Of a DNA stretch of 64,000 bases, positions 1 through 64,000 are shown in pieces. The notes under the pieces were generated by a model. That model was not told the DNA's origin and made no database searches. It was given only the letters and a program-made list of their open reading frames with translations. Where the stretch lies: IMG/VR virus record IMGVR_UViG_3300037333_000013, positions 1 through 64,000 of that record. One strand, written 5' to 3'. The stretch's first letter is position 1. The number at the start of each line of letters is the position of its first letter. Both the position numbers and the translations under genes were made by a program. Source of the DNA: a virus.

Positions 1-260
1 AACTTAAAGATAGCACCAAAGAAGTTTTTCACACCTTCTATAAACCCACTCAAGAATGACTCTTCGTCCATCATCAATAATGTCTTTAACTGCCCTTTAC
101 GAACACCTACCTCTCTACTGATATAGTTGCCAAGTGCAGAGACCTCTCTCTCTACACGTTTGTCTATAAATGTTTCTTTATCAATACAGATAATATCTTT
201 CGTGGTTTCCATATCATATATCAATAAGTTTAACAAGTTCTCACGTTGTTCTATTGTCAT
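1..260 (-). CDS. Probable internal head/virion protein, N-terminal part (runs off window start)
   Basis: Not in the ORF track. Read manually: ATG at 260 after an AAGGAG RBS, open to base 1 (MTIEQRENLL...MDEESFLSGFIEGVKNFFGAIFK). D-x-E followed by an amphipathic helix resembles processed jumbo-phage head proteins. Confidence 0.6.
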   Translation of the reverse strand, partial: MTIEQRENLLNLLIYDMETTKDIICIDKETFIDKRVEREVSALGNYISREVGVRKGQLKTLLMMDEESFLSGFIEGVKNFFGAIFK

Positions 261-278
261 CTTTCAACTCCTTTTCAT

Positions 279-2675
279 TTAACCCATAAAGTCTTTCATT
301 GGGTCATCTTCGTCTTTGTTATCGTCTTCTGGTTTTTCATTCGGTACATCGTTCTCTTTCGACGTATCTTTATCTTGTTCTTCTGGCTTGTCTTCCACAA
401 CATCACCAGTGTTATCATCACTTACAACTTCTTCTGGTTCTGTGTCATCTTCTTCACTGTTAAACTTCTCTAATGCTTTGTTTCCTTTCTTTCGTACTTT
501 CTTCATATCTTTATAGAATGTCTCCACACCCTCTTCAATCTGTTTACTATATTCAACATACTCTTCTAATAGTGGTATGGTTGTCTTACCGTCTACTGTA
601 TTGACAATCTTGAGTGTGTCTTTATAATATCCATTTTCATTCAGCCATCTACGTACGGCTGACGATTTCATCATTGCACGGAATGCTTCTATATTATCTC
701 CATTTTCACCAATAATTTCGGTAGGGAACATATCCTCATTCACCATCTCTTTTAGTATATTATCTAGTGTATCAACCATCGTACTAAACATCTCGCTATT
801 GACGTTCTCTTCAGCTTGGTCTACACTAGGTAGTGACACAGTGGACCTATCGAAGATATCTAACATTAACATCTCTACAAGCTCTTCGTCAGTTGTCTCT
901 TTTACAATATCTTTTACTGCATCGTTCTTTAATAGTGATTTACGCTCATTAACAATTGATGAAGTAATCGCATTTTTGATATTACTGCGTTGTAATCCAT
1001 CGTTTGATAAGATGACTTGTGATACTTTAGATAGGAAGTCATTGGTTCTCTCTATCTTTCTGATGAGTCTTCTCTTAAAGAGTACGTTTGATGTCTTTAC
1101 ACTCTCTGCATAATCAATATCTTTACTACCATCTACCATCTCTGGACTAATATGGAGTTTCATATATTGTAACTTTGCTAGTGACTCATCTAGGTCTCTA
1201 TCAGGTATCTTCTTATCTACATCCATACGTTGTAGGTCAACAGATACAGCAGGAATGGCATCATGTTCAAACTCTACAATAATACCTGCTGTCTTTAGGT
1301 AATCGCTTATATCTTCTACCTTTAGTAGTCCAGTTGGTACAGTGTCTGCCCTATTGTTATAGATAAAATCGTATGCCTCTTGGATACGAACTTCTAACTC
1401 CCTGTCATCGTCGTCTAGTTTGACTTTCACCTTTGTAAACTGTACAGCATTCTGAACCATTGCAGAGAGTGTTGTGTAACGAACCATTGCTCTAATCCCA
1501 CCAATAATGGTCAGGTCTTCCAATGGACTCTTTCCTACACCATTTCGTTTATAGTCATATGCTAAGTATGCTACATTTGAAGCATCTAGTACGAGCATCG
1601 TGACTTTGTTCTTAGCCATTGTGTTATTAAACATGACATTGCGAATGAGTTCTAGGTCTTTATCACTGACAAACCCATTGATACCCTCTTTAGACATCAT
1701 ATCGTTTAGCTTCTCTTGAATCGTTTGTTTTAGTAACTCAGAGGTATGCGGTATAGGTGCTTTCATATTCTCTCTACGTGTGTTATCCGTAGATATTTGT
1801 GTCACACGACTCCCCTTTAATGCACGCACCATCTCCGGCTCTTCTTGGTCGTTGTCTATCTTCAGTTCTGTCTCTTCTAAAGGGAACCCATGTTCATCAA
1901 GTAGCAAGATATATCTCAAATGGTTCGATGGTTCATTCTTTAACGTAACAGGAATAATAGACTCCATCGGCCACTCTAATACTGTTGGTCTATCGATATG
2001 CTCACCAGGTATATTTCCTAATGATATAAGGTTACGTATCTTCTCTAACTTCTTTCTAACACCAAAGGCTTCTGTATCTATGTTTAATGTTGGTTTATGC
2101 TTCGCTATCTTCTTAATGTTTCTAGTAATAGTAAAGTCATCCGTGTTAATACTGTATGTATCTCCGTCCTCTTTGTCCATACCTAGTGCATTGTCAAACT
2201 TATCACCAATACAGATAAAAGCGAATGCACCTGGATTATATGCCTTATAGACCCAGTCATATAGTTTCTTATCAACACCATAGAACCCAGTAAAGTCAGC
2301 AGATTGAATATCAATAATCTCTCGTTTCAGCTCATGACTCAAGAGTGTATTGTCCAACTTGTGTATAAAGTTTGTGGTAATCATATCCGTCGGCGATGTG
2401 ATAGAGGATACTAAAATCTCAACCGCTAACTCTAAGTCTGGATTCTCAACAAGGAGTGTATCGATGTTATTACGTTTCATCTTGTTGTATTTATAAACAG
2501 AAGAGAGGTCTTTAAAATCGACTATCTCTTTGTTACTTGGTTGGTTATTTTGTGTAGCACTTTGTCCCTTCTCTTTCACTTCTGCATCACTTATCTTCTT
2601 GTATCTAGAGAGTACCTCTTTACGTCTGTTGAGTGGCATTACACCACGATTATTTACGCTCTTCTTTTTACGCAT
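279..2675 (-). CDS. Portal protein, phiKZ gp129-like
   Basis: NPDLELAVEILVSSITSPTDM motif and YKRNGVGKSPLE; ~800 aa with acidic tail; divergent from a gp128-like gene. Start moved to ATG 2675 (GGAGG RBS). Confidence 0.75.
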   Translation of the reverse strand: MRKKKSVNNRGVMPLNRRKEVLSRYKKISDAEVKEKGQSATQNNQPSNKEIVDFKDLSSVYKYNKMKRNNIDTLLVENPDLELAVEILVSSITSPTDMITTNFIHKLDNTLLSHELKREIIDIQSADFTGFYGVDKKLYDWVYKAYNPGAFAFICIGDKFDNALGMDKEDGDTYSINTDDFTITRNIKKIAKHKPTLNIDTEAFGVRKKLEKIRNLISLGNIPGEHIDRPTVLEWPMESIIPVTLKNEPSNHLRYILLLDEHGFPLEETELKIDNDQEEPEMVRALKGSRVTQISTDNTRRENMKAPIPHTSELLKQTIQEKLNDMMSKEGINGFVSDKDLELIRNVMFNNTMAKNKVTMLVLDASNVAYLAYDYKRNGVGKSPLEDLTIIGGIRAMVRYTTLSAMVQNAVQFTKVKVKLDDDDRELEVRIQEAYDFIYNNRADTVPTGLLKVEDISDYLKTAGIIVEFEHDAIPAVSVDLQRMDVDKKIPDRDLDESLAKLQYMKLHISPEMVDGSKDIDYAESVKTSNVLFKRRLIRKIERTNDFLSKVSQVILSNDGLQRSNIKNAITSSIVNERKSLLKNDAVKDIVKETTDEELVEMLMLDIFDRSTVSLPSVDQAEENVNSEMFSTMVDTLDNILKEMVNEDMFPTEIIGENGDNIEAFRAMMKSSAVRRWLNENGYYKDTLKIVNTVDGKTTIPLLEEYVEYSKQIEEGVETFYKDMKKVRKKGNKALEKFNSEEDDTEPEEVVSDDNTGDVVEDKPEEQDKDTSKENDVPNEKPEDDNKDEDDPMKDFMG

Positions 2676-2722
2676 ATTGACCTCCACGTCACTTAGTTGA
2701 AATCCCAAAATAGGAGAACTCA

Positions 2723-4678
2723 ATGAACAGATTGGATAACAACAAATATCTTCTATCGACACTCTCATTGGTAAAGTCAATCATTTGTAAGTCACATACA
2801 ACAGCTGTCCATATGAATAAGAAGTTTGCAGAATATGGTGTAGAGTACGATAAGCTCGATAAGTCTACATGGCCATACTATTTGAACATCTGTGGTAAGC
2901 CACACAGTGCTAATACGACTATCACTATGACATCGATGGATACAAATGAGCTATTCGAAGTCACAAGAGATACCTTACTAGAACACCCAAGAACACATGC
3001 AAAATTACTAGAGTTCGGAACACTCTTTGATACACTCACATCGATGTATACGGGGCAAGAAGTCTATATACGTGGTCTCATCACTGATGTCACATACGAA
3101 GATTTAGATACCTTTGATGGGGATATCTTGCACTACAACAAAGACTTAGTAGAAGAGAATGAAGTAAACTTGATATCTTCACTCTCTTTTGTATCCGGAA
3201 GGTTCTTATCTAGGTGGGTAAACAGAGAGTACTTACTTACAGATAATCTCTATGCTCCTGCTGTATATGCAACATACGTTTCATTCTTAACAAAACAACT
3301 CTTATCGATGCGACTAAAAAATATCACAACGAATGAGGTACATACCTACTATCAGGATATGATACTCGCATCAAACTTTAATATCGTAGAGCATAAAGAG
3401 GTTTTAAACAAAGCATCAACATTATGGCTTGTAAAGAACATCAAGTCACTAGGATATCATATTGGTTCACACGAAACAATGGATAAAGTTATTCGCAAGG
3501 TACTATCACCATCTGGATTTACAGTGGAAGTCATTAATGTGTCAAATAGAGAAGACAAAGATGATACACTCACATTAGAGGATTATATATCTAAAGATGT
3601 AGAGAGCACTGAACTATTGACATTCCTACCAAGTCTCATCTATGAAGATAATTTAACAGAACAATATCGTTCCGGTACAGTTAGATATAAACAGATACTC
3701 GATGAACTCACGCGTGTGCGTGGAATCTCTGAAAAAACAAAAGTAGTGATTATTAGCTTACGTTCATTTGTCTCTGATATAGAGATAACAAACCCAGAGA
3801 TAATACAGAAAGCTATCTTAAAGACACTCTTTCAAGATGAAGCAGAATACTTAATAGATACAACATATGGTAGAATACTCATGACAAACAGAGAGCTCTA
3901 CTACTCTACGCTCATAGCATTTTTCAAACTCTATCAGATAGATGGGTATGGGAGTGTCAAGAATGTCTCTATTGATAATATCTTTATTAAGACTGATGTA
4001 GATACTTCTACACTCACAACAGATGAAGAGAGACAAGAGAAGTTAGATGCTATACATGACGCAATAGATTTAATACTAGATTCAAATGCAAACAATGTAG
4101 AGAAACAGATACTCTGTAAGACACTCATAAATTATGAATCGAGTAATACAAATAACGAGATACTCACACACGAGATTGAATTGTTAAGAAAGGAGATTGT
4201 AGAAGAGATACTCTTAGAAGTGGATATGACATTAGGGGAGTACCAAGATACAGATAGACTCTTTGACAATGACACGCGAGATACCCTCGTACAAGTCTAT
4301 AAACTGTTTGGTATTGAATTCGATGCCACGCATAATATCATTACGAAGTTGACAAATGCATCATCACTCTTTAATAAGCTGACATCGTATACTATCACAA
4401 GTGTCATAGACTCTAACATTGTGGATGGAAATTGTGAGATTGAGCCGAATATGACATTAGAAGGAGAGACAATTATTAAGGTCACTGATGTGACATCTGA
4501 TTGTCAAGGTGCCGTAGCTGACGTAGAAGCATTCGGTGGAGAGATGTTAGATACGCTCTCTATTGTAGGTACAGATGTATTAAAAGAGGTAGAGACAAGA
4601 GTATTAGAACCAGATATATCCGTAGTGCAAGAGATGGAAGATGACTATTTAAAGGTAGTAAGACCAAGATTAAAGTAA
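2723..4678 (+). CDS. Virion structural protein, phiKZ gp128-like
   Basis: TWPYYLNICG motif and HPRT...YIRG segment; head-to-head with the portal as in phiKZ-like phages; AGGAG RBS. Confidence 0.65.
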   Translation: MNRLDNNKYLLSTLSLVKSIICKSHTTAVHMNKKFAEYGVEYDKLDKSTWPYYLNICGKPHSANTTITMTSMDTNELFEVTRDTLLEHPRTHAKLLEFGTLFDTLTSMYTGQEVYIRGLITDVTYEDLDTFDGDILHYNKDLVEENEVNLISSLSFVSGRFLSRWVNREYLLTDNLYAPAVYATYVSFLTKQLLSMRLKNITTNEVHTYYQDMILASNFNIVEHKEVLNKASTLWLVKNIKSLGYHIGSHETMDKVIRKVLSPSGFTVEVINVSNREDKDDTLTLEDYISKDVESTELLTFLPSLIYEDNLTEQYRSGTVRYKQILDELTRVRGISEKTKVVIISLRSFVSDIEITNPEIIQKAILKTLFQDEAEYLIDTTYGRILMTNRELYYSTLIAFFKLYQIDGYGSVKNVSIDNIFIKTDVDTSTLTTDEERQEKLDAIHDAIDLILDSNANNVEKQILCKTLINYESSNTNNEILTHEIELLRKEIVEEILLEVDMTLGEYQDTDRLFDNDTRDTLVQVYKLFGIEFDATHNIITKLTNASSLFNKLTSYTITSVIDSNIVDGNCEIEPNMTLEGETIIKVTDVTSDCQGAVADVEAFGGEMLDTLSIVGTDVLKEVETRVLEPDISVVQEMEDDYLKVVRPRLK

Positions 4679-4693
4679 AAAAAAATGTAATAA

Positions 4694-4716
4694 ATGCTAA
4701 CCACAATGGTTAGCAT
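4694..4716. terminator. Hairpin/terminator between convergent genes
   Basis: ATGCTAACCA-caa-TGGTTAGCAT with A-rich and T-rich flanks. Confidence 0.6.
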
Positions 4717-4809
4717 ATGTTTTATAAGGTTACTCTTTTTACTTTGCTGTGCCATATCGAACAATAAGTCGGGGTTAAAATGGCACACTTTTAATATCTG
4801 ACAACTCGC

Positions 4810-5235
4810 TTATCGCCTTAAAAATGACTCGGTTTCAGACCACTCTGACAAGAGTGATACTCTACGCCGTATTTCAAACTCATTATCGATTGGTATAGCG
4901 TAGGAACTATCAAAGATAGCTAACTCAATATCATCATCTTCTTTAAGACCTCTCACTAAGTCTTTCAAGTTCTGAGTATCCCCATCAAAGATATACTGTT
5001 TCATATCATCTTCTTCGAACTCGCTTTTGATGCCATCATCGTACCTATTATAGGTGATATATGTTTTACCCCTAACGAGGACTTCTTTTCCAAGAACTAT
5101 GTCATCGCCATCTATTTTGTATATTTTATCTTTATAGATAACAGTATTATGACTTCCTTTATCTATTCTAGCGATAAAACCTCTTAGTTTATCTTGCATT
5201 ATTATTTTCTTTACTTTCTCACTTACGTTTTTCAT
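4810..5235 (-). CDS. Hypothetical early protein
   Basis: 141-aa ORF with AAAGGA RBS, downstream of early promoter and leader motif I. Confidence 0.7.
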   Translation of the reverse strand: MKNVSEKVKKIIMQDKLRGFIARIDKGSHNTVIYKDKIYKIDGDDIVLGKEVLVRGKTYITYNRYDDGIKSEFEEDDMKQYIFDGDTQNLKDLVRGLKEDDDIELAIFDSSYAIPIDNEFEIRRRVSLLSEWSETESFLRR

Positions 5236-5265
5236 TTGTTATCCTTTATGATAGTTAATTATTAT

Positions 5266-5328
5266 TGTGCATTACCACATCCTGGACTATGACCAAACCA
5301 AATATATGCCAGACTATTATATTGGTTT
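5266..5328 (-). ncRNA. Leader RNA motif I, copy A (pseudoknot)
   Basis: Minus strand AAACCAAUAUAA-UAGUCUGGCA-UAUAUUUGGUUU-GGUC-AUAGUCCAG-GA-UGUG-GUAAUG-CACA; loop CUGG pairs with CCAG. Confidence 0.7.
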
Positions 5329-5346
5329 TAGTATTCAATACGCTAT

Positions 5347-5355
5347 AATAATATA
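5347..5355 (-). promoter_or_regulatory. Early (virion RNAP) promoter motif TATATTATT
   Basis: One of 14 intergenic copies of TATATTATT-N4-YGTA; resembles the phiKZ early promoter TATATTAC. Confidence 0.7.
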
Positions 5356-5398
5356 TAGGTAAAAAAAAAGGATACACAATAAATAAAAAAAGAATATT

Positions 5399-5422
5399 CT
5401 TAGTGGTCTAACGACCACTAAG
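5399..5422 (-). terminator. Terminator hairpin after MYG1 gene
   Basis: CTTAGTGGTC-taac-GACCACTAAG followed by T-rich sequence on the minus strand. Confidence 0.65.
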
Positions 5423-5424
5423 TG

Positions 5425-6525
5425 TTAACCATAGATAACTAAATCTATGTAGATTTTCTCCTTTACTGGAATCTTTATTCCTACGACTTCTCCAGGGTAC
5501 GGGACTAAGTCCTGTTCTTTGTAAATACCAAAGAACCCACCCTTGTGAGTGAATATTTGGAATTGAACATTGTGTTCCGAGTCCAATGAGAACTTCCCAC
5601 CAAACTTACCCTCTTCAAGAGGGATTTGCGTTACGCCCCACCCCTCCTGCTTTTTGTCGTAGTTTACGACAAAGTCTGCACGACCAATACAGAACTTTGC
5701 TGGAACGAACCTTTCCCCTTTTTGGATTATGATGAACTTCACCCCATTTACCTCCTTTACAGGAGTCGATGAAGCTAAGTCATCAATCTTCTTTTGGATT
5801 TCCTCCCTCTTTTGTTTATTTTGCTCGGAAACCACCTGAGCTAAACTGTAATCGTCTAACTCGGAGTAGTCCTCAATATATTTTGAGGATAAGTGATTTA
5901 TGAACTTTATCGCATCCTCCGGACCTTTATCCTCCATATTCTGGAGTAACATTACGGTTGCATTAACCGCAACCTTGAAGTTCTTGTCTTGTGTTTCGCC
6001 ATAGACATCTTCGGGGTCGTTCATACCCTGAATCAATTTTATTAGAGGGTGGTCAGCCCTCTGCTCAATCCCACAATCGTGTTTGTCGACGATGTCAACA
6101 AGCCCCTTAATGTATCTACTTACATTAGAGAGAAATGGACCGTCATTCCATGGACATTGCCCAGTTTCACAACTCACAAATAGTGGTCTCGTCAATGCCA
6201 CTAAAATTAGCCCTGCTGAGGACTTCCCATAAAGGTCATCCCCCTCTTTGAATTGATGGTGGTCAAAGCGACCACCGAAAATTTTCCCAACTGGGAACGT
6301 CTGGGACATATAGTCCCCAGAGTATAAAGACACCGAATTGTCTTTATACTCTCCATTGACGTCCACCACGACGTCAAATCCCTCACTAGGGATATCTCTA
6401 CCCCTAGTGATTTTCACATCCACTCTAGGAAATGCTAGCTTGATGAGTGCTATTGCTAGCACCTCATCTGCGTGGAACACACCATTGTGTGTCAAAATAT
6501 TTAGTGTATTTGTTGTGTTAGTCAT
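5425..6525 (-). CDS. MYG1 (UPF0160) family DHH-like exonuclease/hydrolase
   Basis: THNGVFHADEVLA, VVDV.GEY, RFDHHQ, SSAGL and FTHKGGF motifs typical of MYG1. Confidence 0.85.
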   Translation of the reverse strand: MTNTTNTLNILTHNGVFHADEVLAIALIKLAFPRVDVKITRGRDIPSEGFDVVVDVNGEYKDNSVSLYSGDYMSQTFPVGKIFGGRFDHHQFKEGDDLYGKSSAGLILVALTRPLFVSCETGQCPWNDGPFLSNVSRYIKGLVDIVDKHDCGIEQRADHPLIKLIQGMNDPEDVYGETQDKNFKVAVNATVMLLQNMEDKGPEDAIKFINHLSSKYIEDYSELDDYSLAQVVSEQNKQKREEIQKKIDDLASSTPVKEVNGVKFIIIQKGERFVPAKFCIGRADFVVNYDKKQEGWGVTQIPLEEGKFGGKFSLDSEHNVQFQIFTHKGGFFGIYKEQDLVPYPGEVVGIKIPVKEKIYIDLVIYG

Positions 6526-6555
6526 ACTATATCCTTTATGATATTTTAATTATGT

Positions 6556-6613
6556 TCCGAATTACCGGAGAGTGGTCTATTACGCATACAATGAGTGCCA
6601 CACTTCTCATTGC
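6556..6613 (-). ncRNA. Leader RNA motif I, copy B
   Basis: GCAAUGAG-AAGUGUGGCA-CUCAUUGU-AUGCGUA-AUAGACCAC-UC-UCCG-GUAAUU-CGGA; loop GUGG pairs with CCAC. Confidence 0.7.
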
Positions 6614-6655
6614 TATCAATACTCCTAAACGACTAAGAGTAATTCAATACACTAC

Positions 6656-6664
6656 AATAATATA
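6656..6664 (-). promoter_or_regulatory. Early promoter motif
   Basis: TATATTATTgtagTGTA upstream of MYG1. Confidence 0.7.
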
Positions 6665-6704
6665 TAGGTAAAAAAAAAAGGATACACAACGAGTGGTGTG
6701 TGAC

Positions 6705-7289
6705 TCACAGAGTCACTTCTACCACATCGTATCCCATCATTTCCATCAGACCCAAGATACTCATATCTTTATCATTGTATGGTTCACGTACCACGTGACC
6801 ACCGCCAACAGCTATGAGTGTCACATCATCTGATTCCATAGCTTTGATAATCTTTGCTGTCCAGTAGACATCTCTCATAACCATCTCTTTTGTTTCGTCT
6901 GCTGCACCTGCCAACATAATCTTAATTCCCTCATAATTATCATCTTTAAAGAGCGATGCGAATATCCTATCTATACCATTTGGTTCTGCTGGTGCAAAGT
7001 TTTCCTCGCAAGTTTCAAGTCCTTCAGAACCTTTCAGCATATACCACATATCCATTGGATAACTATCTGGTAATCTCTTCATATATGTTAAGATAATGTT
7101 CTCTTTTGTTCTACCCAAATACTTTGATACCTTCTCTGCATAATGGTCTAGAGATACTTCTGTGTAGATTTTGTCAATCCCTACTATTGTCTTCTCTAAG
7201 TCATCTACTTCAAATATCCCAGCGATATGAATCGTAGGTACGATTCTGCCAATTAATTTTCCGTCTTTTTTAATGTCAAAATATTTCAT
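6705..7289 (-). CDS. TraB/GumN-like (TIKI superfamily) protein, paralog 1
   Basis: PTIH, E, MD, GLET, RD..W and IAVGGGHV pattern. True start MKYFDIKKDGK at 7289 (AAAGGA RBS; matches paralog at 43434). Confidence 0.7.
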   Translation of the reverse strand: MKYFDIKKDGKLIGRIVPTIHIAGIFEVDDLEKTIVGIDKIYTEVSLDHYAEKVSKYLGRTKENIILTYMKRLPDSYPMDMWYMLKGSEGLETCEENFAPAEPNGIDRIFASLFKDDNYEGIKIMLAGAADETKEMVMRDVYWTAKIIKAMESDDVTLIAVGGGHVVREPYNDKDMSILGLMEMMGYDVVEVTL

Positions 7290-7329
7290 TTGTTTTATTC
7301 CTTTAAGAATTGTTTTCTTTATAATTTGT

Positions 7330-7393
7330 ATCACATTACTGATTACTGGATTATGAACATACGCATACATAGCACCAGACTAAACTATGTATG
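7330..7393 (-). ncRNA. Leader RNA motif I, copy C
   Basis: CAUACAUAG-UUUAGUCUGGUG-CUAUGUAUG-CGUAUGUUC-AUAAUCCAG-UA-AUCA-GUAAUG-UGAU. Confidence 0.65.
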
Positions 7394-7410
7394 AACCACT
7401 ATTACACGTT

Positions 7411-7419
7411 AATGATATA
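7411..7419 (-). promoter_or_regulatory. Early promoter motif (variant TATATCATT)
   Basis: TATATCATTaacgTGTA at the same position relative to leader and gene as the other copies. Confidence 0.55.
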
Positions 7420-7436
7420 CATACAAAAAATACCAG

Positions 7437-7468
7437 TATGATACAGTGCCATATGGCACTGTATCATA
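7437..7468. terminator. Perfect 32-bp palindrome at gene end
   Basis: TATGATACAGTGCCATATGGCACTGTATCATA overlapping the stop codon of 7464..8120. Confidence 0.65.
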
Positions 7469-8120
7469 GACTAATGTCAATGTGCATCGCTTTAAAGTAT
7501 GCACTTAATGTCTTTGTGGCTTGTGTCTTTGTGACAAATGGTGCGAGTTCACTTTTACTCACTTTACCGTTTTTAAAGAGTAGTCCATTGAGTGCATTAC
7601 TCGCTTGCACATCTCCACCACGCACACCTAGAAACTCATCGAGTGTATTGTTTAGACCAAGTGGTTTCATTACTTGTACTTCTTGCAGTGTAATTCTGCC
7701 TGACGCACTGTTACCTGCTACTTGTCCAGTAATTCTATTCCGAGTCTTTCTATGCTTGTGTACGTTAAAATTCTTTAAGATATGCTGTGATGCTCTACGG
7801 ATAGACATATACATTACGGCATATTCTACCTCAGGTGTATAGACAAAGTCACCTCGCGTAATAGTGAGCTTCTGGTAGATATCAAACCCTAACCATTTTG
7901 CTATATCTACATTTCTATCAAAGTCTAACTCTACTTCACTATCTAATGGAGAGAACAACCTCAACGAGTGTCTACCGCTACGAAATTTCTCTATCATAGA
8001 TTCATAGTCTTTCTTACTCATCTTTGGTAGCTTCTCTTTATAAATCTTTGTGTTAAACCCAGATGGGTCTAACTTTGCTACGACTTCTAAGATAAACTGC
8101 TCTACATCTTTTCTTGCCAT
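7464..8120 (-). CDS. Virion RNA polymerase subunit, beta C-terminal fragment (phiKZ gp96-like)
   Basis: MARKDVEQFIL...NTKIYKE N-terminus; TGQVAGNSASGRITLQE and RGGD motifs equivalent to the RpoB C-terminal GGQR.GEME region. Confidence 0.7.
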   Translation of the reverse strand: MARKDVEQFILEVVAKLDPSGFNTKIYKEKLPKMSKKDYESMIEKFRSGRHSLRLFSPLDSEVELDFDRNVDIAKWLGFDIYQKLTITRGDFVYTPEVEYAVMYMSIRRASQHILKNFNVHKHRKTRNRITGQVAGNSASGRITLQEVQVMKPLGLNNTLDEFLGVRGGDVQASNALNGLLFKNGKVSKSELAPFVTKTQATKTLSAYFKAMHIDISL

Positions 8121-8266
8121 AAGAACGCCTCTTGCTTTCTATCAATTGCTTTGTCCGCAATGAGTACTTTCTTGTCTGCTTGTTTTGTATGTTCATCTAT
8201 GACTTTGTTATCGTTTAAGATAGCAATAATCAAAAATGAAATACTGTATGCTATGAATGCCTTCAT
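8102..8266 (-). CDS. Small membrane protein
   Basis: MKAFIAYSISFLIIAIL single hydrophobic helix. Start moved to 8266 to avoid overlap with the upstream gene. Confidence 0.45.
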   Translation of the reverse strand: MKAFIAYSISFLIIAILNDNKVIDEHTKQADKKVLIADKAIDRKQEAFLWQEKM

Positions 8267-8276
8267 CACTACGCCT

Positions 8277-9035
8277 TTAAAATGGGAGCGGTAAGAGTAC
8301 ATCATCAATAGATGCTCTCTTTGTGACATATGTGGGTTGATTAAACATAGAAGTGAGTACAGCACATACACGAGGGTCAGACTCAAATAGGTCATCACTG
8401 TTCCCTAGTGATACGTAGTGATTCACCTCTGCTTTACCTGTCTCGACATAGTTCTCACTCGATAACATACACCCAATACTATCTCTGTTTGTGCCAATGT
8501 TTAAGTACCTCTCAAATAGGATATGTGTCTTTGAGTCTATAATATAGGTGTCGCGTGTCTCATCACTACCTGTATTGTTCTTCAATGTTGGGAGTGGTTG
8601 AGTATATACAGCAGGTGATGTAATACCATTCAATGTAGCACGCACACAATATCCATCTACCATATAGTCTCTACCAACGACCTTATCAAAGAGTGGCATA
8701 TATAAGAAGTCATTGTACTTCTTATCATAGTAGAGAATTACAGATTGGTCAATAATCTCACTGATAATTTCTGTAATAGGGAAGAACCTATCACCATCAA
8801 AATTATCATCTACTGGGTTTACTGTAATTTTTGCAGATAAATTATCACTACTAGAAACAATGCTAGATTGTGACAAATTATACTCAATTTTGTCTACCGT
8901 TCTTTGTGGTGTAGTGTTATCACCTTTACCTGCGACTTGTGATAAATCTAAGATACTGTAAAACTTCTTAATGGAAGTAGCCACATTTGTTTTGTCATCG
9001 TTGTCTAATGTAAAGACCCTTCTTTCTAGGTTCAT
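8277..9035 (-). CDS. Hypothetical protein
   Basis: 252-aa ORF translationally coupled (ATGA) to the upstream gene. Confidence 0.7.
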   Translation of the reverse strand: MNLERRVFTLDNDDKTNVATSIKKFYSILDLSQVAGKGDNTTPQRTVDKIEYNLSQSSIVSSSDNLSAKITVNPVDDNFDGDRFFPITEIISEIIDQSVILYYDKKYNDFLYMPLFDKVVGRDYMVDGYCVRATLNGITSPAVYTQPLPTLKNNTGSDETRDTYIIDSKTHILFERYLNIGTNRDSIGCMLSSENYVETGKAEVNHYVSLGNSDDLFESDPRVCAVLTSMFNQPTYVTKRASIDDVLLPLPF

Positions 9036-9268
9036 AATCTTCCTCTCTCTTTCATCATTGGTATTGCACTATCTAACCTTGCACAGAGTTCTGACTCTGT
9101 ATCAAAGTCATATGCTAGTAATAACAGAATGTCATTATCGTCTTCTGTTAATAAAGAACGAAACAGACAGTTAATATGTGTTAAGACACTGCGTGTCCTT
9201 GTCCTACTAAGTAGGTTGTCATACCCACTTAGATTATACTTGTTAAGCACGCTTTCTAGATTTTCCAT
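9032..9268 (-). CDS. Hypothetical protein
   Basis: 78-aa ORF with GGAG RBS, in operon after uvsX. Confidence 0.55.
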   Translation of the reverse strand: MENLESVLNKYNLSGYDNLLSRTRTRSVLTHINCLFRSLLTEDDNDILLLLAYDFDTESELCARLDSAIPMMKERGRL

Positions 9269-10700
9269 TCTTGCTCCATTTTTCCTCTAACCACCACGGC
9301 GTATAGATGCCGTGATACATTTCTAAGAGAGAAACGATAGTTAAACACTTCTCTCTATCTCTATTTTCTGGTCGTTCATTATAATGGTCATCGTCCCACC
9401 AGTTACGTGTATTTGTAAGGATATCGTCCCAATCATATCCTTTCTCAATGAGTCCCGTGTAGAGTGTATGTGGGTCAACATAGAGCCCACCACGTTCATA
9501 TACCGGGAAGAACTTCTTGAGTTGGTAAAGGTCGTACCCTATCTGCATTGCTCTAAACAACTTCTTGTTCTTCTTCATTGTTTCTCTTACTGTATGTCGT
9601 GTTACTTTGACGTCTGGTAGGAATACAGATGCAAAGTTAGCAGTTCCGGCTAATGCGAAGTTATTGTTTTTTAAGTTGTATAGATAGGTTACATCTTCCA
9701 ACACACCATCCTCCTGAGAGATAACGACCTCAATAACATTACCAGTACCACCGTGTTTACTACGCAGTGTCTCTAATTTCACAACATATAAATCTTTCTC
9801 AGATTGCTCTACACCACGTTTCACACGATAGTATGGTTGTTTTTCATCATCCTTTAAGATACGCTTACCGACAACTTTCCACATTAACTTTGTCAAATAG
9901 TAGAACTCTTCTGTTACTTTCTTTAAGACTTCACCATCTTTTAAATCATGCAGCTTCTTCATCGGTTTAGAGTATTTATTTTCGTTCATATCATTTGCAG
10001 AACCAACGTGTGCGGTTGTTAAAAAATAGACATTTGGTTTAGATGCTACTGTTGGTATTTGTCCGAGTACTTTTGTCTTAAACGAACCAGCTTTCATAAA
10101 GATAGTGTTTGTGCTTCCATCTTCTGATTTTGACTTATCCATCATATCATCTACTGCTTTTGGGTCAAACTTAGACCAACTATCAATAATAACAGGAAAT
10201 GGCGGTTTAGCCATAACCTTTACACCATTAGAAGAAAATGGTTCGTATAGGTAACTCTTGTCTTTTGCAATGGACTTTAAATACTTCTTAAAGTCACTCC
10301 ACCAGAAGTCTGGGTATATTTTTGTTCTGTCTGTATAGAGTATCGTACTTGCATCTGGGTTGGATATATTAATAAACTCTTTTAAGTCACTGTCAGATAC
10401 GTTAGACATGACGTGGTTTACCCTAGATGGATTGATGTTTGACTCAGAGTCATAAATCATACCGAGTGGTTCGTGTGAATGAACTCGTGTTAAAATCTTT
10501 GCTTGCCAGTAGTAAAGAATGAGAGACTTCCCAACATTCCCTGGCCCAGTACAAACACTAAAGTTTGCAATGCCGCCATTCAGTACCATGTCTCCTCTTG
10601 GTCCCTGTATCCACTCTCCAGCAGCCATATCGAAACCAGCACCCACATTAATGGAGTAGTTTCTATCAGGTGTCTCCAGTGACATTCTTGTTCTAGCCAT
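9243..10700 (-). CDS. uvsX: UvsX/RecA-like recombinase (phiKZ gp152-like)
   Basis: Walker A GPGNVGKS, YDSE, Walker B VIIDS, LTTAHVG, LRSKHGGTG and SQEDG motifs. Start at 10700 (AAAGGA RBS). Confidence 0.85.
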   Translation of the reverse strand: MARTRMSLETPDRNYSINVGAGFDMAAGEWIQGPRGDMVLNGGIANFSVCTGPGNVGKSLILYYWQAKILTRVHSHEPLGMIYDSESNINPSRVNHVMSNVSDSDLKEFINISNPDASTILYTDRTKIYPDFWWSDFKKYLKSIAKDKSYLYEPFSSNGVKVMAKPPFPVIIDSWSKFDPKAVDDMMDKSKSEDGSTNTIFMKAGSFKTKVLGQIPTVASKPNVYFLTTAHVGSANDMNENKYSKPMKKLHDLKDGEVLKKVTEEFYYLTKLMWKVVGKRILKDDEKQPYYRVKRGVEQSEKDLYVVKLETLRSKHGGTGNVIEVVISQEDGVLEDVTYLYNLKNNNFALAGTANFASVFLPDVKVTRHTVRETMKKNKKLFRAMQIGYDLYQLKKFFPVYERGGLYVDPHTLYTGLIEKGYDWDDILTNTRNWWDDDHYNERPENRDREKCLTIVSLLEMYHGIYTPWWLEEKWSKNGKSRKRA

Positions 10701-10766
10701 TTTTGTATCCTTTAAATTGTGTATCTTCAAATGAATAGGTAGAACTCGGAAAAAGAGAAACTATCT

Positions 10767-10793
10767 GTATGTGTGGGAAGTTCCCACACATAC
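10767..10793 (-). terminator. Terminator-like inverted repeat
   Basis: GTATGTGTGGGAA-g-TTCCCACACATAC after the 10801 gene. Confidence 0.6.
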
Positions 10794-10800
10794 TTGTAAC

Positions 10801-12423
10801 TTATAGTAGTCTCTTACGCTCTTCGAATAGAGCGTTTAGAATCATTGTTATAGTATCAATGCCTCTTGTGTATGACGATAACATTCTTTCTAAGTCATAA
10901 TGTATCACAATAATCCTATCAATGTCAGAGAAACAAAGGTTCTTATATTCTTCGTAGAAGTATGATGCTAACCCATCAATCGTGAACATATCGAAATCAA
11001 TGTTGCGTATTACTCCAACAAATAAGCTATTTGGAATAGGTAATGAATTGAGCCAATCATTGAATGCCTCTGTATCGTTGTCTCTTTCTTCAACTTCGAT
11101 AGGACTATTTTCATCACACATAGCATCTCGTATGTCGAATGCTTCAGATAGACACATGCTCATCTCTTCTATCTCATCACTGTTTGTTGTATCACAAGCT
11201 TCCTCGTTTATTATAAAACACTCTTCGTACTTATTATAAATCCATTCTTTAAACTCTTTAACATTTGGCTCATTGTTTGTATACTCACAAGGACAAACAT
11301 TAACCATATTTGTCAGAAAGTTGTTATTGTTACTAGCAATTCGTAACGATTTAGGGTATATGCGTAGAACAATGTCATCGATTGACAAATAATTCTTATA
11401 CATGATATTTAAAGCTTGTTTGACGTGCCACGAAATTTTTGAGTTGAGTACTTGTTCGATATTATCCATACGTTCACCAACAAATACTGACGCAATACGT
11501 AACATATCTAAATGTTCATTATCGGACCCTTCATATGGGTATATATTAATGCTCTCAAGTACCTCAATAGACTCACCACTTATAAGTTCACTTGAGATGT
11601 CAAGCCCTGGTTTATAGTGGAACACTAAGTCTTTCCTCTTTGTATACGTAATGCATGTACACTTATCAAACTTAGCTACTATTGTTGGGACAACGAGATA
11701 TACATCACTCTGTCCAACTGCTTTGGTTGTATAAGGCTGTATAAACGCCAACGCACTTACTCTACTTGTAAATGTTGCGTTATGTCTAGTATACTCTAAT
11801 GTATTGTCATCTGAAACCATCATAAAGTTCATCTTCTCACTACGAATAAGATAAACATACCATTTTTCAGAGCTGTTGTTCATAACTACGGTAGCAGAAG
11901 GCATTTCGTTGTCGGCAGAAAGCGAGGACTTTACTGCTCTAAGCAAGTCATTCTTGCCCATAATGTTTAGTAATCGGTATCCAAGTTTATAGTAAATACT
12001 AAATGATTCTCTTCTAGCATCGTAGAATATATTAAACTTGGCTTCTTTGAAATCTCTTGCTCGCACGTGGTAGATTGTGTGGTCAGGATGTTCTGATATA
12101 GATATAATATCTTTATGCTCATATAGTGGCATGCTATCTACAACACTGTATTCTTCTTGTAATATATACTCAGAAACAACAATTAAGTTTAGACCATTAC
12201 ATGATACCTTGTGTAGATATTGTATTCTTTGTTTGCTATGGTTAGTATCCCCTAATCTCATAAGTCCATTGGTTGTACTTATAAACCCAAGTTTCTCTAA
12301 CTCTCTCTCTAAAGAGTCGTGTTGTGTATTGTCAAATTCGCCAGAGGCAATAATGCGTTCCATTGGTCTAATACCAACTCTTAATCCATAATTTCCATTT
12401 ACTTTGATAATGTAAAACTTCAT
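10801..12423 (-). CDS. Hypothetical early protein
   Basis: 540-aa ORF. Shares a WYVYLIR...FMM.S segment with 12548..13222. Confidence 0.75.
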   Translation of the reverse strand: MKFYIIKVNGNYGLRVGIRPMERIIASGEFDNTQHDSLERELEKLGFISTTNGLMRLGDTNHSKQRIQYLHKVSCNGLNLIVVSEYILQEEYSVVDSMPLYEHKDIISISEHPDHTIYHVRARDFKEAKFNIFYDARRESFSIYYKLGYRLLNIMGKNDLLRAVKSSLSADNEMPSATVVMNNSSEKWYVYLIRSEKMNFMMVSDDNTLEYTRHNATFTSRVSALAFIQPYTTKAVGQSDVYLVVPTIVAKFDKCTCITYTKRKDLVFHYKPGLDISSELISGESIEVLESINIYPYEGSDNEHLDMLRIASVFVGERMDNIEQVLNSKISWHVKQALNIMYKNYLSIDDIVLRIYPKSLRIASNNNNFLTNMVNVCPCEYTNNEPNVKEFKEWIYNKYEECFIINEEACDTTNSDEIEEMSMCLSEAFDIRDAMCDENSPIEVEERDNDTEAFNDWLNSLPIPNSLFVGVIRNIDFDMFTIDGLASYFYEEYKNLCFSDIDRIIVIHYDLERMLSSYTRGIDTITMILNALFEERKRLL

Positions 12424-12449
12424 TTTTTATTCCTTTTATTTATGTTTTT

Positions 12450-12479
12450 GTTAGCTCACTACGTAAGCACAGCAATTCC
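12450..12479 (-). promoter_or_regulatory. Leader motif II, copy 1
   Basis: GGAAUUGCUGU-GCUUAC-gua-GUGAGC-UAAC in the 5' UTR. Confidence 0.5.
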
Positions 12480-12489
12480 TATACATTAC

Positions 12490-12498
12490 AATAATATA
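12490..12498 (-). promoter_or_regulatory. Early promoter motif
   Basis: TATATTATTgtaaTGTA. Confidence 0.7.
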
Positions 12499-12513
12499 CC
12501 AGTAAAAAAAAGC

Positions 12514-12540
12514 ATACAGTATACGCTGTGTATACTGTAT
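12514..12540 (-). terminator. Intrinsic terminator
   Basis: ATACAGTATAC-gctgt-GTATACTGTAT followed by T8 on the minus strand. Confidence 0.7.
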
Positions 12541-12547
12541 AACTATA

Positions 12548-13222
12548 TTACGAAAGTATATTTTCTAGTCTAATCCCATTCATAAATAATAGTAAGGGTT
12601 TATTTAATACTTTAGTATATTCAGCTTGCCTATCTGTATATATGAACTGTTTGCTATCTCTATCATCATAGACTATATTGTTGCATTTACTAAATGAAAA
12701 TTCTGTACAAACAGTAATGGGATACACATAAAATAATGTGCTTACAACATAACAAGTATACTTATCGATAAAGTAAATAGCATCTTCCTTCGTTATAAAT
12801 GATTTAGAATACTTTTCATAAGATAAGTAAGCATTTGTAGACGCCATCATAAACTCTATATTATCTGTTCTAATTAAGTAGATGTACCATCTATCACCAT
12901 TAACATCGTAGTTTTGTGTTTCATACGATTTTGTTAAATCACTGCCGTATTCACGATTGTAATTTTTGCTATCTTTACAGTTACTTATGCCAGTATACTT
13001 TGAAATGAACATATTGGTACCATCAATCAGCTTCTGCTCATTTGTTATACGGATAGAGTCACCATATTTTACTATACCGATTTTACACAACGCTTTATCT
13101 AGCCCATATGGAACTTCTTCATCGTAACAGCCACTATATAATATATCTTCTGTAACGCATGTCAACTTACCAAAGGTTAATTTAATTTCAGTATCGTTAT
13201 CTCTTAATATATTAAAAGTCAT
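12548..13222 (-). CDS. Hypothetical protein, partial paralog of 10801..12423
   Basis: RWYIYLIRTDNIEFMMAS versus KWYVYLIRSEKMNFMMVS. Confidence 0.65.
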   Translation of the reverse strand: MTFNILRDNDTEIKLTFGKLTCVTEDILYSGCYDEEVPYGLDKALCKIGIVKYGDSIRITNEQKLIDGTNMFISKYTGISNCKDSKNYNREYGSDLTKSYETQNYDVNGDRWYIYLIRTDNIEFMMASTNAYLSYEKYSKSFITKEDAIYFIDKYTCYVVSTLFYVYPITVCTEFSFSKCNNIVYDDRDSKQFIYTDRQAEYTKVLNKPLLLFMNGIRLENILS

Positions 13223-13239
13223 GTTTAGTACCTATTTCA

Positions 13240-13422
13240 TTAGTTCTTTGTCGCTTCATTCACGATAATGGCAAACATTAATGCTATTGAAAACAAACTA
13301 ATGACTTCAAAGATTGTATGTTGCATCTCACTTACTCGTGTTTCGTCAGGTACAAATACACTTAGAATAAATATACATAGCAGCACAGCAATAAGTTTGT
13401 AATTTTTGTCTTGGATGTTCAT
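13240..13422 (-). CDS. Small two-TM membrane protein
   Basis: Two hydrophobic segments; AAGGA RBS. Confidence 0.6.
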   Translation of the reverse strand: MNIQDKNYKLIAVLLCIFILSVFVPDETRVSEMQHTIFEVISLFSIALMFAIIVNEATKN

Positions 13423-13436
13423 ATTTTTCCTTTTAA

Positions 13437-13835
13437 TTATAGATTTCCAAATACTACCATACCATTATGGTAGTATTCTATACGATTGAGTTTAAAGTTG
13501 TGCATATACAACGGTTTGTTATACTTCTTAGATAGTCTGATATTGTCTTTCGTACCAACACTCTCACCATCCCAAAATGCAATACAAACATCACACTCCT
13601 TAAACATATCTTCATTTCTAACAAATCCAGCATGCTTCCCAATACTCCAGTCAGGAATAAATTCCTTAACCGGTATCCCTCTATCATCACCATACTTTTT
13701 AGCAAGTGTATCCACACCTCTAGCACCACCACTAATTATCATTGTGACTGGCATGCGTGATATGAACTTATCAAGATATCTATTGATACGTGATTTATCT
13801 GTAATTGAGCGTGAACCAACAACTAACAATTTCAT
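13437..13835 (-). CDS. SLOG-family protein (DUF2493/YspA-like)
   Basis: VVGSRS, IISGGARGVDTLA, AGFVRN..M, AFWDG.S.GT motifs. Confidence 0.85.
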   Translation of the reverse strand: MKLLVVGSRSITDKSRINRYLDKFISRMPVTMIISGGARGVDTLAKKYGDDRGIPVKEFIPDWSIGKHAGFVRNEDMFKECDVCIAFWDGESVGTKDNIRLSKKYNKPLYMHNFKLNRIEYYHNGMVVFGNL

Positions 13836-15026
13836 CTACATCTCACTCTTTGCAAACTGGTACATCTTGTACATCTTTTTGACAGCATCCTTCGTACATT
13901 GTTGTGTGTGGTTCTTACCACTTTCATCTCCAATAGCACCACGTTCGATAAAGAACTTCTCCCAATACTCATCGGTGCCACTCATTGTTATTGAAGTAGA
14001 CACAGAATGATGTGGGTATCTCTGATAGATTTCTTTTGGGTACCCTAGCTCTTTAAACGCATTCATATAGACGTCAATAGTATGATAACCATTTTTAATC
14101 TCTTTGTTTGCATCTAACGATTCTTTAACATCTCCAAGGAACTTATTATAACCAGTGTATTTCTCTAGTCTTTCGTAGAAATCGTCTGGTATAAAGTACT
14201 CACAATTTATTGTTACAGTATTCATAGTTATAAAGAGCGTTTTGTGCGTAGCCAATTGGTCAGCAACAAACTTTGGAACAACAGTGCGTATAGAAATAGT
14301 GTCTCCTATTTTATTCAAACCAGTATTATTGCTAACTAAGGATAATATGTCATAAGTATCCGATTTCGTGAATATAACATCAATGACACGTTTATATGTT
14401 TCTTCAGAGTCACAAAACCCATCGATGATAAATGTCTTGTTTACTAATCCATTTGCACCAACTAACCTCCCACTATATTCACACACAGGTTTTTCTAATC
14501 GTGCACTTGTAGAGGTGTACCTGTTGCTCTGTGCAATCGTCGTGACTTCTTCAGATTGAGCATGTGTGATTCTGTCCCATCTCTCATGTGTGGTCTTAAT
14601 TCTAAAGACATAGTAGCTCTCTAACAGACGTTTTACTTCTCCTACATTTCCGTGCATCTCAATCTCTTTTAGATTTGGGTTCTCAAGCACCAATCTTCTG
14701 TTTGCTAGGACAAACCTATTATAGTTGTTTCTACAAAACCTAGATTGTTCATATGTTAATACGCCATCTTTGTTGTCTAATACAACAGGTTCTAATTGTA
14801 ATGGTCTACTAGGTCCACCTGCAAACGTCTCTTTCAGTAGTAGTTTATACCGTAACTCTGGGTTGTTGCTCGCTTTCTTGTTTCTAGAGACAGACGCAAA
14901 CATAGAGACCCACTCTTTTGGGTCGTAGTCTACTGAATATCTAAATACTTCCACATCAAATGGGTCTTTTTCTGTCCCTAGTGATAGTGTGTCTATTGCT
15001 TTAATCTCTCTGTATTCTTTTTCCAT
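13836..15026 (-). CDS. Divergent ThyX-like (flavin-dependent thymidylate synthase fold) protein
   Basis: ASVSR...LLK..SRP, QSNRY, VPKFVADQLATHK and PKEIYQRYP...SITMSG resemble ThyX motifs, spread over ~400 aa. Confidence 0.5.
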   Translation of the reverse strand: MEKEYREIKAIDTLSLGTEKDPFDVEVFRYSVDYDPKEWVSMFASVSRNKKASNNPELRYKLLLKETFAGGPSRPLQLEPVVLDNKDGVLTYEQSRFCRNNYNRFVLANRRLVLENPNLKEIEMHGNVGEVKRLLESYYVFRIKTTHERWDRITHAQSEEVTTIAQSNRYTSTSARLEKPVCEYSGRLVGANGLVNKTFIIDGFCDSEETYKRVIDVIFTKSDTYDILSLVSNNTGLNKIGDTISIRTVVPKFVADQLATHKTLFITMNTVTINCEYFIPDDFYERLEKYTGYNKFLGDVKESLDANKEIKNGYHTIDVYMNAFKELGYPKEIYQRYPHHSVSTSITMSGTDEYWEKFFIERGAIGDESGKNHTQQCTKDAVKKMYKMYQFAKSEM

Positions 15027-15027
15027 T

Positions 15028-15453
15028 TTAGTTTCCTTTTAATATTCTGATTGCCTCGCTGTGTGCTAACACATCACAGCGTTCATTTTGTTTATGTCCT
15101 TTATGCCCACGTACCCACTCTGTCGTGATAGTATAGTTTCTTCTTATGTTACTGAATTGCACCCACAAGTCACCATTCTTTACGTCGACAAACTTACGTT
15201 TCTCCCAACCATATATCCACTTATTGATTCCGTTTAGTACATATTGGCTATCTGATATAATATGTACAGTACTTCCTCTTGGAATAATTGAGAGTCCTTG
15301 TATTACAGCTTTTAACTCCATCCTATTGTTTGTTGTATGTCGTTCAGCTCCTTTGAATTCTGTTGTCATTCCATCTGACTCTATGACACCACCGTATCCA
15401 CCTGCACCGGGGTTACCGATGCAAGAACCATCAGTGTACAGTCGGTACATCAT
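15028..15453 (-). CDS. rnhA: Ribonuclease HI
   Basis: YTDGSCIGNPGAGG, TTNNRMEL, SDSQY, KNGDLW, WVRGH, NERCD. Confidence 0.95.
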   Translation of the reverse strand: MMYRLYTDGSCIGNPGAGGYGGVIESDGMTTEFKGAERHTTNNRMELKAVIQGLSIIPRGSTVHIISDSQYVLNGINKWIYGWEKRKFVDVKNGDLWVQFSNIRRNYTITTEWVRGHKGHKQNERCDVLAHSEAIRILKGN

Positions 15454-15709
15454 AGATAATCACAAACTCTAATAGTTTACTATTATACGCACGTTTGAAC
15501 TCTCTTAGTGTAAGCTCCACATCGTTTAATACAATCTCATTACTGTTTACGCAGACTTCCCCGACAGAGCATGTCTTTCCGTATTCGTCTTTAATATAGA
15601 CATTTATATTGTATCTCCCACCGATAACATCTAGCATCTCTCTACAATCAACGACACGTTGTAGGTCTTTTTTCTTCTTTACAAAGAATGTTTTTATTGG
15701 GTATTTCAT
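15431..15709 (-). CDS. Hypothetical protein
   Basis: 92-aa ORF with AAGGA RBS; first gene of an early operon. Confidence 0.65.
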   Translation of the reverse strand: MKYPIKTFFVKKKKDLQRVVDCREMLDVIGGRYNINVYIKDEYGKTCSVGEVCVNSNEIVLNDVELTLREFKRAYNSKLLEFVIIYDVPTVH

Positions 15710-15737
15710 TATCTATCCTTAATGTTTTGTTCTTTTT

Positions 15738-15763
15738 ATTAACCTATCAGGCACAGCAGTTCC
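15738..15763 (-). promoter_or_regulatory. Leader motif II, copy 2
   Basis: GGAACUGCUGU-GCCU-gau-AGGU-UAAU. Confidence 0.5.
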
Positions 15764-15773
15764 TATACGTAAT

Positions 15774-15782
15774 AATAATATA
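15774..15782 (-). promoter_or_regulatory. Early promoter motif
   Basis: TATATTATTattaCGTA. Confidence 0.7.
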
Positions 15783-15814
15783 TAAGTAAATAGTTATCAC
15801 TTTTTGTAAAGAAA

Positions 15815-15955
15815 CAAAAAAAGAAAGACTCCTAGTGGTACACACCACTAGAAGCGAAACAGGACTACCAGTACATATGGTGCATTGAATTACTGTTAAA
15901 AAAGGAGAAAGGTCGTTTGCCTGTTTACTCACATATGTACTGGTGCTATGGTAGC
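15815..15955 (-). ncRNA. Putative stand-alone small RNA with pseudoknot and anti-SD loop
   Basis: Bounded by a promoter motif (15961-15969) and a terminator (15829-15854 plus U-tract). 13-bp stem 15867-15879/15932-15944; 7-bp pseudoknot 15857-15863/15920-15926; no credible ORF. Confidence 0.6.
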
Positions 15956-15960
15956 ATTGA

Positions 15961-15969
15961 AATAATATA
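15961..15969 (-). promoter_or_regulatory. Early promoter motif driving the putative sRNA
   Basis: TATATTATTtcaaTGCTA. Confidence 0.55.
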
Positions 15970-16038
15970 CGGATATAAAAATACCGAACCACTTATCGTA
16001 TATCGATAGACTTATGTGAAATATTAAGGAGTAGAAAA

Positions 16039-16557
16039 ATGCCTATTATCAGAGTACATCATATTGATGAAAGGGACCTCTTAGAGAGCGACATTATTGT
16101 AAACCCAGTCTCACTCATACATACCAGTAAGAACTGCATTAACAAGAAACTAAAGAAGATGTTTAAGAAAGAGTACCGTACGATAGATGATGCTATTAAA
16201 GTGAATGCTATTAAAGGAAAGAAGAAGCGTTCTGAGGCGATGCTGTCTTGCTTACATAGACCTATTACACCAACATCTTTTAATACGATTGTTTCTCAAT
16301 ATGATGGTAAAATAAAATATATCTCAACTATACCATATAAGAAGAGTAAAGAGATGAAATCGTATTTAGTCACACTAGCGAAATTCTTTGAAGAAGCCAA
16401 GACATATAGTGGTGTATCTATTGGTATACCATTATATGGTGATAGCTTCGGTAGATTAAAAAAAGAAGTATTATCTATGGCGGTAAATAGTGGATATCCT
16501 GCATACATTGACGTCTACATAGATGATACGACAAAGGATTTATTATTAGGCATGTAA
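16039..16557 (+). CDS. Macro-domain-like protein (degenerate)
   Basis: DLLESDIIVNPVS near the N-terminus and SIGIPLYG near the C-terminus match the macro fold, but the GGG loop is absent. Confidence 0.5.
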   Translation: MPIIRVHHIDERDLLESDIIVNPVSLIHTSKNCINKKLKKMFKKEYRTIDDAIKVNAIKGKKKRSEAMLSCLHRPITPTSFNTIVSQYDGKIKYISTIPYKKSKEMKSYLVTLAKFFEEAKTYSGVSIGIPLYGDSFGRLKKEVLSMAVNSGYPAYIDVYIDDTTKDLLLGM

Positions 16558-16874
16558 GCGGTAAACAGAGTTGGCGTAGGACAAAGGCATATAAAGAGTG
16601 GAGAAATAGTGTATTAGAAGAGGCAGGACATTGTTGTGATATCTGTGGTGTCAATAATAAAGTGATGCACGCACACCATATCGAAGATGCGAGCAATCAC
16701 CCAGATATAAAGTTTGACGTAAAGAATGGAAAGTGCTTATGTAAAAAGCACCATACGTGGTTACATATACTTTATAAACAGGGGTATAGGAAGAAGACAA
16801 CAAAGAAAGACTATAAGTACTTTAAGTCATTATATAAAGCTGTAGAGCGAGAAACAAAGAAGAAAACAATGTAG
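16545..16874 (+). CDS. HNH endonuclease
   Basis: The frame extends upstream of the tracked ORF: WRRTKAYKEWRNSVLEEAGHCCDICG...HAHHI...NGKCLCKKHH. The only plausible start is ATT 16545 after AAAGGA. Confidence 0.75.
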   Translation: MRHVSGKQSWRRTKAYKEWRNSVLEEAGHCCDICGVNNKVMHAHHIEDASNHPDIKFDVKNGKCLCKKHHTWLHILYKQGYRKKTTKKDYKYFKSLYKAVERETKKKTM

Positions 16875-16975
16875 GTATGTGTATCTGACGTTAAGATACA
16901 ACGTATATTCAATATTTTTCTTAGCGTAAAATGCTAAATGAATGTAGTATAGCTGAATAAAAAAGATACTAATGG

Positions 16976-17002
16976 TGAATGATGACGAGTAGTCATCATT
17001 CA
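16976..17002. terminator. Hairpin between convergent genes
   Basis: TGAATGATGAC-gagta-GTCATCATTCA. Confidence 0.6.
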
Positions 17003-17027
17003 TATTCTTTAGAACCTACATTAACAA

Positions 17028-17597
17028 CTATACATACTGCTTCAGTATCTTCAATCTACTCACTTCGTAATATATAGCAATAGTAGATACAACAACAGAA
17101 ATACAGAACGTCATCTCATAAGGTATGACCGATGCAACTATTGCTGAACAAATCATCACTAACTTACCATACGCACTAATACTGTCTTTTAAATCAACAA
17201 TATACTCTTTCATGTGGTCAGCAATCACTTTATCTATTCTGTTCAGAAACAGTACATTGGCAGTCATCCACACCGGACCAATAATGAGTGTGGTGTAAAT
17301 GAAGTAATTATGGTCTATAAACCATAGACTTATCACAGCTGGGTAGAATACACCTATCACTAATAATACCTTATATAGTGTCAGTAGAGACATTGAACGT
17401 ACTACCCTACTGAATATAACCAATCCAAAGATTGAGCTATATACAATATGGAGATTCATATCTAGACCTATTTGTATCAGTGCTTTACCTTGGTACGTTG
17501 TCAAGTATCCTACAATTAGTCCATTGACCAATGTATTCAACATCTCTATAATAAAAGTAGTCCATATGTAATTGGACATCTTAATATGTTTTAACAT
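17028..17597 (-). CDS. Multi-pass membrane protein (~6 TM, half-MFS-like)
   Basis: About six hydrophobic segments; start MLKHIK at 17597 with AAAGGAG RBS. Confidence 0.6.
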   Translation of the reverse strand: MLKHIKMSNYIWTTFIIEMLNTLVNGLIVGYLTTYQGKALIQIGLDMNLHIVYSSIFGLVIFSRVVRSMSLLTLYKVLLVIGVFYPAVISLWFIDHNYFIYTTLIIGPVWMTANVLFLNRIDKVIADHMKEYIVDLKDSISAYGKLVMICSAIVASVIPYEMTFCISVVVSTIAIYYEVSRLKILKQYV

Positions 17598-17680
17598 CTT
17601 TTCTCCTTTGTTAATACGTATAAATAATAAATAGATAAAAAAAAACCGATACTTTTTTGAACTTAACAGAAAGGAATAAG

Positions 17681-18250
17681 ATGGGATTTGTGAGTACATT
17701 ATTATCATCACTTGTGAATAATGGATTTCAAGATATTGCAGACGTAGTATTTGAGAAAGGAGAAGACTTTGTAAAAGGAAAGATTAAAGACGTAACAGGG
17801 CTAGAGCTAAGTGATAGACTAAGCGAAATGGACATCTCTAAGATTAAAGATAATGAAGAGAAGATACTCGAAACATTAGAGGAGCGAAACAGACACCAAG
17901 AAGCTATGGCACGCATAGAGTTGAAAGAGTTAGAACTCAATCAGGAAGACAGGGAGAGTGCTAGAGAACTCAATACAGTATATATCGATTCTGATGATAA
18001 GTTCATCAGTCGGTTCTTGCCTATTATGACACTCATCATTATTATACTCAGTTTCGTATTGATGACAGCTGTTATCTTTGTCACTATACCAGAAGAGAAC
18101 CAACGCAATGCTACTTATGTCATTAACCTAGTTGGGTTTATTGTCAACTCTGTTGTCATGTTCTACTATGGGAAACATAGTGCAGAGAAGAAACAGTTAG
18201 AGAAGAGAGAATCTGAAAACAGGGTAGGTGGTATTGATGTATGGAAATAA
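17681..18250 (+). CDS. Holin-like protein (3TM/GTA holin type)
   Basis: DRESARE motif followed by two TM helices and FYYG; directly upstream of the endolysin. Confidence 0.65.
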   Translation: MGFVSTLLSSLVNNGFQDIADVVFEKGEDFVKGKIKDVTGLELSDRLSEMDISKIKDNEEKILETLEERNRHQEAMARIELKELELNQEDRESARELNTVYIDSDDKFISRFLPIMTLIIIILSFVLMTAVIFVTIPEENQRNATYVINLVGFIVNSVVMFYYGKHSAEKKQLEKRESENRVGGIDVWK

Positions 18251-19121
18251 CAAGTACTTAAATTATGTAAAACGAGAGTTTGGAGAGAGATATTATAAAG
18301 AGTTACTGTTCATCGTAAGAAATGCTTTGGTAGATAAACTACAAGAGTCTTTAAATACTGTATCAGAAGAGCAACTCGTCGTTGATGGTGTACTAGGTGG
18401 AAAGACGATTGTGAGTCTTGGAAGTGTGTTGTCGGGAGATACACACATTATGTCCAATGTCATTAATGAAAGTCATAACGTATCTGTAACAGAGGATGAC
18501 AGATTGGAGAGTGACTTGCTAAACTTCTTATCAGATGCAGAGGGAACAACGATGCACTACAATAGAAGAACAGAACACTCTTATACTACACCATATGGTA
18601 TCTATAAATATGAACACCCACACGCTGAAGTAGTCAAGTATATCGATAGTCTTTTTATCAAGTATGGACTAAACAGTCGCTCTTATAAAGATGTACGTGC
18701 AATCAATAGTAAGTTTACTGTCTTAGAGAAAAATAGAATTAAAACACTAGCCTTAAAATTCTATAAAGAGAACTTTATGGATATGCGTATCATTAACTTA
18801 GTAGATAGACATGTTGCAATTACGTTCTTGAGTATTGCTATTAATGGTGGTAAGAGTAGAGGAGTGAAGAGTATACAGAAATCTATTGGAACAGCAGTAG
18901 ATGGACAGTTTGGAAAACAATCATTACATGCTCTTTCTGAGTATATTGAAAACCATACATGGAAAGCATTGAACTTTCATATGTTAGAGTATATGTTATA
19001 CTTTTACAGTGGACTGATTAAGAGAAATAAAAAGTTTGGTGTCTATAAGAACGGTTGGTACAACAGACTGAAGAAGACTGCATGTAGTCTGTTTACAGAT
19101 AGGTTTAAACGAATACCATAA
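18237..19121 (+). CDS. Endolysin, glycoside hydrolase 108-like with peptidoglycan-binding motifs
   Basis: AEG...T.YGI catalytic region, VDGVLGGKT and VDGQFG repeats, C-terminal YKNGWYNRL. Confidence 0.75.
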   Translation: MYGNNKYLNYVKREFGERYYKELLFIVRNALVDKLQESLNTVSEEQLVVDGVLGGKTIVSLGSVLSGDTHIMSNVINESHNVSVTEDDRLESDLLNFLSDAEGTTMHYNRRTEHSYTTPYGIYKYEHPHAEVVKYIDSLFIKYGLNSRSYKDVRAINSKFTVLEKNRIKTLALKFYKENFMDMRIINLVDRHVAITFLSIAINGGKSRGVKSIQKSIGTAVDGQFGKQSLHALSEYIENHTWKALNFHMLEYMLYFYSGLIKRNKKFGVYKNGWYNRLKKTACSLFTDRFKRIP

Positions 19122-19165
19122 AAAAATAAAGTATTAGTATAGTGGTAGCGTATGCTACCACTGTC

Positions 19166-19450
19166 CTAGAACTCTTTTACAAATTCTAATATTTTATTCA
19201 TATCCCTGGAAGATAATTTTCTTCCACACTTAATAAATCTAACACTTGTGTTATCTATCTTTAACGCATGAAGCATCATTAGTAGGTTGTTTATTCCTTT
19301 AAGAAGAGATATCTCATACTCAGCTCCCTGGAAGTCTACTACCTCAACGACTGTATCCTGTGGATATAACTCCACAGTAATTTGACGCACAGCGTCAGTT
19401 GTTGTTGTTGTTGCACAAACAACAACTTCCTCGAATTTTGCTTCTATCAT
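19166..19450 (-). CDS. Hypothetical early protein
   Basis: 94-aa ORF with AAAGGAG RBS, own promoter and downstream hairpin (19141-19162). Confidence 0.7.
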   Translation of the reverse strand: MIEAKFEEVVVCATTTTTDAVRQITVELYPQDTVVEVVDFQGAEYEISLLKGINNLLMMLHALKIDNTSVRFIKCGRKLSSRDMNKILEFVKEF

Positions 19451-19488
19451 AATTTCTCCTTTATTGTAGTGGCTTATGAGACCATATG

Positions 19489-19516
19489 GTTAGCCTATTG
19501 TTAGACATAGCAATTC
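19489..19516 (-). promoter_or_regulatory. Leader motif II, copy 3
   Basis: GAAUUGCUAU-GUCUA-acaa-UAGGC-UAAC. Confidence 0.5.
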
Positions 19517-19561
19517 AATTACACCATAATAATATATGGGTAAAAAAAAAAGGCATACACA
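19512..19561 (-). repeat. 50-bp promoter cassette repeat (49/50 identical to 60343..60392), includes the early promoter at 19528-19536
   Basis: AATTCAATTACACCATAATAATATAT(G/A)GGTAAAAAAAAAAGGCATACACA. Confidence 0.85.
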
Positions 19562-19585
19562 GATGTACATTGTACATCTGTATGG

Positions 19586-20032
19586 TTATGTAGCTATGGT
19601 GTCTTTGCCTTGTATTCTCTTGCGTAAATCTATGCAATACTTATAGTCTTCATAGACTTTGTTGTAGTTAAACTCACTCCTAACAAATCCAGGTATATGT
19701 TTTTTATATACTTTAAATAGTCTACTAGAGAGTCTCTCTGACATCGTTGGTGCGTAGAGTACTGGTTTTGTATATCCGACACTGTTTGCTATCTCTGTCT
19801 TCGTTACACCAACATCTAGTAGATAGTCTATAAATGGTATACCAGCATCAGCCGACTTCTTCTTTTTTGTAAAGATACATTCAAACAGACATGTCCTCAC
19901 CATACCGTTATTCAACCTCACTTTATCGTAGAGTTTCCTAGACAATACGACTAAGACCGACGTATAGGTAGAGTCGACTATTCTAGCCAACTCTCCGTAA
20001 TCATTTGTATTCTTGTGCTTGCACATCTTCAA
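19586..20032 (-). CDS. HTH-like DNA-binding protein, paralog family
   Basis: YLLDVGVTKTEIANSVG HTH and C-terminal FVRSEFNY shared with neighbours. Confidence 0.6.
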   Translation of the reverse strand: MKMCKHKNTNDYGELARIVDSTYTSVLVVLSRKLYDKVRLNNGMVRTCLFECIFTKKKKSADAGIPFIDYLLDVGVTKTEIANSVGYTKPVLYAPTMSERLSSRLFKVYKKHIPGFVRSEFNYNKVYEDYKYCIDLRKRIQGKDTIAT

Positions 20033-20420
20033 ACTTCTCCAGTGTCTTTAAGTAGTTATATTCAGATTCTCTAAATGCTTCTTTATGTTCCTTTAAGAAA
20101 CATTTGTGTATGTCTTTTAATAAGTTGTCGTGTAGGTTGTGTACAGTGAGGTTTCCGTCCGGTTTATTTAAACCATCTCTGATAAACTTCAATCCATATC
20201 TATCTTTTAAGAAGTAATAAATCATCAATCCTAACTCACGACTCACTTCTTTCTTTATCGTACGCTTGTACTCTATCTCTCTCACTTTATCGATATCTAT
20301 AAACTCACCGTTCTCTAAGAGTGCTGACTCCCATCTACCACCATTTCTTGTGTGTGTGTTTAGTGTTGTTTTTGTTATATCTAGAATGTAGTGTGCTATC
20401 TTTGTGTGTTCAATATTCAT
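20001..20420 (-). CDS. HTH-like protein, paralog family
   Basis: IDIDKV...ELGLMIYYFL...HKEAFRESEYNY. Confidence 0.6.
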   Translation of the reverse strand: MNIEHTKIAHYILDITKTTLNTHTRNGGRWESALLENGEFIDIDKVREIEYKRTIKKEVSRELGLMIYYFLKDRYGLKFIRDGLNKPDGNLTVHNLHDNLLKDIHKCFLKEHKEAFRESEYNYLKTLEKFEDVQAQEYK

Positions 20421-20830
20421 TTTGTTTCCTTTATTTTTTCATATCTTTCAATAGAACCAAGGTAGTCATACCCTGTTCTAATCATCTCTTTCTTACACTC
20501 ATCTAGGTAGATATCAATGAGTCTCTGTTGATTCTCTTTACTTATCATACCTAGTTGAACGAAGTACCTGGTGATACCTAACTTTTTTCCGATATCTATA
20601 TCGTCTTGACCGAGTTCTGTTGTGAGATAGTGGTATATCATTGCAGACAGTTCAGAGACGGCCTCTCGCTTCTCTATCTTTAACGCTATTAGAGAGATGA
20701 CCTTGTCGATGTCTAATTTCTTACCTACTTTAGCATCTCTTAAGTACCCACGCTTACCTGATTGAACACGTAAGTTTATCTCTGATAACCCGGTAACGAT
20801 ACTTGCTTCCTTGTATGTGACTAACTTCAT
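20417..20830 (-). CDS. HTH-like protein, paralog family
   Basis: TYKEASIVTGLSEINLR (excisionase/MerR-like HTH), LDIDKV, ELSAMIYHYL, EMIRTGYDY. Confidence 0.6.
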   Translation of the reverse strand: MKLVTYKEASIVTGLSEINLRVQSGKRGYLRDAKVGKKLDIDKVISLIALKIEKREAVSELSAMIYHYLTTELGQDDIDIGKKLGITRYFVQLGMISKENQQRLIDIYLDECKKEMIRTGYDYLGSIERYEKIKETK

Positions 20831-21339
20831 TACGATGATAAGATTAGATATGTAGCAGTGAGAGCCATCATAGACCAGAAGATACCTACTACTACATTCT
20901 CATACCTCTCAATAGGAGATGTCGTATTCTTTGTGTCTTCTATGTATAGTGTACTATGTGGATATTCACCATACAACTCTTTAAATAATGTGTCTACCAC
21001 ACCCACCTTTGTCTTAACATCACCCTTGCGTACAGTACCGTAGTGTTTCTCATCAACGATACTGAATGTTGGTAACTTCTCTTTCGGGACAGACATATCA
21101 GTAGCAAGTAGATAGAAGTACGATACCACTAATCCATTATCACAGTGCTTTGTATATCCGTCAGATAGGACATACTTATTTGTTCTTGATGTTGGTAATA
21201 GGTTAAAGAGTTTCTCTTTCTCTTTCAGGTGTATCCCATTATGGTCTTCTACGAAACCGGCACACCCTGCTGGCACTCTTCTCTTGTTTGCAATGATAAT
21301 GGTATCGCCTTTAAATCCATGGTAGTAAAATCCTAACAT
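20830..21339 (-). CDS. Hypothetical protein with C-terminal TM anchor
   Basis: 169-aa ORF, hydrophobic C-terminus, coupled in operon. Confidence 0.6.
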   Translation of the reverse strand: MLGFYYHGFKGDTIIIANKRRVPAGCAGFVEDHNGIHLKEKEKLFNLLPTSRTNKYVLSDGYTKHCDNGLVVSYFYLLATDMSVPKEKLPTFSIVDEKHYGTVRKGDVKTKVGVVDTLFKELYGEYPHSTLYIEDTKNTTSPIERYENVVVGIFWSMMALTATYLILSS

Positions 21340-21764
21340 ACTAATTTCTCCTCATTTTCTTCATAGTTCTCAAGGTCCTCATTGTAGTTAAACTCTGATT
21401 TCCTAAACGCTTCTTTATGTTCCTCTAAGTATCTATCCACAATTCTCCTATGCAATCTGAAGTTCCCATTCTTTGCATTGAATGTTGTGGGATGTACATT
21501 GAGTGCATCTGCCATTGTCACTTTCTTTACACCGATTGATACGAGGTACTCTACAAGCATCTCCCCCAATATACTCTTTGGTGTCTCGGAGTATACGTTT
21601 GAAAAATACTTCTTAAAGAACTTCTTCTTATCGTAGATACCATATCCAACTTTAGTGTCGTGATACTTATGTCCTTTTGCACTCATTGAGTACAATGTTG
21701 CTCTCTTCATACCAGTCATCTTGATTATTTCCTTACTTGTGATTGTCTCTATCTCTTGGTTCAT
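21333..21764 (-). CDS. HTH-like protein, paralog family
   Basis: TSKEIIKMTGMKRATLY (AlpA-like), VKKVTMADALNVHPTT, HKEAFRKSEFNY. Confidence 0.65.
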   Translation of the reverse strand: MNQEIETITSKEIIKMTGMKRATLYSMSAKGHKYHDTKVGYGIYDKKKFFKKYFSNVYSETPKSILGEMLVEYLVSIGVKKVTMADALNVHPTTFNAKNGNFRLHRRIVDRYLEEHKEAFRKSEFNYNEDLENYEENEEKLVC

Positions 21765-21768
21765 CTCT

Positions 21769-22272
21769 TTATTTTCCTTTCATTTCATTCACACTATGTA
21801 TCTCCACTGCGATAGAGAGTAACTCATACATCACTTTGATAGCAGTCTTCTTCATCTCTTCACCATCTTTGTTCGTCTTAATGTATGTGTTATACCCTTT
21901 GAGTGGTTCGAATACAACCTCCTTACCTTTATGAGAAACGTGTATCTTGTAGTCTCCAGATACCTCGAATACCATAATACCACGACTCTCTAATTCCTCA
22001 GTACGTTTATCATCTACATACTTATGGTTAAGAGAGTTCACCTCTAACGGTATGGTGTCATCGCCATTGATAGATGCTTGTATGCTTCTCAATACTGTCA
22101 ATAGTGTATGTGTATTGAATGTAATAGAGGCAAATAGTTTACTCTCATTACCATCATCTTCAAACACTACAAATCTAGGATACCCATTCATAAACGATAA
22201 ACCTAACCGATACTTTACATTATCTACAACTGCCTCTACTGATACAGCACCAAAGTTATGATATACTGCCAT
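21769..22272 (-). CDS. Hypothetical protein
   Basis: 167-aa ORF with GAAAGGAG RBS. Confidence 0.7.
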   Translation of the reverse strand: MAVYHNFGAVSVEAVVDNVKYRLGLSFMNGYPRFVVFEDDGNESKLFASITFNTHTLLTVLRSIQASINGDDTIPLEVNSLNHKYVDDKRTEELESRGIMVFEVSGDYKIHVSHKGKEVVFEPLKGYNTYIKTNKDGEEMKKTAIKVMYELLSIAVEIHSVNEMKGK

Positions 22273-22286
22273 AACACACTCCTTTC

Positions 22287-23114
22287 TTAATACGGATTAC
22301 TAAATCCTCTAATATAATCTCCTATGTCACTGTCACGCATCAGTATCGTCTTAATACGTGAACAATTATCATTTGGAGAAATCTTTGCTTGTGATAGTAC
22401 GCTAACCACTTTATGTCTTAAAGATGGTTTTAAGAGTAGTTTAATTAAGCCACTCTTATCACCTAGAAGATAGAGTAACTCAGGACAGAACGGTAAGAAC
22501 GTATAAGTATCTTTCTGTCTGTACTTCTTTGTAAACGCTTTCTTCTCTAGTATCTTTCCTGTATGTGACTCTAGTACCTTCATCCCTTTTGACTTCCTGT
22601 TTAGTAAGTCAAAGTTAATATGTGATAAAAGTAACCCATTGCTACTGAGTGCGAAGTTATGACTGTTATCAAAATCCATCATTGGTTTGAGTTGTTGTGC
22701 ATAACGAAACACTCTGATAGCATCATTCTTTCCATCTTCTACAATAGGATATGCACCAAAGACATACCTATATGACGGAAAGAGTAACTTGAATGTAAGT
22801 CCCTCAGATACCGAGAGTGCATGAATAACTTCTATCTCATTCATAGCCACAGCTATCACATCAGAAGCACCTCTTCCTTTCAATATCTTCTCTTTCATAT
22901 TTTTGTCTACTGCACTCAGTATGTTCCTTATAATCGTATACCAGCTGACTGCAAAGACGCTAAACTGTTTCACATCTACTTTTTCAATAGGTGTTATTTC
23001 AGAATCCTCTTTGTATACTTCAGCAGTTGGTATAAACAATGCACGCAGTGCATTACCTGTACCAATACTGATACCAAACCCTGAACAGGTTCTCTCTTCT
23101 AAAACATCTCTCAC
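22287..23114 (-). CDS. Conserved phiKZ-like hypothetical protein (SbcD-adjacent)
   Basis: R..SGFGISIGT..AL, TIIRN, LESHTG and LPF...L...GD motifs recalled from phiKZ-like core genes. Confidence 0.6.
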   Translation of the reverse strand: MRDVLEERTCSGFGISIGTGNALRALFIPTAEVYKEDSEITPIEKVDVKQFSVFAVSWYTIIRNILSAVDKNMKEKILKGRGASDVIAVAMNEIEVIHALSVSEGLTFKLLFPSYRYVFGAYPIVEDGKNDAIRVFRYAQQLKPMMDFDNSHNFALSSNGLLLSHINFDLLNRKSKGMKVLESHTGKILEKKAFTKKYRQKDTYTFLPFCPELLYLLGDKSGLIKLLLKPSLRHKVVSVLSQAKISPNDNCSRIKTILMRDSDIGDYIRGFSNPY

Positions 23115-23150
23115 TGCTCTCCTTAACTTTTAATGTATTCAATACACAGT

Positions 23151-23159
23151 AATAATATA
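23151..23159 (-). promoter_or_regulatory. Early promoter motif
   Basis: TATATTATTactgTGTA. Confidence 0.7.
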
Positions 23160-23168
23160 TGAATAAAA

Positions 23169-24233
23169 CTACTTGATGTGTTCTATGGCATCTCGATACT
23201 CTTGTGTATCTCTACCTATCTCTTTCAATATGAGTTCTGTTATGTTCTCTGTATTAATCTGTAAGTCCTCAAATGTCACGTCTAGTGTGAGCGTGTGCTT
23301 CTCTTCTTGTTTCTTTTTCTTTATTTCTAATTTTACTTCATACTCCTTTGTTATTTGTTGTAGTATAGATGTCTCTATCTGTTCGTTTCCAGTCACGTCG
23401 ATACGCAAGTACTTTGATGGGTAGTCCTTTAGGAACTGCGTAAGTCTCTTCACAGCAGACTCTGTATCGGATTCTGTAAAGTCTAACGTATCTAATCTAT
23501 GGCTGTTTGTATTCTCTATAAAGTAAAAGAGTGCTTTATCTAGTAATGGAGAGATAGTAATGATATACCCACCCTTATTTCCCTCTTCTCCAAAGAAGTT
23601 TCTCTCTAAACTCCCTGGTGTACAGATATTCCCTACAATAGACTTTGTATGGTTATGACCAATGACAATAAACCACTCTACAAACTGAAAGTCTTCTATT
23701 TGATACGACGTCTTTCCTGGCATATGATATAAGAAGCTACCATGCATCACAGCACAAGTCACTGTATCTAAACATTTAAGTTCCATCTTTCTATGTATTT
23801 CACTAACGACATCAATCGCAGTGTCACCCATCTCGTCAGGCACATAGAGTATCGTCATATCATACTCTGCATCATACTCTATCTCTATTGAGGAGAAGTA
23901 CTTGAAATCAACATCATAGGCATCACACATTAAGGAGAGTGTCTCTACTTGCTTAAAGTCGTGACTTGGTGTCCCCTCTAGAAACCTCAACTTAATGTTA
24001 TTGTCTTGACAAAACCTTAATAAGTACTGAAACGTCTTAACAGCATATTGGTACTCTTCACTAGACGCTGTTAGTTGTCTATGTGTAAAGTCACCACTGA
24101 CTACCAAGTGTGTGACATCAGATACCTCTGGTGTCAACATACCACATACACTTTTAAACGTATGCTCAGCAGTTGTCTTAGACTCACCTATATGTATGTC
24201 CGACAAACATAACATTCTCACTTCTTTATTCAT
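23169..24233 (-). CDS. sbcD: SbcD/Mre11-like metallophosphoesterase nuclease
   Basis: SDIH, SGD, GTPSHD, MHG, IGHNH and PGSLER motifs. Confidence 0.85.
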   Translation of the reverse strand: MNKEVRMLCLSDIHIGESKTTAEHTFKSVCGMLTPEVSDVTHLVVSGDFTHRQLTASSEEYQYAVKTFQYLLRFCQDNNIKLRFLEGTPSHDFKQVETLSLMCDAYDVDFKYFSSIEIEYDAEYDMTILYVPDEMGDTAIDVVSEIHRKMELKCLDTVTCAVMHGSFLYHMPGKTSYQIEDFQFVEWFIVIGHNHTKSIVGNICTPGSLERNFFGEEGNKGGYIITISPLLDKALFYFIENTNSHRLDTLDFTESDTESAVKRLTQFLKDYPSKYLRIDVTGNEQIETSILQQITKEYEVKLEIKKKKQEEKHTLTLDVTFEDLQINTENITELILKEIGRDTQEYRDAIEHIK

Positions 24234-24303
24234 GCTAAACCTTTCTTTAATCAATCAATGTGGCATCTATTACTTTTTTGAATTTACTAAAAGGAAACAG
24301 CAT

Positions 24304-24741
24304 ATGAGAATACCAACACTCAGCACACACTACGATTTAACACCAACACAGACTTTAAAGAAACTCTTTGATTACTTTATTATTGCAAACTTTTCACAAT
24401 CAACCATGTACTACGGAAACATTAGTAGCTTAAAATACATTATGCTAAAGGAGAAAGAAGACGCACTGCTTGAGTCTGTTAAAGAGTCACTCTACACACT
24501 ATATAGAAGATACTTTGAATCAAGTGATAAGGTACTCAACGATATCACAGTAGAAGTGACATACGATGCTGTTCCTGAGACATCGCTACACTACTTAAAA
24601 ATTAGAGTAGAAGTCACGTTAGATGATGTCTTGTTTAGTATCAATACAGATGTAAACAACGAAGATGTACTAGAAATCTTTGATGGGGACCATCGGTTTG
24701 AAATTGATGAAGACTTCAATACTACTATTTTTAAAGGATAA
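24304..24741 (+). CDS. Conserved hypothetical protein (possible baseplate-type virion protein)
   Basis: Starts MRIPTLS after AAAGGA; SQS..Y.G.I.SL and LY.RYF motifs recalled from phiKZ-like genes. Confidence 0.55.
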   Translation: MRIPTLSTHYDLTPTQTLKKLFDYFIIANFSQSTMYYGNISSLKYIMLKEKEDALLESVKESLYTLYRRYFESSDKVLNDITVEVTYDAVPETSLHYLKIRVEVTLDDVLFSINTDVNNEDVLEIFDGDHRFEIDEDFNTTIFKG

Positions 24742-24744
24742 GAT

Positions 24745-25257
24745 ATGAGAGAGTTGCAACAATTAGTAAAAGACATTGAAGAGACACCACTCTATAAAAG
24801 AAACCAAATAAACGTTCCTATGTTTATAGAGTTTATTAAAAGGTTCTTAAACAAGGATACCAGAGACAAAGCTGTAAATAAGTGGATTGAATTTGCAGGA
24901 TATGATAGCGAACTAAATATGAATCAATCTGGTATGTTTAAAGAGGTAGAATTGGTAAATGAAAAGATGGAAGTGATAGCTATCATTCCACCACTCTACT
25001 CAAACAGACTACCAACATCAGTCGAACCTAAGTTTGACGATATGATTACAGAGACAACAAAGAAAATCTCAACGTATGGAGACGCAGGTGCAACAGAGTT
25101 CAACTTTAATATGATGAATATGTCTAAAGCGATGATTAACAAGCGTTATGATACTTGGTCAGAAGTAATTAGAGATATTCTTCTCTCTGAGAATTCCGAA
25201 CCACAAGAAGAAGAACCACAAGAAACAGACGAAGAAAATGATACATACTATGAGTAG
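24745..25257 (+). CDS. Hypothetical protein
   Basis: 170-aa ORF with WIEFAG...V...IPPL pattern. Confidence 0.65.
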   Translation: MRELQQLVKDIEETPLYKRNQINVPMFIEFIKRFLNKDTRDKAVNKWIEFAGYDSELNMNQSGMFKEVELVNEKMEVIAIIPPLYSNRLPTSVEPKFDDMITETTKKISTYGDAGATEFNFNMMNMSKAMINKRYDTWSEVIRDILLSENSEPQEEEPQETDEENDTYYE

Positions 25258-25274
25258 GGATACCCTACTCATAG
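25248..25274. terminator. Palindrome spanning both stop codons of convergent genes
   Basis: CTATGAGTAGGG-ata-CCCTACTCATAG. Confidence 0.65.
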
Positions 25275-25555
25275 CTATATGATACACCATTTATTTCAGA
25301 GATAAATCCAAGATGTATCTCCATACAGAATGTTTTTGTTTTATGTGTTGTGATAATGACACACTTCTCAATCTCTTTATGTCTATTCATAAAGTCCTCT
25401 ACAACTTTCCGTACCATTAGTTCTCTTCTTAAGACATCTTTAGAGAGCTGAGATACTGACTCTGTCTTTGTGATGTGTTCTATTAACGCATCGATGGTTT
25501 CGATATCACTCTCTTTTATCTCTACACTGAATGGTTTTGTATGTTTGTTTCCCAC
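25265..25555 (-). CDS. Hypothetical protein
   Basis: 96-aa ORF, GTG start with AAAGGAG RBS. Confidence 0.6.
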   Translation of the reverse strand: MGNKHTKPFSVEIKESDIETIDALIEHITKTESVSQLSKDVLRRELMVRKVVEDFMNRHKEIEKCVIITTHKTKTFCMEIHLGFISEINGVSYSYE

Positions 25556-26910
25556 TATATCTCCTTTGATAATGATGTTGCTATATTGTTTATCTGTTTG
25601 AATGTGGTGTTACCACCATCAAATCCACTGATTGGTTTAATAAAAATAAACAGTAAACTATTTTCTACTTTCTCATTGTTTCCTGTTACTGTATCTATAC
25701 GTTGTAGTGTTCCTTTGTATCGGACGAGTGTGTTTCCCACTTCTTGTGTATAGAAGACTGTCATCATAGGCTTTAAGAGTCGTGCATTTGAGTACTTCCA
25801 CTCTAACTTAATGAGTATTCCATCTTGTTTTAATACGGAAGAGCGTACTGCATAGTGGTTTCCTGTGACACCGTGGTCTTCGATAGGTGCTTCTCCATCT
25901 GGCAACTTCTTGTGTGCTTGTCTATTGATTAACCACTCATCATTGAGCTTTAGTTTTCCTTTCTCTGTTTGGTAAGGTCTAGAGATAATAGCATTTGCTT
26001 CTGTTGATGTGGTAGATACACCAGAATCTCTATTTAATGTATCGTCATTGTTTACTTTATCGCTCTTCTTCACCAATATCTTTACAGTGTCGTTATCCAT
26101 AGCATAACTACTCTCTATGGTTGATATGACTGTTGAAGATAATCCAAATATCTCTAATGTCCCTTTTGATACTTCTGTGTCAGCCTTATGCGTTGGGAAG
26201 ACATAAAGAGACTCTTCTCCTATTGCATTAAAGAAAGTTGATATTCCACCATTGTATACTCCGTATGTTTTATGCTCTTGTAAGTAGCTAGGAACATCTA
26301 ACAGGAAGATGTTATCTGTACTCTTTAAGATAACGTGGTCATAGACACGTGTGTTATCTGCTGGACTCATCTGCAAGTGACTGAATGTTCCAAATGGTGT
26401 CTTTAGAGAGACTGAGTCTGAGAGTAACGTCGTAATCACATCTGTGACTGTGGCTTTCTTATAAACACCATCTGCTTTCTTTGTACGTAAACTTTTGAAT
26501 GTCTTTGGCACACACTGTCCTCTGAATGCTGTGAAACTCCTGTTGAGTTCTTCCAAGCTGGTTGTATCTAATATATTTGAACTAATATCACTATCCACAT
26601 CTTTTAGTAGAAATACATATTCGGTTGTTGATAGTTCTCCAACTGTTCTATGTATGAGTGTCAAAGTGAGTGTCTCTCTTTCTGGATAGACGAACTTGAT
26701 AAAATCACCTTGTGCTAGTTGTCCATCTATCTCTATATAAGAGACTTGGTCATTAATGAAATCATTCTTTACATATACGGATACTAGGAGTTCTATTTTA
26801 AAGTCGTGTGAAGAGGTGTGGAGAATCGCCTCATAGGACGACTCTCTCACCAAATCAGGACTAGCACCACTGATATTAAACTGTTCTTCTGTCAGTAGAT
26901 TGTTCGCCAT
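25555..26910 (-). CDS. Virion structural protein (tail/baseplate-type)
   Basis: PADN.RVY.H, VPSYLQ...YGVY..G and W.YSN..LL.P.M motifs recalled from phiKZ-like structural proteins. Confidence 0.55.
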   Translation of the reverse strand: MANNLLTEEQFNISGASPDLVRESSYEAILHTSSHDFKIELLVSVYVKNDFINDQVSYIEIDGQLAQGDFIKFVYPERETLTLTLIHRTVGELSTTEYVFLLKDVDSDISSNILDTTSLEELNRSFTAFRGQCVPKTFKSLRTKKADGVYKKATVTDVITTLLSDSVSLKTPFGTFSHLQMSPADNTRVYDHVILKSTDNIFLLDVPSYLQEHKTYGVYNGGISTFFNAIGEESLYVFPTHKADTEVSKGTLEIFGLSSTVISTIESSYAMDNDTVKILVKKSDKVNNDDTLNRDSGVSTTSTEANAIISRPYQTEKGKLKLNDEWLINRQAHKKLPDGEAPIEDHGVTGNHYAVRSSVLKQDGILIKLEWKYSNARLLKPMMTVFYTQEVGNTLVRYKGTLQRIDTVTGNNEKVENSLLFIFIKPISGFDGGNTTFKQINNIATSLSKEI

Positions 26911-27607
26911 CTAACACCCCTATAATATCTAAAATTCTTCTTGTTTCATTGTTTGCGACATTAATACGCATTGGATTTAATATTTCGTTCAGTGTATTGA
27001 GTTGCTGATACTCATAAACACCATCTATTATCTTCTTATTTACCTCTTCTAAGAGTGTGATTGTATCTTGAGATAGATTTGATAAGAGTTCTAGTACTCT
27101 TCCTAATAAGAATATTGCATCTTCGTTCGTAAAACCATTATCTGGAACCTCATCATATTCTGTATCTACATTAACTGTTGGTTCTAGTGTTGCTTCGATA
27201 GAACGCACAACATGATTAGCATATTCAAATGTAGGGAATCCTAGGTAGATTTTGTCATCTCCAACAATAGCCCCTAAACGTGCAGAGAGTGCACTGACAC
27301 TGTCACCATCTAACGCTGTTAATGTAGACAAAGCGTTTGTCACATTACTCACATCACACTGTAGCAGTGACCCTAAGTTATCTACTTCATAACAATCACC
27401 AAGTTTATCCCTCATTTCACGCATACGTTTTTTCAATACAGCTAGATACTCTTCTCTAAATGTTTCTGAACGTTTAATCATCACAAACTCATCGTCTGTA
27501 ATTTCTATTTTTAAACCATCTTTGATACATTTTACATTATCTAGTGTCACACCATTATTCTCTAAGTCTTTTGAAAACTTGTCACATTTTATATACTCTT
27601 TTATCAT
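26876..27607 (-). CDS. Hypothetical (possible head) protein
   Basis: 243-aa ORF in a structural operon; contains VDTE. Confidence 0.6.
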   Translation of the reverse strand: MIKEYIKCDKFSKDLENNGVTLDNVKCIKDGLKIEITDDEFVMIKRSETFREEYLAVLKKRMREMRDKLGDCYEVDNLGSLLQCDVSNVTNALSTLTALDGDSVSALSARLGAIVGDDKIYLGFPTFEYANHVVRSIEATLEPTVNVDTEYDEVPDNGFTNEDAIFLLGRVLELLSNLSQDTITLLEEVNKKIIDGVYEYQQLNTLNEILNPMRINVANNETRRILDIIGVLDGEQSTDRRTV

Positions 27608-28125
27608 CCCATCCTCTTTCTAATTTCATTTATTCTCTTTTGCTTAGGAGAGACAATCTTTTTGTACTCCATACGCTTCTTCATCTCATCTTCTGATATA
27701 AATCCTAGTGAATGTGTCATCTCTTTAATACTGACACTGACAGATAGTTTGCTTCTGTTTAGCTTCATCACAGTGTTTGCGAACATGGTGAGATTCTCAG
27801 AGACAGAATACATATCCTCTGTCATTCTGTTATTGATACGTCTATGGCTATCCTCTAATAGCCCCACTAATTCTGCACACGCATCATAGAGTTTACTTAA
27901 GTCTCTTTTGTCGTATAGGTAAATTCTATATCCTTGTGAGTTGTAATCTGCTAAATCTTCTAATGTCATTCCGAAGATATCATATTTCGATAAGTCTGGC
28001 TCATGATACTTCCCGTTGACCATCTCACCGTATGTTAGTTCTGATATATTCCTACGAAGAACCATCGGTGCTTTCACAATATAGACTTTCCCTACCAGTT
28101 TTAAAATTCGGTCTCTTGGAGACAT
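27604..28125 (-). CDS. Hypothetical protein
   Basis: 173-aa ORF in operon. Confidence 0.65.
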   Translation of the reverse strand: MSPRDRILKLVGKVYIVKAPMVLRRNISELTYGEMVNGKYHEPDLSKYDIFGMTLEDLADYNSQGYRIYLYDKRDLSKLYDACAELVGLLEDSHRRINNRMTEDMYSVSENLTMFANTVMKLNRSKLSVSVSIKEMTHSLGFISEDEMKKRMEYKKIVSPKQKRINEIRKRMG

Positions 28126-28127
28126 TC

Positions 28128-29291
28128 CTACTCCTCACTCTTTACATATTTGATTAACATCAATATAATGATGCCATACTTGTATTTCTCAAATGTTTGA
28201 TATTGGAAATACTCTTTTGCTAACTCTAAGAGTGTCTCCTTTTGCACTTCTCCACTGTTCATATAGGAATTCACTAAGAACTCTATCTTCGTTGCACCAT
28301 CTCTACCAATATCGTTCATGAGATAGAACGTGTCATCTACTGGTAATGTCTCTGTCTCATTAATAAGGTTAATATCTCCATCTGTACTCATCGCATAATC
28401 TATATCATAAGTTAAGTTATTCCCTAACTTTCTCATATAGAGTTCTCCATCATAGTACTCGAAGTTATATCTCTTATACATTGGGTTTGTCATATTGAGC
28501 ATCATTAAGTCACTGCGTTTGATGAGTGCGTGAATGATTGTATTGTCAAAGTACTCAATGTGATTATTAAACTGGTTACACTTACCACCAACAATATAGT
28601 AGTATAATGTATTTAACAATGGATCAAAGTATACTTCATCTTCATAAGTTAAAAGAAACATATCTCTCTTTGAGTAGAAGAGTGTATTATAGTCTTTATC
28701 AATCATCTGATAGAGTGTGTCTAAGTCCTCATATGTCTTTAACTCATTGTTCTTCAATAATGGTTTCGATGTCAAGTACTCTCTGTTTCTATTAAATGTA
28801 TACTCATCAACAGAACGCTCAATGAGCATTGGGTGCATCGTAATGTCTGAACTCGTTAACATAAAGATAGAGTATTCTATCTCATAGACATCTCTTAAGT
28901 ACATGCTCTTTCGTGTGACACTGTCTACTTTAAAGATAGCTTCTTCACCGCCAAGTATCTTTGCGACGAACACATCATTGACGTTTGGTTTAAAGAATGC
29001 TGTACTTGCTGTTCCAGTAATGTCAGACGACGTAGAGCCACTAAGTGGTGACGTGACTCTTAATGGTATGTGATACCTAATATATTGTTGCTCTGTCTCT
29101 GGTAAGTCTGGGTCTGGTAGACTGAGTGTATCGTTCGATGTGGTGCTGTTCTTAAAGTACTCTACGTCCCAATCTGTCCCACCAATCATCGTGATGGACT
29201 GTGCGTCTAATTCATCTTCTTCTAATCGTACCTGAGATACAATCGTGTCATCTGTTGGTGTCACTGTGAGTGTTGGAAACTCTTCTATCAT
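28128..29291 (-). CDS. Virion structural protein
   Basis: IGG..W.VEYF, QQY......LRVTSPL, PNVNDVF.A and YFDP motifs recalled from phiKZ-like virion proteins. Confidence 0.55.
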   Translation of the reverse strand: MIEEFPTLTVTPTDDTIVSQVRLEEDELDAQSITMIGGTDWDVEYFKNSTTSNDTLSLPDPDLPETEQQYIRYHIPLRVTSPLSGSTSSDITGTASTAFFKPNVNDVFVAKILGGEEAIFKVDSVTRKSMYLRDVYEIEYSIFMLTSSDITMHPMLIERSVDEYTFNRNREYLTSKPLLKNNELKTYEDLDTLYQMIDKDYNTLFYSKRDMFLLTYEDEVYFDPLLNTLYYYIVGGKCNQFNNHIEYFDNTIIHALIKRSDLMMLNMTNPMYKRYNFEYYDGELYMRKLGNNLTYDIDYAMSTDGDINLINETETLPVDDTFYLMNDIGRDGATKIEFLVNSYMNSGEVQKETLLELAKEYFQYQTFEKYKYGIIILMLIKYVKSEE

Positions 29292-30775
29292 CTATTCTCC
29301 TTTAGTATCACACTGATATAAGATGTGAGTACTGTTAACATTGCATATTTGTCATTCTCAAAATAACTCAAGTCTAAGTTGATGTTCTGTATGACACCAG
29401 ATGAGAGTAAGTTTCCTCTATTCTCAAACCAATCTTTCTCTTCTGTATCGAGTGTCTCTTTAAAGAATGCTTTGTCACCTGCACTATACGTTAAAAGTAC
29501 CTCTCTTGCCTCTGACGTATGTGTGCTTATGTTTGGTTGTACTCTAACCATCACCCTATATAAGTTCTCAATGTTTAATGGATCTCGTGTTCTTACTGTC
29601 ATCTCTTCATCGACATATATCTCATTGTCGGATAACTCACCATCTTCATAAAGTGCCAAGTAGAAGAATGTGCTGTCTATGGTTGTCATATACTCACGTA
29701 CATCACGCATATATGATAATACATTGTCAGAGATAGATACAGAACCTAAGTCTAACAATGAGAAGAGCCTTGTATCATCTTCTTTATCCATTAAACAGAG
29801 TACAGAGAATAAGTTTAGCATAGATGGAATACGCTCAATTTGTGACTCAATATCTAAACGTGGTATCTGAACGTACCCTCGATTCGCAACAGACTCCATT
29901 GCAACATAGAGCCAATCTGTCGATGTGAGTCCATTTTGCATCGCAATCTCACCAATGTATCGCTTATCAACAATCGACTGACGCTCTTTCAAAACGAGTA
30001 CTTCTCTTGGTAGGAGTTTATTATGCACCACATAACGGTAGTCTACATCTACATACTCTGCCTTATCGAATTCTATCTCATAGTTGAATGTTGCAATGTA
30101 CTCCCCTCTATCTTTATCTTTATCAATGTCTGAGAACTTTGGTATGTTTCTAAAGTATCCCGTCACATTCAACTGCTTCTCTAACATAGCTAACTCTTTT
30201 GGGATACCATCTTGTGTAAATACGAGGTTTAAGTTGTCTTCCATAATAGATTCTATGTACTCTTTAAAGTCTAACACTATCTGCTCCTCTTTATACTTAA
30301 AAACAATATAGAGCATCTTCAGGATACTCCTATTGATATAGTAATGGTATGTGATAGTTTGTTTATGCGAAGTCCTTCTATCTAGTATAAACTGTTCTAA
30401 TCGCTTAACAAAGTCATTCACTTCGGTTTGGCTCTTTGACTTGAACGTAAACGTCACTGTCAACTTTGTTCTTGTGTAGACTGGTTTAATCGCTATCTCT
30501 TTATCCCTTAGAATGTAAGGCACTCTGTTTCCATCTTTTACAATAATTCCGAAGTCACTTCTAGACTCTGTATAAGATACGTTAATAATGTTTGGGTGTA
30601 TATCTTCATCGCTGTCTTCTTCGATGTTAAAGTTCTTGTTTGTAATATCTCCAACAGTATATGTAGAGAGTGTCTCTACCTTTCCAAAGAGTCTTTTTAA
30701 TTCCTCTACTAAAGAGACTGCAACAGACTGTGTGACACTCTTTTGTGTCCCACTTACTGGGTGTCTAAATCTCAT
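29288..30775 (-). CDS. Virion structural protein
   Basis: IKPVY, ITYHY, EKQ.NV.G.F and YRVM motifs; conserved pairing with the downstream gene. Confidence 0.55.
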   Translation of the reverse strand: MRFRHPVSGTQKSVTQSVAVSLVEELKRLFGKVETLSTYTVGDITNKNFNIEEDSDEDIHPNIINVSYTESRSDFGIIVKDGNRVPYILRDKEIAIKPVYTRTKLTVTFTFKSKSQTEVNDFVKRLEQFILDRRTSHKQTITYHYYINRSILKMLYIVFKYKEEQIVLDFKEYIESIMEDNLNLVFTQDGIPKELAMLEKQLNVTGYFRNIPKFSDIDKDKDRGEYIATFNYEIEFDKAEYVDVDYRYVVHNKLLPREVLVLKERQSIVDKRYIGEIAMQNGLTSTDWLYVAMESVANRGYVQIPRLDIESQIERIPSMLNLFSVLCLMDKEDDTRLFSLLDLGSVSISDNVLSYMRDVREYMTTIDSTFFYLALYEDGELSDNEIYVDEEMTVRTRDPLNIENLYRVMVRVQPNISTHTSEAREVLLTYSAGDKAFFKETLDTEEKDWFENRGNLLSSGVIQNINLDLSYFENDKYAMLTVLTSYISVILKENR

Positions 30776-30834
30776 GGTGTCTCCTTTCATTAGTCAGAAA
30801 AATTGTTTTATGAAATATATACAAAAGGCATACG

Positions 30835-31650
30835 ATGTTTAAAATACCAGTGAATGATATGGATACAGAAGGATTCTTAGACCATTTAGATTTTAAAAGA
30901 GGAGATACATTCTTCGTGAAAGTAAAGACATCTTTTGCAGATATCTTGAATATTAAACAGCATCTTGAAGATATGATGTCAAGTGGCGTTGATAAGAAGT
31001 TAAAGGGGGTGATAGCGAGGGAGAAGAGTATCCTTAATGCAAAGTGGGATAAAATTATGGATGAGTCTGTTCCTGTAACGATTGGATTTGATGCAAACTT
31101 ATTTATGCTATCAACGTTCTTAAATCAGCACACAAGAGCAAGTTATAAGATGTATGTAGATTACTATACTAGAGTCGATAAAGAGATTACAGCCTTTATT
31201 GGAGATAAAGACTACCGTAACAGAAAACACATCACATTTACCTTTAAAGATGAGAAAGAGGAGATTGCTGTACTAACAAAACAGTTTAATACATTATTAA
31301 ACTTTGAAACAAAGAGTATGCAGAAAGGGAGTATCAAGTCATTGATTATTAGTCGAGATGGATTTATGGACACAACAAAGAACGTTTATAATGTCATTGG
31401 AAAGATTAATGAACGAGAGTATGCAGAGTTTGTAAATAGAAACGCTAAACTCGACCATAAGTTAAAAGTTCTCTTTGAACTCTTAGATGGCGAAGAGGTG
31501 ACGTTCTCTAAGGAGACATTGAAGTCGCTCTCAGAATCTATTAGTGTCTTAGCAGACTTCTCAACAATGATGGGTAAGTTTATCTTAGCAACATACGAGA
31601 CATCATTTATCTTATTTAATATCGATAAAGTTATCAAACACTATGAGTAG
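30835..31650 (+). CDS. Probable internal head protein
   Basis: 271 aa, helical; N-terminal MDTE/GFL resembles a prohead-protease site. Confidence 0.5.
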   Translation: MFKIPVNDMDTEGFLDHLDFKRGDTFFVKVKTSFADILNIKQHLEDMMSSGVDKKLKGVIAREKSILNAKWDKIMDESVPVTIGFDANLFMLSTFLNQHTRASYKMYVDYYTRVDKEITAFIGDKDYRNRKHITFTFKDEKEEIAVLTKQFNTLLNFETKSMQKGSIKSLIISRDGFMDTTKNVYNVIGKINEREYAEFVNRNAKLDHKLKVLFELLDGEEVTFSKETLKSLSESISVLADFSTMMGKFILATYETSFILFNIDKVIKHYE

Positions 31651-31668
31651 GCATATGCCTACTCATAG
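31641..31668. terminator. Perfect 28-bp palindrome at convergent junction
   Basis: CTATGAGTAGGCATATGCCTACTCATAG. Confidence 0.65.
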
Positions 31669-32889
31669 GAGTCCTTTGTTATTGAATGGTGCGTAAGAGA
31701 TGAGTTTCTTTCCTGTCTCTTCATCATGTATCTCTGTGACATACTTAAACGCCTCTTCATTGTCATAGATACATAGATGTATCTTTGGTTTTTTCATCTT
31801 ATTAAAAGCTGGCTTTGTTAGTGTATCTACACCCAACCTAACGACGATTTTTATCTTCTTATAAGGTATCTTCACGAGTTCGGTATTGTTAAACGACTTA
31901 AATACTTTTCCTGTACTTTTATCAATAATCGCGTCAGTGATATCTATCCTTATGAGTCCGTCATTTGCCCACACTGTATCAATGACACGGAACACTTCTG
32001 TTTGCATCTTAAAGAGCAGTCCTGGTGGAGAGAACAATACACTCACAGAGGAACCATTCAACGCTAGGTTCTCCACACAGTTGTAGTATGTATCGCTCTT
32101 TAGTCGCTCTGCTGTTGCAATTGAACGCAATGTATCTTTCGAGAAGAGGTTCTTTGGCTTAATTAAGAGTGGTATTGCTAGGTCATTCTCTTGATGTTCA
32201 GTAACCCAATCAATAATCTCTGAGTCAGATGTGAGACTAATTGTGTAGTTCGTATCTGATAATACTTTATGAATGGTGTTGTTCTTTACCGCTACATCTT
32301 CTTTCTTCACGGCAAGTGATGTAGATACAGATACATACGCTTTACGTTTATCAGATTTTAAATAGATAAGGGTGTTTCCTATTAACCAAAAAGGTGACGG
32401 TACCTTTGGCTCCCAATAACTATCTCCTTTCTTATTATAGAGCTTCTCTTTCTCTAATGTCTCGGATAACAATGATAACTCTTCAGCATACCCTTTTAGA
32501 ACCTCAAAGTCACTATGGTTCACTGTGAACGAACTTGACTTTAAATCTCTTATATTAAACGAAAAGTCACTGTCTTGATACCCATTAAAAACACTTCCAG
32601 ATAACATATAACGTAAGAGTTTTCTAGCACCTTTATCTATAAGTAACTTTGTTATCTCTTTCTTTTTGAGCATTTCAGATATGCTCTTTGGAGTATTCTC
32701 ACACCACCCATAAAAGTAGTGTTCCGGTATCACATACTCTGTTGGTTTGAGTTTCTTTGTTGCTGGTACATAACCATTGATACTTGCTACTAATGACTTA
32801 GGTCCTGTTCTCCCTAACTTCTTATTCTGTTTAATGTCAAACCCAAACAGAATGAACTTATCGTTGACTTCTACAATATGTAATATCAT
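31663..32889 (-). CDS. Divergent homolog of phiKZ gp155-type RNase H-associated protein
   Basis: YWEP, PPGL.F, DITD and VRLGVDTL...FNKMKKPKIHL resemble the C-terminal region of phiKZ-type RNase H; no clear catalytic DG motif. Confidence 0.4.
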   Translation of the reverse strand: MILHIVEVNDKFILFGFDIKQNKKLGRTGPKSLVASINGYVPATKKLKPTEYVIPEHYFYGWCENTPKSISEMLKKKEITKLLIDKGARKLLRYMLSGSVFNGYQDSDFSFNIRDLKSSSFTVNHSDFEVLKGYAEELSLLSETLEKEKLYNKKGDSYWEPKVPSPFWLIGNTLIYLKSDKRKAYVSVSTSLAVKKEDVAVKNNTIHKVLSDTNYTISLTSDSEIIDWVTEHQENDLAIPLLIKPKNLFSKDTLRSIATAERLKSDTYYNCVENLALNGSSVSVLFSPPGLLFKMQTEVFRVIDTVWANDGLIRIDITDAIIDKSTGKVFKSFNNTELVKIPYKKIKIVVRLGVDTLTKPAFNKMKKPKIHLCIYDNEEAFKYVTEIHDEETGKKLISYAPFNNKGLL

Positions 32890-32965
32890 CTTTACCCTTT
32901 ATTTTTATACTATTGAATATACAACCAACTGAATTAAGTGATTTTTACACATAAAAGGATAATGA

Positions 32966-33559
32966 ATGGCTATGCATAACTATACATTTAGTGGAAACTA
33001 CTCTACACTAAATACAAAAAAGAAACTGGAAAGACTCCCAAACAGAGAGATGAAAGAGATGCTAGACTCTGGTATAGATGTCTATACACTCGTCTATAAA
33101 CCATTTGGATTAACACAAGAGGATTTCACTTCTGACTTAAATAGTGGTGTAGAGATAGCCACACTACGTAAACAGAGTGGAGAGTATGTCAGTGTACCAG
33201 AAACCTATGTCTCTAGAGATGTTGATGAATTTAACAATGTGAATTATATTGGTCGTGGGATTGTGATGGATTTAGGGGGAATTCCAGAAGCAGAGAACAT
33301 TGATTCTACGTTGGAGGATATCTTAACGTATATAGAAGCACGATTAGGCATCACTGCAAAGATACGACTCGTAAATACAGCCACTATCTCTGTATCAGAA
33401 GATGACCACACTGCATATGAATCAGAAAGAGAATTATTGAGAAATGATAAGGGAAACTATTACAATCAACTGTTGATGTGCAAAAAAGAAAAAGATAGTC
33501 TCCAGACATACGTAGATAGTCTGGAGGAGTGTATTAAAGAGGAGCTATGTGATTGTTAA
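32966..33559 (+). CDS. Virion structural protein (putative)
   Basis: DVY..VY.P.GL, VPETY and DLG.IP motifs with C-terminal coiled coil, as recalled from phiKZ-like phages. Confidence 0.55.
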   Translation: MAMHNYTFSGNYSTLNTKKKLERLPNREMKEMLDSGIDVYTLVYKPFGLTQEDFTSDLNSGVEIATLRKQSGEYVSVPETYVSRDVDEFNNVNYIGRGIVMDLGGIPEAENIDSTLEDILTYIEARLGITAKIRLVNTATISVSEDDHTAYESERELLRNDKGNYYNQLLMCKKEKDSLQTYVDSLEECIKEELCDC

Positions 33560-34536
33560 TCGATATACTTGATTCGTATCTTCTTACCGTGTGTGATAGT
33601 AAAGAGTCTATTATTGACTCTAATATATGACTCTACCACAGACAGAGCATCTAACACAGTAAAGAGTGCACTATCTGTTGGAATATCGAGTGTAGATAGT
33701 GTGTCAATTGACATCACTTCATCTTTCACTTCTTGAATATCGGTGTGAAGTAGCATCGTGATAGATTTCACTTTGAATACTTCTCCTTTCTTATACGATG
33801 ATTTATTATTCATCGCAATGATGTCTGATAGATATCCACAGAATGTGAGTTTATCTGCCTCGAAGTCCGGTGACTCAAATGCTTCCAGTAACTCATTGCT
33901 ATCCTCTAGCAGACTACCGAAAGATAGTGACGGCATAATAGAACTGATTCTCTCTGCGATGAGTACGTCCACTGTCGCATCAATACGTTTTGGGACGATA
34001 CTGTGCTTCTCCCCTCTTGAGAGTTTTGATAACCATGTCATAACGATACTGTTCATCTCTACCTCTAGAGTTACTTCATCTTCGCCATAACAGATACATC
34101 GTGTATTTCCTCTTATCTTTAACTTTAAGATATCCTCTTTTTCTACGGTTGTTGTTGAAAACTCTGGAACGTTGTTGTAGAGTGGTACAACAGTGTATAC
34201 TTTGTTGTCTACCTCAACTACTTTTTCTACGACTTCTTTTTCATATCTCTGCGTACTACCACCAGTGATTGGTTTCCCCAACTCGTCATATTGAACTGAG
34301 TCAAGTGAACTCGCACCGTTCATCGCATGATTTTGTGTTCCATAGTTATACTGTGGTGTCTTTTGTGTACCATAACTATAACTCTGTTGTTGTTGAATGT
34401 TAGGTTGAATTAGTTTAGGTTGTGGTAACGACATACGTACACCATTTTTCATCACCTCTGTTAAGTATTTTCTTCCGTCATGTGCGATGCCGAATACGTT
34501 TCCGTACGCATCTTCTTCTCTTCCTATAAATTGCAT
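33556..34536 (-). CDS. Hypothetical early protein with Q/Y-rich segment
   Basis: Start MQFIGRE at 34536 (AGGAG RBS); promoter motif at 34592-34600. Confidence 0.65.
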   Translation of the reverse strand: MQFIGREEDAYGNVFGIAHDGRKYLTEVMKNGVRMSLPQPKLIQPNIQQQQSYSYGTQKTPQYNYGTQNHAMNGASSLDSVQYDELGKPITGGSTQRYEKEVVEKVVEVDNKVYTVVPLYNNVPEFSTTTVEKEDILKLKIRGNTRCICYGEDEVTLEVEMNSIVMTWLSKLSRGEKHSIVPKRIDATVDVLIAERISSIMPSLSFGSLLEDSNELLEAFESPDFEADKLTFCGYLSDIIAMNNKSSYKKGEVFKVKSITMLLHTDIQEVKDEVMSIDTLSTLDIPTDSALFTVLDALSVVESYIRVNNRLFTITHGKKIRIKYID

Positions 34537-34591
34537 TGTCTCTCCTGAAAAATTTAATGTTAGTAACCCTTGCAATCGATTACTACACTGA

Positions 34592-34600
34592 AATAATATA
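34592..34600 (-). promoter_or_regulatory. Early promoter motif
   Basis: TATATTATTtcagTGTA. Confidence 0.65.
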
Positions 34601-34626
34601 CAGATATAAAATTACTACTAGCGTAC

Positions 34627-34734
34627 CTACTGGCACACTAGCATTGTAATCCGTAATAGAACGCAGACAAACACTGTGATTGCCGCTGCTCTATATGAAC
34701 GATGTATCTTTTCACTAAGGTTAAATACCGTCAC
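34627..34734 (-). CDS. Possible 35-aa membrane peptide
   Basis: GTG start 5 nt after AGGAG; MTVFNLSEKIHRSYRAAAITVFVCVLLRITMLVCQ; overlaps the end of the upstream gene. Confidence 0.3.
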   Translation of the reverse strand: MTVFNLSEKIHRSYRAAAITVFVCVLLRITMLVCQ

Positions 34735-35059
34735 ATTTATCTCCTAATATTTTCTTAAATGCTTTCTTTGTCGCTTTCACTATACCACTATTAAATACTG
34801 TAATCAACTTCACACTTGCCAATGATGACAGTGAGTAGATGACGACCGCTGTTGTAGAGTGTGCATCAATCACAAACTTCTCTAATACAAATGGTACTAT
34901 CGTCAGTGCGATAAAGATTGATGAAAAAAAGATAGCCATATAATGGCTCATATTTCTTATATCAGTGTGGAATATCTGTGTAAATATTCCTATCAACACA
35001 GCGACACCACACTCGAACGTGTTGTAAAATTCCACGAACTCTTTTGTTGTAAATAACAT
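34721..35059 (-). CDS. Three-TM membrane protein (holin-like)
   Basis: Three hydrophobic helices and a basic C-terminus. Confidence 0.5.
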   Translation of the reverse strand: MLFTTKEFVEFYNTFECGVAVLIGIFTQIFHTDIRNMSHYMAIFFSSIFIALTIVPFVLEKFVIDAHSTTAVVIYSLSSLASVKLITVFNSGIVKATKKAFKKILGDKCDGI

Positions 35060-35617
35060 CTATCCCCCAATAGTATCCTTTGATACCTCTATATGAAATG
35101 CATCATCTCTCAGTAGTGTGATTTTCTTTGTCACAATCTCTCCTGACACCGATGCAGTAAACTCAATTGAACTCCCAGGTCTCATTAATAGTAATGGTAA
35201 GTCATATGCGTCGTTCTCTATGTATACACTGATATTTGTGAGTTCCTTACAACCTGAAGTGAATGTATATGTCATTGCTTCTATATGATGAAACGGTGGT
35301 TCAAATAGACAATAGACACCTTCTTTATTCTCTGTGTTTCCTACAAAATAGACAGGTAACCCACGCACGTCCTTCACACTCTCTTTACCACGCTTGATAG
35401 GTATCAAACTGAATGATGAACCAAACAGTGTCACCGTTCTCTCTTTGTTAAATAATGCATCTTCATAGAGTGTATCTACCACACCTATCGATACACCAAA
35501 TGTACTCTCGTCACTGACATTATACTTAATGTTATAGTGCCTATTACCGTTTATGGTTGTTAACACAGCCTCTACGGGTTCGACACTATTGTCTCTCTTA
35601 ATCTTTCTGATAAACAT
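35060..35617 (-). CDS. Hypothetical protein
   Basis: 185-aa ORF with AGAGG RBS. Confidence 0.65.
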   Translation of the reverse strand: MFIRKIKRDNSVEPVEAVLTTINGNRHYNIKYNVSDESTFGVSIGVVDTLYEDALFNKERTVTLFGSSFSLIPIKRGKESVKDVRGLPVYFVGNTENKEGVYCLFEPPFHHIEAMTYTFTSGCKELTNISVYIENDAYDLPLLLMRPGSSIEFTASVSGEIVTKKITLLRDDAFHIEVSKDTIGG

Positions 35618-35692
35618 ATCAACCTCTTTTATTTATTTAAAAATTCACAAAAAATAGCCTCGTATTGAATGAACTTTAAGAAAGGAGTGATT

Positions 35693-36823
35693 ATGGGTAC
35701 CCCTTTAGGGATAGAAAGTAAAAGTGATTATACTGCTGGGTCTAGTGGTAAACTATTTGCTGGTGAATTTATGACGATGTTAGACAACATCAATACCTCT
35801 ATTGATAAGATACCTGGTTGGGAAAATATTGATAGTGACAAGCGTCTGTTGTTTGCTCTCTCTTCTGCATTGCACATTAATGGATTTACTGTCGGTGGAG
35901 ATGAGAATGACATTACATTAACCAGCAATGGATATGAACGGTTGTTGCTGAAGGATAAAGATACAGTATCTTTTGTAACACCACTTAGCAATACAGATGA
36001 AGTAACATTAACTATTGATTCGTTACGTTCTAGACCACTTGTCACTGATGATGGTATTGTTTTAACAAGTGGGTTCTTAAAAGAGAATCATATGCAGTAT
36101 GCTGTGTATGATGAAGAGAATGATGTCTTTCGTTTAATTAATACCAATGCTGATGCTAGTATGGTCGAAGAGAAGCTAGAAGAGGTAAAAGAGAGCTTAG
36201 AGTATCTCATTCTAGACAACAGGCTCACAGCAGGTATGAATGACAACAACATCATTGATAGAGTGAATGCATTGACTAATCTTGTGCATAGTATGGAAAC
36301 AAAGATAGAAGAACTCTTTGAAAAGAACACTATCTTAGAAGATGCAGTATCAAAACAGCTAGTCAACAACGATGGAACAATAGAGACATATGACGGAATC
36401 AAGTTGGTGTCTGGCGACTTTGCTGGTGTAGAAGGACCAACTGAGTATGTGAAACGATATGTTTCAAAATGGGGTGGTAGCACATTTACAACAAATACGA
36501 GACTCTTTACTATTAAAGAGAACGGAATACAAGTCAACCACGATGGTTACTATCGTGTACATATGAGACAACGTGTAAATAGCAATGGTGAGAATGGATA
36601 TGTCACTATCAGTATCGATGGTGATAGACGTAAGTTAGAAGATAGAGAAGATGGGTTATGGACACATGACCATAGTGATTATGTCAATAACTTTACATCA
36701 TCTATCTATATTGGAAAGTTATATAATGGTGAACTGATTTGTGGTGGATTTAACGAAGCGGAAGATGGCATATACTCAGATGCGGGATATGTTGGTATGT
36801 TGACAGTTGAGAGAATTAAGTAA
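35693..36823 (+). CDS. Tail fibre-like protein
   Basis: F.TP.SNT..VTLTID fibre module, coiled coil, and C-terminal C1q/TNF-like beta domain (IQVNHDGYYRV). Confidence 0.55.
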   Translation: MGTPLGIESKSDYTAGSSGKLFAGEFMTMLDNINTSIDKIPGWENIDSDKRLLFALSSALHINGFTVGGDENDITLTSNGYERLLLKDKDTVSFVTPLSNTDEVTLTIDSLRSRPLVTDDGIVLTSGFLKENHMQYAVYDEENDVFRLINTNADASMVEEKLEEVKESLEYLILDNRLTAGMNDNNIIDRVNALTNLVHSMETKIEELFEKNTILEDAVSKQLVNNDGTIETYDGIKLVSGDFAGVEGPTEYVKRYVSKWGGSTFTTNTRLFTIKENGIQVNHDGYYRVHMRQRVNSNGENGYVTISIDGDRRKLEDREDGLWTHDHSDYVNNFTSSIYIGKLYNGELICGGFNEAEDGIYSDAGYVGMLTVERIK

Positions 36824-36835
36824 GAAAGGATAGAC

Positions 36836-38383
36836 ATGTTAATAGAAGAGTTAGCAGAGAAGATTGATAATGCATTGCAGTCTAGCAATGACATTGCACT
36901 GTTTTATAGAGATTTCTTCACAACAGATGGTGATGTGACATTCACTATGGTAAATGAAGATGGTGATGAAGTCAGTGAGACAGTGAGCAGTTACTTAAAA
37001 CTGAGTGGAGAACTGAAAACATTGATTAGTGATTCGTTCTCAGAGACTATCATGAGTAAAGTAACTGTGGATACTGGCGAACTAGATGAACAATTACGGT
37101 TAGGTACATCGCATGTAGTAAAGGTATTAACAGACCAAGGTGGTACGATTACAAGTAGTGATAGTTTTAATGTACACCACGCTGGAGAGACTGATAATGC
37201 TATCGAATGGGTCACAAACTACTACGATGCACGATACCCAGACTCTGACCTAAATGAGATTACTGCTGAAGATAAGATTCTCACCGCTGATGGAGAGATT
37301 ATTCTTAGACCTAATCTACAAGCTGATGATAGAACAAGTGATGGTGTAGAGATGTCTTTCTCTATGGAAGAAGTAAATCTATTAAGACAAATCATTAACA
37401 GCAAAGAGATTATCGTTGGAACTGAACAAGATAGGGAAGATGGAACATATAGTAGATTATATAAGAATGAGCTACAATTAAAATCTATCCACGAAGATAT
37501 TGGTAATGTGAATGCTGTTCTTAATATGCTTTATAATGGGGAATTACTAGAACTTAATATACTTGACGATGATAGAAATGCATTGGCTAGAGGAATTAAA
37601 TTATATAGCAACAAAGATATATTTCCGAAAATTGATAACTTTGATATACTGACAGCAAGAACCAGATATATATATGTGGATTCTGAGATTGGTGACGATA
37701 CAAATGAGGGAACAAGTCCGGATAGACCTAAGAAGACATTTATTGCTGGATGGAATGCATGTAGATATAGACACGATTGTGTACTTTATCTAGCGGAAGG
37801 TCAAGAGTTTGACGTTGATTCAAATATAGATGCTGGATATAATACACTTATCCGGGTAATTAGACGTGGGTCGACTGACGATGTTGATGACCCAAAACTA
37901 AAGTTTGGTGGTTATCGATACACATCTGGTGATGGGAATGATTATAGTGGTACTAAATATATAAGTGCAAGTTATGGAAGTTCTATTTCTATCGGACATA
38001 TTGAGTTAATACCACCAGGAAAGACGGATGACTTAGATTTCCGAGCGTGGGATTATCAATCTTCACTGATACTCGCATATGGTGCAATATTTATCTCTAT
38101 TAATAATTGTAGCTGTGATATAAGTGGACTAACTAATATTCAAGTGATTAAGCAAACTAAATACAGATCTATTTGTACATTCTCAATTTATGGTTCAGAT
38201 ATCACACTAGGGTCAGAATACTTCTTATACAATAGGTCAAATTCTCCAGTTGTTGCATATATTGACTATGGTAGATTTAGCAATGATGATGACTTAAAAG
38301 ACCAAATGTTTAAAAATGTAATTAGGGACGCTGATACTGGGATGCCGATAAATATCAATTCAAACTTTGATGTGACAAAATAG
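36836..38383 (+). CDS. Tail fibre/tailspike protein
   Basis: YIYVDSEIGDDTNEGTSPDRPKKT motif preceding a beta-helix-like C-terminal region. Confidence 0.65.
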   Translation: MLIEELAEKIDNALQSSNDIALFYRDFFTTDGDVTFTMVNEDGDEVSETVSSYLKLSGELKTLISDSFSETIMSKVTVDTGELDEQLRLGTSHVVKVLTDQGGTITSSDSFNVHHAGETDNAIEWVTNYYDARYPDSDLNEITAEDKILTADGEIILRPNLQADDRTSDGVEMSFSMEEVNLLRQIINSKEIIVGTEQDREDGTYSRLYKNELQLKSIHEDIGNVNAVLNMLYNGELLELNILDDDRNALARGIKLYSNKDIFPKIDNFDILTARTRYIYVDSEIGDDTNEGTSPDRPKKTFIAGWNACRYRHDCVLYLAEGQEFDVDSNIDAGYNTLIRVIRRGSTDDVDDPKLKFGGYRYTSGDGNDYSGTKYISASYGSSISIGHIELIPPGKTDDLDFRAWDYQSSLILAYGAIFISINNCSCDISGLTNIQVIKQTKYRSICTFSIYGSDITLGSEYFLYNRSNSPVVAYIDYGRFSNDDDLKDQMFKNVIRDADTGMPININSNFDVTK

Positions 38384-38389
38384 GAGTAC

Positions 38390-38860
38390 GTGATGGAATT
38401 AAGACTAATTAATAGGATAAAGATAGGTTCTTCAGATTATAGGAACTTATGGACATATGAACAATATGATGATAGTGGTGTAGTAAGATATAATATACCG
38501 GAAGACTTAGGGGAATTTAGGGTTATCGCTATTGATACTTTAAATTGGCTCATAGGCAAGAACGTACTTAAAGTGGCTGGTGGAAAAGCAATTGATGTCG
38601 GTACAGCGAACTCAAAGCTAGGAGTACTACTAGTAAAAGCTGTTTTACAGTTAGGTGTAGACACCACACAATTTACAGAACTAGAACAAGAAACAATCAG
38701 AGACTGTGATGCACTCTATGATGCAGGATATTCTGACAGTGAAAAACTTCGTGATACTGTTGCAACATTGCTTCCGACTATATCCACATTCACTGAGAGA
38801 ATCGCTAGAGTGTCTCAAGCAACGTCACACGAAGAAATTATTGACATACTCAATGAGTAG
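38390..38860 (+). CDS. Probable tail fibre assembly chaperone
   Basis: Follows the fibre gene; ends RVSQATSHEEIIDI, like Tfa/DUF4376 chaperones. Confidence 0.45.
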   Translation: MMELRLINRIKIGSSDYRNLWTYEQYDDSGVVRYNIPEDLGEFRVIAIDTLNWLIGKNVLKVAGGKAIDVGTANSKLGVLLVKAVLQLGVDTTQFTELEQETIRDCDALYDAGYSDSEKLRDTVATLLPTISTFTERIARVSQATSHEEIIDILNE

Positions 38861-38888
38861 AATTATCTGACCACTATAAAGGATTAAT

Positions 38889-39548
38889 ATGGCAACAGAT
38901 TTACAAGACCAGAAGATTGTGATTGAAGATATGACTCTCACTACTTCAAAGTTTAACACTATTAAAGCAATGATGTCGAACATCGACATCTTAGCACAAG
39001 GACACAATGCGTTTACTGATGCAGTAGAAGATGAGTTCAACCGTTTAAAAGAGCTATTTGACGCCGCAGAGTTAGCAGATGATGTAGACATCGATAAGAT
39101 TAATGAAACACTCTTATCAGTCCAGGAACTTATGTCTGATGAAGAGAATGGTGCAAACATTATCGCTGCACTAGGGACTGTCTTTACAGAGTTAAACAGA
39201 CGTACAGAGACCATCGTAAGAGAAGAGACTATTACGTCTGAGACAGGGATTGCTGAGGTAGACCTCACTGCACAAGGGTTTAGTTCAGTAGATGAGTATT
39301 CACTACTCGTTACTCCATATGGTAGAAACCCAGTCTCTATCAGTGTAGAGAAAGTCGATGAGACAAAATGTAATATTGTTGTTGAAGACAGACGTTTCTG
39401 GGAGGAGTCTACTGAAGATATTAGGCTAAAAGATTGTAGTGCTGATGAAGACAATGTTAAAGTTTGTCTCACTATCCATAGAGTACCAAGACCTATATCA
39501 TTAACATTAACAGAAGTTGATGGAGATGAAACAACAATTGGTGAGTAA
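38889..39548 (+). CDS. Acidic structural protein (DCS-motif family)
   Basis: N-terminal coiled coil plus C-terminal beta domain with LKDCS. Confidence 0.6.
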   Translation: MATDLQDQKIVIEDMTLTTSKFNTIKAMMSNIDILAQGHNAFTDAVEDEFNRLKELFDAAELADDVDIDKINETLLSVQELMSDEENGANIIAALGTVFTELNRRTETIVREETITSETGIAEVDLTAQGFSSVDEYSLLVTPYGRNPVSISVEKVDETKCNIVVEDRRFWEESTEDIRLKDCSADEDNVKVCLTIHRVPRPISLTLTEVDGDETTIGE

Positions 39549-39553
39549 CAACG

Positions 39554-39600
39554 ACACAGGACAGAGATTTCTCTCTGTTCTGTGATAGTCTTTTTTTTTA
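39554..39600 (+). terminator. Intrinsic terminator
   Basis: CACAGGACAGAGA-ttt-CTCTCTGTTCTGTG followed by a T-tract. Confidence 0.65.
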
Positions 39601-39635
39601 TTAAATAGACTACACAAAATAAAAAAGGAACACAT

Positions 39636-40418
39636 ATGACAAAAGAAGATTTCATTCTCTTACAACAATCAGTCTTAGGAGAACTTTCTGAGATTATCAA
39701 AGGGTACGTTGATGCTGGTGATGCAAAGTCTGCAACAGAACTCCTAGCTGTACAGGAACAACTTGGTGGTGTTGAAGAGAGACTTGACTTACTCGATAAG
39801 ATTGACTCAGAAGATGGGTTTGACTCACTCGTTGAGAAGTACAATGCTATCAAAGAGATGCTTGCGTCAGAAGAGGCTGTTACTGAAGTAGCGGAACTTG
39901 TTGATGGCGTAAAAGAGGAAGTCGCATCACTGTCTGAAGAAGTAGATGCTATTGTATCTAGACTCGATGGTGTTGAAGCATCTATCGTAGCTGTCTCAGA
40001 TAGAGTTTCCAAAACAGAGACTAATATTGAATCTATTGAAGAGGAGATTGCACTTGGAAGAGAAGCACAACTTGCAACTGAGAAGCGTATTGACGATGTT
40101 ATCTCTGGTGGAACTGGCTCACTTACTGACGTCAATGCTAGAACTCTTGCGTTAGAGAAACAAGTTAATGACGTAACAGAAGAAGATGGTACTGTTACAA
40201 AAGGTATTGGGACACGCCTTACTGAAGTAGAGAACGTTGTTGATACTGCTAAGGAAGAACTCATCACACTCGTTGAAACAAGAACAATGACTGATGAAGA
40301 TTTAGAGTACCTCAAGACTTCTGGTGTATGTGGTATCTTAAATACGGCTAGAGGGGTATTTGGTGTACCACTTATCGATTGTAGTGCTACTGAAGACGAT
40401 AACGCGTCTGAACTTTAA
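39636..40418 (+). CDS. Acidic coiled-coil (fibritin-like) protein
   Basis: Long heptad repeats; C-terminal LIDCS. Confidence 0.65.
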   Translation: MTKEDFILLQQSVLGELSEIIKGYVDAGDAKSATELLAVQEQLGGVEERLDLLDKIDSEDGFDSLVEKYNAIKEMLASEEAVTEVAELVDGVKEEVASLSEEVDAIVSRLDGVEASIVAVSDRVSKTETNIESIEEEIALGREAQLATEKRIDDVISGGTGSLTDVNARTLALEKQVNDVTEEDGTVTKGIGTRLTEVENVVDTAKEELITLVETRTMTDEDLEYLKTSGVCGILNTARGVFGVPLIDCSATEDDNASEL

Positions 40419-40424
40419 TGATTA

Positions 40425-40454
40425 TATACTGTATGGGTCTTCCCATACAGTATA
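40425..40454 (+). terminator. Intrinsic terminator
   Basis: TATACTGTATGGG-tctt-CCCATACAGTATA followed by a T-rich tract. Confidence 0.65.
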
Positions 40455-40482
40455 CTGTTTCTTTTTTTGATTAGGAGGTAAT

Positions 40483-41073
40483 ATGGATTTTACAGAATAT
40501 ATGGGTGTTGTGAATATCGTCGAACTCAAACGTGGGATTAAAGAAGACAGTACCGCAACATTAGACTTTGCACTAGACTATTATAGGAAGCAGGCAAATA
40601 ATGCTGCTGACTTATCCGACTATGACACACGTGTAGAGATGGTAGATAGACGCATAACAGATGAAGCAAAGTCACTAAGACAAGGTCGTGGAAATATCTA
40701 TCAGATATACTCTGATAAGTATGTAGAGAAGTATGGCATGCCACATTGGTGGAGTTTAAAATTGGATAACTTCTCTTTATTAGAGTTATTGGAATTAAGT
40801 ACAACAGATAACAATGACAGCACAATGCAAGTAGGTGATATTTTCATCACTACGTCTGATGGTGTGGGGTATATTAAAGTGGGCAATCCAGATGGAAAAG
40901 AATTCAATAGCTTTGTGAATATCGATAACAATCATACTATAAGAGTAGAGAAAGAGACGATTGACTATGAAACAGTCAAAGTATCACTCATTGATATCTC
41001 ATCTTTTGAAGAGCAAGCATTAGATTGTAGCACAACAACCATAGAGGTGAACTATGCAATTGTCTTCTTATAG
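40483..41073 (+). CDS. Hypothetical protein (DCS-motif family)
   Basis: AGGAGG RBS; C-terminal ALDCS beta domain. Confidence 0.65.
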   Translation: MDFTEYMGVVNIVELKRGIKEDSTATLDFALDYYRKQANNAADLSDYDTRVEMVDRRITDEAKSLRQGRGNIYQIYSDKYVEKYGMPHWWSLKLDNFSLLELLELSTTDNNDSTMQVGDIFITTSDGVGYIKVGNPDGKEFNSFVNIDNNHTIRVEKETIDYETVKVSLIDISSFEEQALDCSTTTIEVNYAIVFL

Positions 41074-41530
41074 CCCAACTGAAGAGGAGTTTGAATCTTT
41101 CTACAAAAACAGTAAGAAAGAGAGTATCCGAGAGCTATTCTATATCTCTAAGACATTACTGAATGTCTTTGAAAAGTTAGGTGATAATGACAATGATACT
41201 ATTATGAAACTCGTTGACACTATGATGGCTGATGAGAGACTTGTAACCATCAATACAGAGCTTAATAAGATATCTGGAAGTGTGTGTGTGATAGATAAAT
41301 ATGGTAGATTTGAGTTCTCATTCTATAATCCACAAGGAAGAGATTATACTGTGTCTATCTCACTAGACTTGATTAAGAACTTTGACTTTCGGGTCATTGA
41401 GAAGACCTCTGATAGGTGTGCCTTACAACTCATTAACACGTCAACAATTGACAACTTACCATTAGACTGTTCTAGTTTTAATGTTGAAGCAACAGTCACA
41501 ATTACATTAAAGGAAGATTATGGAGATTAA
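41054..41530 (+). CDS. Hypothetical protein (DCS-motif family)
   Basis: C-terminal PLDCS beta domain. Confidence 0.65.
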   Translation: MQLSSYSPTEEEFESFYKNSKKESIRELFYISKTLLNVFEKLGDNDNDTIMKLVDTMMADERLVTINTELNKISGSVCVIDKYGRFEFSFYNPQGRDYTVSISLDLIKNFDFRVIEKTSDRCALQLINTSTIDNLPLDCSSFNVEATVTITLKEDYGD

Positions 41531-42014
41531 AGTAGCTTTTTATAAAAAGCAAACATCGTTATATACAAAAGGAATATACTATGTTCAGAAGTTACAACGT
41601 ACTGAACGACCTGACTTTGTTCACGTTGAGCTTGTTGTAGATGGTGTTTGGCATACCTCGTCATCAATAGATGGTGGTGTAAGAGAGAGGAGAATTAGTG
41701 GCGATAGTGGAAATTGGGAATTCATTACATTGAATGTCAGTGTAGACGAGTTAGCCTTACTTAAGTCATTCTTCTATTCGCAGAGAAATTGTGGTTATGA
41801 CTACTTAGGTGTCTTCTTAACGCAACTACTACCACTAGATATTCAGAGTAGAGAGAGATGGTTTTGTAGCGAGATTGTCGCTGAAGCTTTGATGCTCATT
41901 GGTGTGCTTCCTAGACTCGTTTCCCCAAGTTATTATAGTCCAGCTAGACTGAATGACACGTTGACTATTCTACACAATATCACAAACAAACCAAGCTTTA
42001 AAGTAGAGCTCTAG
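41520..42014 (+). CDS. Permuted papain-like (NlpC/P60, YiiX/C92-type) amidase/peptidase
   Basis: HVELV, YDYLG, WFCSEIVA and SP motifs with His before Cys. Confidence 0.8.
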   Translation: MEIKVAFYKKQTSLYTKGIYYVQKLQRTERPDFVHVELVVDGVWHTSSSIDGGVRERRISGDSGNWEFITLNVSVDELALLKSFFYSQRNCGYDYLGVFLTQLLPLDIQSRERWFCSEIVAEALMLIGVLPRLVSPSYYSPARLNDTLTILHNITNKPSFKVEL

Positions 42015-42043
42015 TAGTATGGTGCATATGCACCATACTACTA
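42012..42043. terminator. Perfect 32-bp palindrome bounded by both stop codons
   Basis: TAGTAGTATGGTGCATATGCACCATACTACTA. Confidence 0.65.
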
Positions 42044-42475
42044 TTTGCTTACTTCTGACTTGATGTAATTCGACAGGTCTTCTAAAGCTATGGAAGAACA
42101 TTCTACTGCATATGCAATATCTTCATCTTCAGCTTTTGCAGATACTTCTTCATCATCTACAAACTTACGGATTGTGTCCTCAGTATAATCTAACATATAC
42201 TTAACATTCTCTTTTGTTAATAAGATGACGTTCTCGAAGACACTAATATCTACACCAAACCCTTTCTCTTTTAGTTTCTCTTTAGTCTTGTCTGATACTT
42301 TGTAGTCTGCCAACTTATCCCAACCTTTTTCCCACTTCAAGAATGATTCTTTTGACTCGTGTGAGTCTTTGATAATCTGTCTTAATCTTAAGTACGCTGG
42401 GTCGATAACACCCACTTCTTTTTCATTTACAAGCATTCTTATAAACTCTACTGTTTGTGGTTTCATGTTCTTCAT
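42041..42475 (-). CDS. Hypothetical protein
   Basis: Start MKNMKP at 42475 with AAAGGA RBS. Confidence 0.65.
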   Translation of the reverse strand: MKNMKPQTVEFIRMLVNEKEVGVIDPAYLRLRQIIKDSHESKESFLKWEKGWDKLADYKVSDKTKEKLKEKGFGVDISVFENVILLTKENVKYMLDYTEDTIRKFVDDEEVSAKAEDEDIAYAVECSSIALEDLSNYIKSEVSK

Positions 42476-42530
42476 TTTATTCCTTTGTAATTTGTTATCT
42501 CTGCACATAAATGTGATTAAGAATAAAATA

Positions 42531-43388
42531 TTATGTTCTTAATACGTAGTGCCAATTTGTCTTTTCTCCGTTCAATGTTCCTCGTACTCTGACAAACAAT
42601 GTATCATCGTTGACGTTCTCTGACACATCTACCGATGTAGAATCAATATCGTCATCATTGTATGTTGATTCATACTTTATATCAATTACTTCTACATCAT
42701 ACGATTCGAATGTAATGTGTGCTTTTAAGTTAAACTTAATTGGAACACCATTATCATATTCAATAGACTCCCTTATCACTTTGAAAGCATTGTCCTCTTT
42801 GTATGTCTTAAATAGTAGAGAACCGAACTTTGAAACAGAACCACTATGTGTTTTTACCATTGCTCTTACAATATACGGCGTGTTGATAGCGAGTTGTTTT
42901 GGTACTGTAATATGTGTATCTAATTGTTTAATGTCGTCTAGGTATAGTTTTGTGTTTCCTTGCATATCTTCTATAATCACAGACATAGAGTCTATATGTG
43001 ACTTATTTAAGTCGTGTGGTGTGATGTCTATTCTAAAGTCCCTGGTTGGTGTGCTGTACTTATCAAAGTATGGAATTGAGAGTGTTGGTGTTACTGCTAG
43101 TACAGGTCGTTCCATCTTGATGTTTACTTCATCTACATCTCTTGCTGTAAATGCATAGACGTTTGACCACCCCTGGTATCCACCTGGGTCTAAGTAGTAT
43201 CTTGCCCGAACATAATACTTCTTATCTGGTGTGAGTGATTCATCATATTGTCTTCTAAATAGATTCTCATCTGAGTCATCATCAATGAGTGGGTCATCGA
43301 ATGATGGGTCATCATCTACTTGCACAATAGTTCGTTCATGTTCTTCATCATTGATGAGTGTTGGTGATGATATGTTTATTACTAACAT
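42531..43388 (-). CDS. FN3/Ig-like domain virion protein
   Basis: QVDDDPSF, LTPDKKYYVRARY...WS and L..NTPYIVRA fibronectin-III repeats. Confidence 0.7.
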   Translation of the reverse strand: MLVINISSPTLINDEEHERTIVQVDDDPSFDDPLIDDDSDENLFRRQYDESLTPDKKYYVRARYYLDPGGYQGWSNVYAFTARDVDEVNIKMERPVLAVTPTLSIPYFDKYSTPTRDFRIDITPHDLNKSHIDSMSVIIEDMQGNTKLYLDDIKQLDTHITVPKQLAINTPYIVRAMVKTHSGSVSKFGSLLFKTYKEDNAFKVIRESIEYDNGVPIKFNLKAHITFESYDVEVIDIKYESTYNDDDIDSTSVDVSENVNDDTLFVRVRGTLNGEKTNWHYVLRT

Positions 43389-43433
43389 GGATATCCTTTA
43401 TCTATAATCAAAAAAGAAAAGAGCTTTGGTGGT

Positions 43434-44030
43434 CTAGATGACCACCTCCACAACCTCATAACCCAGTGTCTTCACTAAGTCTATGAGATTCATATCACCT
43501 TTTGTTAAAGGGTCTCTAATAATGTGGGCAGCACCAAACACCATTGCTGGAATTGTTCCAGCTTCGAGTTCTTCTATAACCTTAATGTGCCACCCATAAT
43601 CTCTTTTATAGATGGACTCATATCCTTTGGACATAACGTCCAGGATATATTTTATCTCTTTGAGATTATTCTCTTTAAATAGTTTACTAAACTTCTCTAT
43701 AATTTTCATTGTCCTCTCATTCATCTCCATTTCTGGCATGTCTGTGTATAAAGGTTCAATTCCACTATGTCTTCTTCTCATATAGAGATAGTCCATTGGT
43801 AACTTGTCATCATCCCCCCACAGGATTTTGTCTACTATTTCTCCCTCTGATTTCCCAGATACTTTTGATGCGTATTTTGCAATCTCATTTATGTCTGACT
43901 CTAATATAATCTTATTTGTGCCAACTAAGGACTTTTCTATATCTTCTTCAGACACAATCCCTGGGATATGGATTGATGGGATAAATCTCCCTTGAAGTTT
44001 TCCGTCTTTTTTAATGTCAAAGTATACCAT
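43434..44030 (-). CDS. TraB/GumN-like protein, paralog 2
   Basis: YFDIKKDGKL.GR..PSIH, PMD, RD..W, VFGAAH, GYEVVEV; clear paralog of 6705..7289. Confidence 0.7.
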   Translation of the reverse strand: MVYFDIKKDGKLQGRFIPSIHIPGIVSEEDIEKSLVGTNKIILESDINEIAKYASKVSGKSEGEIVDKILWGDDDKLPMDYLYMRRRHSGIEPLYTDMPEMEMNERTMKIIEKFSKLFKENNLKEIKYILDVMSKGYESIYKRDYGWHIKVIEELEAGTIPAMVFGAAHIIRDPLTKGDMNLIDLVKTLGYEVVEVVI

Positions 44031-44060
44031 TGTTATTCCTTATGATTTGTTATTTATTAA

Positions 44061-44118
44061 TCCGCATTACCGGTTACAGGACTATGAACACTTGAGTATT
44101 GCCTGACTATATACTCAA
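44061..44118 (-). ncRNA. Leader RNA motif I, copy D
   Basis: UUGAGUAUA-UAGUCAGGCA-AUACUCAA-GUGUUC-AUAGUCCUG-UAA-CCG-GUAAUG-CGG; loop CAGG pairs with CCUG. Confidence 0.7.
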
Positions 44119-44128
44119 TTACTACTTT

Positions 44129-44137
44129 AATAATATA
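44129..44137 (-). promoter_or_regulatory. Early promoter motif
   Basis: TATATTATT preceded by a T-tract. Confidence 0.65.
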
Positions 44138-44153
44138 CCAGTAAAAAAAAAGG

Positions 44154-44181
44154 ATACACAGTACCACGTGGTACTGTGTAT
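44154..44181 (-). terminator. Intrinsic terminator (perfect 28-bp palindrome)
   Basis: ATACACAGTACCACGTGGTACTGTGTAT followed by T9 on the minus strand. Confidence 0.7.
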
Positions 44182-46514
44182 TAATATCTTAACATCTTGT
44201 TATAAGAACCAATAATATAGTCCTCAACTCTTGGAACAACATATTCCTTGTTCCCACTAATATACTTAAAGTGTTTCGGTATGTTCTTACAGTATAACTG
44301 TACAAACTTCACATCGAACCCCTTAATCTCCCTAAGTCTACCAATCATCTGTATATATGTGGCAATGCTGTCTATGTTCACCGTGTTTAGTGTAAAGATA
44401 AGGTTCTTCACATCAATCGCTTCTGCAAAGACTTGTGGGTGTGTTACTCTAATGTCTGGTTCTAATGCATTCTCGTACTTGTCTTTCCCAGTATACTCTC
44501 TCACATCTAGCGTAGGATACCACTCCTTAACGGCATTTGTGATGACAGTCACCATCTTCAAACTAGATGCAAAGATGAGACATCTGTCATTTCCTCTGTT
44601 CTTTTTTATATAGAACATATCTACGTAGTGTCTTATCATCTCTAAGTAGTCCTCTAATAGTCTACTATTTCTGATAATGATATCTTCAAACATATCGTGG
44701 TTGTAACCATACCCACCATTCACACGTAACTCTCTAGCGGTATCTATACTATACCCAACATTCTCTAACTTAATATAGCTTTTATACGTCAGTAAGTCTA
44801 GACGCATATCTTCTGTAAAGAGTCCGTAGTGGAATCGGTTCAGTGCTTTGTCTTTTGTAATCAATGTGGCTGTTAGACCAATGACTTTCTTTGGGTCTAG
44901 TGCTAAGACTGCACGATAGACGTTGCTAAAGCTCTTGTGTGTTTCATCATTGACGAATGTGTGTATCTTTAGTTTACGCATAAACTCTTTCGGAGTAATG
45001 CAATATTCAGTCTCATCTGCTTTAATGGTATTCAAAAAGTATTCGTCAAAGTTATGGAACGTAGAACCACTTACCAAGATGAATGGAGGTACTTTATCCA
45101 TACCCATCAATTTACAGAATGACTTCTTGCCACTAAGTACAAATATATCATCATCCTCTACATCAAAGTATGTCTTGATGTCTAGTATCCACTTGCTGAT
45201 GTGTCCAGCTAACAGATAAAATAGTGTACGTTTCTTTAACTTTGAGATAACTAAGTTTGCCATATAAGTATTATGTGTTACGATATAATCTGTTGTGACA
45301 TAGAGTTCAGACTCATTGTACACTTCAATGCACGTCGCATTACAGACTCTCGTCGGTTCACACGACACGACTTCGACATATGAATCATCAAACCCTCTGA
45401 GTACATAGACAACATTTTCATATTTAATGTCTACTTGATACCCTGTTGAATAAAGTAGATGTTTTACAATTTCATAGAGTGTTCTATTGGTTGTCACATA
45501 CTTTATCCCACTGTTATTCCTAATTCCTTCTAAATGAAAACCTCTTAGTATTGAATGGCGTTCTTCTACTGTCAATTTTGCAAAGTAAAGACTTGGATTA
45601 TGTCTCATCTTACGAACAATGGATGTCACCTCTTTAAAGTGTGTAAATGATATATTCTGGCCAACCACTTTAAATTCATTGTCACTTACTACCCCATAGA
45701 GTTTAGATAGGTGACTCTCACCAAGCATCATATAGTCATCACCGCATACACCGAACATCAATACTGTTGATGCTATATAGTGTAACTCCGATAGTGCGTG
45801 TGTCTTATAAGGTTTAAACAATGGTATCTCAACACGTATCTTTGTCTTAAGACAAGCCTTTAATACTTTCGTATTAATCGTTTGTTCTAGTCCCCCTATC
45901 TTACATTTCCACAAGTGTTCGAGACCACACTCCGTTTTTCTACCATCTTTCAGTGCTACCTCATACATCTGTTTATTATAGTGTTTTGATACACTTGTAA
46001 TAAACGTCTCTTTACCATTATATGTTGTGACACTCTTTCCTACGTATGAACTCCCTATTGTTTCCCAGCCACGCTCTGTGAGTATTGGCGTATCGTCTGG
46101 TTGCATCTTCCCATATCCAGTACGTGCCATTACAAGTACTCTATCTGGATTCCGTTCTTTCAACATACCATTAATAAAGAACTCCTGTTCATCGCGTGGT
46201 TCGAATGTGTTCTTAAATGGAACATCAATGTCATCATATTCAGTCTCATCTACGATAACCGGAGAGAGTTTCTTTGCACCAAATCTGCTGACAAATTTAT
46301 AAATAAAAAACTGTGCGTCAGACGAGAGAATGGTATACTCGTTCTCTCTAATATTATGAAGATAGTATTTGTCTTTTGGGACGAACGTTGTCTTCCCTTT
46401 CACACGTAACATCTTCATTGTCACGAGTGTCTGACAGAAGTCTTTCATAAAGAAGTCCTCCTCATTGTTCTCAGGCATACACCTGAGAACTTGGTTTCCC
46501 TCTACTAACTTCAT
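44181..46514 (-). CDS. SF2 (DExH) helicase, phiKZ gp75-like, intein-containing
   Basis: PRDEQ Q-motif, Walker A ARTGYGK/T split by an intein, DETH, LTAT, QMIGRLR. Confidence 0.85.
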   Translation of the reverse strand: MKLVEGNQVLRCMPENNEEDFFMKDFCQTLVTMKMLRVKGKTTFVPKDKYYLHNIRENEYTILSSDAQFFIYKFVSRFGAKKLSPVIVDETEYDDIDVPFKNTFEPRDEQEFFINGMLKERNPDRVLVMARTGYGKMQPDDTPILTERGWETIGSSYVGKSVTTYNGKETFITSVSKHYNKQMYEVALKDGRKTECGLEHLWKCKIGGLEQTINTKVLKACLKTKIRVEIPLFKPYKTHALSELHYIASTVLMFGVCGDDYMMLGESHLSKLYGVVSDNEFKVVGQNISFTHFKEVTSIVRKMRHNPSLYFAKLTVEERHSILRGFHLEGIRNNSGIKYVTTNRTLYEIVKHLLYSTGYQVDIKYENVVYVLRGFDDSYVEVVSCEPTRVCNATCIEVYNESELYVTTDYIVTHNTYMANLVISKLKKRTLFYLLAGHISKWILDIKTYFDVEDDDIFVLSGKKSFCKLMGMDKVPPFILVSGSTFHNFDEYFLNTIKADETEYCITPKEFMRKLKIHTFVNDETHKSFSNVYRAVLALDPKKVIGLTATLITKDKALNRFHYGLFTEDMRLDLLTYKSYIKLENVGYSIDTARELRVNGGYGYNHDMFEDIIIRNSRLLEDYLEMIRHYVDMFYIKKNRGNDRCLIFASSLKMVTVITNAVKEWYPTLDVREYTGKDKYENALEPDIRVTHPQVFAEAIDVKNLIFTLNTVNIDSIATYIQMIGRLREIKGFDVKFVQLYCKNIPKHFKYISGNKEYVVPRVEDYIIGSYNKMLRY
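45270..46106 (-). mobile_element. Class 3 intein (279 aa) with degenerate LAGLIDADG-type endonuclease region
   Basis: Begins MQPDDTPILTERGW; block B CGLEHLW; block F ATCIEV; ends VTHN/T; inserted between the Walker A K and T. Confidence 0.85.
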
Positions 46515-46528
46515 TGTAGCTCCTTTTT

Positions 46529-48397
46529 TTAGTCGTAGTTATCTAAAAATCCTTGTGGGTCTATGAGTACATCTAAGTTATGTGGCTCTTTCATCTCAGA
46601 CTCAATATTATGTATGGTAAACATATTTTGCAATGTCCCAGTAGAAGCCATTGATGTAAACCCACGATACTTTGTAATGGTCCGTATTGTACCAACCTTT
46701 GCATCTAGCCCTCTAGACATCATATAATTCGTCTTTGATGGGTCTTTTGACGCTAGTCCATAGATAACTGTGGCTAGGTGTGAAATGTGCAGACTTAGCT
46801 TTGTATTGTATAAGTCGAAGGTCTCATTTAGAATACGTTCTAGAGACTCAATCTTACCACCATTAATACTCTTACCAGAACCCATGAGTGATTCCAGGTT
46901 CTTTACAAGTTGGTTGTAGTTGAATACATGATTTGGTATGAATAAGAACGGTGTCTTGTAGTTCCAGTTTGTGATATCTACCTCATAACTATCACCATTC
47001 ATTGTCTTACCATATGTTACCATATGCTTTAAGAACTCGGATGTGAATGCCCCGGACTTGTTACCTGCACCTATCTTGAGTTCTAACTCTTCTATCTTCC
47101 CTTTGCTATCTTCTAACTTGATAACGACTGTTTTCACATTAGAAATTCTCTCTGGTGAGACTCTCATGACATCTCTCTCTGTTGTGATGTCCTTAAACCC
47201 ATATGACTCACGCACCTTAACAGAGAGTGTTACGCGTTTGTATTTCTTGTAGAACCTTGTAAATGATAAATTAATATCAGATACTTTAATGTATTTAGAT
47301 AAGTCTCGGCTCAATACGTAGATACCACCATCTGCTGATACGATGAAGTGCTTTGCAGAGAGCAATGACTGTACTGCTGGCTCATTTACCTTTGTACAAG
47401 ACCACTGCCCTAAGTTGAATGCTTTGTGCTTCGCATACCCATGCTTACCGAAACAAGCACTACATACTTCTTTATTGTCCTTAAGTGTACAAGACAATGC
47501 TGTTCTGACATATATTGTCTTTCCGAATAGATGTGTATCATCTCTCGTAATTGTCTTCCACTCGTCTTCAATGTTTATCTTATACATCTGACCTAACAAA
47601 TGTTGTATATCACCATCGTAGTAGTCCCCATGTTCAGTCTTACCTGGTGGTCTAACAAACCGTTGTATCCCAACCTTTGAACCACAGTCTGTATATTTTA
47701 GCTTCTGCACATACTCTGATATAATCTGCGTCGCCTTTGCAAACGACTCAGCATCTCTAATAGATTGTGACGAATAGAAGAGTGCAGTAACAGCACCACG
47801 AGAATCAATCGCTTCAGAAATCAAGTCCGTGTATCCCTCAGCATAGGACTCTGGAATAATCGTACTGAAGATATCGCCAGCAATGTCATTACCGAACCCT
47901 CTTAGTGCTAAACATTGGTCTCCTTGCTTTGTATTAAAAGACTCTGTCAAGTATCCTATACGTACTTGGTTATCTTCACGTATCTCCTCGTTAATGACAC
48001 GTTTTGTCTCTTGGTAAACTTTCTTTACATTTACTGGGTTAGGGTTATCCAATAGTTCTCGTTTTACCTTTCTAATATTCTCATTGTTTATAATTTCATA
48101 AATATCAGATGTTGGCATAAACGACATGTACTTATCGTGCCCGAATCCATACTTATTATACACATCATTAATGAGTTTAAATGTGAGTATGTTGAACTGT
48201 TCTAATGCTTGTTGAAGTTTATCTACTGGTATATAAATAAACATATCTTTGTAAACATCATTTAGTGTAGATACAAGTGTCTTCTTTCCGTAGAGACCAC
48301 TTTTATAATGGTCTCTAATATCGTAGCGTGTTGTTAATCCTACTGAACGTGCTATGTCATTTATCTTAGTGTTCAAGTCAACTTCAGTCTTTGTCAC
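46529..48397 (-). CDS. Non-virion RNA polymerase beta' C-terminal subunit (phiKZ gp74-like)
   Basis: Q.LALRG, DCGS, RTALSC...VCSACFG zinc site, QSLLSAKH trigger-loop-like motif. Confidence 0.8.
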   Translation of the reverse strand: MTKTEVDLNTKINDIARSVGLTTRYDIRDHYKSGLYGKKTLVSTLNDVYKDMFIYIPVDKLQQALEQFNILTFKLINDVYNKYGFGHDKYMSFMPTSDIYEIINNENIRKVKRELLDNPNPVNVKKVYQETKRVINEEIREDNQVRIGYLTESFNTKQGDQCLALRGFGNDIAGDIFSTIIPESYAEGYTDLISEAIDSRGAVTALFYSSQSIRDAESFAKATQIISEYVQKLKYTDCGSKVGIQRFVRPPGKTEHGDYYDGDIQHLLGQMYKINIEDEWKTITRDDTHLFGKTIYVRTALSCTLKDNKEVCSACFGKHGYAKHKAFNLGQWSCTKVNEPAVQSLLSAKHFIVSADGGIYVLSRDLSKYIKVSDINLSFTRFYKKYKRVTLSVKVRESYGFKDITTERDVMRVSPERISNVKTVVIKLEDSKGKIEELELKIGAGNKSGAFTSEFLKHMVTYGKTMNGDSYEVDITNWNYKTPFLFIPNHVFNYNQLVKNLESLMGSGKSINGGKIESLERILNETFDLYNTKLSLHISHLATVIYGLASKDPSKTNYMMSRGLDAKVGTIRTITKYRGFTSMASTGTLQNMFTIHNIESEMKEPHNLDVLIDPQGFLDNYD

Positions 48398-50444
48398 GTA
48401 CTATTCCTTTTAAATTTAACCCTATTGATTGGGTAATCCCTTTGAGTGTCTTTAATACGACCTCTTCTCCAAACGGAATCTCTTTTCTGTTTACAATCTT
48501 ATCGATATTGGATGGCTTTGGTTCATCGAGTAGTTTCCTAGCAATGTGATACTTTGTCTTCATTGCTAAGGAACGGTCTCTCATCTCTGCCAATACAGCT
48601 GGGTGACAGTAGCTCGCCACAAATCGTGTCTCCGTCTCAGACCACTTCGTTGATTTCTCATTGATGACAGAACCTTCTTTTTGAGAAGTCGGTGGTGCAA
48701 CAGGTATCCCTAACGGATTAAGTCTAGAACTCGCAACAACCAACCCATCATCTGCAATCTTATTCAGAGAGAACATATATTGTGTATGCACATGTGTTGG
48801 CATGACACTCATCTCGTATCCTCCGTCGGATGTTGGTATCTTTACTACTTCCTCTTTAATAGCATACTCTGACTCACGTATCTTATCCATAATCACTGAG
48901 AACTTTGTCGCTTTACCATCTTCTCCTTTTACACCTAATGGTATTGGGTATGATATATGCGACTTATAGAACGACAGATACATCCTCGCACGTCGTTCCG
49001 GTTTTGCGTTTTCTAGTATCATTGCTTTCTCTGGATTCACTAACTTAAAGAGACCGATATACATTCTATCTAATTCAGATAGGTTGTCATTGACAAACTC
49101 TTTCACACTACCATTACGTGTGTTTATGAATGCTTTTATTTTCATATCTAAGACACGTACTGCTGTCCCAACATACCCCTCACCTAGATTTCCTAAATTC
49201 ATACGGTGCATATTTGAGTTCGATACAATCATGATATCTGCACGAATTCCGTTTGCATCGACAGGCATCATCTCTTTAGGGACAACAACAGAGATAACCC
49301 CTTTACTACCATGTGTTGTTGTTTGTTTAAATCCAACGTTTACCTTTCTTGTGTATTGCAACGTAATCTCTATGGTGAATGTAGGAACACGTTGTTTCTT
49401 CACTTGTCTGTCTACTTTAGGGTGATAAAGCTTTTGTAGTCTGACTAGTTCTACATATAGTTCATTCTCAAAGTCTACATCTCTATGTGTGTCACTGTAA
49501 TGTTTACATCTGTTGATGAAGTTTAGGTCAAAACTCTTCTTGTTCATCGCAAGCTCCATGAGCATGTCGTGTGCTACTGATAAAGTGTTTGTTTTCTTAC
49601 CGTCAGGGTTGTGTAGTACGGTGACATCAACAACACGTGCGGCTGGAGAGTCTACTTTATACAGATGGTCGTGTATATAGTCAACATAAGACAAATCTTT
49701 ATAACTACAATTTGATAAGAAGTTATCATCGTCCATCTCACGGGTTGCCATGACCAATGCACCACTACCAATAATATCTCCTACTCTAGGGAGTGGCTTA
49801 TATTCATTCTCATCTCCATGCACGTTTAATAGTACTGTTCTACCGTCAGAGTATGTCTTAAAGGACGAGAACAAGTCCATTTCAAACATATCTTGATAAG
49901 CATCAGAGATGTAGAATGCATCTTCTGCTACTTCTGATTTACTGGTATACATAATACTACAGTTCTTTCCGTATGCAAATATACCATCTTTCTCTGCATT
50001 TGTTGACGTTAAGTCTAAAGTGTCATAGATACCACCTTCTCTTAGGTTCATCATATCTTTCGTGAACTTCTGTTCGTAGCCGAACTTCTTATCTTTCTTC
50101 CCCCATCTATCTACTTTAATAAATCCTAGCTTGTTTTCATCTAGGTTCTTATAAATCACGTTGACATAGGTTGCATCTTCTATCTCGCCGTACGTACCTT
50201 TTCCTAGCTCAAAATATGGCAGTATTGCTATGACTTCGAACTTACACCTTATGCGATGATGATAGTTCATCTCTCTAAACTCTTTCTCTAGTGTTGAGAT
50301 GATATATGGTGTATCTGGATTCTTTATTGAAACAGCGTTACCCATTTGTGTAAAGAACATATACTTTCTACTAGACGAATCCATATTCGCTTGTGGACAA
50401 AGTGCTGTTGCACTATACGCTTTTTTATCTAACTCTACCTGCAT
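48384..50444 (-). CDS. Non-virion RNA polymerase beta subunit (phiKZ gp71-73-like)
   Basis: SSSRKYMF..Q, AEDA, GFKQTTTHGSKGVIS, RMNLG, ETETR. Confidence 0.85.
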   Translation of the reverse strand: MQVELDKKAYSATALCPQANMDSSSRKYMFFTQMGNAVSIKNPDTPYIISTLEKEFREMNYHHRIRCKFEVIAILPYFELGKGTYGEIEDATYVNVIYKNLDENKLGFIKVDRWGKKDKKFGYEQKFTKDMMNLREGGIYDTLDLTSTNAEKDGIFAYGKNCSIMYTSKSEVAEDAFYISDAYQDMFEMDLFSSFKTYSDGRTVLLNVHGDENEYKPLPRVGDIIGSGALVMATREMDDDNFLSNCSYKDLSYVDYIHDHLYKVDSPAARVVDVTVLHNPDGKKTNTLSVAHDMLMELAMNKKSFDLNFINRCKHYSDTHRDVDFENELYVELVRLQKLYHPKVDRQVKKQRVPTFTIEITLQYTRKVNVGFKQTTTHGSKGVISVVVPKEMMPVDANGIRADIMIVSNSNMHRMNLGNLGEGYVGTAVRVLDMKIKAFINTRNGSVKEFVNDNLSELDRMYIGLFKLVNPEKAMILENAKPERRARMYLSFYKSHISYPIPLGVKGEDGKATKFSVIMDKIRESEYAIKEEVVKIPTSDGGYEMSVMPTHVHTQYMFSLNKIADDGLVVASSRLNPLGIPVAPPTSQKEGSVINEKSTKWSETETRFVASYCHPAVLAEMRDRSLAMKTKYHIARKLLDEPKPSNIDKIVNRKEIPFGEEVVLKTLKGITQSIGLNLKGIVRDKD

Positions 50445-50473
50445 ACTTTCTCCTTTGTTGTAGGTTACATTTA

Positions 50474-50482
50474 AATAATATA
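50474..50482 (-). promoter_or_regulatory. Early promoter motif upstream of nvRNAP genes
   Basis: TATATTATTtaaaTGTA. Confidence 0.7.
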
Positions 50483-50516
50483 TAAGTATAAAAAGACATT
50501 AAAAATAGGATAGATA

Positions 50517-50813
50517 ATGCTAGATAAATTCGTGACAGTTGGAAAACGTGTAGTTGATAAAAGTAAGAAATATGAAGTACGTAAAGTTATTACTGCTAAT
50601 GATAAAGATATAGTAGAGATAGAACTCAATACAGTCAATGCACGTGCTTATATTGGTGACTTCTATGGGTTACTTATGACGTTAAAGATTGATAGACATT
50701 TATGGAACGAAGTGATGGACTTAAACAATATACGATGCTCCTCTGATTATAATGGAAATATTCACGTATTAAAGACGTTCGGAACAACAACTATACAAAA
50801 AACAAATATGTAG
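50517..50813 (+). CDS. Small conserved hypothetical protein
   Basis: Y.GDFYGLL...LN motif; opposite-strand gene between gp70- and gp71-like genes. Confidence 0.65.
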   Translation: MLDKFVTVGKRVVDKSKKYEVRKVITANDKDIVEIELNTVNARAYIGDFYGLLMTLKIDRHLWNEVMDLNNIRCSSDYNGNIHVLKTFGTTTIQKTNM

Positions 50814-50817
50814 CACC

Positions 50818-50843
50818 TCCCATAGGCACACGTGCCTATGGGA
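50818..50843. terminator. Palindrome at convergent junction
   Basis: TCCCATAGGCAC-ac-GTGCCTATGGGA. Confidence 0.6.
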
Positions 50844-52206
50844 TAGATGTTCTTGTTATTTTTGTGTTCTGTTGTTGTGGTATGTATCCTTGTTGCATAT
50901 ATTGTGGATATGCCTGTTGTGCTTGTTGGTATTGCTGTGTCTGTTGTGGTGGCACGTTATAACTATATTGTTGTACCTGTTGACTTTGTTGTTGTCCTTT
51001 ACCATACACATATGGTGTAACAGCCATCTGTCCATTTTGCGTATTCTGAGCCACTACCATCTCGATACCATTCATCAAGTTTATGACATTCCCATAGTTG
51101 TCTACATATGGATAGGTCTTCTGTTGTTGCATTTGTTGTTGTGTCTGCTGTTGTGGCATTACATACTGTTGTTGTAGTTGTTGTTGCATTTGCTGTTGTG
51201 GAACTACATACTGTTGTTGCATTTGTTGTTGTGCAAGTTGTGGTATGATGTCTGACAGTGGTACGATGTTTGTTCCATTGTTTGACTCCTCTTCAGATGT
51301 GTCGGTATCTTCTTGTTGTTCATACCTGATTTCTGTTTTATCCTTAATGTCGATGTATGGTATCGCCGATGCCATTGATGTAAAACTAGAAAGTTTCTTT
51401 ACGTCATTATAGGTTAGTGTCTTGTTAAACATAGAAACATATCCAGAGTCAGGTGTAGCTATTGGTTCAATCTCGTCAAGTACATCGGTTATCTTTACGA
51501 TTGACTTAATGAGCGTTGTTGCAACTGTATGTTTTGCTAATACAGAGTAACCTAGTCTTGTACCAAACATATCGTTAATGTGTTCTAGATACGCAATCAA
51601 TACTTCACTGTCTATTCTTCTGTACTTTGGATACAGTTCTTTCACTGTCTCTGACTCGATTGATTCTAATAGCTTATGCTTAATAACCATAGCACTAGGG
51701 ACTTTCTCACCATCTACCTCAATGTTCGTTCTATAATGCAGTGAGACAATCTTATCACCACTCTCCAAGAACTTGATGTAGTTAGATAGCATTGTCTCAT
51801 CATAGAGTTTCTTCGATGCTTTCTTTGCACCTTCTACTGTTGAGAAGAACTTACCATTTGAACGCACTGTCTTAAAGTCATAATCTACCTTGTTAATCTG
51901 GTTCTGAACAAACGACACCAAGATAGATTTTAGTGTTAAGTTTAAGTTCAACTCTATAATCTTTAATATCTTGTTTGTGATTGGTTCCTTTGATTGGTTC
52001 CTATATCTGATTAGGTTTTCATAGAGTGGGTTGAAAATCACTGCCCTAATCTCCCCATCAATTAGATACCTCTTATTCACATTGTACAACTCTAGTGGAT
52101 ACCCTTGTACCATTAACTTAGAGTTTCCAACCATCACGACATCATCTTCTACATCCAGACAGAGGCTCTTTAAGAACCTCTTATAAAACTTTTGTAACTC
52201 TTCCAT
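50836..52206 (-). CDS. phiKZ gp70-like protein with Q-rich C-terminal tail
   Basis: FY...L.SL and FNPLYEN motifs; synteny after gp68/gp69. Confidence 0.55.
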   Translation of the reverse strand: MEELQKFYKRFLKSLCLDVEDDVVMVGNSKLMVQGYPLELYNVNKRYLIDGEIRAVIFNPLYENLIRYRNQSKEPITNKILKIIELNLNLTLKSILVSFVQNQINKVDYDFKTVRSNGKFFSTVEGAKKASKKLYDETMLSNYIKFLESGDKIVSLHYRTNIEVDGEKVPSAMVIKHKLLESIESETVKELYPKYRRIDSEVLIAYLEHINDMFGTRLGYSVLAKHTVATTLIKSIVKITDVLDEIEPIATPDSGYVSMFNKTLTYNDVKKLSSFTSMASAIPYIDIKDKTEIRYEQQEDTDTSEEESNNGTNIVPLSDIIPQLAQQQMQQQYVVPQQQMQQQLQQQYVMPQQQTQQQMQQQKTYPYVDNYGNVINLMNGIEMVVAQNTQNGQMAVTPYVYGKGQQQSQQVQQYSYNVPPQQTQQYQQAQQAYPQYMQQGYIPQQQNTKITRTSIP

Positions 52207-52217
52207 AATACCTCCTC

Positions 52218-53717
52218 TTAGATATTTATAATTGCTTCTGATAATGTTTTTACATTATTAGACGCTGTTGTTTGCTCATCGTAGTTTGCTATGACAGGAC
52301 TCATCGTTGAGTATGCATAAGTACTGAACGACGATACTTTTGTCCCTATTCCACCTACTGTTACCTCTACTCTTGCACCCATCTTATTGATGAGTATCCC
52401 TAATCCAATATCTCTTCCTTGCGACACCAATGGGAATACAGTTGTCTGTACCATAGACACAATTGCTTGGAACACTGTTACTGGATTCATACCATCCCTT
52501 GAGAACATCAAATGGTCGTTAATGAGGTCTACTACAACATTATTTCCTATGTTCATATTGGATACTGTGATATGCATCTCTGTTATTGCAAACTTCTTCA
52601 TAATTGGTTGTAGTGCATCGACAAACATATGGGCAGTTGTATCTAATATAGACTCACCACTATTTTCATCAGCATCATATAGATTACTTGCTACATTCGC
52701 GTTCGTTTCAACCAGGAGCATATTGTCATCTACATATCTTTCACCATTGATACCTATCTCGTTGAATAGTTCTACCAATGTATTGTATGTAAAACTCGAT
52801 GTACTGTCAAACATACGCTTACTCAACCAGTTGAAAAACGTGTTCATTACCAATTTTGGCTCGCTCACGTACGTTGCCGCTCTCGCACCTACTCTGTATC
52901 TATCTTCTTCTTTCATACCGTAGTCGTGTGCTAACGATATATTTGTGAGTGTTGTACCTAGTGACTCGATAGGATTGTTATGTTCCGATTTACTCTCTAT
53001 TGGTTTTGTATCGATAGTTGATACCACAGCATTGTCACCATTCATTCCGGATGCCATAAAGTCTAAACTTAAGTCTGTTGGTCTGATACTATACAACTTC
53101 TCATGTTTTCCCATAATCTCCATCTTCTCATAATCAAACTCTATTGTCGTTCCGTATGGATTAGACAATACATTATATGCCTCACTAAGTACATTGTTCT
53201 GATAGATAGAGACAGAGTCAACGATAAACTCTGTATTTGGGTCCAGTGTTCCTTGTAGTGTCTTATCTGCACCATAAGTATACCCAGAGATGACAGTCTC
53301 TTCTACCGTACACCCCATACCTTGTATTGGCGACTCATTTGTTGTAACGAGCGTAAGCTCAAACGCATAGCGTTTTCCCCATCCACCTTTAATCATTGCC
53401 TCTGATGCGAGTGGTGAATATTGGACAATGTTTGAGTAATTGTTCGATAAATTCTCTACTGAAAACGCATTCTCTCTAAATCTACTAAAGTCCTCTTGCA
53501 GTCCTGCCTTTGACATATCATCTAGCACTAGGTGTTTACCTCTACGGTAGTTCTTCGTAGCAAGTGTCTCAGTAAGTTCGAAACTCTTGATTCTCATTGT
53601 TCTGAGTTTTATCAAGTGTAAGTCGAATGTCTCTTGCACCATTGCTGTTTGCTCATCTAGTGTTGGCTGTGCTTGTTGTGTCATTTGATTATTTAGTTCG
53701 TTTAAGTATGGGTTCAT
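52218..53717 (-). CDS. phiKZ gp69-like protein (PicA/Imp1, phage-nucleus protein import)
   Basis: I.GGW..RYAF.L, ISGYT, LDPNT.F.V.S and IRPTD; immediately downstream of the gp68-like gene. Confidence 0.6.
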   Translation of the reverse strand: MNPYLNELNNQMTQQAQPTLDEQTAMVQETFDLHLIKLRTMRIKSFELTETLATKNYRRGKHLVLDDMSKAGLQEDFSRFRENAFSVENLSNNYSNIVQYSPLASEAMIKGGWGKRYAFELTLVTTNESPIQGMGCTVEETVISGYTYGADKTLQGTLDPNTEFIVDSVSIYQNNVLSEAYNVLSNPYGTTIEFDYEKMEIMGKHEKLYSIRPTDLSLDFMASGMNGDNAVVSTIDTKPIESKSEHNNPIESLGTTLTNISLAHDYGMKEEDRYRVGARAATYVSEPKLVMNTFFNWLSKRMFDSTSSFTYNTLVELFNEIGINGERYVDDNMLLVETNANVASNLYDADENSGESILDTTAHMFVDALQPIMKKFAITEMHITVSNMNIGNNVVVDLINDHLMFSRDGMNPVTVFQAIVSMVQTTVFPLVSQGRDIGLGILINKMGARVEVTVGGIGTKVSSFSTYAYSTMSPVIANYDEQTTASNNVKTLSEAIINI

Positions 53718-55228
53718 TATATTTCCTTTATGTGTTTGATATATCTGGCGAAGTCATTTCGCACATCTGGTGTTTGTCCCATATAGTCTTCTTGTACGTC
53801 TCTATATGGTTCTTCTAGTAGGTATGTATAGTGACCCAAGTTAATAGAGTCTGTCATCGCATTGATGACCTCTGTTATCTTGTCATCTTTACTCTTCTTT
53901 ACATATACTCTATACTCATTCGATAGCTCTTCTACTAGCTCTCTCTTTACAGAATATAATCGTATCGGCTTTGTAATTCTACCTTTACCTATCGTATATG
54001 TCGTATCCACTGACATCAACATATATTTTGCCATCGGTGCATGACCATTCTCTATTGCGTAAGCAGCAAACACAACAGCCATATTTACAACTTGTTCCCT
54101 CTCTAGTACAGGATAAGCTAATGGACTATCGTACGGTAATCCTAATATACGTTTTGTCATAGTGAGTTTTAATAAATTCACAGTGAACGGATGTAAGATA
54201 TGTGTACTGTCAAACATTGGTTCAGCCATCTTCAAGAATTTCTCAACAAGAGACATATCTTTTATGCCGAAGTCTTTTGCTAGTCTTGTTATATCACGAT
54301 ACTGTTTACGCATCACCTCGACTTTACCAGGGCTATATGGTGTTGCTTGTCTATATGTCTCAAAGATAGACTGTTCACTATCAGCATCACCAGTAGAAGA
54401 TGGTCCTTTCACAGTAAACTTATGCTCTGATTTCTTATTGCTGTTGAAGATGTTAGACACCAAGTAGTACATTCCACCAATGATGTTGCTATGTGATGGG
54501 GGGTTCTTAATGGTTGCATAAGTTGGGAATGTCTTGAATAAAAGCGTCCCTAACACATACTCTGTCACCTCTGTTGAACCAATGTTCTCTACCATAGTAG
54601 AGACTCGCATTCTATTCTCTTCTCCACCAGACGTCTTATCAATGTGTGATGTGATGAAACGTTCTAGTCTCAACATTGGCTCAGTCTGTGTGAACTCTTT
54701 ATACCCTCTCTTTAGGATAATGAACAATGCTTCGTGTGTGTATTGCTTAATCAACATATCCGTTAGTGGTATCAGCACTTTAGAAGCTATGACGATTGTC
54801 ATTAAGTCTATAAACTCACTCTTTAAATAAGTCTGGTCTCTAGACTCAATAGCGTTCTTCTCGTTATCCATATTGAATGTCTCTTTTAGTCTATCTGGTG
54901 CAGTCATTCCCTCCCTGAGTATAAACTCTTTAATCACAGTGATATCCATATAAGATAGTAACTCTCTCATATAGTATCCTGCTTTTTGTATATCAGCACC
55001 TTTGGATAACTCTTTCCACATCTGCTTGTAGACAGTCTCTATTCTATCGTTCAATTTATAGTGTTCTACAAACCGATTAAATAGTTCCAGCATCTCTGGA
55101 TTCTTTAGTAGTTTACTCTGGCTCTTTGCTGTAAATGAAGCGATAGAGAACAATGTTTCTGGATTATCGTTCAGATACGCCATATGTGAACTGTTCTCCC
55201 TTCCTAAAGCTAGTGTTATCAAATTCAC
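53717..55228 (-). CDS. Non-virion RNAP sigma-like specificity subunit (phiKZ gp68-like)
   Basis: RDQTYLKSEFIDL...LIP matches the recalled gp68 RPDQTYLKHDYINL...LVP; S.FE.Y motif. Confidence 0.75.
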   Translation of the reverse strand: MNLITLALGRENSSHMAYLNDNPETLFSIASFTAKSQSKLLKNPEMLELFNRFVEHYKLNDRIETVYKQMWKELSKGADIQKAGYYMRELLSYMDITVIKEFILREGMTAPDRLKETFNMDNEKNAIESRDQTYLKSEFIDLMTIVIASKVLIPLTDMLIKQYTHEALFIILKRGYKEFTQTEPMLRLERFITSHIDKTSGGEENRMRVSTMVENIGSTEVTEYVLGTLLFKTFPTYATIKNPPSHSNIIGGMYYLVSNIFNSNKKSEHKFTVKGPSSTGDADSEQSIFETYRQATPYSPGKVEVMRKQYRDITRLAKDFGIKDMSLVEKFLKMAEPMFDSTHILHPFTVNLLKLTMTKRILGLPYDSPLAYPVLEREQVVNMAVVFAAYAIENGHAPMAKYMLMSVDTTYTIGKGRITKPIRLYSVKRELVEELSNEYRVYVKKSKDDKITEVINAMTDSINLGHYTYLLEEPYRDVQEDYMGQTPDVRNDFARYIKHIKEI

Positions 55229-55281
55229 ATTTTCTCCTTTCTGAATTCGTTAGTTCTATTAGCTACTTAGAACTACACCAA

Positions 55282-55290
55282 AATAATATA
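55282..55290 (-). promoter_or_regulatory. Early promoter motif upstream of the gp68-like operon
   Basis: TATATTATTttggTGTA. Confidence 0.7.
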
Positions 55291-55303
55291 CAAATTAAAA
55301 AAT

Positions 55304-55333
55304 ATTACATGTAGACCGAAGTCTACATGTAAT
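55304..55333 (-). terminator. Terminator after major capsid gene
   Basis: ATTACATGTAGAC-cgaa-GTCTACATGTAAT (UUCG loop on the minus strand) followed by T6. Confidence 0.75.
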
Positions 55334-55337
55334 TTAC

Positions 55338-57326
55338 TTAAGCGATTGCTTGGTAGTATCTAACGTTTTTCTTCGCATACTCTGCGATATCTGGTAACTC
55401 GATATCTAAGAAGATTGGAAGTGTGACGTGGTGTTTACCATAAGATACAGTAGTGATTTTTGATTTGTTATTATCAATACGTTCTGCAACAGCAACGTGT
55501 GATTTAACAAATGAACCTACTCTAAACCCAGCTTTCATTGGGTCACTCGGTGCACCAGATGTACCAATAGCCATTACAGCTCTTTTTGAGAACACTGAAG
55601 ATTCGTTTGACTCTAACTTAACAGGCATCCCGTTCACAGTAATGTCTGAACCAATAGCAGCTACGAGTGCCGGTGGAACGATAAGGACTGGATGATATGC
55701 AATACCACTAGCTTTCGCTACTCTGTTATATCTTGTTCTTGTTGTCATGTCTGCAAAGTGAACACCTAAGAAGTCTTCGAATGAAGTCTTGAATGCTTCT
55801 CTTTTGTCAGTTGACTTATCAGCATCTACCTGGTCATTGACTGAGAATGTTACTTTGTCGTAGTATGAATCAACAACTGCCATAAGTGGATATACGAATG
55901 CTGTTGGTGTTGTTGGTTCTCCACCCCCTACATATGATGCCATCTCTGCAAGTGTATTTTTGATTTTGATAATACCCCTTACAGTTGCTGAGCTGTATGC
56001 TAAAGAGATGAGTGCATTAACATCTAAGTTATCATTTATGTTCCCACCATTAAGAATGCTAGTATGTACACTCGCAACACTGAATGGCTCAATACCTAAC
56101 AGCTTTGTATGGTTCTTACTTACAAGTACAGGTCCCTCTTTTGCTAATGCTAAGTCTGAGATAGTTGCATCGTAGTATACACCTTTTGGCACAATAGTAG
56201 CGACAGCATCGACAATATCTTTTACTGCGGCATCATCTAATGAAATGATGTTTCCAGCTAAATCTCTGATAGCAACAAGTTTGATAGATGTTACGTTTGT
56301 AAGCAGTGGTGTTTTTAAGTTACCAGAACCAGAAACTTGGAACTCTAACTCTGCATTATATGTCATAGGCAATGTATTAAGGTTCTCAGTCTCAGTACCG
56401 TCATACTTTGTCATTGTTGCTAAGTTGAACGCACGTGTCCCACGAATGTTAAGGATAAGACCTTGTTCTTCTCCTTCTCCTTCTCCAGCAATGAATGTTG
56501 TACCATTCATACCCGCAAGATTGAATTTGATATAATCGATAACATCATTATCATCATCATCTTTTGTTGTAATCTCACAAGCAATAGCTTCTACTGATGG
56601 TAGTGTTGCGAGGATTGTTTCTGTTGTTGGAACACCCTCTGTAAGCATTACATCTGTCATAGACTCTGCAATAAGGTCTACATCTACACCTAGCTCTACT
56701 GGTGCTGTTTTGACTTCTTCTTTCGTTTGTGGGTGTACGATTGTTTGCTCGAAATCCGATACAGTATGACCATCATCATTCACAACTGGAATAAGTCTTA
56801 AATCATTGACTGCAAGTGGTCCTTCTACATCATACATCGCATTGATAATGGCGACTGATTCTGGTTTCACTGCTGTTCTTGTTCTACGTGTAGGACGTTC
56901 GATGTATGTTGTTGCAACAGATACTTTCATACCAGCTATGGCCGGGTCTACTTCAACTGTTGGGAAGAAAGCTTCAATAGAGCTATCTTGGTGTCTCTCA
57001 GAAGCATTTACTTCAAAGTTTACTGCGATGATAGCTGCAGGGTCACTATTGTCAAAGTTTTCTGTATCAATCCCTTTGAGACTTAACTCTTTGTCACCAA
57101 CAGCAATTTCATTCTCACCAACCTTTAACGGCTCAGAACCAACTTTTAACCCTTTTGCGAGAGAAAATACTTTCTTTGCTACTTCTTGTCTTCTCTGTGA
57201 ATTTGATTCACTTTCTGCATCCATCGTTGTTACATCAGCACCTGCAATGAGAGAAACTGCTTCATCTTCATCATGTACCGAGCCAATAGAGACAGCTTTG
57301 AGGTCTTCGAATCTTTCTTTTAACAT
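55338..57326 (-). CDS. Major capsid protein (phiKZ gp120-like)
   Basis: TENFD, QD...EAFFPTV.VDP, TAP...G...DL and HH..LPIF motifs; next to DnaB as in phiKZ gp118-120. Confidence 0.8.
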   Translation of the reverse strand: MLKERFEDLKAVSIGSVHDEDEAVSLIAGADVTTMDAESESNSQRRQEVAKKVFSLAKGLKVGSEPLKVGENEIAVGDKELSLKGIDTENFDNSDPAAIIAVNFEVNASERHQDSSIEAFFPTVEVDPAIAGMKVSVATTYIERPTRRTRTAVKPESVAIINAMYDVEGPLAVNDLRLIPVVNDDGHTVSDFEQTIVHPQTKEEVKTAPVELGVDVDLIAESMTDVMLTEGVPTTETILATLPSVEAIACEITTKDDDDNDVIDYIKFNLAGMNGTTFIAGEGEGEEQGLILNIRGTRAFNLATMTKYDGTETENLNTLPMTYNAELEFQVSGSGNLKTPLLTNVTSIKLVAIRDLAGNIISLDDAAVKDIVDAVATIVPKGVYYDATISDLALAKEGPVLVSKNHTKLLGIEPFSVASVHTSILNGGNINDNLDVNALISLAYSSATVRGIIKIKNTLAEMASYVGGGEPTTPTAFVYPLMAVVDSYYDKVTFSVNDQVDADKSTDKREAFKTSFEDFLGVHFADMTTRTRYNRVAKASGIAYHPVLIVPPALVAAIGSDITVNGMPVKLESNESSVFSKRAVMAIGTSGAPSDPMKAGFRVGSFVKSHVAVAERIDNNKSKITTVSYGKHHVTLPIFLDIELPDIAEYAKKNVRYYQAIA

Positions 57327-57384
57327 ATATAAATCCTTTAATGTCTGTGTATTATGTATAGTCGACTACACATCAAGTAATAAG

Positions 57385-57729
57385 CTAATCGTTCTGTGAC
57401 ATCATAATAAGATAGCATCGTTTTAACTCGCCTTTTTTCAGTGCCCGTATCTCTTCTATCTTACGATATACCTCTATGCTCATACCTCCATCACCAATCA
57501 TATTTTTATCCATTTCAAGTAGTGATTCATGAATAATTAGATTCACACCGTCTGTACTCAATAAGTTCTCATTTTCTGGTTTCTGCTTAAGTATACTTTT
57601 TGCACTCATCACGTTCCTTACATACGTTGCTGCATTGTCTATATGTTTCCTATCATACTTATTCAACTTCTCTATGTCGAAGTTTAGTTCTCTCATCAAG
57701 CCATACATACTCTTAGGTATCACTAACAT
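57385..57729 (-). CDS. Hypothetical protein (gp119 position)
   Basis: 114-aa ORF between DnaB and capsid genes. Confidence 0.6.
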   Translation of the reverse strand: MLVIPKSMYGLMRELNFDIEKLNKYDRKHIDNAATYVRNVMSAKSILKQKPENENLLSTDGVNLIIHESLLEMDKNMIGDGGMSIEVYRKIEEIRALKKGELKRCYLIMMSQND

Positions 57730-57798
57730 ATTTATCCTTTTCTATTATTCAGTTAATCTCCATCTGATTCTGTTGTTTGAAAATTTAAAGGATAAACA

Positions 57799-59322
57799 AT
57801 GAATTCTGTTACACTTTTAGTAGATTGTATTCTACTGTTACTCTTAGAGAGTAAAGCAAATTTAGAGAACGAGAGTAGCCAGATGATACAGAAGTTACTA
57901 GATTATCAAGAGTCAACTTCTACACGATGGAATGTATCGGATGACAGTATCACGATGAAACTCTCTACCATTATTGCATCACTCTTATCTTCTGTAAATA
58001 AAGGTGAACCTATTGATGTGGATAGAACGGTGCGTATCTTAAAGATTGAAACTGCTACTACGAGTGATTTAGAGGGTGATGAAGATTTAAGAGATACCAT
58101 CTTAGATATGATTAAGTCTGTTGAGTCACTAGATGGTGATGAACTATACAGATACATTGATAATATTAGAGCTTCTGTTTCCGACGCTTATAACAATGAA
58201 GCACTAAAACGTTTCTTGCAGTCACAAACTATGGATATGAATAAACGAAACAACAGCAAGAGTTTTAGAGATAGGTTAGAGAGCTTGAGAGTTTACGTGG
58301 ATAAACTTGAAGATGGTTCTGGAGATAAAGATGACGCTATTCTATTTGAACTCGATTTGGACGACTTATCAAAACCAGAAGTGGTTGAGAAGCTTGAGTC
58401 TAGTATTGTTACAAAACATATCTTTAGAACTGGTTGGAAGGGCATTAACAGAATGTATCAGGGTGGTAGACGTGTTCCAGAGTTCTCTTCCGTTGGTGCA
58501 TTAACACACAACTATAAGTCTGGCTATCATCTCTCTATCTTTGCGAGTATTGTATTGTACAATAAACCTATTATGAGGGATAAAGGAAAGCCACTGGCGG
58601 TATACTTTAGCTTCGAAGATGATGTTATGCCTATCTTTGAGTTCTTATATCAATTGCTATACATTACTGAGACAGGTTCTGTACTAAAAGAGATTTCTGT
58701 TAAACCTGTTGATATGGTGCGAGACGTTGCTAAGAAGTTGCAGGCTAAGGGATTTGCTGTAAAGATTATTAAAATTGACCCTACAAGATGGTCTTATGTA
58801 TCATTTGTAAATAAGGTGAAGCGTTATATCGCACAGGGATACGACCCACAGATTGTCGATGTAGACTACTTTGAAAAACTCCCAACCACTGGCATTGATG
58901 CAAATGGTCCTATGGGATACGATAAGAAAGTACTTGTAAGGAAAGTCAGAAACTTCCTAGCTAGTATTGACGCGAGTGGGAGTACTCCGTGGCAGCTCTC
59001 TTCTAAGGCATCAGACTTAAAGAAAGATGGATTGACAGATAAAGACTTCTTATCATTCGTTGCACCAAAGCAATATTATCAAGGGAGTGCTACGTTAGGA
59101 AATGAAATGGATTTAGAGACATTTACCAATATCGTAGAGACAAACGACAATGGGTGTTGGCTTAATATTCATATGGGTAAACATAAAATACCGACAGTTG
59201 TAGATAAGAAGTACAAAAGTTACTTCCTACCATATCCACAAAATGGACCAATACCATTTGATATAGAGTTAGAAAATGAAATTGGTTCATATGATGTAAA
59301 AACACCAAATCCATTCTACTAA
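57799..59322 (+). CDS. dnaB: Replicative DnaB-like helicase (phiKZ gp118-like)
   Basis: TGWKGINRM.QGG, variant Walker A ALTHNYKS, SFED, VDY, TPWQLS, E.DLE, GKH. Confidence 0.85.
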   Translation: MNSVTLLVDCILLLLLESKANLENESSQMIQKLLDYQESTSTRWNVSDDSITMKLSTIIASLLSSVNKGEPIDVDRTVRILKIETATTSDLEGDEDLRDTILDMIKSVESLDGDELYRYIDNIRASVSDAYNNEALKRFLQSQTMDMNKRNNSKSFRDRLESLRVYVDKLEDGSGDKDDAILFELDLDDLSKPEVVEKLESSIVTKHIFRTGWKGINRMYQGGRRVPEFSSVGALTHNYKSGYHLSIFASIVLYNKPIMRDKGKPLAVYFSFEDDVMPIFEFLYQLLYITETGSVLKEISVKPVDMVRDVAKKLQAKGFAVKIIKIDPTRWSYVSFVNKVKRYIAQGYDPQIVDVDYFEKLPTTGIDANGPMGYDKKVLVRKVRNFLASIDASGSTPWQLSSKASDLKKDGLTDKDFLSFVAPKQYYQGSATLGNEMDLETFTNIVETNDNGCWLNIHMGKHKIPTVVDKKYKSYFLPYPQNGPIPFDIELENEIGSYDVKTPNPFY

Positions 59323-59331
59323 GGAAATCCT

Positions 59332-60084
59332 ATGTTTCTATTTAAAGACATTATTACACCAGACGTCTGTCGTAGACACACAGAGTTTCTCTATGTATAT
59401 GGTGATAATCTAAAGCACACAGGAACGGGTGGTCAAGCTATTATACGCGATGAGCCAAACAGTTTCGGAATACCAACAAAACATGAACCTACTCGTAGTC
59501 CAGCGGCATACTTCTCCGATAGAAGTGATGAAGTATCTGTTGTTGAGAGATATTTAAAAGAGCTTGATGAGATGAGTGATGGTGGTAGAGTCATTGTACT
59601 TCCTACTAACCCTGTTGGCACTGGCCTCGCTAAACTAGATGAGTGGTCCCCAAAGATAGCTAAAATGATACGCGATTGGTGGAGTAGCAAACCTAGATTA
59701 TACACGTCTAATTTCGCTAGTATAAAGAAAGACAGGTCTATTAGGGTGATTCCAATCACACGGTTTACACCTAAGTGGATTGATTGTGAATTTGAAATGA
59801 AAGAGTTATCTCCTAAATCACTCACTTTATTAAAGTATAAGAAAGGTGAGATTAACGATAAAGAGTATATCTATGCGTTTGATGATGTATTACGGGAGTT
59901 ACTACCACTAAACGTCATTGAGACGTGCATTGATAAAGATAGTGCGTTTACGTGCTTCTGTGGTAAGGGTGCGTTCTGTCATAGGCATCTAGTTGCTGAA
60001 TGGATTGAACGTGAGTTAGATATCATCATTAATGAGTTTGGGTATGAAAAAACAAAAAGAAAACTAGGTAAGCTGAGTAGATAG
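59332..60084 (+). CDS. Two-domain protein: macro-like VYGDN domain fused to a DUF488-like domain
   Basis: N-half YVYGDNL...GGQA.IR.EPN.FGIPTK...GTGLA; C-half YTSNF...P.W...LSP...C.C....FCHRHLVAEW. Confidence 0.7.
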   Translation: MFLFKDIITPDVCRRHTEFLYVYGDNLKHTGTGGQAIIRDEPNSFGIPTKHEPTRSPAAYFSDRSDEVSVVERYLKELDEMSDGGRVIVLPTNPVGTGLAKLDEWSPKIAKMIRDWWSSKPRLYTSNFASIKKDRSIRVIPITRFTPKWIDCEFEMKELSPKSLTLLKYKKGEINDKEYIYAFDDVLRELLPLNVIETCIDKDSAFTCFCGKGAFCHRHLVAEWIERELDIIINEFGYEKTKRKLGKLSR

Positions 60085-60104
60085 GGATTAATCCCTATCT
60101 ACTC
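60075..60104. terminator. Perfect 30-bp palindrome at convergent junction
   Basis: GAGTAGATAGGGATTAATCCCTATCTACTC. Confidence 0.65.
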
Positions 60105-60249
60105 TCTTCTTCATCATCTGACTTATCAGAACCTTTCCATTGACAAACGTTGTCTGATGTGAACCTCTAGGAACCCACCCACCATCAACAGCCTCCTTTA
60201 GTCGTTTATTAAATTTCTCTATTGTGGTTGTCAATAATTGATATTCCAT
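60088..60249 (-). CDS. Small DUF1737-like protein (53 aa)
   Basis: Not in the ORF track. MEYQLLTTTIEKFNKRLKEAVDGGWVPRGSH...SQMMKK; AAAGGA RBS, own promoter and leader. Confidence 0.65.
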   Translation of the reverse strand: MEYQLLTTTIEKFNKRLKEAVDGGWVPRGSHQTTFVNGKVLISQMMKKRVDRD

Positions 60250-60279
60250 AATTTATTCCTTTATTATATTAAATATTAT

Positions 60280-60338
60280 TCTGCATTACCAGATACAGGT
60301 CTATGTCTTCATACTATAATGCCTGACTATTATAGTAT
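60280..60338 (-). ncRNA. Leader RNA motif I, copy E
   Basis: AUACUAUAA-UAGUCAGGCA-UUAUAGUAU-GAAGAC-AUAGACCUG-UA-UCUG-GUAAUG-CAGA. Confidence 0.7.
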
Positions 60339-60342
60339 TAGT

Positions 60343-60392
60343 AATTCAATTACACCATAATAATATATAGGTAAAAAAAAAAGGCATACACA
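60343..60392 (-). repeat. 50-bp promoter cassette repeat (partner of 19512..19561), includes the early promoter at 60359-60367
   Basis: 49/50 identity by direct comparison. Confidence 0.85.
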
Positions 60393-60413
60393 ATGTCATA
60401 TGACATTGTGTAT
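60386..60413 (-). terminator. Intrinsic terminator (perfect 28-bp palindrome)
   Basis: ATACACAATGTCATATGACATTGTGTAT followed by T10 on the minus strand. Confidence 0.7.
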
Positions 60414-60417
60414 TCTA

Positions 60418-60840
60418 TCACTTCTTGAACACGTTCAAAATACCACGTTTACTAATCACTACGCACATATCTTCTGTAATGAATCCGATACAACTCACCC
60501 TCTCCTTAAATCCTCTCATTGTTTTAGGTACAGGATAGAGTTCTACTCCTTTATCACTCATCTTCTCACCCCGTAATTTCATCTTTTTATTACTGTTTGA
60601 CCTAACTAAGTTAAACAATCTTATGATTATCTTCTCCTCTATGTATGATACTCTTACGTTATCTACTGGCTTGAAATCAATTACCAGTTTATCATTATTC
60701 AATCGTAGTATATAACGATTCCCATTTGGTGCTGTTAGTTTCACTTTTCCGCATTTGCATTTTACACTACAAAACTCTGATAGTGTCAAAATCGCGTTTC
60801 TTGTTTGTTCTGTCTCATTCTTAATTAATGTGTTAATCAT
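60418..60840 (-). CDS. Hypothetical basic early protein
   Basis: Start MINTLIK at 60840 (GGAG RBS); promoter motif at 60899-60907. Confidence 0.65.
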   Translation of the reverse strand: MINTLIKNETEQTRNAILTLSEFCSVKCKCGKVKLTAPNGNRYILRLNNDKLVIDFKPVDNVRVSYIEEKIIIRLFNLVRSNSNKKMKLRGEKMSDKGVELYPVPKTMRGFKERVSCIGFITEDMCVVISKRGILNVFKK

Positions 60841-60863
60841 TCTTATCTCCATTACGTATTTTT

Positions 60864-60887
60864 GTTAAGTATTTCTACCGCAGCTGT
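60864..60887 (-). promoter_or_regulatory. Leader motif II, copy 4
   Basis: AACAGCUGC-GGUA-gaaa-UACU-UAAC. Confidence 0.45.
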
Positions 60888-60898
60888 TTATACATATC

Positions 60899-60907
60899 AA
60901 TAATATA
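60899..60907 (-). promoter_or_regulatory. Early promoter motif
   Basis: TATATTATTgataTGTA. Confidence 0.65.
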
Positions 60908-60947
60908 TATATATATAAACATAAATACTATTGCTAGTTAATATTAC

Positions 60948-60979
60948 ATACTATACGTAGGAAGACCTACGTATAGTAT
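60948..60979 (-). terminator. Terminator-like hairpin
   Basis: ATACTATACGTAGG-aaga-CCTACGTATAGTAT. Confidence 0.6.
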
Positions 60980-62115
60980 TATTTTTTATAGTTTGATGCG
61001 ATATCAATTGTCTTTAATAAGTCCATCAATAATGCATACCTTGAGAATAAAACAACGTGTGTCATATTGTATACGTCGAAGTATGTCGCATCTGGAAACG
61101 ACATTCCCCTCATAACTGGCATTGTTAAGTTTTGTAGCTTTGCTATCTCTTTATTTATATAGATTAACTCCTTCTCTACTTCATCGGTGAATGCTTTTGC
61201 ATCGTTCACGTCGAGTTCGAAGTTCGTTATCTTAAATGCATTTGAAGTTGTTGTGATAGAGAAGCGTTCTGAGAAGTCTACTTTATTTAAAGCTTTCTGA
61301 GCAAAGTTTCTTTCTATTACACCAACAGCAACAAAGTAGAAATTGTTTTGTGCTGTTGATGTTGCAATAAACTTCACATCACCATTATCAATTTCTGTCT
61401 TCATTCCATATATCTTCTTCGGAACCTTAAATTCACTCTCTTTACTAATCACACTTGATGTGAGTTTATCAATCGTTGTTGACTTGCATATCTTTAACAA
61501 CTCTTCTTTAATTGTTTTTGGTTCTTTGTCAGTGTCCCTGAACGTAAGAAGAAAGTCCATCGTCTCGTTCAGTGTATTCAGTTGTTCGGTAATGTCATCT
61601 TTGACGATACTATCCAATAACCCTTTCACGGAAGTGATGTCTTTTGCACGAGCATAAGCTAAGAAAGAACGATTGATATACCCTTCGTGTTTCTTTTCAA
61701 TAGGAACAACTTTCACTGGTAAGTCAGATAGGCGTTTTGATATAGCATCAGCTGGATGTTTCTTCAGTGCTAATGAGAGCCTCTTAGAAAAGTCTCCAGC
61801 ACTCTCCTTGACTTTCTGCATTCCACTCATAATAGAGCGACCAATAGCATCCAATGTCTCGTTCTCCACATCAAAAACTGCACCATATGCATCATCTTCA
61901 ATTTTGTGCTTTCCGAGTACCTTAAATGATACGTCGTGCTTCTCTGCAATTGAGAGTGCTTTATCAATAATGATTTCTTTTTCAACTTCACTATATGATT
62001 CTACATCGCCAGAGAATAGTTCTGATAAAGATGTGAGTTCAGACATCTCACTTAGTGCGTTTAATGTTATAGAGAGTGATGATGCACTCCCTGGATAACT
62101 TACTTTATATTTCAT
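60979..62115 (-). CDS. Probable internal head protein
   Basis: Acidic N-terminal propeptide with DVE motifs followed by an amphipathic helix. Confidence 0.5.
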   Translation of the reverse strand: MKYKVSYPGSASSLSITLNALSEMSELTSLSELFSGDVESYSEVEKEIIIDKALSIAEKHDVSFKVLGKHKIEDDAYGAVFDVENETLDAIGRSIMSGMQKVKESAGDFSKRLSLALKKHPADAISKRLSDLPVKVVPIEKKHEGYINRSFLAYARAKDITSVKGLLDSIVKDDITEQLNTLNETMDFLLTFRDTDKEPKTIKEELLKICKSTTIDKLTSSVISKESEFKVPKKIYGMKTEIDNGDVKFIATSTAQNNFYFVAVGVIERNFAQKALNKVDFSERFSITTTSNAFKITNFELDVNDAKAFTDEVEKELIYINKEIAKLQNLTMPVMRGMSFPDATYFDVYNMTHVVLFSRYALLMDLLKTIDIASNYKK

Positions 62116-62428
62116 CTATTCCCTCCACAATATTCAATACTGTTTTTGTATCAAACATATCAATCCACTCATATGCCTCTTTCTTAATGTTGTTAATGAA
62201 CATAATGGTTTCGTCTGTCGCTATCTCTTTCTCACCTCTATGATTTAAGAAGTAATTATCTTCTATACGCTTAGTGATAGTATCATGTTTAATACGTTTA
62301 CATAGATTCATCTCTCTAGAAAACATATTGAGTGCTTTTGGTACAGTAGCACCTTTTACAATCTTACCATACTGACTCTGAATAGACTTTACTCTATTCA
62401 CAATGTGATATATCCTACTTACAGACAT
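62105..62428 (-). CDS. Hypothetical protein
   Basis: 107-aa ORF coupled in operon. Confidence 0.6.
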   Translation of the reverse strand: MSVSRIYHIVNRVKSIQSQYGKIVKGATVPKALNMFSREMNLCKRIKHDTITKRIEDNYFLNHRGEKEIATDETIMFINNIKKEAYEWIDMFDTKTVLNIVEGIDEI

Positions 62429-63297
62429 TATACACCTCTCAGTGATGCTATCTTTTTATCGAGTTTCTGCACACGCTTCTCATAGTATGCAATAGCTTCA
62501 TCTGTCTCAACTGTGACATTCCCACGCTCTTTCTTCTCTCTTAGTTGTAGTAGTTTATACTCGACTAAGTACTTTGTATCTTCTGCTTTATCTGCACGAT
62601 ATAGTTCAAAGTCTACCCACCACTTACCAATCGCTTGAATAGGGTTTCCATTAAATCCATTGATTGGTAATTTAAATATTTTATCGAAGTTAGATGTTAC
62701 TTCATTTAGAACAGCTTCATTTTCAATCACACGTACGTCTGATAGCTTCCTAATGTCATTCATTACTTTTTTCACGTTTCCACGATAGATACGCATCATC
62801 TTCTCATACTTCTCTAAGCCATCTACAATATCTTCCGTTTTCTTCTTGTAGATAATCTGTGTCTCTTCGTTCAAGTTGTAAACAATCAACATCAATAACT
62901 CTGAGTAGTAATTCGCTAATGTATCAATGTGGTCTAATATATCTAACACTGCTGATTGTTTAATAGTGATTGTGTCCTGTATAGATATTTCTGGCATTAC
63001 TTCATCAATCAGTACATACGTCTCTGAAATCATCTCATAGATTGTCTCATAATCTACTTTTAACATAGCAACAATATCTGCCTCTGTTGATACATTGACA
63101 CCATGTGTTGCCAAGAGTTTAATTACTTTTGGTGCCTTTGTTGTTTTGAGTGTATCTTGTATAGAGAGACTATTTACTTTCATTGTCTCTTCTAAGACTC
63201 TCTTTAAAGAGTCTACTCCTATTAGCACATCTCTCTTTTTGATACTGTCAGTTGAACCGACAGACTTTTTAATCTCTCTAATTAAGTTACGTAGCAT
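62428..63297 (-). CDS. Virion head protein (phiKZ gp89/90-region-like)
   Basis: GFNGNPI..IG...RA...E......E.KL..L and I.YYE.R motifs. Confidence 0.55.
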   Translation of the reverse strand: MLRNLIREIKKSVGSTDSIKKRDVLIGVDSLKRVLEETMKVNSLSIQDTLKTTKAPKVIKLLATHGVNVSTEADIVAMLKVDYETIYEMISETYVLIDEVMPEISIQDTITIKQSAVLDILDHIDTLANYYSELLMLIVYNLNEETQIIYKKKTEDIVDGLEKYEKMMRIYRGNVKKVMNDIRKLSDVRVIENEAVLNEVTSNFDKIFKLPINGFNGNPIQAIGKWWVDFELYRADKAEDTKYLVEYKLLQLREKKERGNVTVETDEAIAYYEKRVQKLDKKIASLRGV

Positions 63298-63305
63298 TTT
63301 ATCTC

Positions 63306-64000
63306 CTAGTATTGTCTATTTGCTAAGAATTTCAAGATTTCACTTGTGTCATTCTTATCACTCTTCTTCAAGTCTTTATATGGTATGGACATCTCATCTT
63401 CTAAGTCGTGGATAAATATATCTGCCATCTCATAGTTATCGTCCATTGAAGCAAAAATCATTGACTTTGTAAATTCGAGTACTCTCTCTTTGTATCTCTT
63501 TTTACTCATATTTCCACGAACTAGCTTCTCGATACGCTCACGTTCATAGCTATTCGTATTGATACACTGGTAGAATCTAGCAAACCCCAACGCTTGCTTT
63601 TGTGCGAGTTTTGATACAGATACCATTTTCCTCTTATTCACAGCTAAGAGTAAATCATCTTTATCTTTAAGTCTATCTTCTTTATACTGTTTAATAATAT
63701 CAAGTGGTACGAAGAAGTTGAATGTAGAGATAACACCAGCTTTCTTATCATCCCACCTACTACTAAGTGAATTTGTATCACCTTCAACTTCTACCAGATT
63801 ATAGATAGATGATGGCTCTACATACTGTACACTTGCTGAGATAAGTACTCTGATTTTAATCTCCCTACTCTTCCCATTGTCTCCCTCTAAGTTTGCTGTC
63901 AATATCGCTTCTCTAAATACCTTTGTGATAGGTTTCTCTTTATCTAGTGTATCTCTTTCAGCATCTATGTTTAGACCTTTAATACCATTGTTTAAGAAGT
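63306..64000 (-). CDS. Virion structural protein, C-terminal part (runs off window end)
   Basis: The frame of the 63306..63902 ORF stays open to the window end; RW...KAG.I......DII..Y motif. Confidence 0.6.
   Translation of the reverse strand, partial: FLNNGIKGLNIDAERDTLDKEKPITKVFREAILTANLEGDNGKSREIKIRVLISASVQYVEPSSIYNLVEVEGDTNSLSSRWDDKKAGVISTFNFFVPLDIIKQYKEDRLKDKDDLLLAVNKRKMVSVSKLAQKQALGFARFYQCINTNSYERERIEKLVRGNMSKKRYKERVLEFTKSMIFASMDDNYEMADIFIHDLEDEMSIPYKDLKKSDKNDTSEILKFLANRQY

Follow-up and report, generated by a model that had tools for sequence, protein, structure and literature searches.

Unrelated accessory genes of an uncultured phiKZ-like phage share a pseudoknotted leader RNA with a predicted role in translation control

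Results

Six copies of a small knotted RNA

Six unrelated early genes of an uncultured phiKZ-like phage are each preceded by the same small knotted RNA, which comprises a stem (P1), a pseudoknot and a second hairpin (P3). The window, i.e. the whole stretch of 64,000 nt analysed here, holds five copies, all on the minus strand and all where the first-pass annotation had placed them, with the coordinates and parts it gave recovered throughout. A sixth full copy lies beyond the window at genome positions 117033-117094 (minus strand), and the total is therefore six rather than the five counted earlier. The same annotation spoke of a jumbo phage; the phiKZ-like character holds, but the source record of 164.7 kb falls below the 200-kb 'jumbo' line, and the contig may be incomplete.

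P1 has 8-12 bp, differs in sequence between all copies and closes on a loop AGU-NNGG-C/U, the last nucleotide of which is U instead of C in copy 3. It is followed on its 3' side by AUA(G/A)N, CCNN, 2 nt, a P3 of four positions and the loop GUAAU(G/U), and this 3' half is constant in length (ATARN + 4 + 2 + 4 + GUAAUK + 4). NNGG exactly complements CCNN in each copy, as had been noted for the first five; the pseudoknot of copy 6 is CACG/CGUG, in which an otherwise invariant G-C pair is turned into C-G.

Copy 1: 5266..5328, minus strand; P1, pseudoknot and P3; 67.7 bits; pseudoknot strands CUGG 5309-5312 and CCAG 5282-5285; AUAGU 5286-5290; P3 5276-5279/5266-5269; loop GUAAUG 5270-5275
Copy 2: 6556..6616, minus strand; 57.4 bits; pseudoknot strands GUGG 6598-6601 and CCAC 6572-6575; AUAGA 6576-6580; P3 6566-6569/6556-6559; loop GUAAUU
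Copy 3: 7330..7393, minus strand; 57.8 bits; pseudoknot strands CUGG 7375-7378 and CCAG 7346-7349; AUAAU 7350-7354; P3 AUCA/UGAU; loop GUAAUG
Copy 4: 44061..44118, minus strand; 68.5 bits; pseudoknot strands CAGG 44102-44105 and CCUG 44077-44080; AUAGU 44081-44085; P3 (A)CCG/CGG(A), i.e. 3 bp plus A.A; loop GUAAUG
Copy 5: 60280..60338, minus strand; 81.7 bits; pseudoknot strands CAGG 60322-60325 and CCUG 60296-60299; AUAGA 60300-60304; P3 UCUG/CAGA; loop GUAAUG

When a covariance model was built on nothing but the copy 5 type, its top matches were the other five copies; with a refined model the six copies score 56-82 bits and the next best match in the genome 12 bits. Similarly, a loose descriptor matches the actual genome six times, each time on the minus strand, compared to a mean of 0.175 matches per genome in 40 dinucleotide-shuffled genomes. 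Covariation was measured on the model-made alignment A6 with the pseudoknot counted among the pairs and, with the element carried by only two related phages, is drawn mainly from paralogs. Standard pairs fill 96.7% of the pair cells (68.4% in shuffles), both sides change in 16 of 18 pairs, and none of 500 shuffles attains any of five covariation measures; in slid registers only 25-46% is paired. The pseudoknot was not modelled, yet it is 100% paired and three quarters of its pairs covary. Moreover, G.U pairs in the stems would be C.A on the opposite strand, and the fold is therefore specific to the transcribed strand. The earlier proposal of a selected RNA fold is borne out by covariation in P1, the pseudoknot and P3, and the original observation of a conserved structured leader RNA with these parts is confirmed and strengthened.

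One further locus may be a divergent relative of the element.

15806..15955, minus strand: possible divergent, gene-less relative; early promoter, then a 13-bp P1

Here the P1 loop begins AGU-AAACAGG-CA, and UAGU-CCUGUUU just 3' of the stem gives a 7-bp pseudoknot, followed by a terminator; the minimum free energy is -40 kcal/mol (z -3.4). This locus has no P3/GUAAUG hairpin and is not detected by the covariance models.

Position in early transcripts

The copies lie behind early promoters of the virion-RNA-polymerase type.

Copy 1 promoter box TATATTAT: 5348..5355, minus strand; inferred transcription start G 5341
Copy 2 promoter box: 6657-6664, minus strand; inferred start 6650
Copy 3 promoter box: 7412-7419, minus strand; inferred start 7405
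Copy 4 promoter box: 44130-44137, minus strand; inferred start 44123
Copy 5 promoter box: 60360-60367, minus strand; inferred start 60353

AR9 early promoters, for which +1 was mapped, follow the rule AAATATATATTAT-(6N)-G+1, and phiKZ and phiR1-37 transcripts likewise begin 6 nt past their consensus (PMC5312081). The box + 6 N + G found here agrees with the AR9 early consensus. By this AR9/phiKZ rule transcription would start 5-34 nt upstream of P1 (5-15 nt in five copies; 34 nt, including an additional hairpin, in copy 2), so that the element should lie within early transcripts.

Downstream genes and leader layout

The genes behind the five copies agree with those named in the first-pass annotation (MYG1, TraB/GumN twice, a weak DUF1737 match and one without family).

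Gene behind copy 1: 4810..5235, minus strand; 141 aa, without family
Gene behind copy 2: 5425..6525, minus strand; MYG1-family (DHH-type) exonuclease homolog, 366 aa; PF03690, E 4.3e-18
Gene behind copy 3: 6705..7289, minus strand; TraB/GumN-like, 194 aa; PF01963, E 1e-4, short of the curated cut-off; start set at the SD-preceded ATG, 7289
Gene behind copy 4: 43434..44030, minus strand; TraB/GumN-like paralog, 198 aa; Atlas structural match (TM 0.73) to TraB/GumN clusters
Gene behind copy 5: 60088..60249, minus strand; 53 aa; weak DUF1737 match, E 2.8e-3, below cut-off

A Suv3-like helicase is also among the six genes behind the element.

The element occupies 5' leaders of 93-125 nt behind the AR9/phiKZ-type promoter. 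P3 ends 30, 30, 40, 30, 30 and 28 nt before the AUG in copies 1-6, and two orthologs have 28 and 30 nt; the spacer sequences differ despite this near-constant length. An A/U-rich tract and a weak Shine-Dalgarno (SD) sequence follow the element, and structure prediction leaves most of the spacer and SD single-stranded. The SD is AAGGA(A/U) in all six copies and GGAG in none, while GGAG precedes 12 of 19 other early genes (hypergeometric p ~0.01 by hand, the copies being non-independent). Constant spacing and a common SD type could stem from duplication of a promoter-leader module rather than from selection. Neither a conserved alternative pairing nor an expression platform was seen in the leaders, and the CC/GG pairing considered for the SD does not hold consistently among copies and is impossible in copy 6.

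The location of the knot close to the inferred 5' end in five copies, together with the presence of some hairpin in most early leaders of the phage ('class A' leaders), would fit a passive mRNA stabiliser that mechanically blocks 5'-end-dependent or 5'-3' host nucleases without a specific partner. We consider this unlikely. A barrier needs neither invariant unpaired nucleotides (AGU, C, AUAG, GUAAUG) nor a conserved hairpin loop nor a set spacing from the AUG. In four copies a mini-hairpin is already present at +1, upstream of P1, and the knot is thus not needed for 5'-end protection; in copy 2 the 34-nt segment and its hairpin precede P1.

Promoter-terminator cassettes

Every cassette comes with a promoter and a terminator of its own.

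5399..5422, minus strand: hairpin and T-run resembling an intrinsic terminator, immediately 5' of the copy 1 promoter
7437-7468, minus strand: equivalent terminator-like hairpin upstream of copy 3
44154-44181, minus strand: equivalent hairpin upstream of copy 4
60386-60413, minus strand: equivalent hairpin upstream of copy 5

Promoter-proximal RNAs such as lambda nut and HK022 put modify transcription; the put RNAs consist of two stem-loops directly downstream of early promoters, act in cis and suppress terminators via the host RNA polymerase. The element has two stem-loops, directly follows early promoters and lies in cassettes bounded by intrinsic terminators. It could in a comparable manner modify how the virion RNA polymerase elongates, pauses or terminates, and the transcript +1 sequence GUA(A/U)U reappears as its P3 loop GUAAU. 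Read-through would nevertheless have no evident use with a promoter and terminator in every cassette and with copies 1 and 5 facing convergent genes, and the constant distance to the AUG, a further difference from put, would be left unexplained; we regard a role at the level of transcription as very unlikely.

The cassettes also resemble the promoter-early stem-loop (PeSL) cassettes of the T4-type phages RB49/phi1 (Arbiol et al. 2010; PMC2839356), in which a terminator stem-loop, an early promoter and an SD precede accessory or ORFan genes and relatives differ by whole cassettes. Likewise, the relative of our phage has an additional cassette between the MYG1 gene and the copy 1 gene. This architecture could mean that the repeats are only the recombination and regulatory module of mobile promoter-terminator cassettes with incidental hairpins and no RNA function. 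Recombination modules, however, preserve sequence rather than pairing, whereas here P1 sequences are entirely different and three helices stay paired through compensatory changes, and we give this explanation hardly any weight. In PeSLs, furthermore, the promoters are of the sigma-70 type and the terminator forms the stem-loop (PMC2839356), whereas the module described here has a phiKZ/AR9 virion-RNA-polymerase promoter type and, in addition, a covarying pseudoknotted RNA downstream of the start site.

Distribution and known RNA classes

The first-pass annotation could match the element to none of the hammerhead, twister, pistol, HDV/theta, ZTP, preQ1 and SAM-II consensus structures, and a search of Rfam 15 was empty, both at gathering thresholds and at E<=10. 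Scans for the exact pattern in IMG/VR, JGI metagenomes and GTDB genomes found it only in the phage and one relative with ~70% protein identity, and not in 185,579 prokaryote species genomes; covariance model R2 found no copy in AR9 (whole record), phiKZ or FLC9. Promoter and leader are ~93% identical between the phage and the relative and the flanks ~55-60%, which speaks for selection on the leader. Partial orthologous leaders in L250 are nearly identical, with MYG1 proteins 71% identical; the copy 4 ortholog in L185 has P3 GUG/CAU and the copy 5 ortholog in L045 scores 77.9 bits.

A 4-bp pseudoknot with strictly conserved junction nucleotides in a ~60-nt domain is in the style of preQ1-I and SAM-II, and two of the six genes encode nucleic-acid enzymes (the MYG1/DHH-type exonuclease and the Suv3-like helicase). 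The knot might accordingly be a riboswitch whose ligand, a metabolite or signalling nucleotide, stabilises the pseudoknot and so alters expression of the six genes. Against this, none of the riboswitch models in Rfam gives a match, even with the cut-off relaxed to E<=10, there is neither a conserved terminator nor an SD-sequestering alternative pairing, the downstream genes are heterogeneous and only one phage lineage carries the element; we find a riboswitch rather improbable.

A small, multi-copy, phage-borne RNA with a pseudoknot and ~20 conserved nucleotides would also be in keeping with a new self-cleaving ribozyme for processing of the 5' leader. The order of P1 loop, pseudoknot and P3 hairpin is that of the pistol class, which is also small and phage-associated and in which the P1 loop pairs with a segment just 5' of the P3 hairpin (Harris et al. 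2015; PMC4604425). The pistol pseudoknot, however, has 6 bp rather than 4, and P1 is long here (PMC4604425). The P2 helix and the 2-nt cleavage junction after P3 are absent, so that a defining pistol feature is missing; the P3 loop, dispensable in pistol, is invariant; no Rfam ribozyme model matches; and a fixed AUG spacing would be unexpected. Taken together, a ribozyme appears highly improbable.

Discussion

The anatomy of the leaders suggests that a macromolecular partner controls translation. The near-constant distance to the AUG, the weak SD, the lack of conserved alternative pairing, the heterogeneous genes and the confinement to one phage lineage all argue in this direction, and the distribution of the element suggests a partner that is similarly lineage-specific. 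We tentatively favor, at somewhat below an even chance, a model in which the element works in cis as a translational operator or enhancer and a trans factor recognises it. In this model, virion-RNA-polymerase early promoters would place the element within the 93-125-nt 5' UTRs of six accessory genes. Four nucleotides of the P1 loop pair with the four that follow the conserved (C)AUAGN to form an H-type pseudoknot, and a 4-bp hairpin with the invariant GUAAU(G/U) loop follows two nucleotides further 3'. The folded module borders the ribosome-binding region on its 5' side, ending ~30 nt before the AUG. A putative partner, possibly the 30S subunit itself or an RNA-binding protein encoded by the phage, would read its conserved unpaired nucleotides and set translation initiation, by repression or activation, on the adjoining unstructured A/U-rich ribosome-binding site with its weak SD. 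As the six unrelated genes carry the same leader element, they would constitute one post-transcriptional regulon.

The closest parallel may be the T4 gene 32 leader, in which a pseudoknot nucleates binding of gp32 and for which Rfam has no model (PMC10690425). Both have an H-type pseudoknot, an unstructured A/U-rich stretch and an AAGGA-type SD (as seen in the T4 sequence). Model R2 gave no match in the gene 32 leader, i.e. there is no detectable homology; T4 gene 32 is one autoregulated gene, whereas six different genes are involved here, and the invariant GUAAUG hairpin is extra compared to the T4 operator. AR9 has long 5' UTRs behind the same kind of virion-RNA-polymerase early promoter (AAATATATATTAT-6N-G), with a predicted shared motif for which translational control was suggested (Lavysh et al. 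2017; PMC5312081); model R2 found no copy in the whole AR9 record. Points against an operator or enhancer include the 40-nt spacing in copy 3 and the look of the knot itself, as ligand-stabilised riboswitch knots also show a 4-bp pseudoknot flanked by invariant unpaired nucleotides. The riboswitch and ribozyme alternatives are less likely. In total, unrelated accessory genes of this phage share an uncatalogued knotted leader, and translation control is predicted to be its most likely role.

A pseudoknotted leader element present in six copies

Reading each stretch bore out the five minus-strand elements that the first-pass annotation had described, together with their architecture. Each element opens with a P1 hairpin of 8-12 bp, the arms of which are entirely different from copy to copy; in each of copies 1-5 its loop reads AGU-NNGG-C/U and is followed by a linker of 4-9 nt. 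The annotated NNGG/CCNN pairing also holds, as the loop NNGG is exactly complementary to the four nucleotides after (C)AUA(G/A)N in copies 1-5, and 2 nt after this pseudoknot strand a terminal four-position helix, P3, closes the loop GUAAU(G/U), the 3' half of the element having the same length in all copies. The element is about 60 nt in size, and a strict regular expression for the architecture returns exactly copies 1-5, all on the minus strand, from the whole 164,667-bp record.

The five copies stand, but five is not the total: a sixth full copy, outside the window, was found by combining a whole-genome list of early promoters with a looser descriptor. Its P1 loop reads UUGU-CACG-C and its downstream strand AUAGU-CGUG, so that the pseudoknot is kept even though one of its pairs, G-C in all of copies 1-5, has become C-G.

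Copies of the element and the genes behind them
Window 5266-5328, minus strand: copy 1, before the gene for a familyless 141-aa protein
Window 6556-6616, minus strand: copy 2, before a MYG1-type exonuclease gene
Window 7330-7393, minus strand: copy 3, before a TraB/GumN gene
Window 44061-44118, minus strand: copy 4, before a paralogous TraB/GumN gene
Window 60280-60338, minus strand: copy 5, before a 53-aa DUF1737-like gene
Genome 117033-117094, minus strand: copy 6, before the gene for a 400-aa Suv3-like SF2 helicase

With this architecture, the knot is of the H-type, in which (i) the three nucleotides AGU span the 4-bp second helix, (ii) 1-2 nt lead back to P1, and (iii) a strand of 9-14 nt with CAUAGN at its end lies along P1, with the P3 hairpin 2 nt later.

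Statistical and covariation support

The loose descriptor has six matches in the real genome; over 40 shuffles that preserve dinucleotides, the mean is 0.175. A first covariance model, for which copy 5 and two orthologs of it were the sole input, gave as its next-best genome matches copies 4, 1, 6, 2 and 3 (E 5e-6 to 0.07), with noise starting at E 0.6. The P1 arms being too variable for MAFFT, the sequences were aligned via this single-copy-type model and then realigned. With the refined model R2, which was rebuilt on an alignment of seven sequences, the six copies reach 56-82 bits, compared to 12 bits for the next match in the genome, a gap from which we conclude that the genome holds exactly six full copies.

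For the covariation counts, the pseudoknot was added by hand to the model-made alignment. The covariation claimed for the helices was upheld: standard pairs make up 96.7% of pair cells compared to 68.4% in shuffles, both sides have changed in 16 of the 18 pairs, no covariation measure was reached by any of 500 shuffles, and pairing drops to 25-46% when the registers are shifted by 1-3 columns. Fitting the alignment to P1 and P3 biases these values in favor of those two helices; the pseudoknot, which is absent from the model, is 100% paired with covariation in three of its four pairs. G.U pairs within the stems make the fold specific for the transcribed strand. Together, the covariation and the lack of Rfam matches support the earlier reading of a selected, new structured RNA.

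Comparison with known RNA classes

The Rfam search proposed in the first-pass annotation gave 0 matches in the 64-kb window (Rfam 15, gathering thresholds), the families covered including pistol, twister, hammerhead, HDV-like and preQ1-I/II/III as well as SAM-II/V, ZTP, fluoride and guanidine-III. At E<=10 the five leaders yielded two chance matches only, mir-5583 (20 bits with 80 needed) and bxd_5 (13 bits with 50 needed).

The element resembles the pistol ribozyme in the order of P1 loop, pseudoknot and P3 and in a pseudoknot that joins the P1 loop to the junction 5' of P3, but the pistol pseudoknot has 6 bp and the helix of the element 4 bp, and pistol needs a P2 and a 2-nt junction, both of which the element lacks (PMC4604425). 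On inspection, a post-P3 complement to the linker/AUAG region is present in no more than one copy; a pistol-like P2 was rejected since it occurs in copy 1 only, by chance. An expression platform as in riboswitches, i.e. an alternative structure involving a terminator or the Shine-Dalgarno (SD) sequence, common to the six leaders was not found.

Several other candidates were considered and rejected. Pairing of the CCNN strand with the SD, which would sequester it, is inconsistent among the copies and in copy 6 cannot form; a register shift that would turn the P3 loop into a GNRA tetraloop breaks covarying pairs; and kissing of the P3 loop GUAAU with a 5'-end AUUAC fails as AUUAC is missing from copies 3 and 4. 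Similarly, a CsrA-type GGA loop does not match the GGC of the element loop, and CAUAG is not an embedded late promoter, since of about 17 upstream regions of late genes only 3 contain ATAG. A tRNA-like fold was rejected as well, as ARAGORN recognizes no cloverleaf and finds no tRNA or tmRNA genes in the whole 165-kb record.

Distribution and conservation of the element

In IMG/VR, strict and broad exact-pattern scans gave false matches only, and a GTDB scan (one genome per species) gave 37 loci, none of which is real by covariance model. The exact-pattern scan of metagenome contigs gave 66 loci, with real ones only in L082, which at 99.5% identity is the same phage, and in L045, a contig of a relative with about 67% DNA identity; two short further contigs of this relative (L185 and L250), which in its proteins is about 70% identical, were reached via protein look-ups. 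R2 finds no copy in the whole records of phiKZ and FLC9 or in L022, a contig with a MYG1 homolog of 41% identity. As copies are present in this phage and its relative only, the element is, as far as the collections show, confined to one lineage.

The copy 5 ortholog in L045 is about 93% identical in promoter and leader but only about 55-60% identical in the terminator region and coding sequence. L185 begins within the copy 4 ortholog, in which P3 has changed from CCG/CGG to GUG/CAU. In L250, the copy 2 leader at its 3' end and the copy 1 element in its first half are nearly the same as in this phage, whereas the MYG1 proteins of L250 and this phage are only 71% identical. With its leaders conserved next to diverged genes, the element is under strong purifying selection.

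The following genes place the element in its genomic setting.

Window 5425-6525, minus strand: MYG1 3'-5' exonuclease homolog
Window 55338-57326, minus strand: phiKZ-type major capsid protein (PF25620, E 4e-44)
Genome 115802-117004, minus strand: helicase with Suv3 DEXQ-box domain (PF22527, E 3e-10)

The record also encodes a split multisubunit RNAP subunit and has a G+C content of 36%. By megablast nothing matched the region among phage records. The capsid protein has a single tblastn match among phages, to Burkholderia phage FLC9 at 26% identity, no homolog in IMG/VR, and at E<=1e-20 finds only itself in a word-seeded search of 5.8 billion proteins. Judged from these sequence comparisons, the phage lineage is very isolated. 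The MYG1 and Suv3 proteins are homologs of RNA-decay enzymes of the eukaryote/organelle type, an unusual pair in a phage.

Early promoters and the cassette organization

A T-run followed by TATATTATT is present at about 20 genome sites, nearly all on the minus strand, and at 18 of 20 the next six bases are followed by a G; inferred transcription start sites at such sites include window 5341, 6650, 7405 and 60353. The promoter of the element cassettes, TATATTAT-6N-G, is of the AR9/phiKZ virion-RNAP type: the AR9 early-promoter consensus is AAATATATATTAT-(6N)-G+1, and transcription in phiKZ and phiR1-37 starts 6 nt past their consensus (PMC5312081), phiKZ early promoters combining a T-rich element with an extended -10 box downstream of it (PMC8244752). 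Sigma-70-like sites are not enriched (8 found, 11.4 expected).

With start sites placed by the AR9 rule, the six leaders are 93-125 nt long and start 5-34 nt upstream of P1; 5' UTRs in phiKZ are mostly 31-40 nt (PMC8244752). The first 11-13 nt form a mini-hairpin from +1 in copies 1, 5 and 6 and less clearly in copy 2, so that four leaders begin with a small hairpin, the usual form of 5'-end protection. The leader of copy 2 is the longest (125 nt) because of an extra hairpin, ACUCUUAG...UUAGGAGU, in the interval between the start site and P1 (window 6617-6650, minus strand). The inferred +1 sequence of early transcripts, GUA(A/U)U, is also the pentamer of the invariant P3 loop GUAAU.

Directly before each promoter lies a terminator-like hairpin, the T-run of which merges into the promoter, so that the units are cassettes of terminator, promoter, leader and gene. 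A 13-bp perfect hairpin at window 60075-60104, between the convergent copy 5 gene and a 250-aa plus-strand gene, looks like a bidirectional terminator; its 30 bp are present again in L082. The remaining early promoters have no such leader or a different, simpler hairpin leader, referred to as class A.

Class A leaders
Window 12440-12490, minus strand: class A leader
Window 15715-15775, minus strand: class A leader
Window 19460-19528, minus strand: class A leader
Genome 75120-75194, minus strand: class A leader
Genome 97180-97236, minus strand: class A leader
Genome 159590-159646, minus strand: class A leader

In class A leaders, a flank of the G(C/U)UGUG type leads into a short hairpin, the sequence of which varies, and YUAAC comes next. 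These leaders follow the same early promoter but stand before different early genes, most of which have AAGGAG as a strong SD. In L250 an extra cassette (L250:1035-1631) comprising a terminator, an early promoter, a class A leader and an 84-aa gene separates the MYG1 gene from the copy 1 cassette.

A gene-less early RNA with a possibly related knot

One early unit has no gene.

Window 15806-15955, minus strand: gene-less early unit; promoter box ends at 15961, terminator at 15816-15854

An early promoter is followed by about 130 nt without an ORF and a terminator at the end. The RNA has a 13-bp stem with a loop that begins AGU-AAACAGG-CA; immediately 3' of this stem comes UAGU-CCUGUUU, giving a 7-bp pseudoknot with the flanks AGU, CA and UAGU as in the leader motif and without P3. 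The covariance models of the element do not detect it. Its large loop contains a CUCCUUU stretch resembling an anti-SD and 16 nt that are the exact reverse complement of the beginning of the copy 6 leader. The plus strand here can be read as an inverted, degenerate promoter-leader-SD with an ORF of 30 codons. This RNA is possibly a divergent seventh member of the family. The part of its loop with these two stretches might just as well be left over from an inverted promoter-leader-SD module. Provided that the RNA is real, we may speculate that a gene-less carrier of the knot core fits a decoy for a leader-binding factor.

Coupling to translation and a proposed mechanism

In copies 1-6 the AUG follows the last nucleotide of P3 at a distance of 30, 30, 40, 30, 30 and 28 nt, and two orthologs have distances of 28 and 30 nt; the spacers have diverged in sequence and are A/U-rich, and most of the spacer and SD is predicted to be free of pairing. 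On the mRNA, the footprint of a bound 30S subunit begins at roughly -35 relative to the start codon, which puts the module at the upstream edge of this footprint. The SD reads AAGGA(A/U) in six of six element genes; GGAG is present in none of these and in 12 of 19 other early genes, a bias that calculated by hand amounts to C(13,6)/C(25,6) = 0.0097, with the reservation that the copies are related by descent.

The invariant unpaired nucleotides, the fixed place by a weak RBS, the heterogeneous genes and the narrow lineage fit an operator or enhancer, and we tentatively suggest that the element acts as such and would be recognized by a co-evolving macromolecule, candidate readers being a phage RNA-binding protein or the ribosome. 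Alternatively, the element could be a new ligand-sensing riboswitch or self-cleaving ribozyme of a deeply branching phiKZ-like lineage, or the operator of a Csr-like system encoded by the phage, in which the 15806-15955 RNA, having the same knot core, would be a decoy for the leader-binding factor. We consider these readings unlikely; the same set of features fits a metabolite sensor less well than an operator or enhancer.

Relation to known systems and significance

An operator or enhancer of this kind has its nearest precedent in mechanism in the T4 gene 32 operator, which like the element combines an H-type pseudoknot, an unstructured A/U-rich tract and an AAGGA SD, but regulates one gene as opposed to six here. 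R2 with filters off does not match the T4 gene 32 leader, and hence there is no homology; the T4 operator is bound by the ssDNA-binding protein that gene 32 itself encodes, in autoregulation, and none of the six downstream genes here encodes a recognizable SSB. In organization, the cassettes are paralleled by the PeSL modules of RB49 and phi1, in which an early promoter, a terminator stem-loop and an SD are repeated before accessory ORFs and relatives differ by whole cassettes, as here in the extra cassette of L250; however, the PeSL promoters are of the sigma-70 type rather than the virion-RNAP type, and PeSL modules have no leader RNA (PMC2839356). AR9 similarly has long UTRs and an uncharacterized early-UTR motif (PMC5312081), but R2 finds no copy of the element in its record.

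The element constitutes a new RNA family, although its general kind, a cis-acting phage leader knot within a mobile regulatory cassette, is known. To our knowledge, few phage leaders have a structure backed by real covariation, and no such leader is on record for phiKZ-like phages; neither a UTR element nor a riboswitch or ribozyme is mentioned in a 2026 review on jumbo phages. The element would define a six-gene post-transcriptional regulon on transcripts of the virion polymerase, i.e. on the earliest messages of infection, and this regulon takes in two enzymes of RNA metabolism, the MYG1-type exonuclease and the Suv3-like helicase. It is fully testable in vitro, with copy 6 as a natural compensatory mutant of the pseudoknot. 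If a folded RNA is a common third part of early cassettes in giant phages, beside promoter and terminator, this would constitute a new layer of timing and protection for the first messages.

What the first reader, a model, noticed from the sequence alone, without database searches (positions are those of the whole stretch)
15815..15969. Stand-alone early small RNA related to motif I and displaying an anti-Shine-Dalgarno loop
Seen: an early promoter motif (15961-15969) points into ~140 nt with no credible ORF, ending in a terminator hairpin and U-tract (15816-15854). The RNA has a perfect 13-bp stem (ACCAGUACAUAUG/CAUAUGUACUGGU). Its loop starts GAGU-AAACAGG-CA and can form a 7-bp pseudoknot with UAGU-CCUGUUU just 3' of the stem. 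These are the same AGU..CAGGCA and UAGUCCUG words as motif I, and GUAAUU is also present but inside the loop. The loop also carries CCUUUCUCCUUUUUU, the complement of the AAAGGAG(A) ribosome-binding sites used in this window. Inference: a trans-acting relative of motif I, acting either as a broad RBS-pairing sRNA/16S 3'-end mimic or as a decoy for whatever binds the leaders. Together they would form a cis-leader plus trans-sRNA regulatory system.
Basis: partly seen in the sequence, partly recalled or inferred. Interest (0 to 1): 0.85.

Follow-up and report, generated by a model that had tools for sequence, protein, structure and literature searches.

The report
Conserved early phage small RNA gene
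A phiKZ-like phage from hydrothermal vents carries a small non-coding RNA gene whose folded shape is kept in two distant relatives. Its big exposed loop is the mirror image of the phage's own gene-start signals, so it most likely acts as an antisense regulator.

Summary
On the minus strand, 15816-15969 carries a phiKZ-style early promoter, a 13-bp stem (P1) closing a 52-nt loop, a possible 7-bp loop-tail pseudoknot and an intrinsic terminator, with no credible ORF.

Two distant relatives from metagenomes have the same unit at the same place; their flanking proteins are only 34-56% identical. P1 has a different sequence in each, and 18 of 29 pairs change on both sides while 98.8% of cells stay paired. 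G.U pairs assign the structure to the minus strand. It is a real, new RNA family with no Rfam match and one copy per contig.

The link to "motif I" is weak. A motif I covariance model finds motif I copies in all three phages but never this RNA.

The loop is more than an anti-Shine-Dalgarno tract. Its invariant AGUAAUUCAA is the exact complement of a box (TTGAAUUACU) at the 5' end of several early leaders and some non-early gene starts. Read on the opposite strand, the loop is a full "box, A-tract/SD, start codon" module upstream of a macrodomain gene.

Best reading: an early antisense RNA acting in cis, in trans, or both. Function is inferred, not shown. Promoter-proximal terminated small RNAs are already known in phiKZ.

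The parts
15961..15985 (-). Early (virion RNA polymerase type) promoter: TATATTATT at 15961-15969 with a T-rich stretch upstream. The transcription start is inferred at about 15955 +/- 3.
   Evidence: All 14 of 14 window copies are on the minus strand. Genome-wide copies sit upstream of leaders. The phiKZ early promoter is an extended -10 box plus a T-rich upstream motif (PMC8244752). The same motif is present in L001 and L056.
15945..15955 (-). P0: a small 5' hairpin (4 bp).
   Evidence: Predicted in the folds. Three of its 4 pairs change on both sides across the three phages.
15932..15944 (-). P1 5' arm (13 nt).
   Evidence: Perfect 13-bp stem. Ten of 13 pairs change on both sides in L001 and L056, and 100% of cells are paired.
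15867..15879 (-). P1 3' arm (13 nt).
   Evidence: Same as for the 5' arm.
15880..15931 (-). 52-nt apical loop, largely unpaired.
   Evidence: Folds. The loop is 48-50 nt in the relatives.
15920..15926 (-). Candidate pseudoknot 5' strand, AAACAGG, in the loop.
   Evidence: Pairs with 15857-15863. The relatives have AAACAUG/CGUGUUU and AAACCGG/CCGGUUU, so A-U becomes C-G and G-C becomes U.G. Shuffle p is 0.05-0.13 per sequence.
15857..15863 (-). Candidate pseudoknot 3' strand, CCUGUUU, 3 nt after P1.
   Evidence: Same as for the 5' strand.
15898..15912 (-). CU-rich anti-Shine-Dalgarno tract.
   Evidence: Read directly. Conserved as UUUCCUCCUUU in L001 and CUUCCUCCUUUUUU in L056.
15884..15894 (-). 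Invariant loop word AGUAAUUCAAU, the exact reverse complement of the leader box ATTGAATTACT.
   Evidence: Invariant in the window and L001; 10 of 11 positions in L056. The box lies at a fixed spacing after six early promoters.
15828..15855 (-). Intrinsic terminator hairpin (12 bp, with G.U pairs).
   Evidence: Terminator scan. Five pairs change on both sides, and the G.U pairs would be A/C mismatches on the plus strand.
15816..15827 (-). U-tract of the terminator.
   Evidence: Read directly. One strain has a 1-nt shorter tract.
15881..15919 (+). Opposite-strand image of the loop: box (TGAATTACT), A-tract/SD (AAGGAG) and a TTG start. It heads a non-conserved mini-ORF (15917-16009, 30 aa).
   Evidence: The same module is found in L001 (ATG, 4 codons) and L056 (GTG, 14 codons). 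Box-to-start distances are 36, 29 and 31 nt, like real non-early gene starts. PWM scores are 6.1, 5.1 and 10.5. A strain variant, 15959 G>T, makes a stop at codon 15.
15774..15782 (-). Context: a second early promoter just after the terminator. It drives the 92-aa gene (15431-15709) through a conserved hairpin leader.
   Evidence: The same layout is seen in L001 and L056.
16012..16041 (+). Context: the proximal start module (TTATGTGAAATATT, SD, ATG) of the divergent 172-aa macrodomain-fold gene.
   Evidence: PWM 8.8. L001 and L056 equivalents score 9.7 and 8.2. The motif class is described.

Best explanation
The unit is a real, independently transcribed early non-coding RNA of about 140 nt, on the minus strand from about 15955 to 15816.

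Inferred steps:
- The virion RNA polymerase starts a few nucleotides after TATATTATT.
- The transcript forms a small 5' hairpin, then an 11-13 bp stem (P1) closing a loop of about 50 nt, probably a 7-bp loop-to-tail pseudoknot, and an intrinsic terminator that releases it.

Shown: the loop is the exact antisense image of a canonical gene-start module of this phage, made of the box TTGAAUUACU, an A-tract/Shine-Dalgarno sequence and a start codon.

Inferred function: the RNA works by base pairing through this loop.
- In cis, it would pair with the 5' end of any rightward transcript that starts at the opposite-strand module and runs toward the macrodomain gene.
- In trans, it would pair with early leaders and other gene starts that carry the same box plus SD. 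One example is the 275-aa phrog_3229 gene, whose ortholog in L001 matches its own RNA equally well.
- Pairing would cover the SD and start codon, blocking ribosome loading and perhaps creating a double-strand RNase substrate. The result would be to damp or time expression.
For: - Transcription unit: strand-specific early promoter, terminator, and a phiKZ-type promoter architecture (PMC8244752). The phage encodes phiKZ-type RNA polymerase beta subunits.
- Conservation: the same unit lies at the syntenic place in L001 and L056, whose flanking proteins are 34-56% identical. A model built from the window sequence alone hits them at 51 and 73 bits.
- Covariation: 98.8% of cells are paired, 18 of 29 pairs change on both sides, and 0 of 500 shuffles reach this; slid controls give 25-46% paired. 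G.U pairs fit only the minus strand.
- All three RNAs fold alike, with z = -3.4, -3.2 and -2.4.
- Loop: AGUAAUUCAA is invariant and is the reverse complement of the box that follows six early promoters at a fixed spacing. The CU tract is conserved.
- Duplex predictions with box-bearing leaders reach -24 to -33 kcal/mol, with z down to -4.7.
- The 275-aa gene ranks 3rd of 172 translation start regions (-24.1, median -13.3). Its L001 ortholog, 55% identical, gives -26.5 with the L001 RNA.
- Close strains keep the element almost unchanged.
- Precedent: northern-confirmed short promoter-proximal terminated RNAs exist in phiKZ (PMC10914365).
Against: - There is no expression data. The one metatranscriptome contig stops at 15664 and says nothing about the RNA.
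- Only three independent sequences exist, so the pseudoknot and the loop constraints are weakly tested.
- The alignment used for pair counts was fitted to the model.
- The loop's conservation could come from a DNA-level function on the plus strand (promoter or translation start) rather than from RNA pairing.
- The plus-strand module scores below all training sites in two of the three phages, so a cis target transcript is not assured.
- Duplex energies are partly circular, because any anti-SD plus anti-box sequence will score well against box-and-SD leaders.
- No covariation between the loop and its proposed targets was seen.
Confidence: 0.45

Rival explanations
1. The functional element is on the plus strand. 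The conserved loop sequence would be a non-virion-polymerase promoter plus SD and start, serving a long-leader transcript of the macrodomain gene or a regulatory mini-ORF. The minus-strand promoter and terminator would then act mainly by convergent-promoter interference, or as an insulator, and the RNA product itself would matter little.
For: - The plus-strand box, A-tract/SD and start codon are present in all three phages with the geometry of real gene starts: 29-36 nt from motif to start.
- Similar modules head real genes, for example near genome positions 164397 and 96592.
- The phiKZ middle promoter motif is described as a TACT motif with an adjacent A-repeat (PMC8244752).
- L056 scores 10.5 on the motif PWM.
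Against: - P1, P0 and the terminator covary and contain G.U pairs that fit only the minus-strand RNA. A by-product would not keep an 11-13 bp stem with fully different sequences.
- The mini-ORF is 30, 14 or 4 codons long, in different frames, and a natural strain variant truncates it.
- The macrodomain gene has its own proximal module, with PWM 8.2-9.7.
- Paralog loci manage with intergenic regions of only 86-130 nt.
- The window and L001 distal modules score below every training site.
Confidence: 0.2
2. One reading: a broad Shine-Dalgarno-pairing RNA or 16S 3'-end mimic, or a decoy for a factor that binds the motif I leaders. Together with motif I it would form a leader-plus-small-RNA system.
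For: - A CU-rich tract identical to the core of the 16S 3' end (CCUCCUUU in L001 and L056) is exposed in the loop and conserved.
- The window copy shares CAGGCA and UAGUCCUGU with motif I copies.
- Both elements have a possible loop-to-tail pairing flanked by GCA and AGUC.
Against: - The motif I model does not hit the RNA in any of the three phages.
- The relatives' RNAs lack the motif I words, while their own motif I copies keep them.
- The topologies differ: an 11-nt loop with a long linker, against a 50-nt loop with a 3-nt linker.
- A generic anti-SD role does not explain the invariant AGUAAUUCAA.
- A global sponge would also hit the phage's own mRNAs.
Confidence: 0.12
3. The RNA is a protein sponge. 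It would display the box sequence single-stranded and so titrate a phage protein that recognises that motif. Candidates are the non-virion RNA polymerase (a 6S-like timing device) or a leader-binding protein.
For: - Jumbo-phage non-virion polymerases read short single-stranded motifs at or near the start site: non-template TATG in phiKZ, a template-strand motif in AR9 (PMC12809450).
- The loop carries the template-strand image of the box, held open by P1 and perhaps by a pseudoknot.
- The RNA comes from an early promoter, so it would be made before the non-virion polymerase acts.
Against: - Purely inferential.
- Whether the box is a polymerase recognition element in this phage is unproven.
- The RNA lacks the long-duplex-with-bubble shape of 6S RNA.
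- No binding data exist.
Confidence: 0.1
4. The region is a chance or decaying feature, for example a relic leader, or it encodes a small protein.
For: An 81-aa ORF overlaps the region. Short AUG-initiated frames exist in L001 and L056.
Against: - The 81-aa ORF starts upstream of the promoter, crosses the terminator and has no family hit.
- The internal frames are 3, 19 and 43 codons and are unrelated to each other.
- Covariation and synteny across three diverged phages argue against decay.
Confidence: 0.04

Closest known systems
phiKZ promoter-proximal terminated small RNAs (5'UTR-derived or intergenic ncRNA candidates, e.g. the 141-nt TU237 RNA upstream of PHIKZ302; Putzeys et al. 2024, PMC10914365)
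   Same: A phage with its own multisubunit RNA polymerases. A phage promoter is followed within about 150 nt by an intrinsic terminator, giving a short abundant RNA without an ORF, upstream of a gene.
   Different: No sequence or Rfam relation was found. Here a second promoter follows the terminator, so the unit stands alone. Structure is supported by covariation in three phages, and the loop is antisense to the phage's own start modules. The phiKZ RNAs have no assigned structure or function. Expression of the RNA described here is untested.
Phage antisense RNAs that cover a ribosome-binding site (P22 sar against ant; P1/P7 c4 against icd-ant; lambda OOP). Recalled from general knowledge.
   Same: A small terminator-ended RNA transcribed opposite to, or complementary to, a translation start region. 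It is expected to block ribosome binding or trigger cleavage.
   Different: Those are from temperate phages and use host polymerase promoters, and their targets are known. Here the cis target transcript is hypothetical, the complementary module recurs at many genes, and the antisense part sits in a 50-nt loop closed by a covarying stem.
C/U-rich-loop small RNAs that pair with SD regions (RsaE/RoxS and RNAIII in Firmicutes, RepG in Helicobacter). Recalled from general knowledge.
   Same: An unpaired pyrimidine-rich motif presented in a loop and complementary to purine-rich ribosome-binding sites.
   Different: No homology: Rfam gives no match. The RNA is phage-encoded, and the pyrimidine tract is only part of a longer antisense image that also includes the box.
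Motif I leaders of the same phage (window 5266-5328, 6556-6613, 7330-7393, 44061-44118, 60280-60338)
   Same: An early promoter upstream, a hairpin whose loop can pair with a downstream tail, and short flanking words (GCA, AGUC). GUAAU is present.
   Different: Motif I has a loop of about 11 nt, a 5-10 nt linker and a third hairpin with a GGUAAUG loop, and it sits in a 5' UTR. The small RNA has a loop of about 50 nt, a 3-nt linker and a terminator in place of the third hairpin, with no gene attached. The motif I model does not hit it.

Membership tests
Motif I leader family of this phage | Match to a covariance model of motif I (P1, conserved loop, tail, P3) | tested here: not met
   Model R3 finds 60280, 5266, 7330 and 117033 in the genome, and L001:16837-16896 and L056:1479-1518. 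It gives no hit at the small RNA in L057, L001 or L056 at E <= 10 with filters off.
Motif I leader family of this phage | Loop word AGUCNGG(C/U)(A/G) and tail word UA(G/A)NCCNG kept across phages | tested here: not met
   The window RNA has CAGGCA and UAGUCCUG. The L001 RNA has CAUGCA and UAAGUCGUG, and the L056 RNA has CCGGCA and UAAGUCCGG. The motif I copies of those same phages keep AGUCUGG/AUCCAG and AGUCAGG/GACCUG.
Motif I leader family of this phage | Third hairpin with a GGUAAUG loop, and a location in a 5' UTR just upstream of an SD | tested here: not met
   A terminator follows the tail instead, and the next gene has its own promoter.
Promoter-proximal terminated phage ncRNAs (phiKZ type) | A phage promoter followed within 250 nt by an intrinsic terminator, with no SD-preceded ORF of 10 aa or more | tested here: met
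   The promoter at 15961-15969 and terminator at 15816-15855 give about 140 nt. The internal frames have 3 and 6 codons and no SD.
Promoter-proximal terminated phage ncRNAs (phiKZ type) | A discrete short transcript detected by northern blot or cappable-seq | not testable with these tools
   Only assembled contigs of one metatranscriptome were available, and they do not cover the region.
cis-encoded antisense RNA | An overlapping transcript from the opposite strand | tested here: inconclusive
   A plus-strand start-module look-alike is present in all three phages at canonical spacing. Its PWM scores are 6.1, 5.1 and 10.5, against 7.0-13.8 for the training sites. There is no transcript evidence.
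Anti-SD (C/U-rich loop) regulatory sRNAs | An unpaired C/U-rich motif complementary to SD sequences, conserved among homologs | tested here: met
   15898-15912 is unpaired in the MFE and centroid folds. It is conserved in L001 and L056.
Any Rfam family | A score at or above the family's gathering threshold | tested here: not met
   There are no matches in the window at gathering scores. The best sub-threshold hit is PyrG_leader, 20.8 bits against a threshold of 65, with E 1.2.
6S RNA-like polymerase decoys | A long irregular duplex with a central open-promoter-like bubble | tested here: not met
   The fold is a 13-bp stem with a 52-nt hairpin loop plus a terminator, and there is no Rfam 6S hit. 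This lowers membership, not the possibility of a decoy-like action.

The most novel reading that the evidence does not exclude
The RNA could be a timing decoy for the phage's own non-virion RNA polymerase. It is made early by the injected virion polymerase. Held open by P1 and the pseudoknot, it displays the single-stranded template-strand image of the start-site box together with the initially transcribed region. This could bind newly made non-virion polymerase, or its promoter-reading subunit, and delay the early-to-middle switch. It would be a 6S-RNA-like principle in a virus that does not use the host polymerase.
Probability: 0.07. Interest if true: 0.9.

Novelty: new variant of a known kind. 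Interest (0 to 1): 0.55.

Why it matters
- Small RNAs of strictly lytic phages, and of jumbo phages in particular, are barely understood. phiKZ makes many short promoter-proximal RNAs whose function is unknown.
- This element is, to my knowledge, a rare case where such an RNA has comparative support: three diverged phages with full stem covariation.
- It also has a readable functional clue. Its loop mirrors the phage's own start-site box, SD and start codon.
- If the antisense model or the decoy model holds, it would show that phiKZ-like phages use RNA, not only polymerase switching, to time or damp gene expression.
- It gives a concrete, testable RNA-target pair: the small RNA with the 275-aa-gene leader, or with the leader of the macrodomain locus.

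Tried and rejected
- Phage collection: DNA searches (distant mode, 1 kb and 7 kb) and a protein search found nothing.
- IMG/VR protein scans with the 172-aa, 92-aa and 396-aa proteins found nothing.
- IMG/VR DNA pattern scans gave only chance hits. "Promoter + loop word" returned 52 loci, none with the fold. "CU tract + loop word" returned 80 loci, with a best model score of 25 bits on a fragment.
- Whole-record searches of the relatives were not possible because the records are not held. L003 stops inside the RNase H gene and does not reach the intergenic region.
- More distant homologs of the 172-aa protein (P0007-P0009) lie in other contexts with short intergenic regions and no such RNA.
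- The metatranscriptome run X4 has a contig that ends at 15664, with no cover over the element. This says nothing about presence or absence of the RNA.
- MAFFT could not align the pseudoknot strands consistently, so the pseudoknot was judged by hand and by shuffling only.
- The idea that the 30-aa plus-strand ORF is a gene was rejected. It is 4 and 14 codons long in the relatives, and a strain variant truncates it.
- The idea that the plus strand carries an early promoter upstream of the box was rejected. No TATATTATT-like sequence is there in any of the three phages.
- A search of earlier scan notes by sequence found nothing.

Full report
**Setting.** The window is the first 64 kb of a 164,667-bp single-contig virus record (36% G+C, CheckV 62% complete) from a hydrothermal-vent metagenome. 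It encodes phiKZ-type RNA polymerase beta subunits, a phiKZ-type head protein and helicases. Nothing similar is in the phage collection. The finding lies in a 329-nt divergent intergenic region, 15710-16038. On one side is a 92-aa gene on the minus strand (15431-15709). On the other is a 172-aa gene on the plus strand (16039-16557).

**Observation.**
- TATATTATT lies at 15961-15969 on the minus strand.
- A perfect 13-bp stem, P1, pairs 15932-15944 with 15867-15879 and encloses a 52-nt loop.
- AAACAGG in the loop can pair with CCUGUUU, which starts 3 nt after the stem.
- A CU-rich tract lies at 15898-15912.
- A 12-bp terminator hairpin lies at 15828-15855, followed by a U-tract.

TATATTATT occurs 14 times in the window, always on the minus strand, against 2.7 expected. 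Genome-wide it sits behind a T-rich stretch and ahead of leaders. This matches the phiKZ early promoter, described as an extended -10 box with a T-rich upstream motif (PMC8244752). The RNA folds into P1 plus the terminator with z = -3.4. The overlapping 81-aa ORF begins upstream of the promoter, crosses the terminator and has no family match. A second early promoter (15774-15782) follows the terminator and serves the 92-aa gene. The unit therefore stands alone.

**Relatives.** A neighbouring 396-aa protein has two metagenomic homologs. One gave locus L001. A profile search with the 172-aa protein gave a third, independent contig, L056. Between the three phages the flanking proteins are 34%, 45% and 56% identical. 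The same unit still lies at the same place in both relatives: early promoter, small 5' hairpin, long stem, loop of about 50 nt, tail, terminator, second promoter.

A covariance model built from the window sequence alone finds L056 at 73 bits and L001 at 51 bits, and nothing else convincing. The own genome has one copy. On the model-fitted alignment:
- 98.8% of cells are standard pairs.
- 18 of 29 pairs change on both sides, 10 of them among the 13 pairs of P1.
- No shuffle out of 500 reaches these values.
- Slid controls give 25-46% pairing.

Several pairs are G.U, which would be A/C on the other strand, so the structure belongs to the minus-strand RNA. The three RNAs fold alike on their own. 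Close strains in other runs (95-99% identical) change the element at only two bases and one U-tract length. No Rfam family matches. Two pattern scans of IMG/VR gave only chance hits.

**Pseudoknot.** The pairing is AAACAGG/CCUGUUU in the window, AAACAUG/CGUGUUU in L001 and AAACCGG/CCGGUUU in L056. Two of the seven pairs change on both sides and stay paired. Seven-base complementarity between such A-rich and U-rich pieces arises in 5-13% of shuffles. I rate the pseudoknot as plausible, not established.

**Relation to motif I.** Earlier notes gave five motif I leaders, which I inspected. A single-sequence motif I model recovers three of the other four and a sixth copy at genome 117033-117095. 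It also finds one copy each in L001 and L056. It gives no hit on the small RNA in any phage, even without filters. The relatives' motif I copies keep the AGUC(U/A)GG and CC(A/U)G words, while their small RNAs do not. The exact word match seen in this window is therefore not a conserved property. The small RNA is a separate family that at most shares a loop-tail pairing idea.

**What the loop is.** About half of the early leaders begin, at a fixed 8-nt spacing after TATATTATT, with the box ATTGAATT(A/G)CT. All six matches with at most one mismatch that lie behind early promoters are on the minus strand. L001 and L056 leaders carry the box too. The only other intergenic copy is on the plus strand at 15884-15894. 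That makes it the reverse complement of the invariant loop word AGUAAUUCAAU.

Read on the plus strand, the loop of all three phages is "box, A-tract/SD, start codon" (TTG, ATG, GTG). The box-to-start distances are 36, 29 and 31 nt.

Many non-early genes, mostly the plus-strand islands, carry a T-rich TGA(A/C)(A/T)T motif 25-35 nt before their start. A few real genes have near-identical box, A-tract and SD modules. phiKZ middle promoters are described as a TACT motif with an adjacent A-repeat. phiKZ-type non-virion polymerases read short single-stranded motifs at the start site. The box is thus probably a start-site or promoter element of the non-virion polymerase. This is an inference. The loop is the antisense image of a complete gene-start module.

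The mini-ORF behind the plus-strand module is 30, 4 and 14 codons long in different frames. The natural variant 15959 G>T truncates it to 14 codons. It is not a protein gene.

The 172-aa gene has its own proximal module, with PWM 8.8 (9.7 and 8.2 in the relatives). The distal module scores 6.1, 5.1 and 10.5, against 7.0-13.8 for the training sites.

**Targets.** Predicted duplexes between the loop and box-bearing early leaders reach -24 to -33 kcal/mol, with z down to -4.7 against shuffled loops. Among 172 predicted start regions, the 275-aa gene 22287-23114 (phrog_3229) ranks third, pairing almost continuously from its 5' end through its SD. Its L001 ortholog, 55% identical, pairs with the L001 RNA at -26.5, the best of the three L001 leaders tested. 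These numbers are suggestive only, because any anti-box plus anti-SD sequence scores well against such leaders.

**Verdict.** I am about 85% confident that this is a real, conserved, structured early non-coding RNA.
- Its most likely mode of action is antisense pairing through the loop, in cis, in trans or both (about 45%).
- The main rival is that the loop is conserved for a plus-strand promoter or translation-start function, and the unit acts by convergent transcription (about 20%).
- A protein or polymerase sponge stands at about 10%.

The closest known things are the short promoter-proximal terminated RNAs of phiKZ, two of which were confirmed by northern blot and have no known function (PMC10914365). 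The kind is therefore known. The family, its covariation support and the mirror-image loop are new.

**Side result.** The divergent 172-aa protein has no Pfam or PHROG hit. It folds confidently (pLDDT 85) into a macrodomain closest to DarG and TARG1.

Noticed in passing
window 16039-16557 (+): The 172-aa protein has no Pfam or PHROG hit but is predicted (pLDDT 85, pTM 0.81) to have a macrodomain fold closest to DarG and TARG1 (Foldseek E 6e-6, TM about 0.6). It may be an ADP-ribose-removing counter-defence protein. Distant homologs sit next to a dUTPase gene in other vent phage contigs (L058, L061).
   Followed up: partly
window 16662-16874 (+): A 70-aa ORF with an HNH-like motif (HH...N...CxxHH). 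It looks like a short or truncated HNH endonuclease just after the macrodomain gene, with a plus-strand terminator-like hairpin at 16975-17003.
   Followed up: no
genome-wide, e.g. window 24274, 17653, 30801(-), 43415(-), 16012: A T-rich TGA(A/C)(A/T)T motif starts 25-35 nt upstream of the start codon of many genes that lack the early promoter, mostly the plus-strand islands. It is a candidate start-site motif of the non-virion polymerase. Of 50 PWM hits, 20 lie 15-60 nt before a start, although most of these were training sites.
   Followed up: partly
window 6648, 19519, 60350; genome 75185, 117106, 159638 (all minus): Several early promoters are followed at a fixed 8-nt spacing by the box ATTGAATT(A/G)CT. 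These may be dual early plus non-virion-polymerase promoters, as reported for PHIKZ054.
   Followed up: partly
genome 117033-117095 (-); L001:16837-16896 (+); L056:1479-1518 (-): Further motif I copies were found with a single-sequence covariance model: one outside the window and one in each relative. Motif I is therefore conserved across the three phages. The window copy at 6556-6613 was not recovered by this model.
   Followed up: partly
window 15710-15773 (-); L001:9363-9424; L056:1-56 (-): The leader of the 92-aa gene keeps CUGUG, then a variable short hairpin, then YUAAY in all three phages. The hairpin sequence differs in each phage but still pairs.
   Followed up: no
window 1991, 12763, 16001, 18641, 20288, 31620, 35486, 37913, 40920, 48500, 53009: The palindrome TATCGATA occurs 11 times, against 1.6 expected (0 of 100 shuffles reach this). 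Most copies are inside genes, and one lies in this intergenic region at 16001-16008. Its meaning is unknown; it could be a binding or modification site.
   Followed up: no
window 44137-44219 (-): A second TATATTATT lies 82 nt upstream of the promoter of the 44061 motif I leader. The two are separated by a strong hairpin and a U-tract. This could be another tiny ORF-less promoter-terminator unit, or a chance promoter word at the end of a gene.
   Followed up: no
window 15028-15453 (-): An RNase H gene (Pfam RNase_H, E 2e-39) sits between the 92-aa and 396-aa genes. In L001 a 116-aa gene occupies that place, and the relatives' 396-aa homologs carry an extra N-terminal extension of about 60-70 aa.
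   Followed up: no
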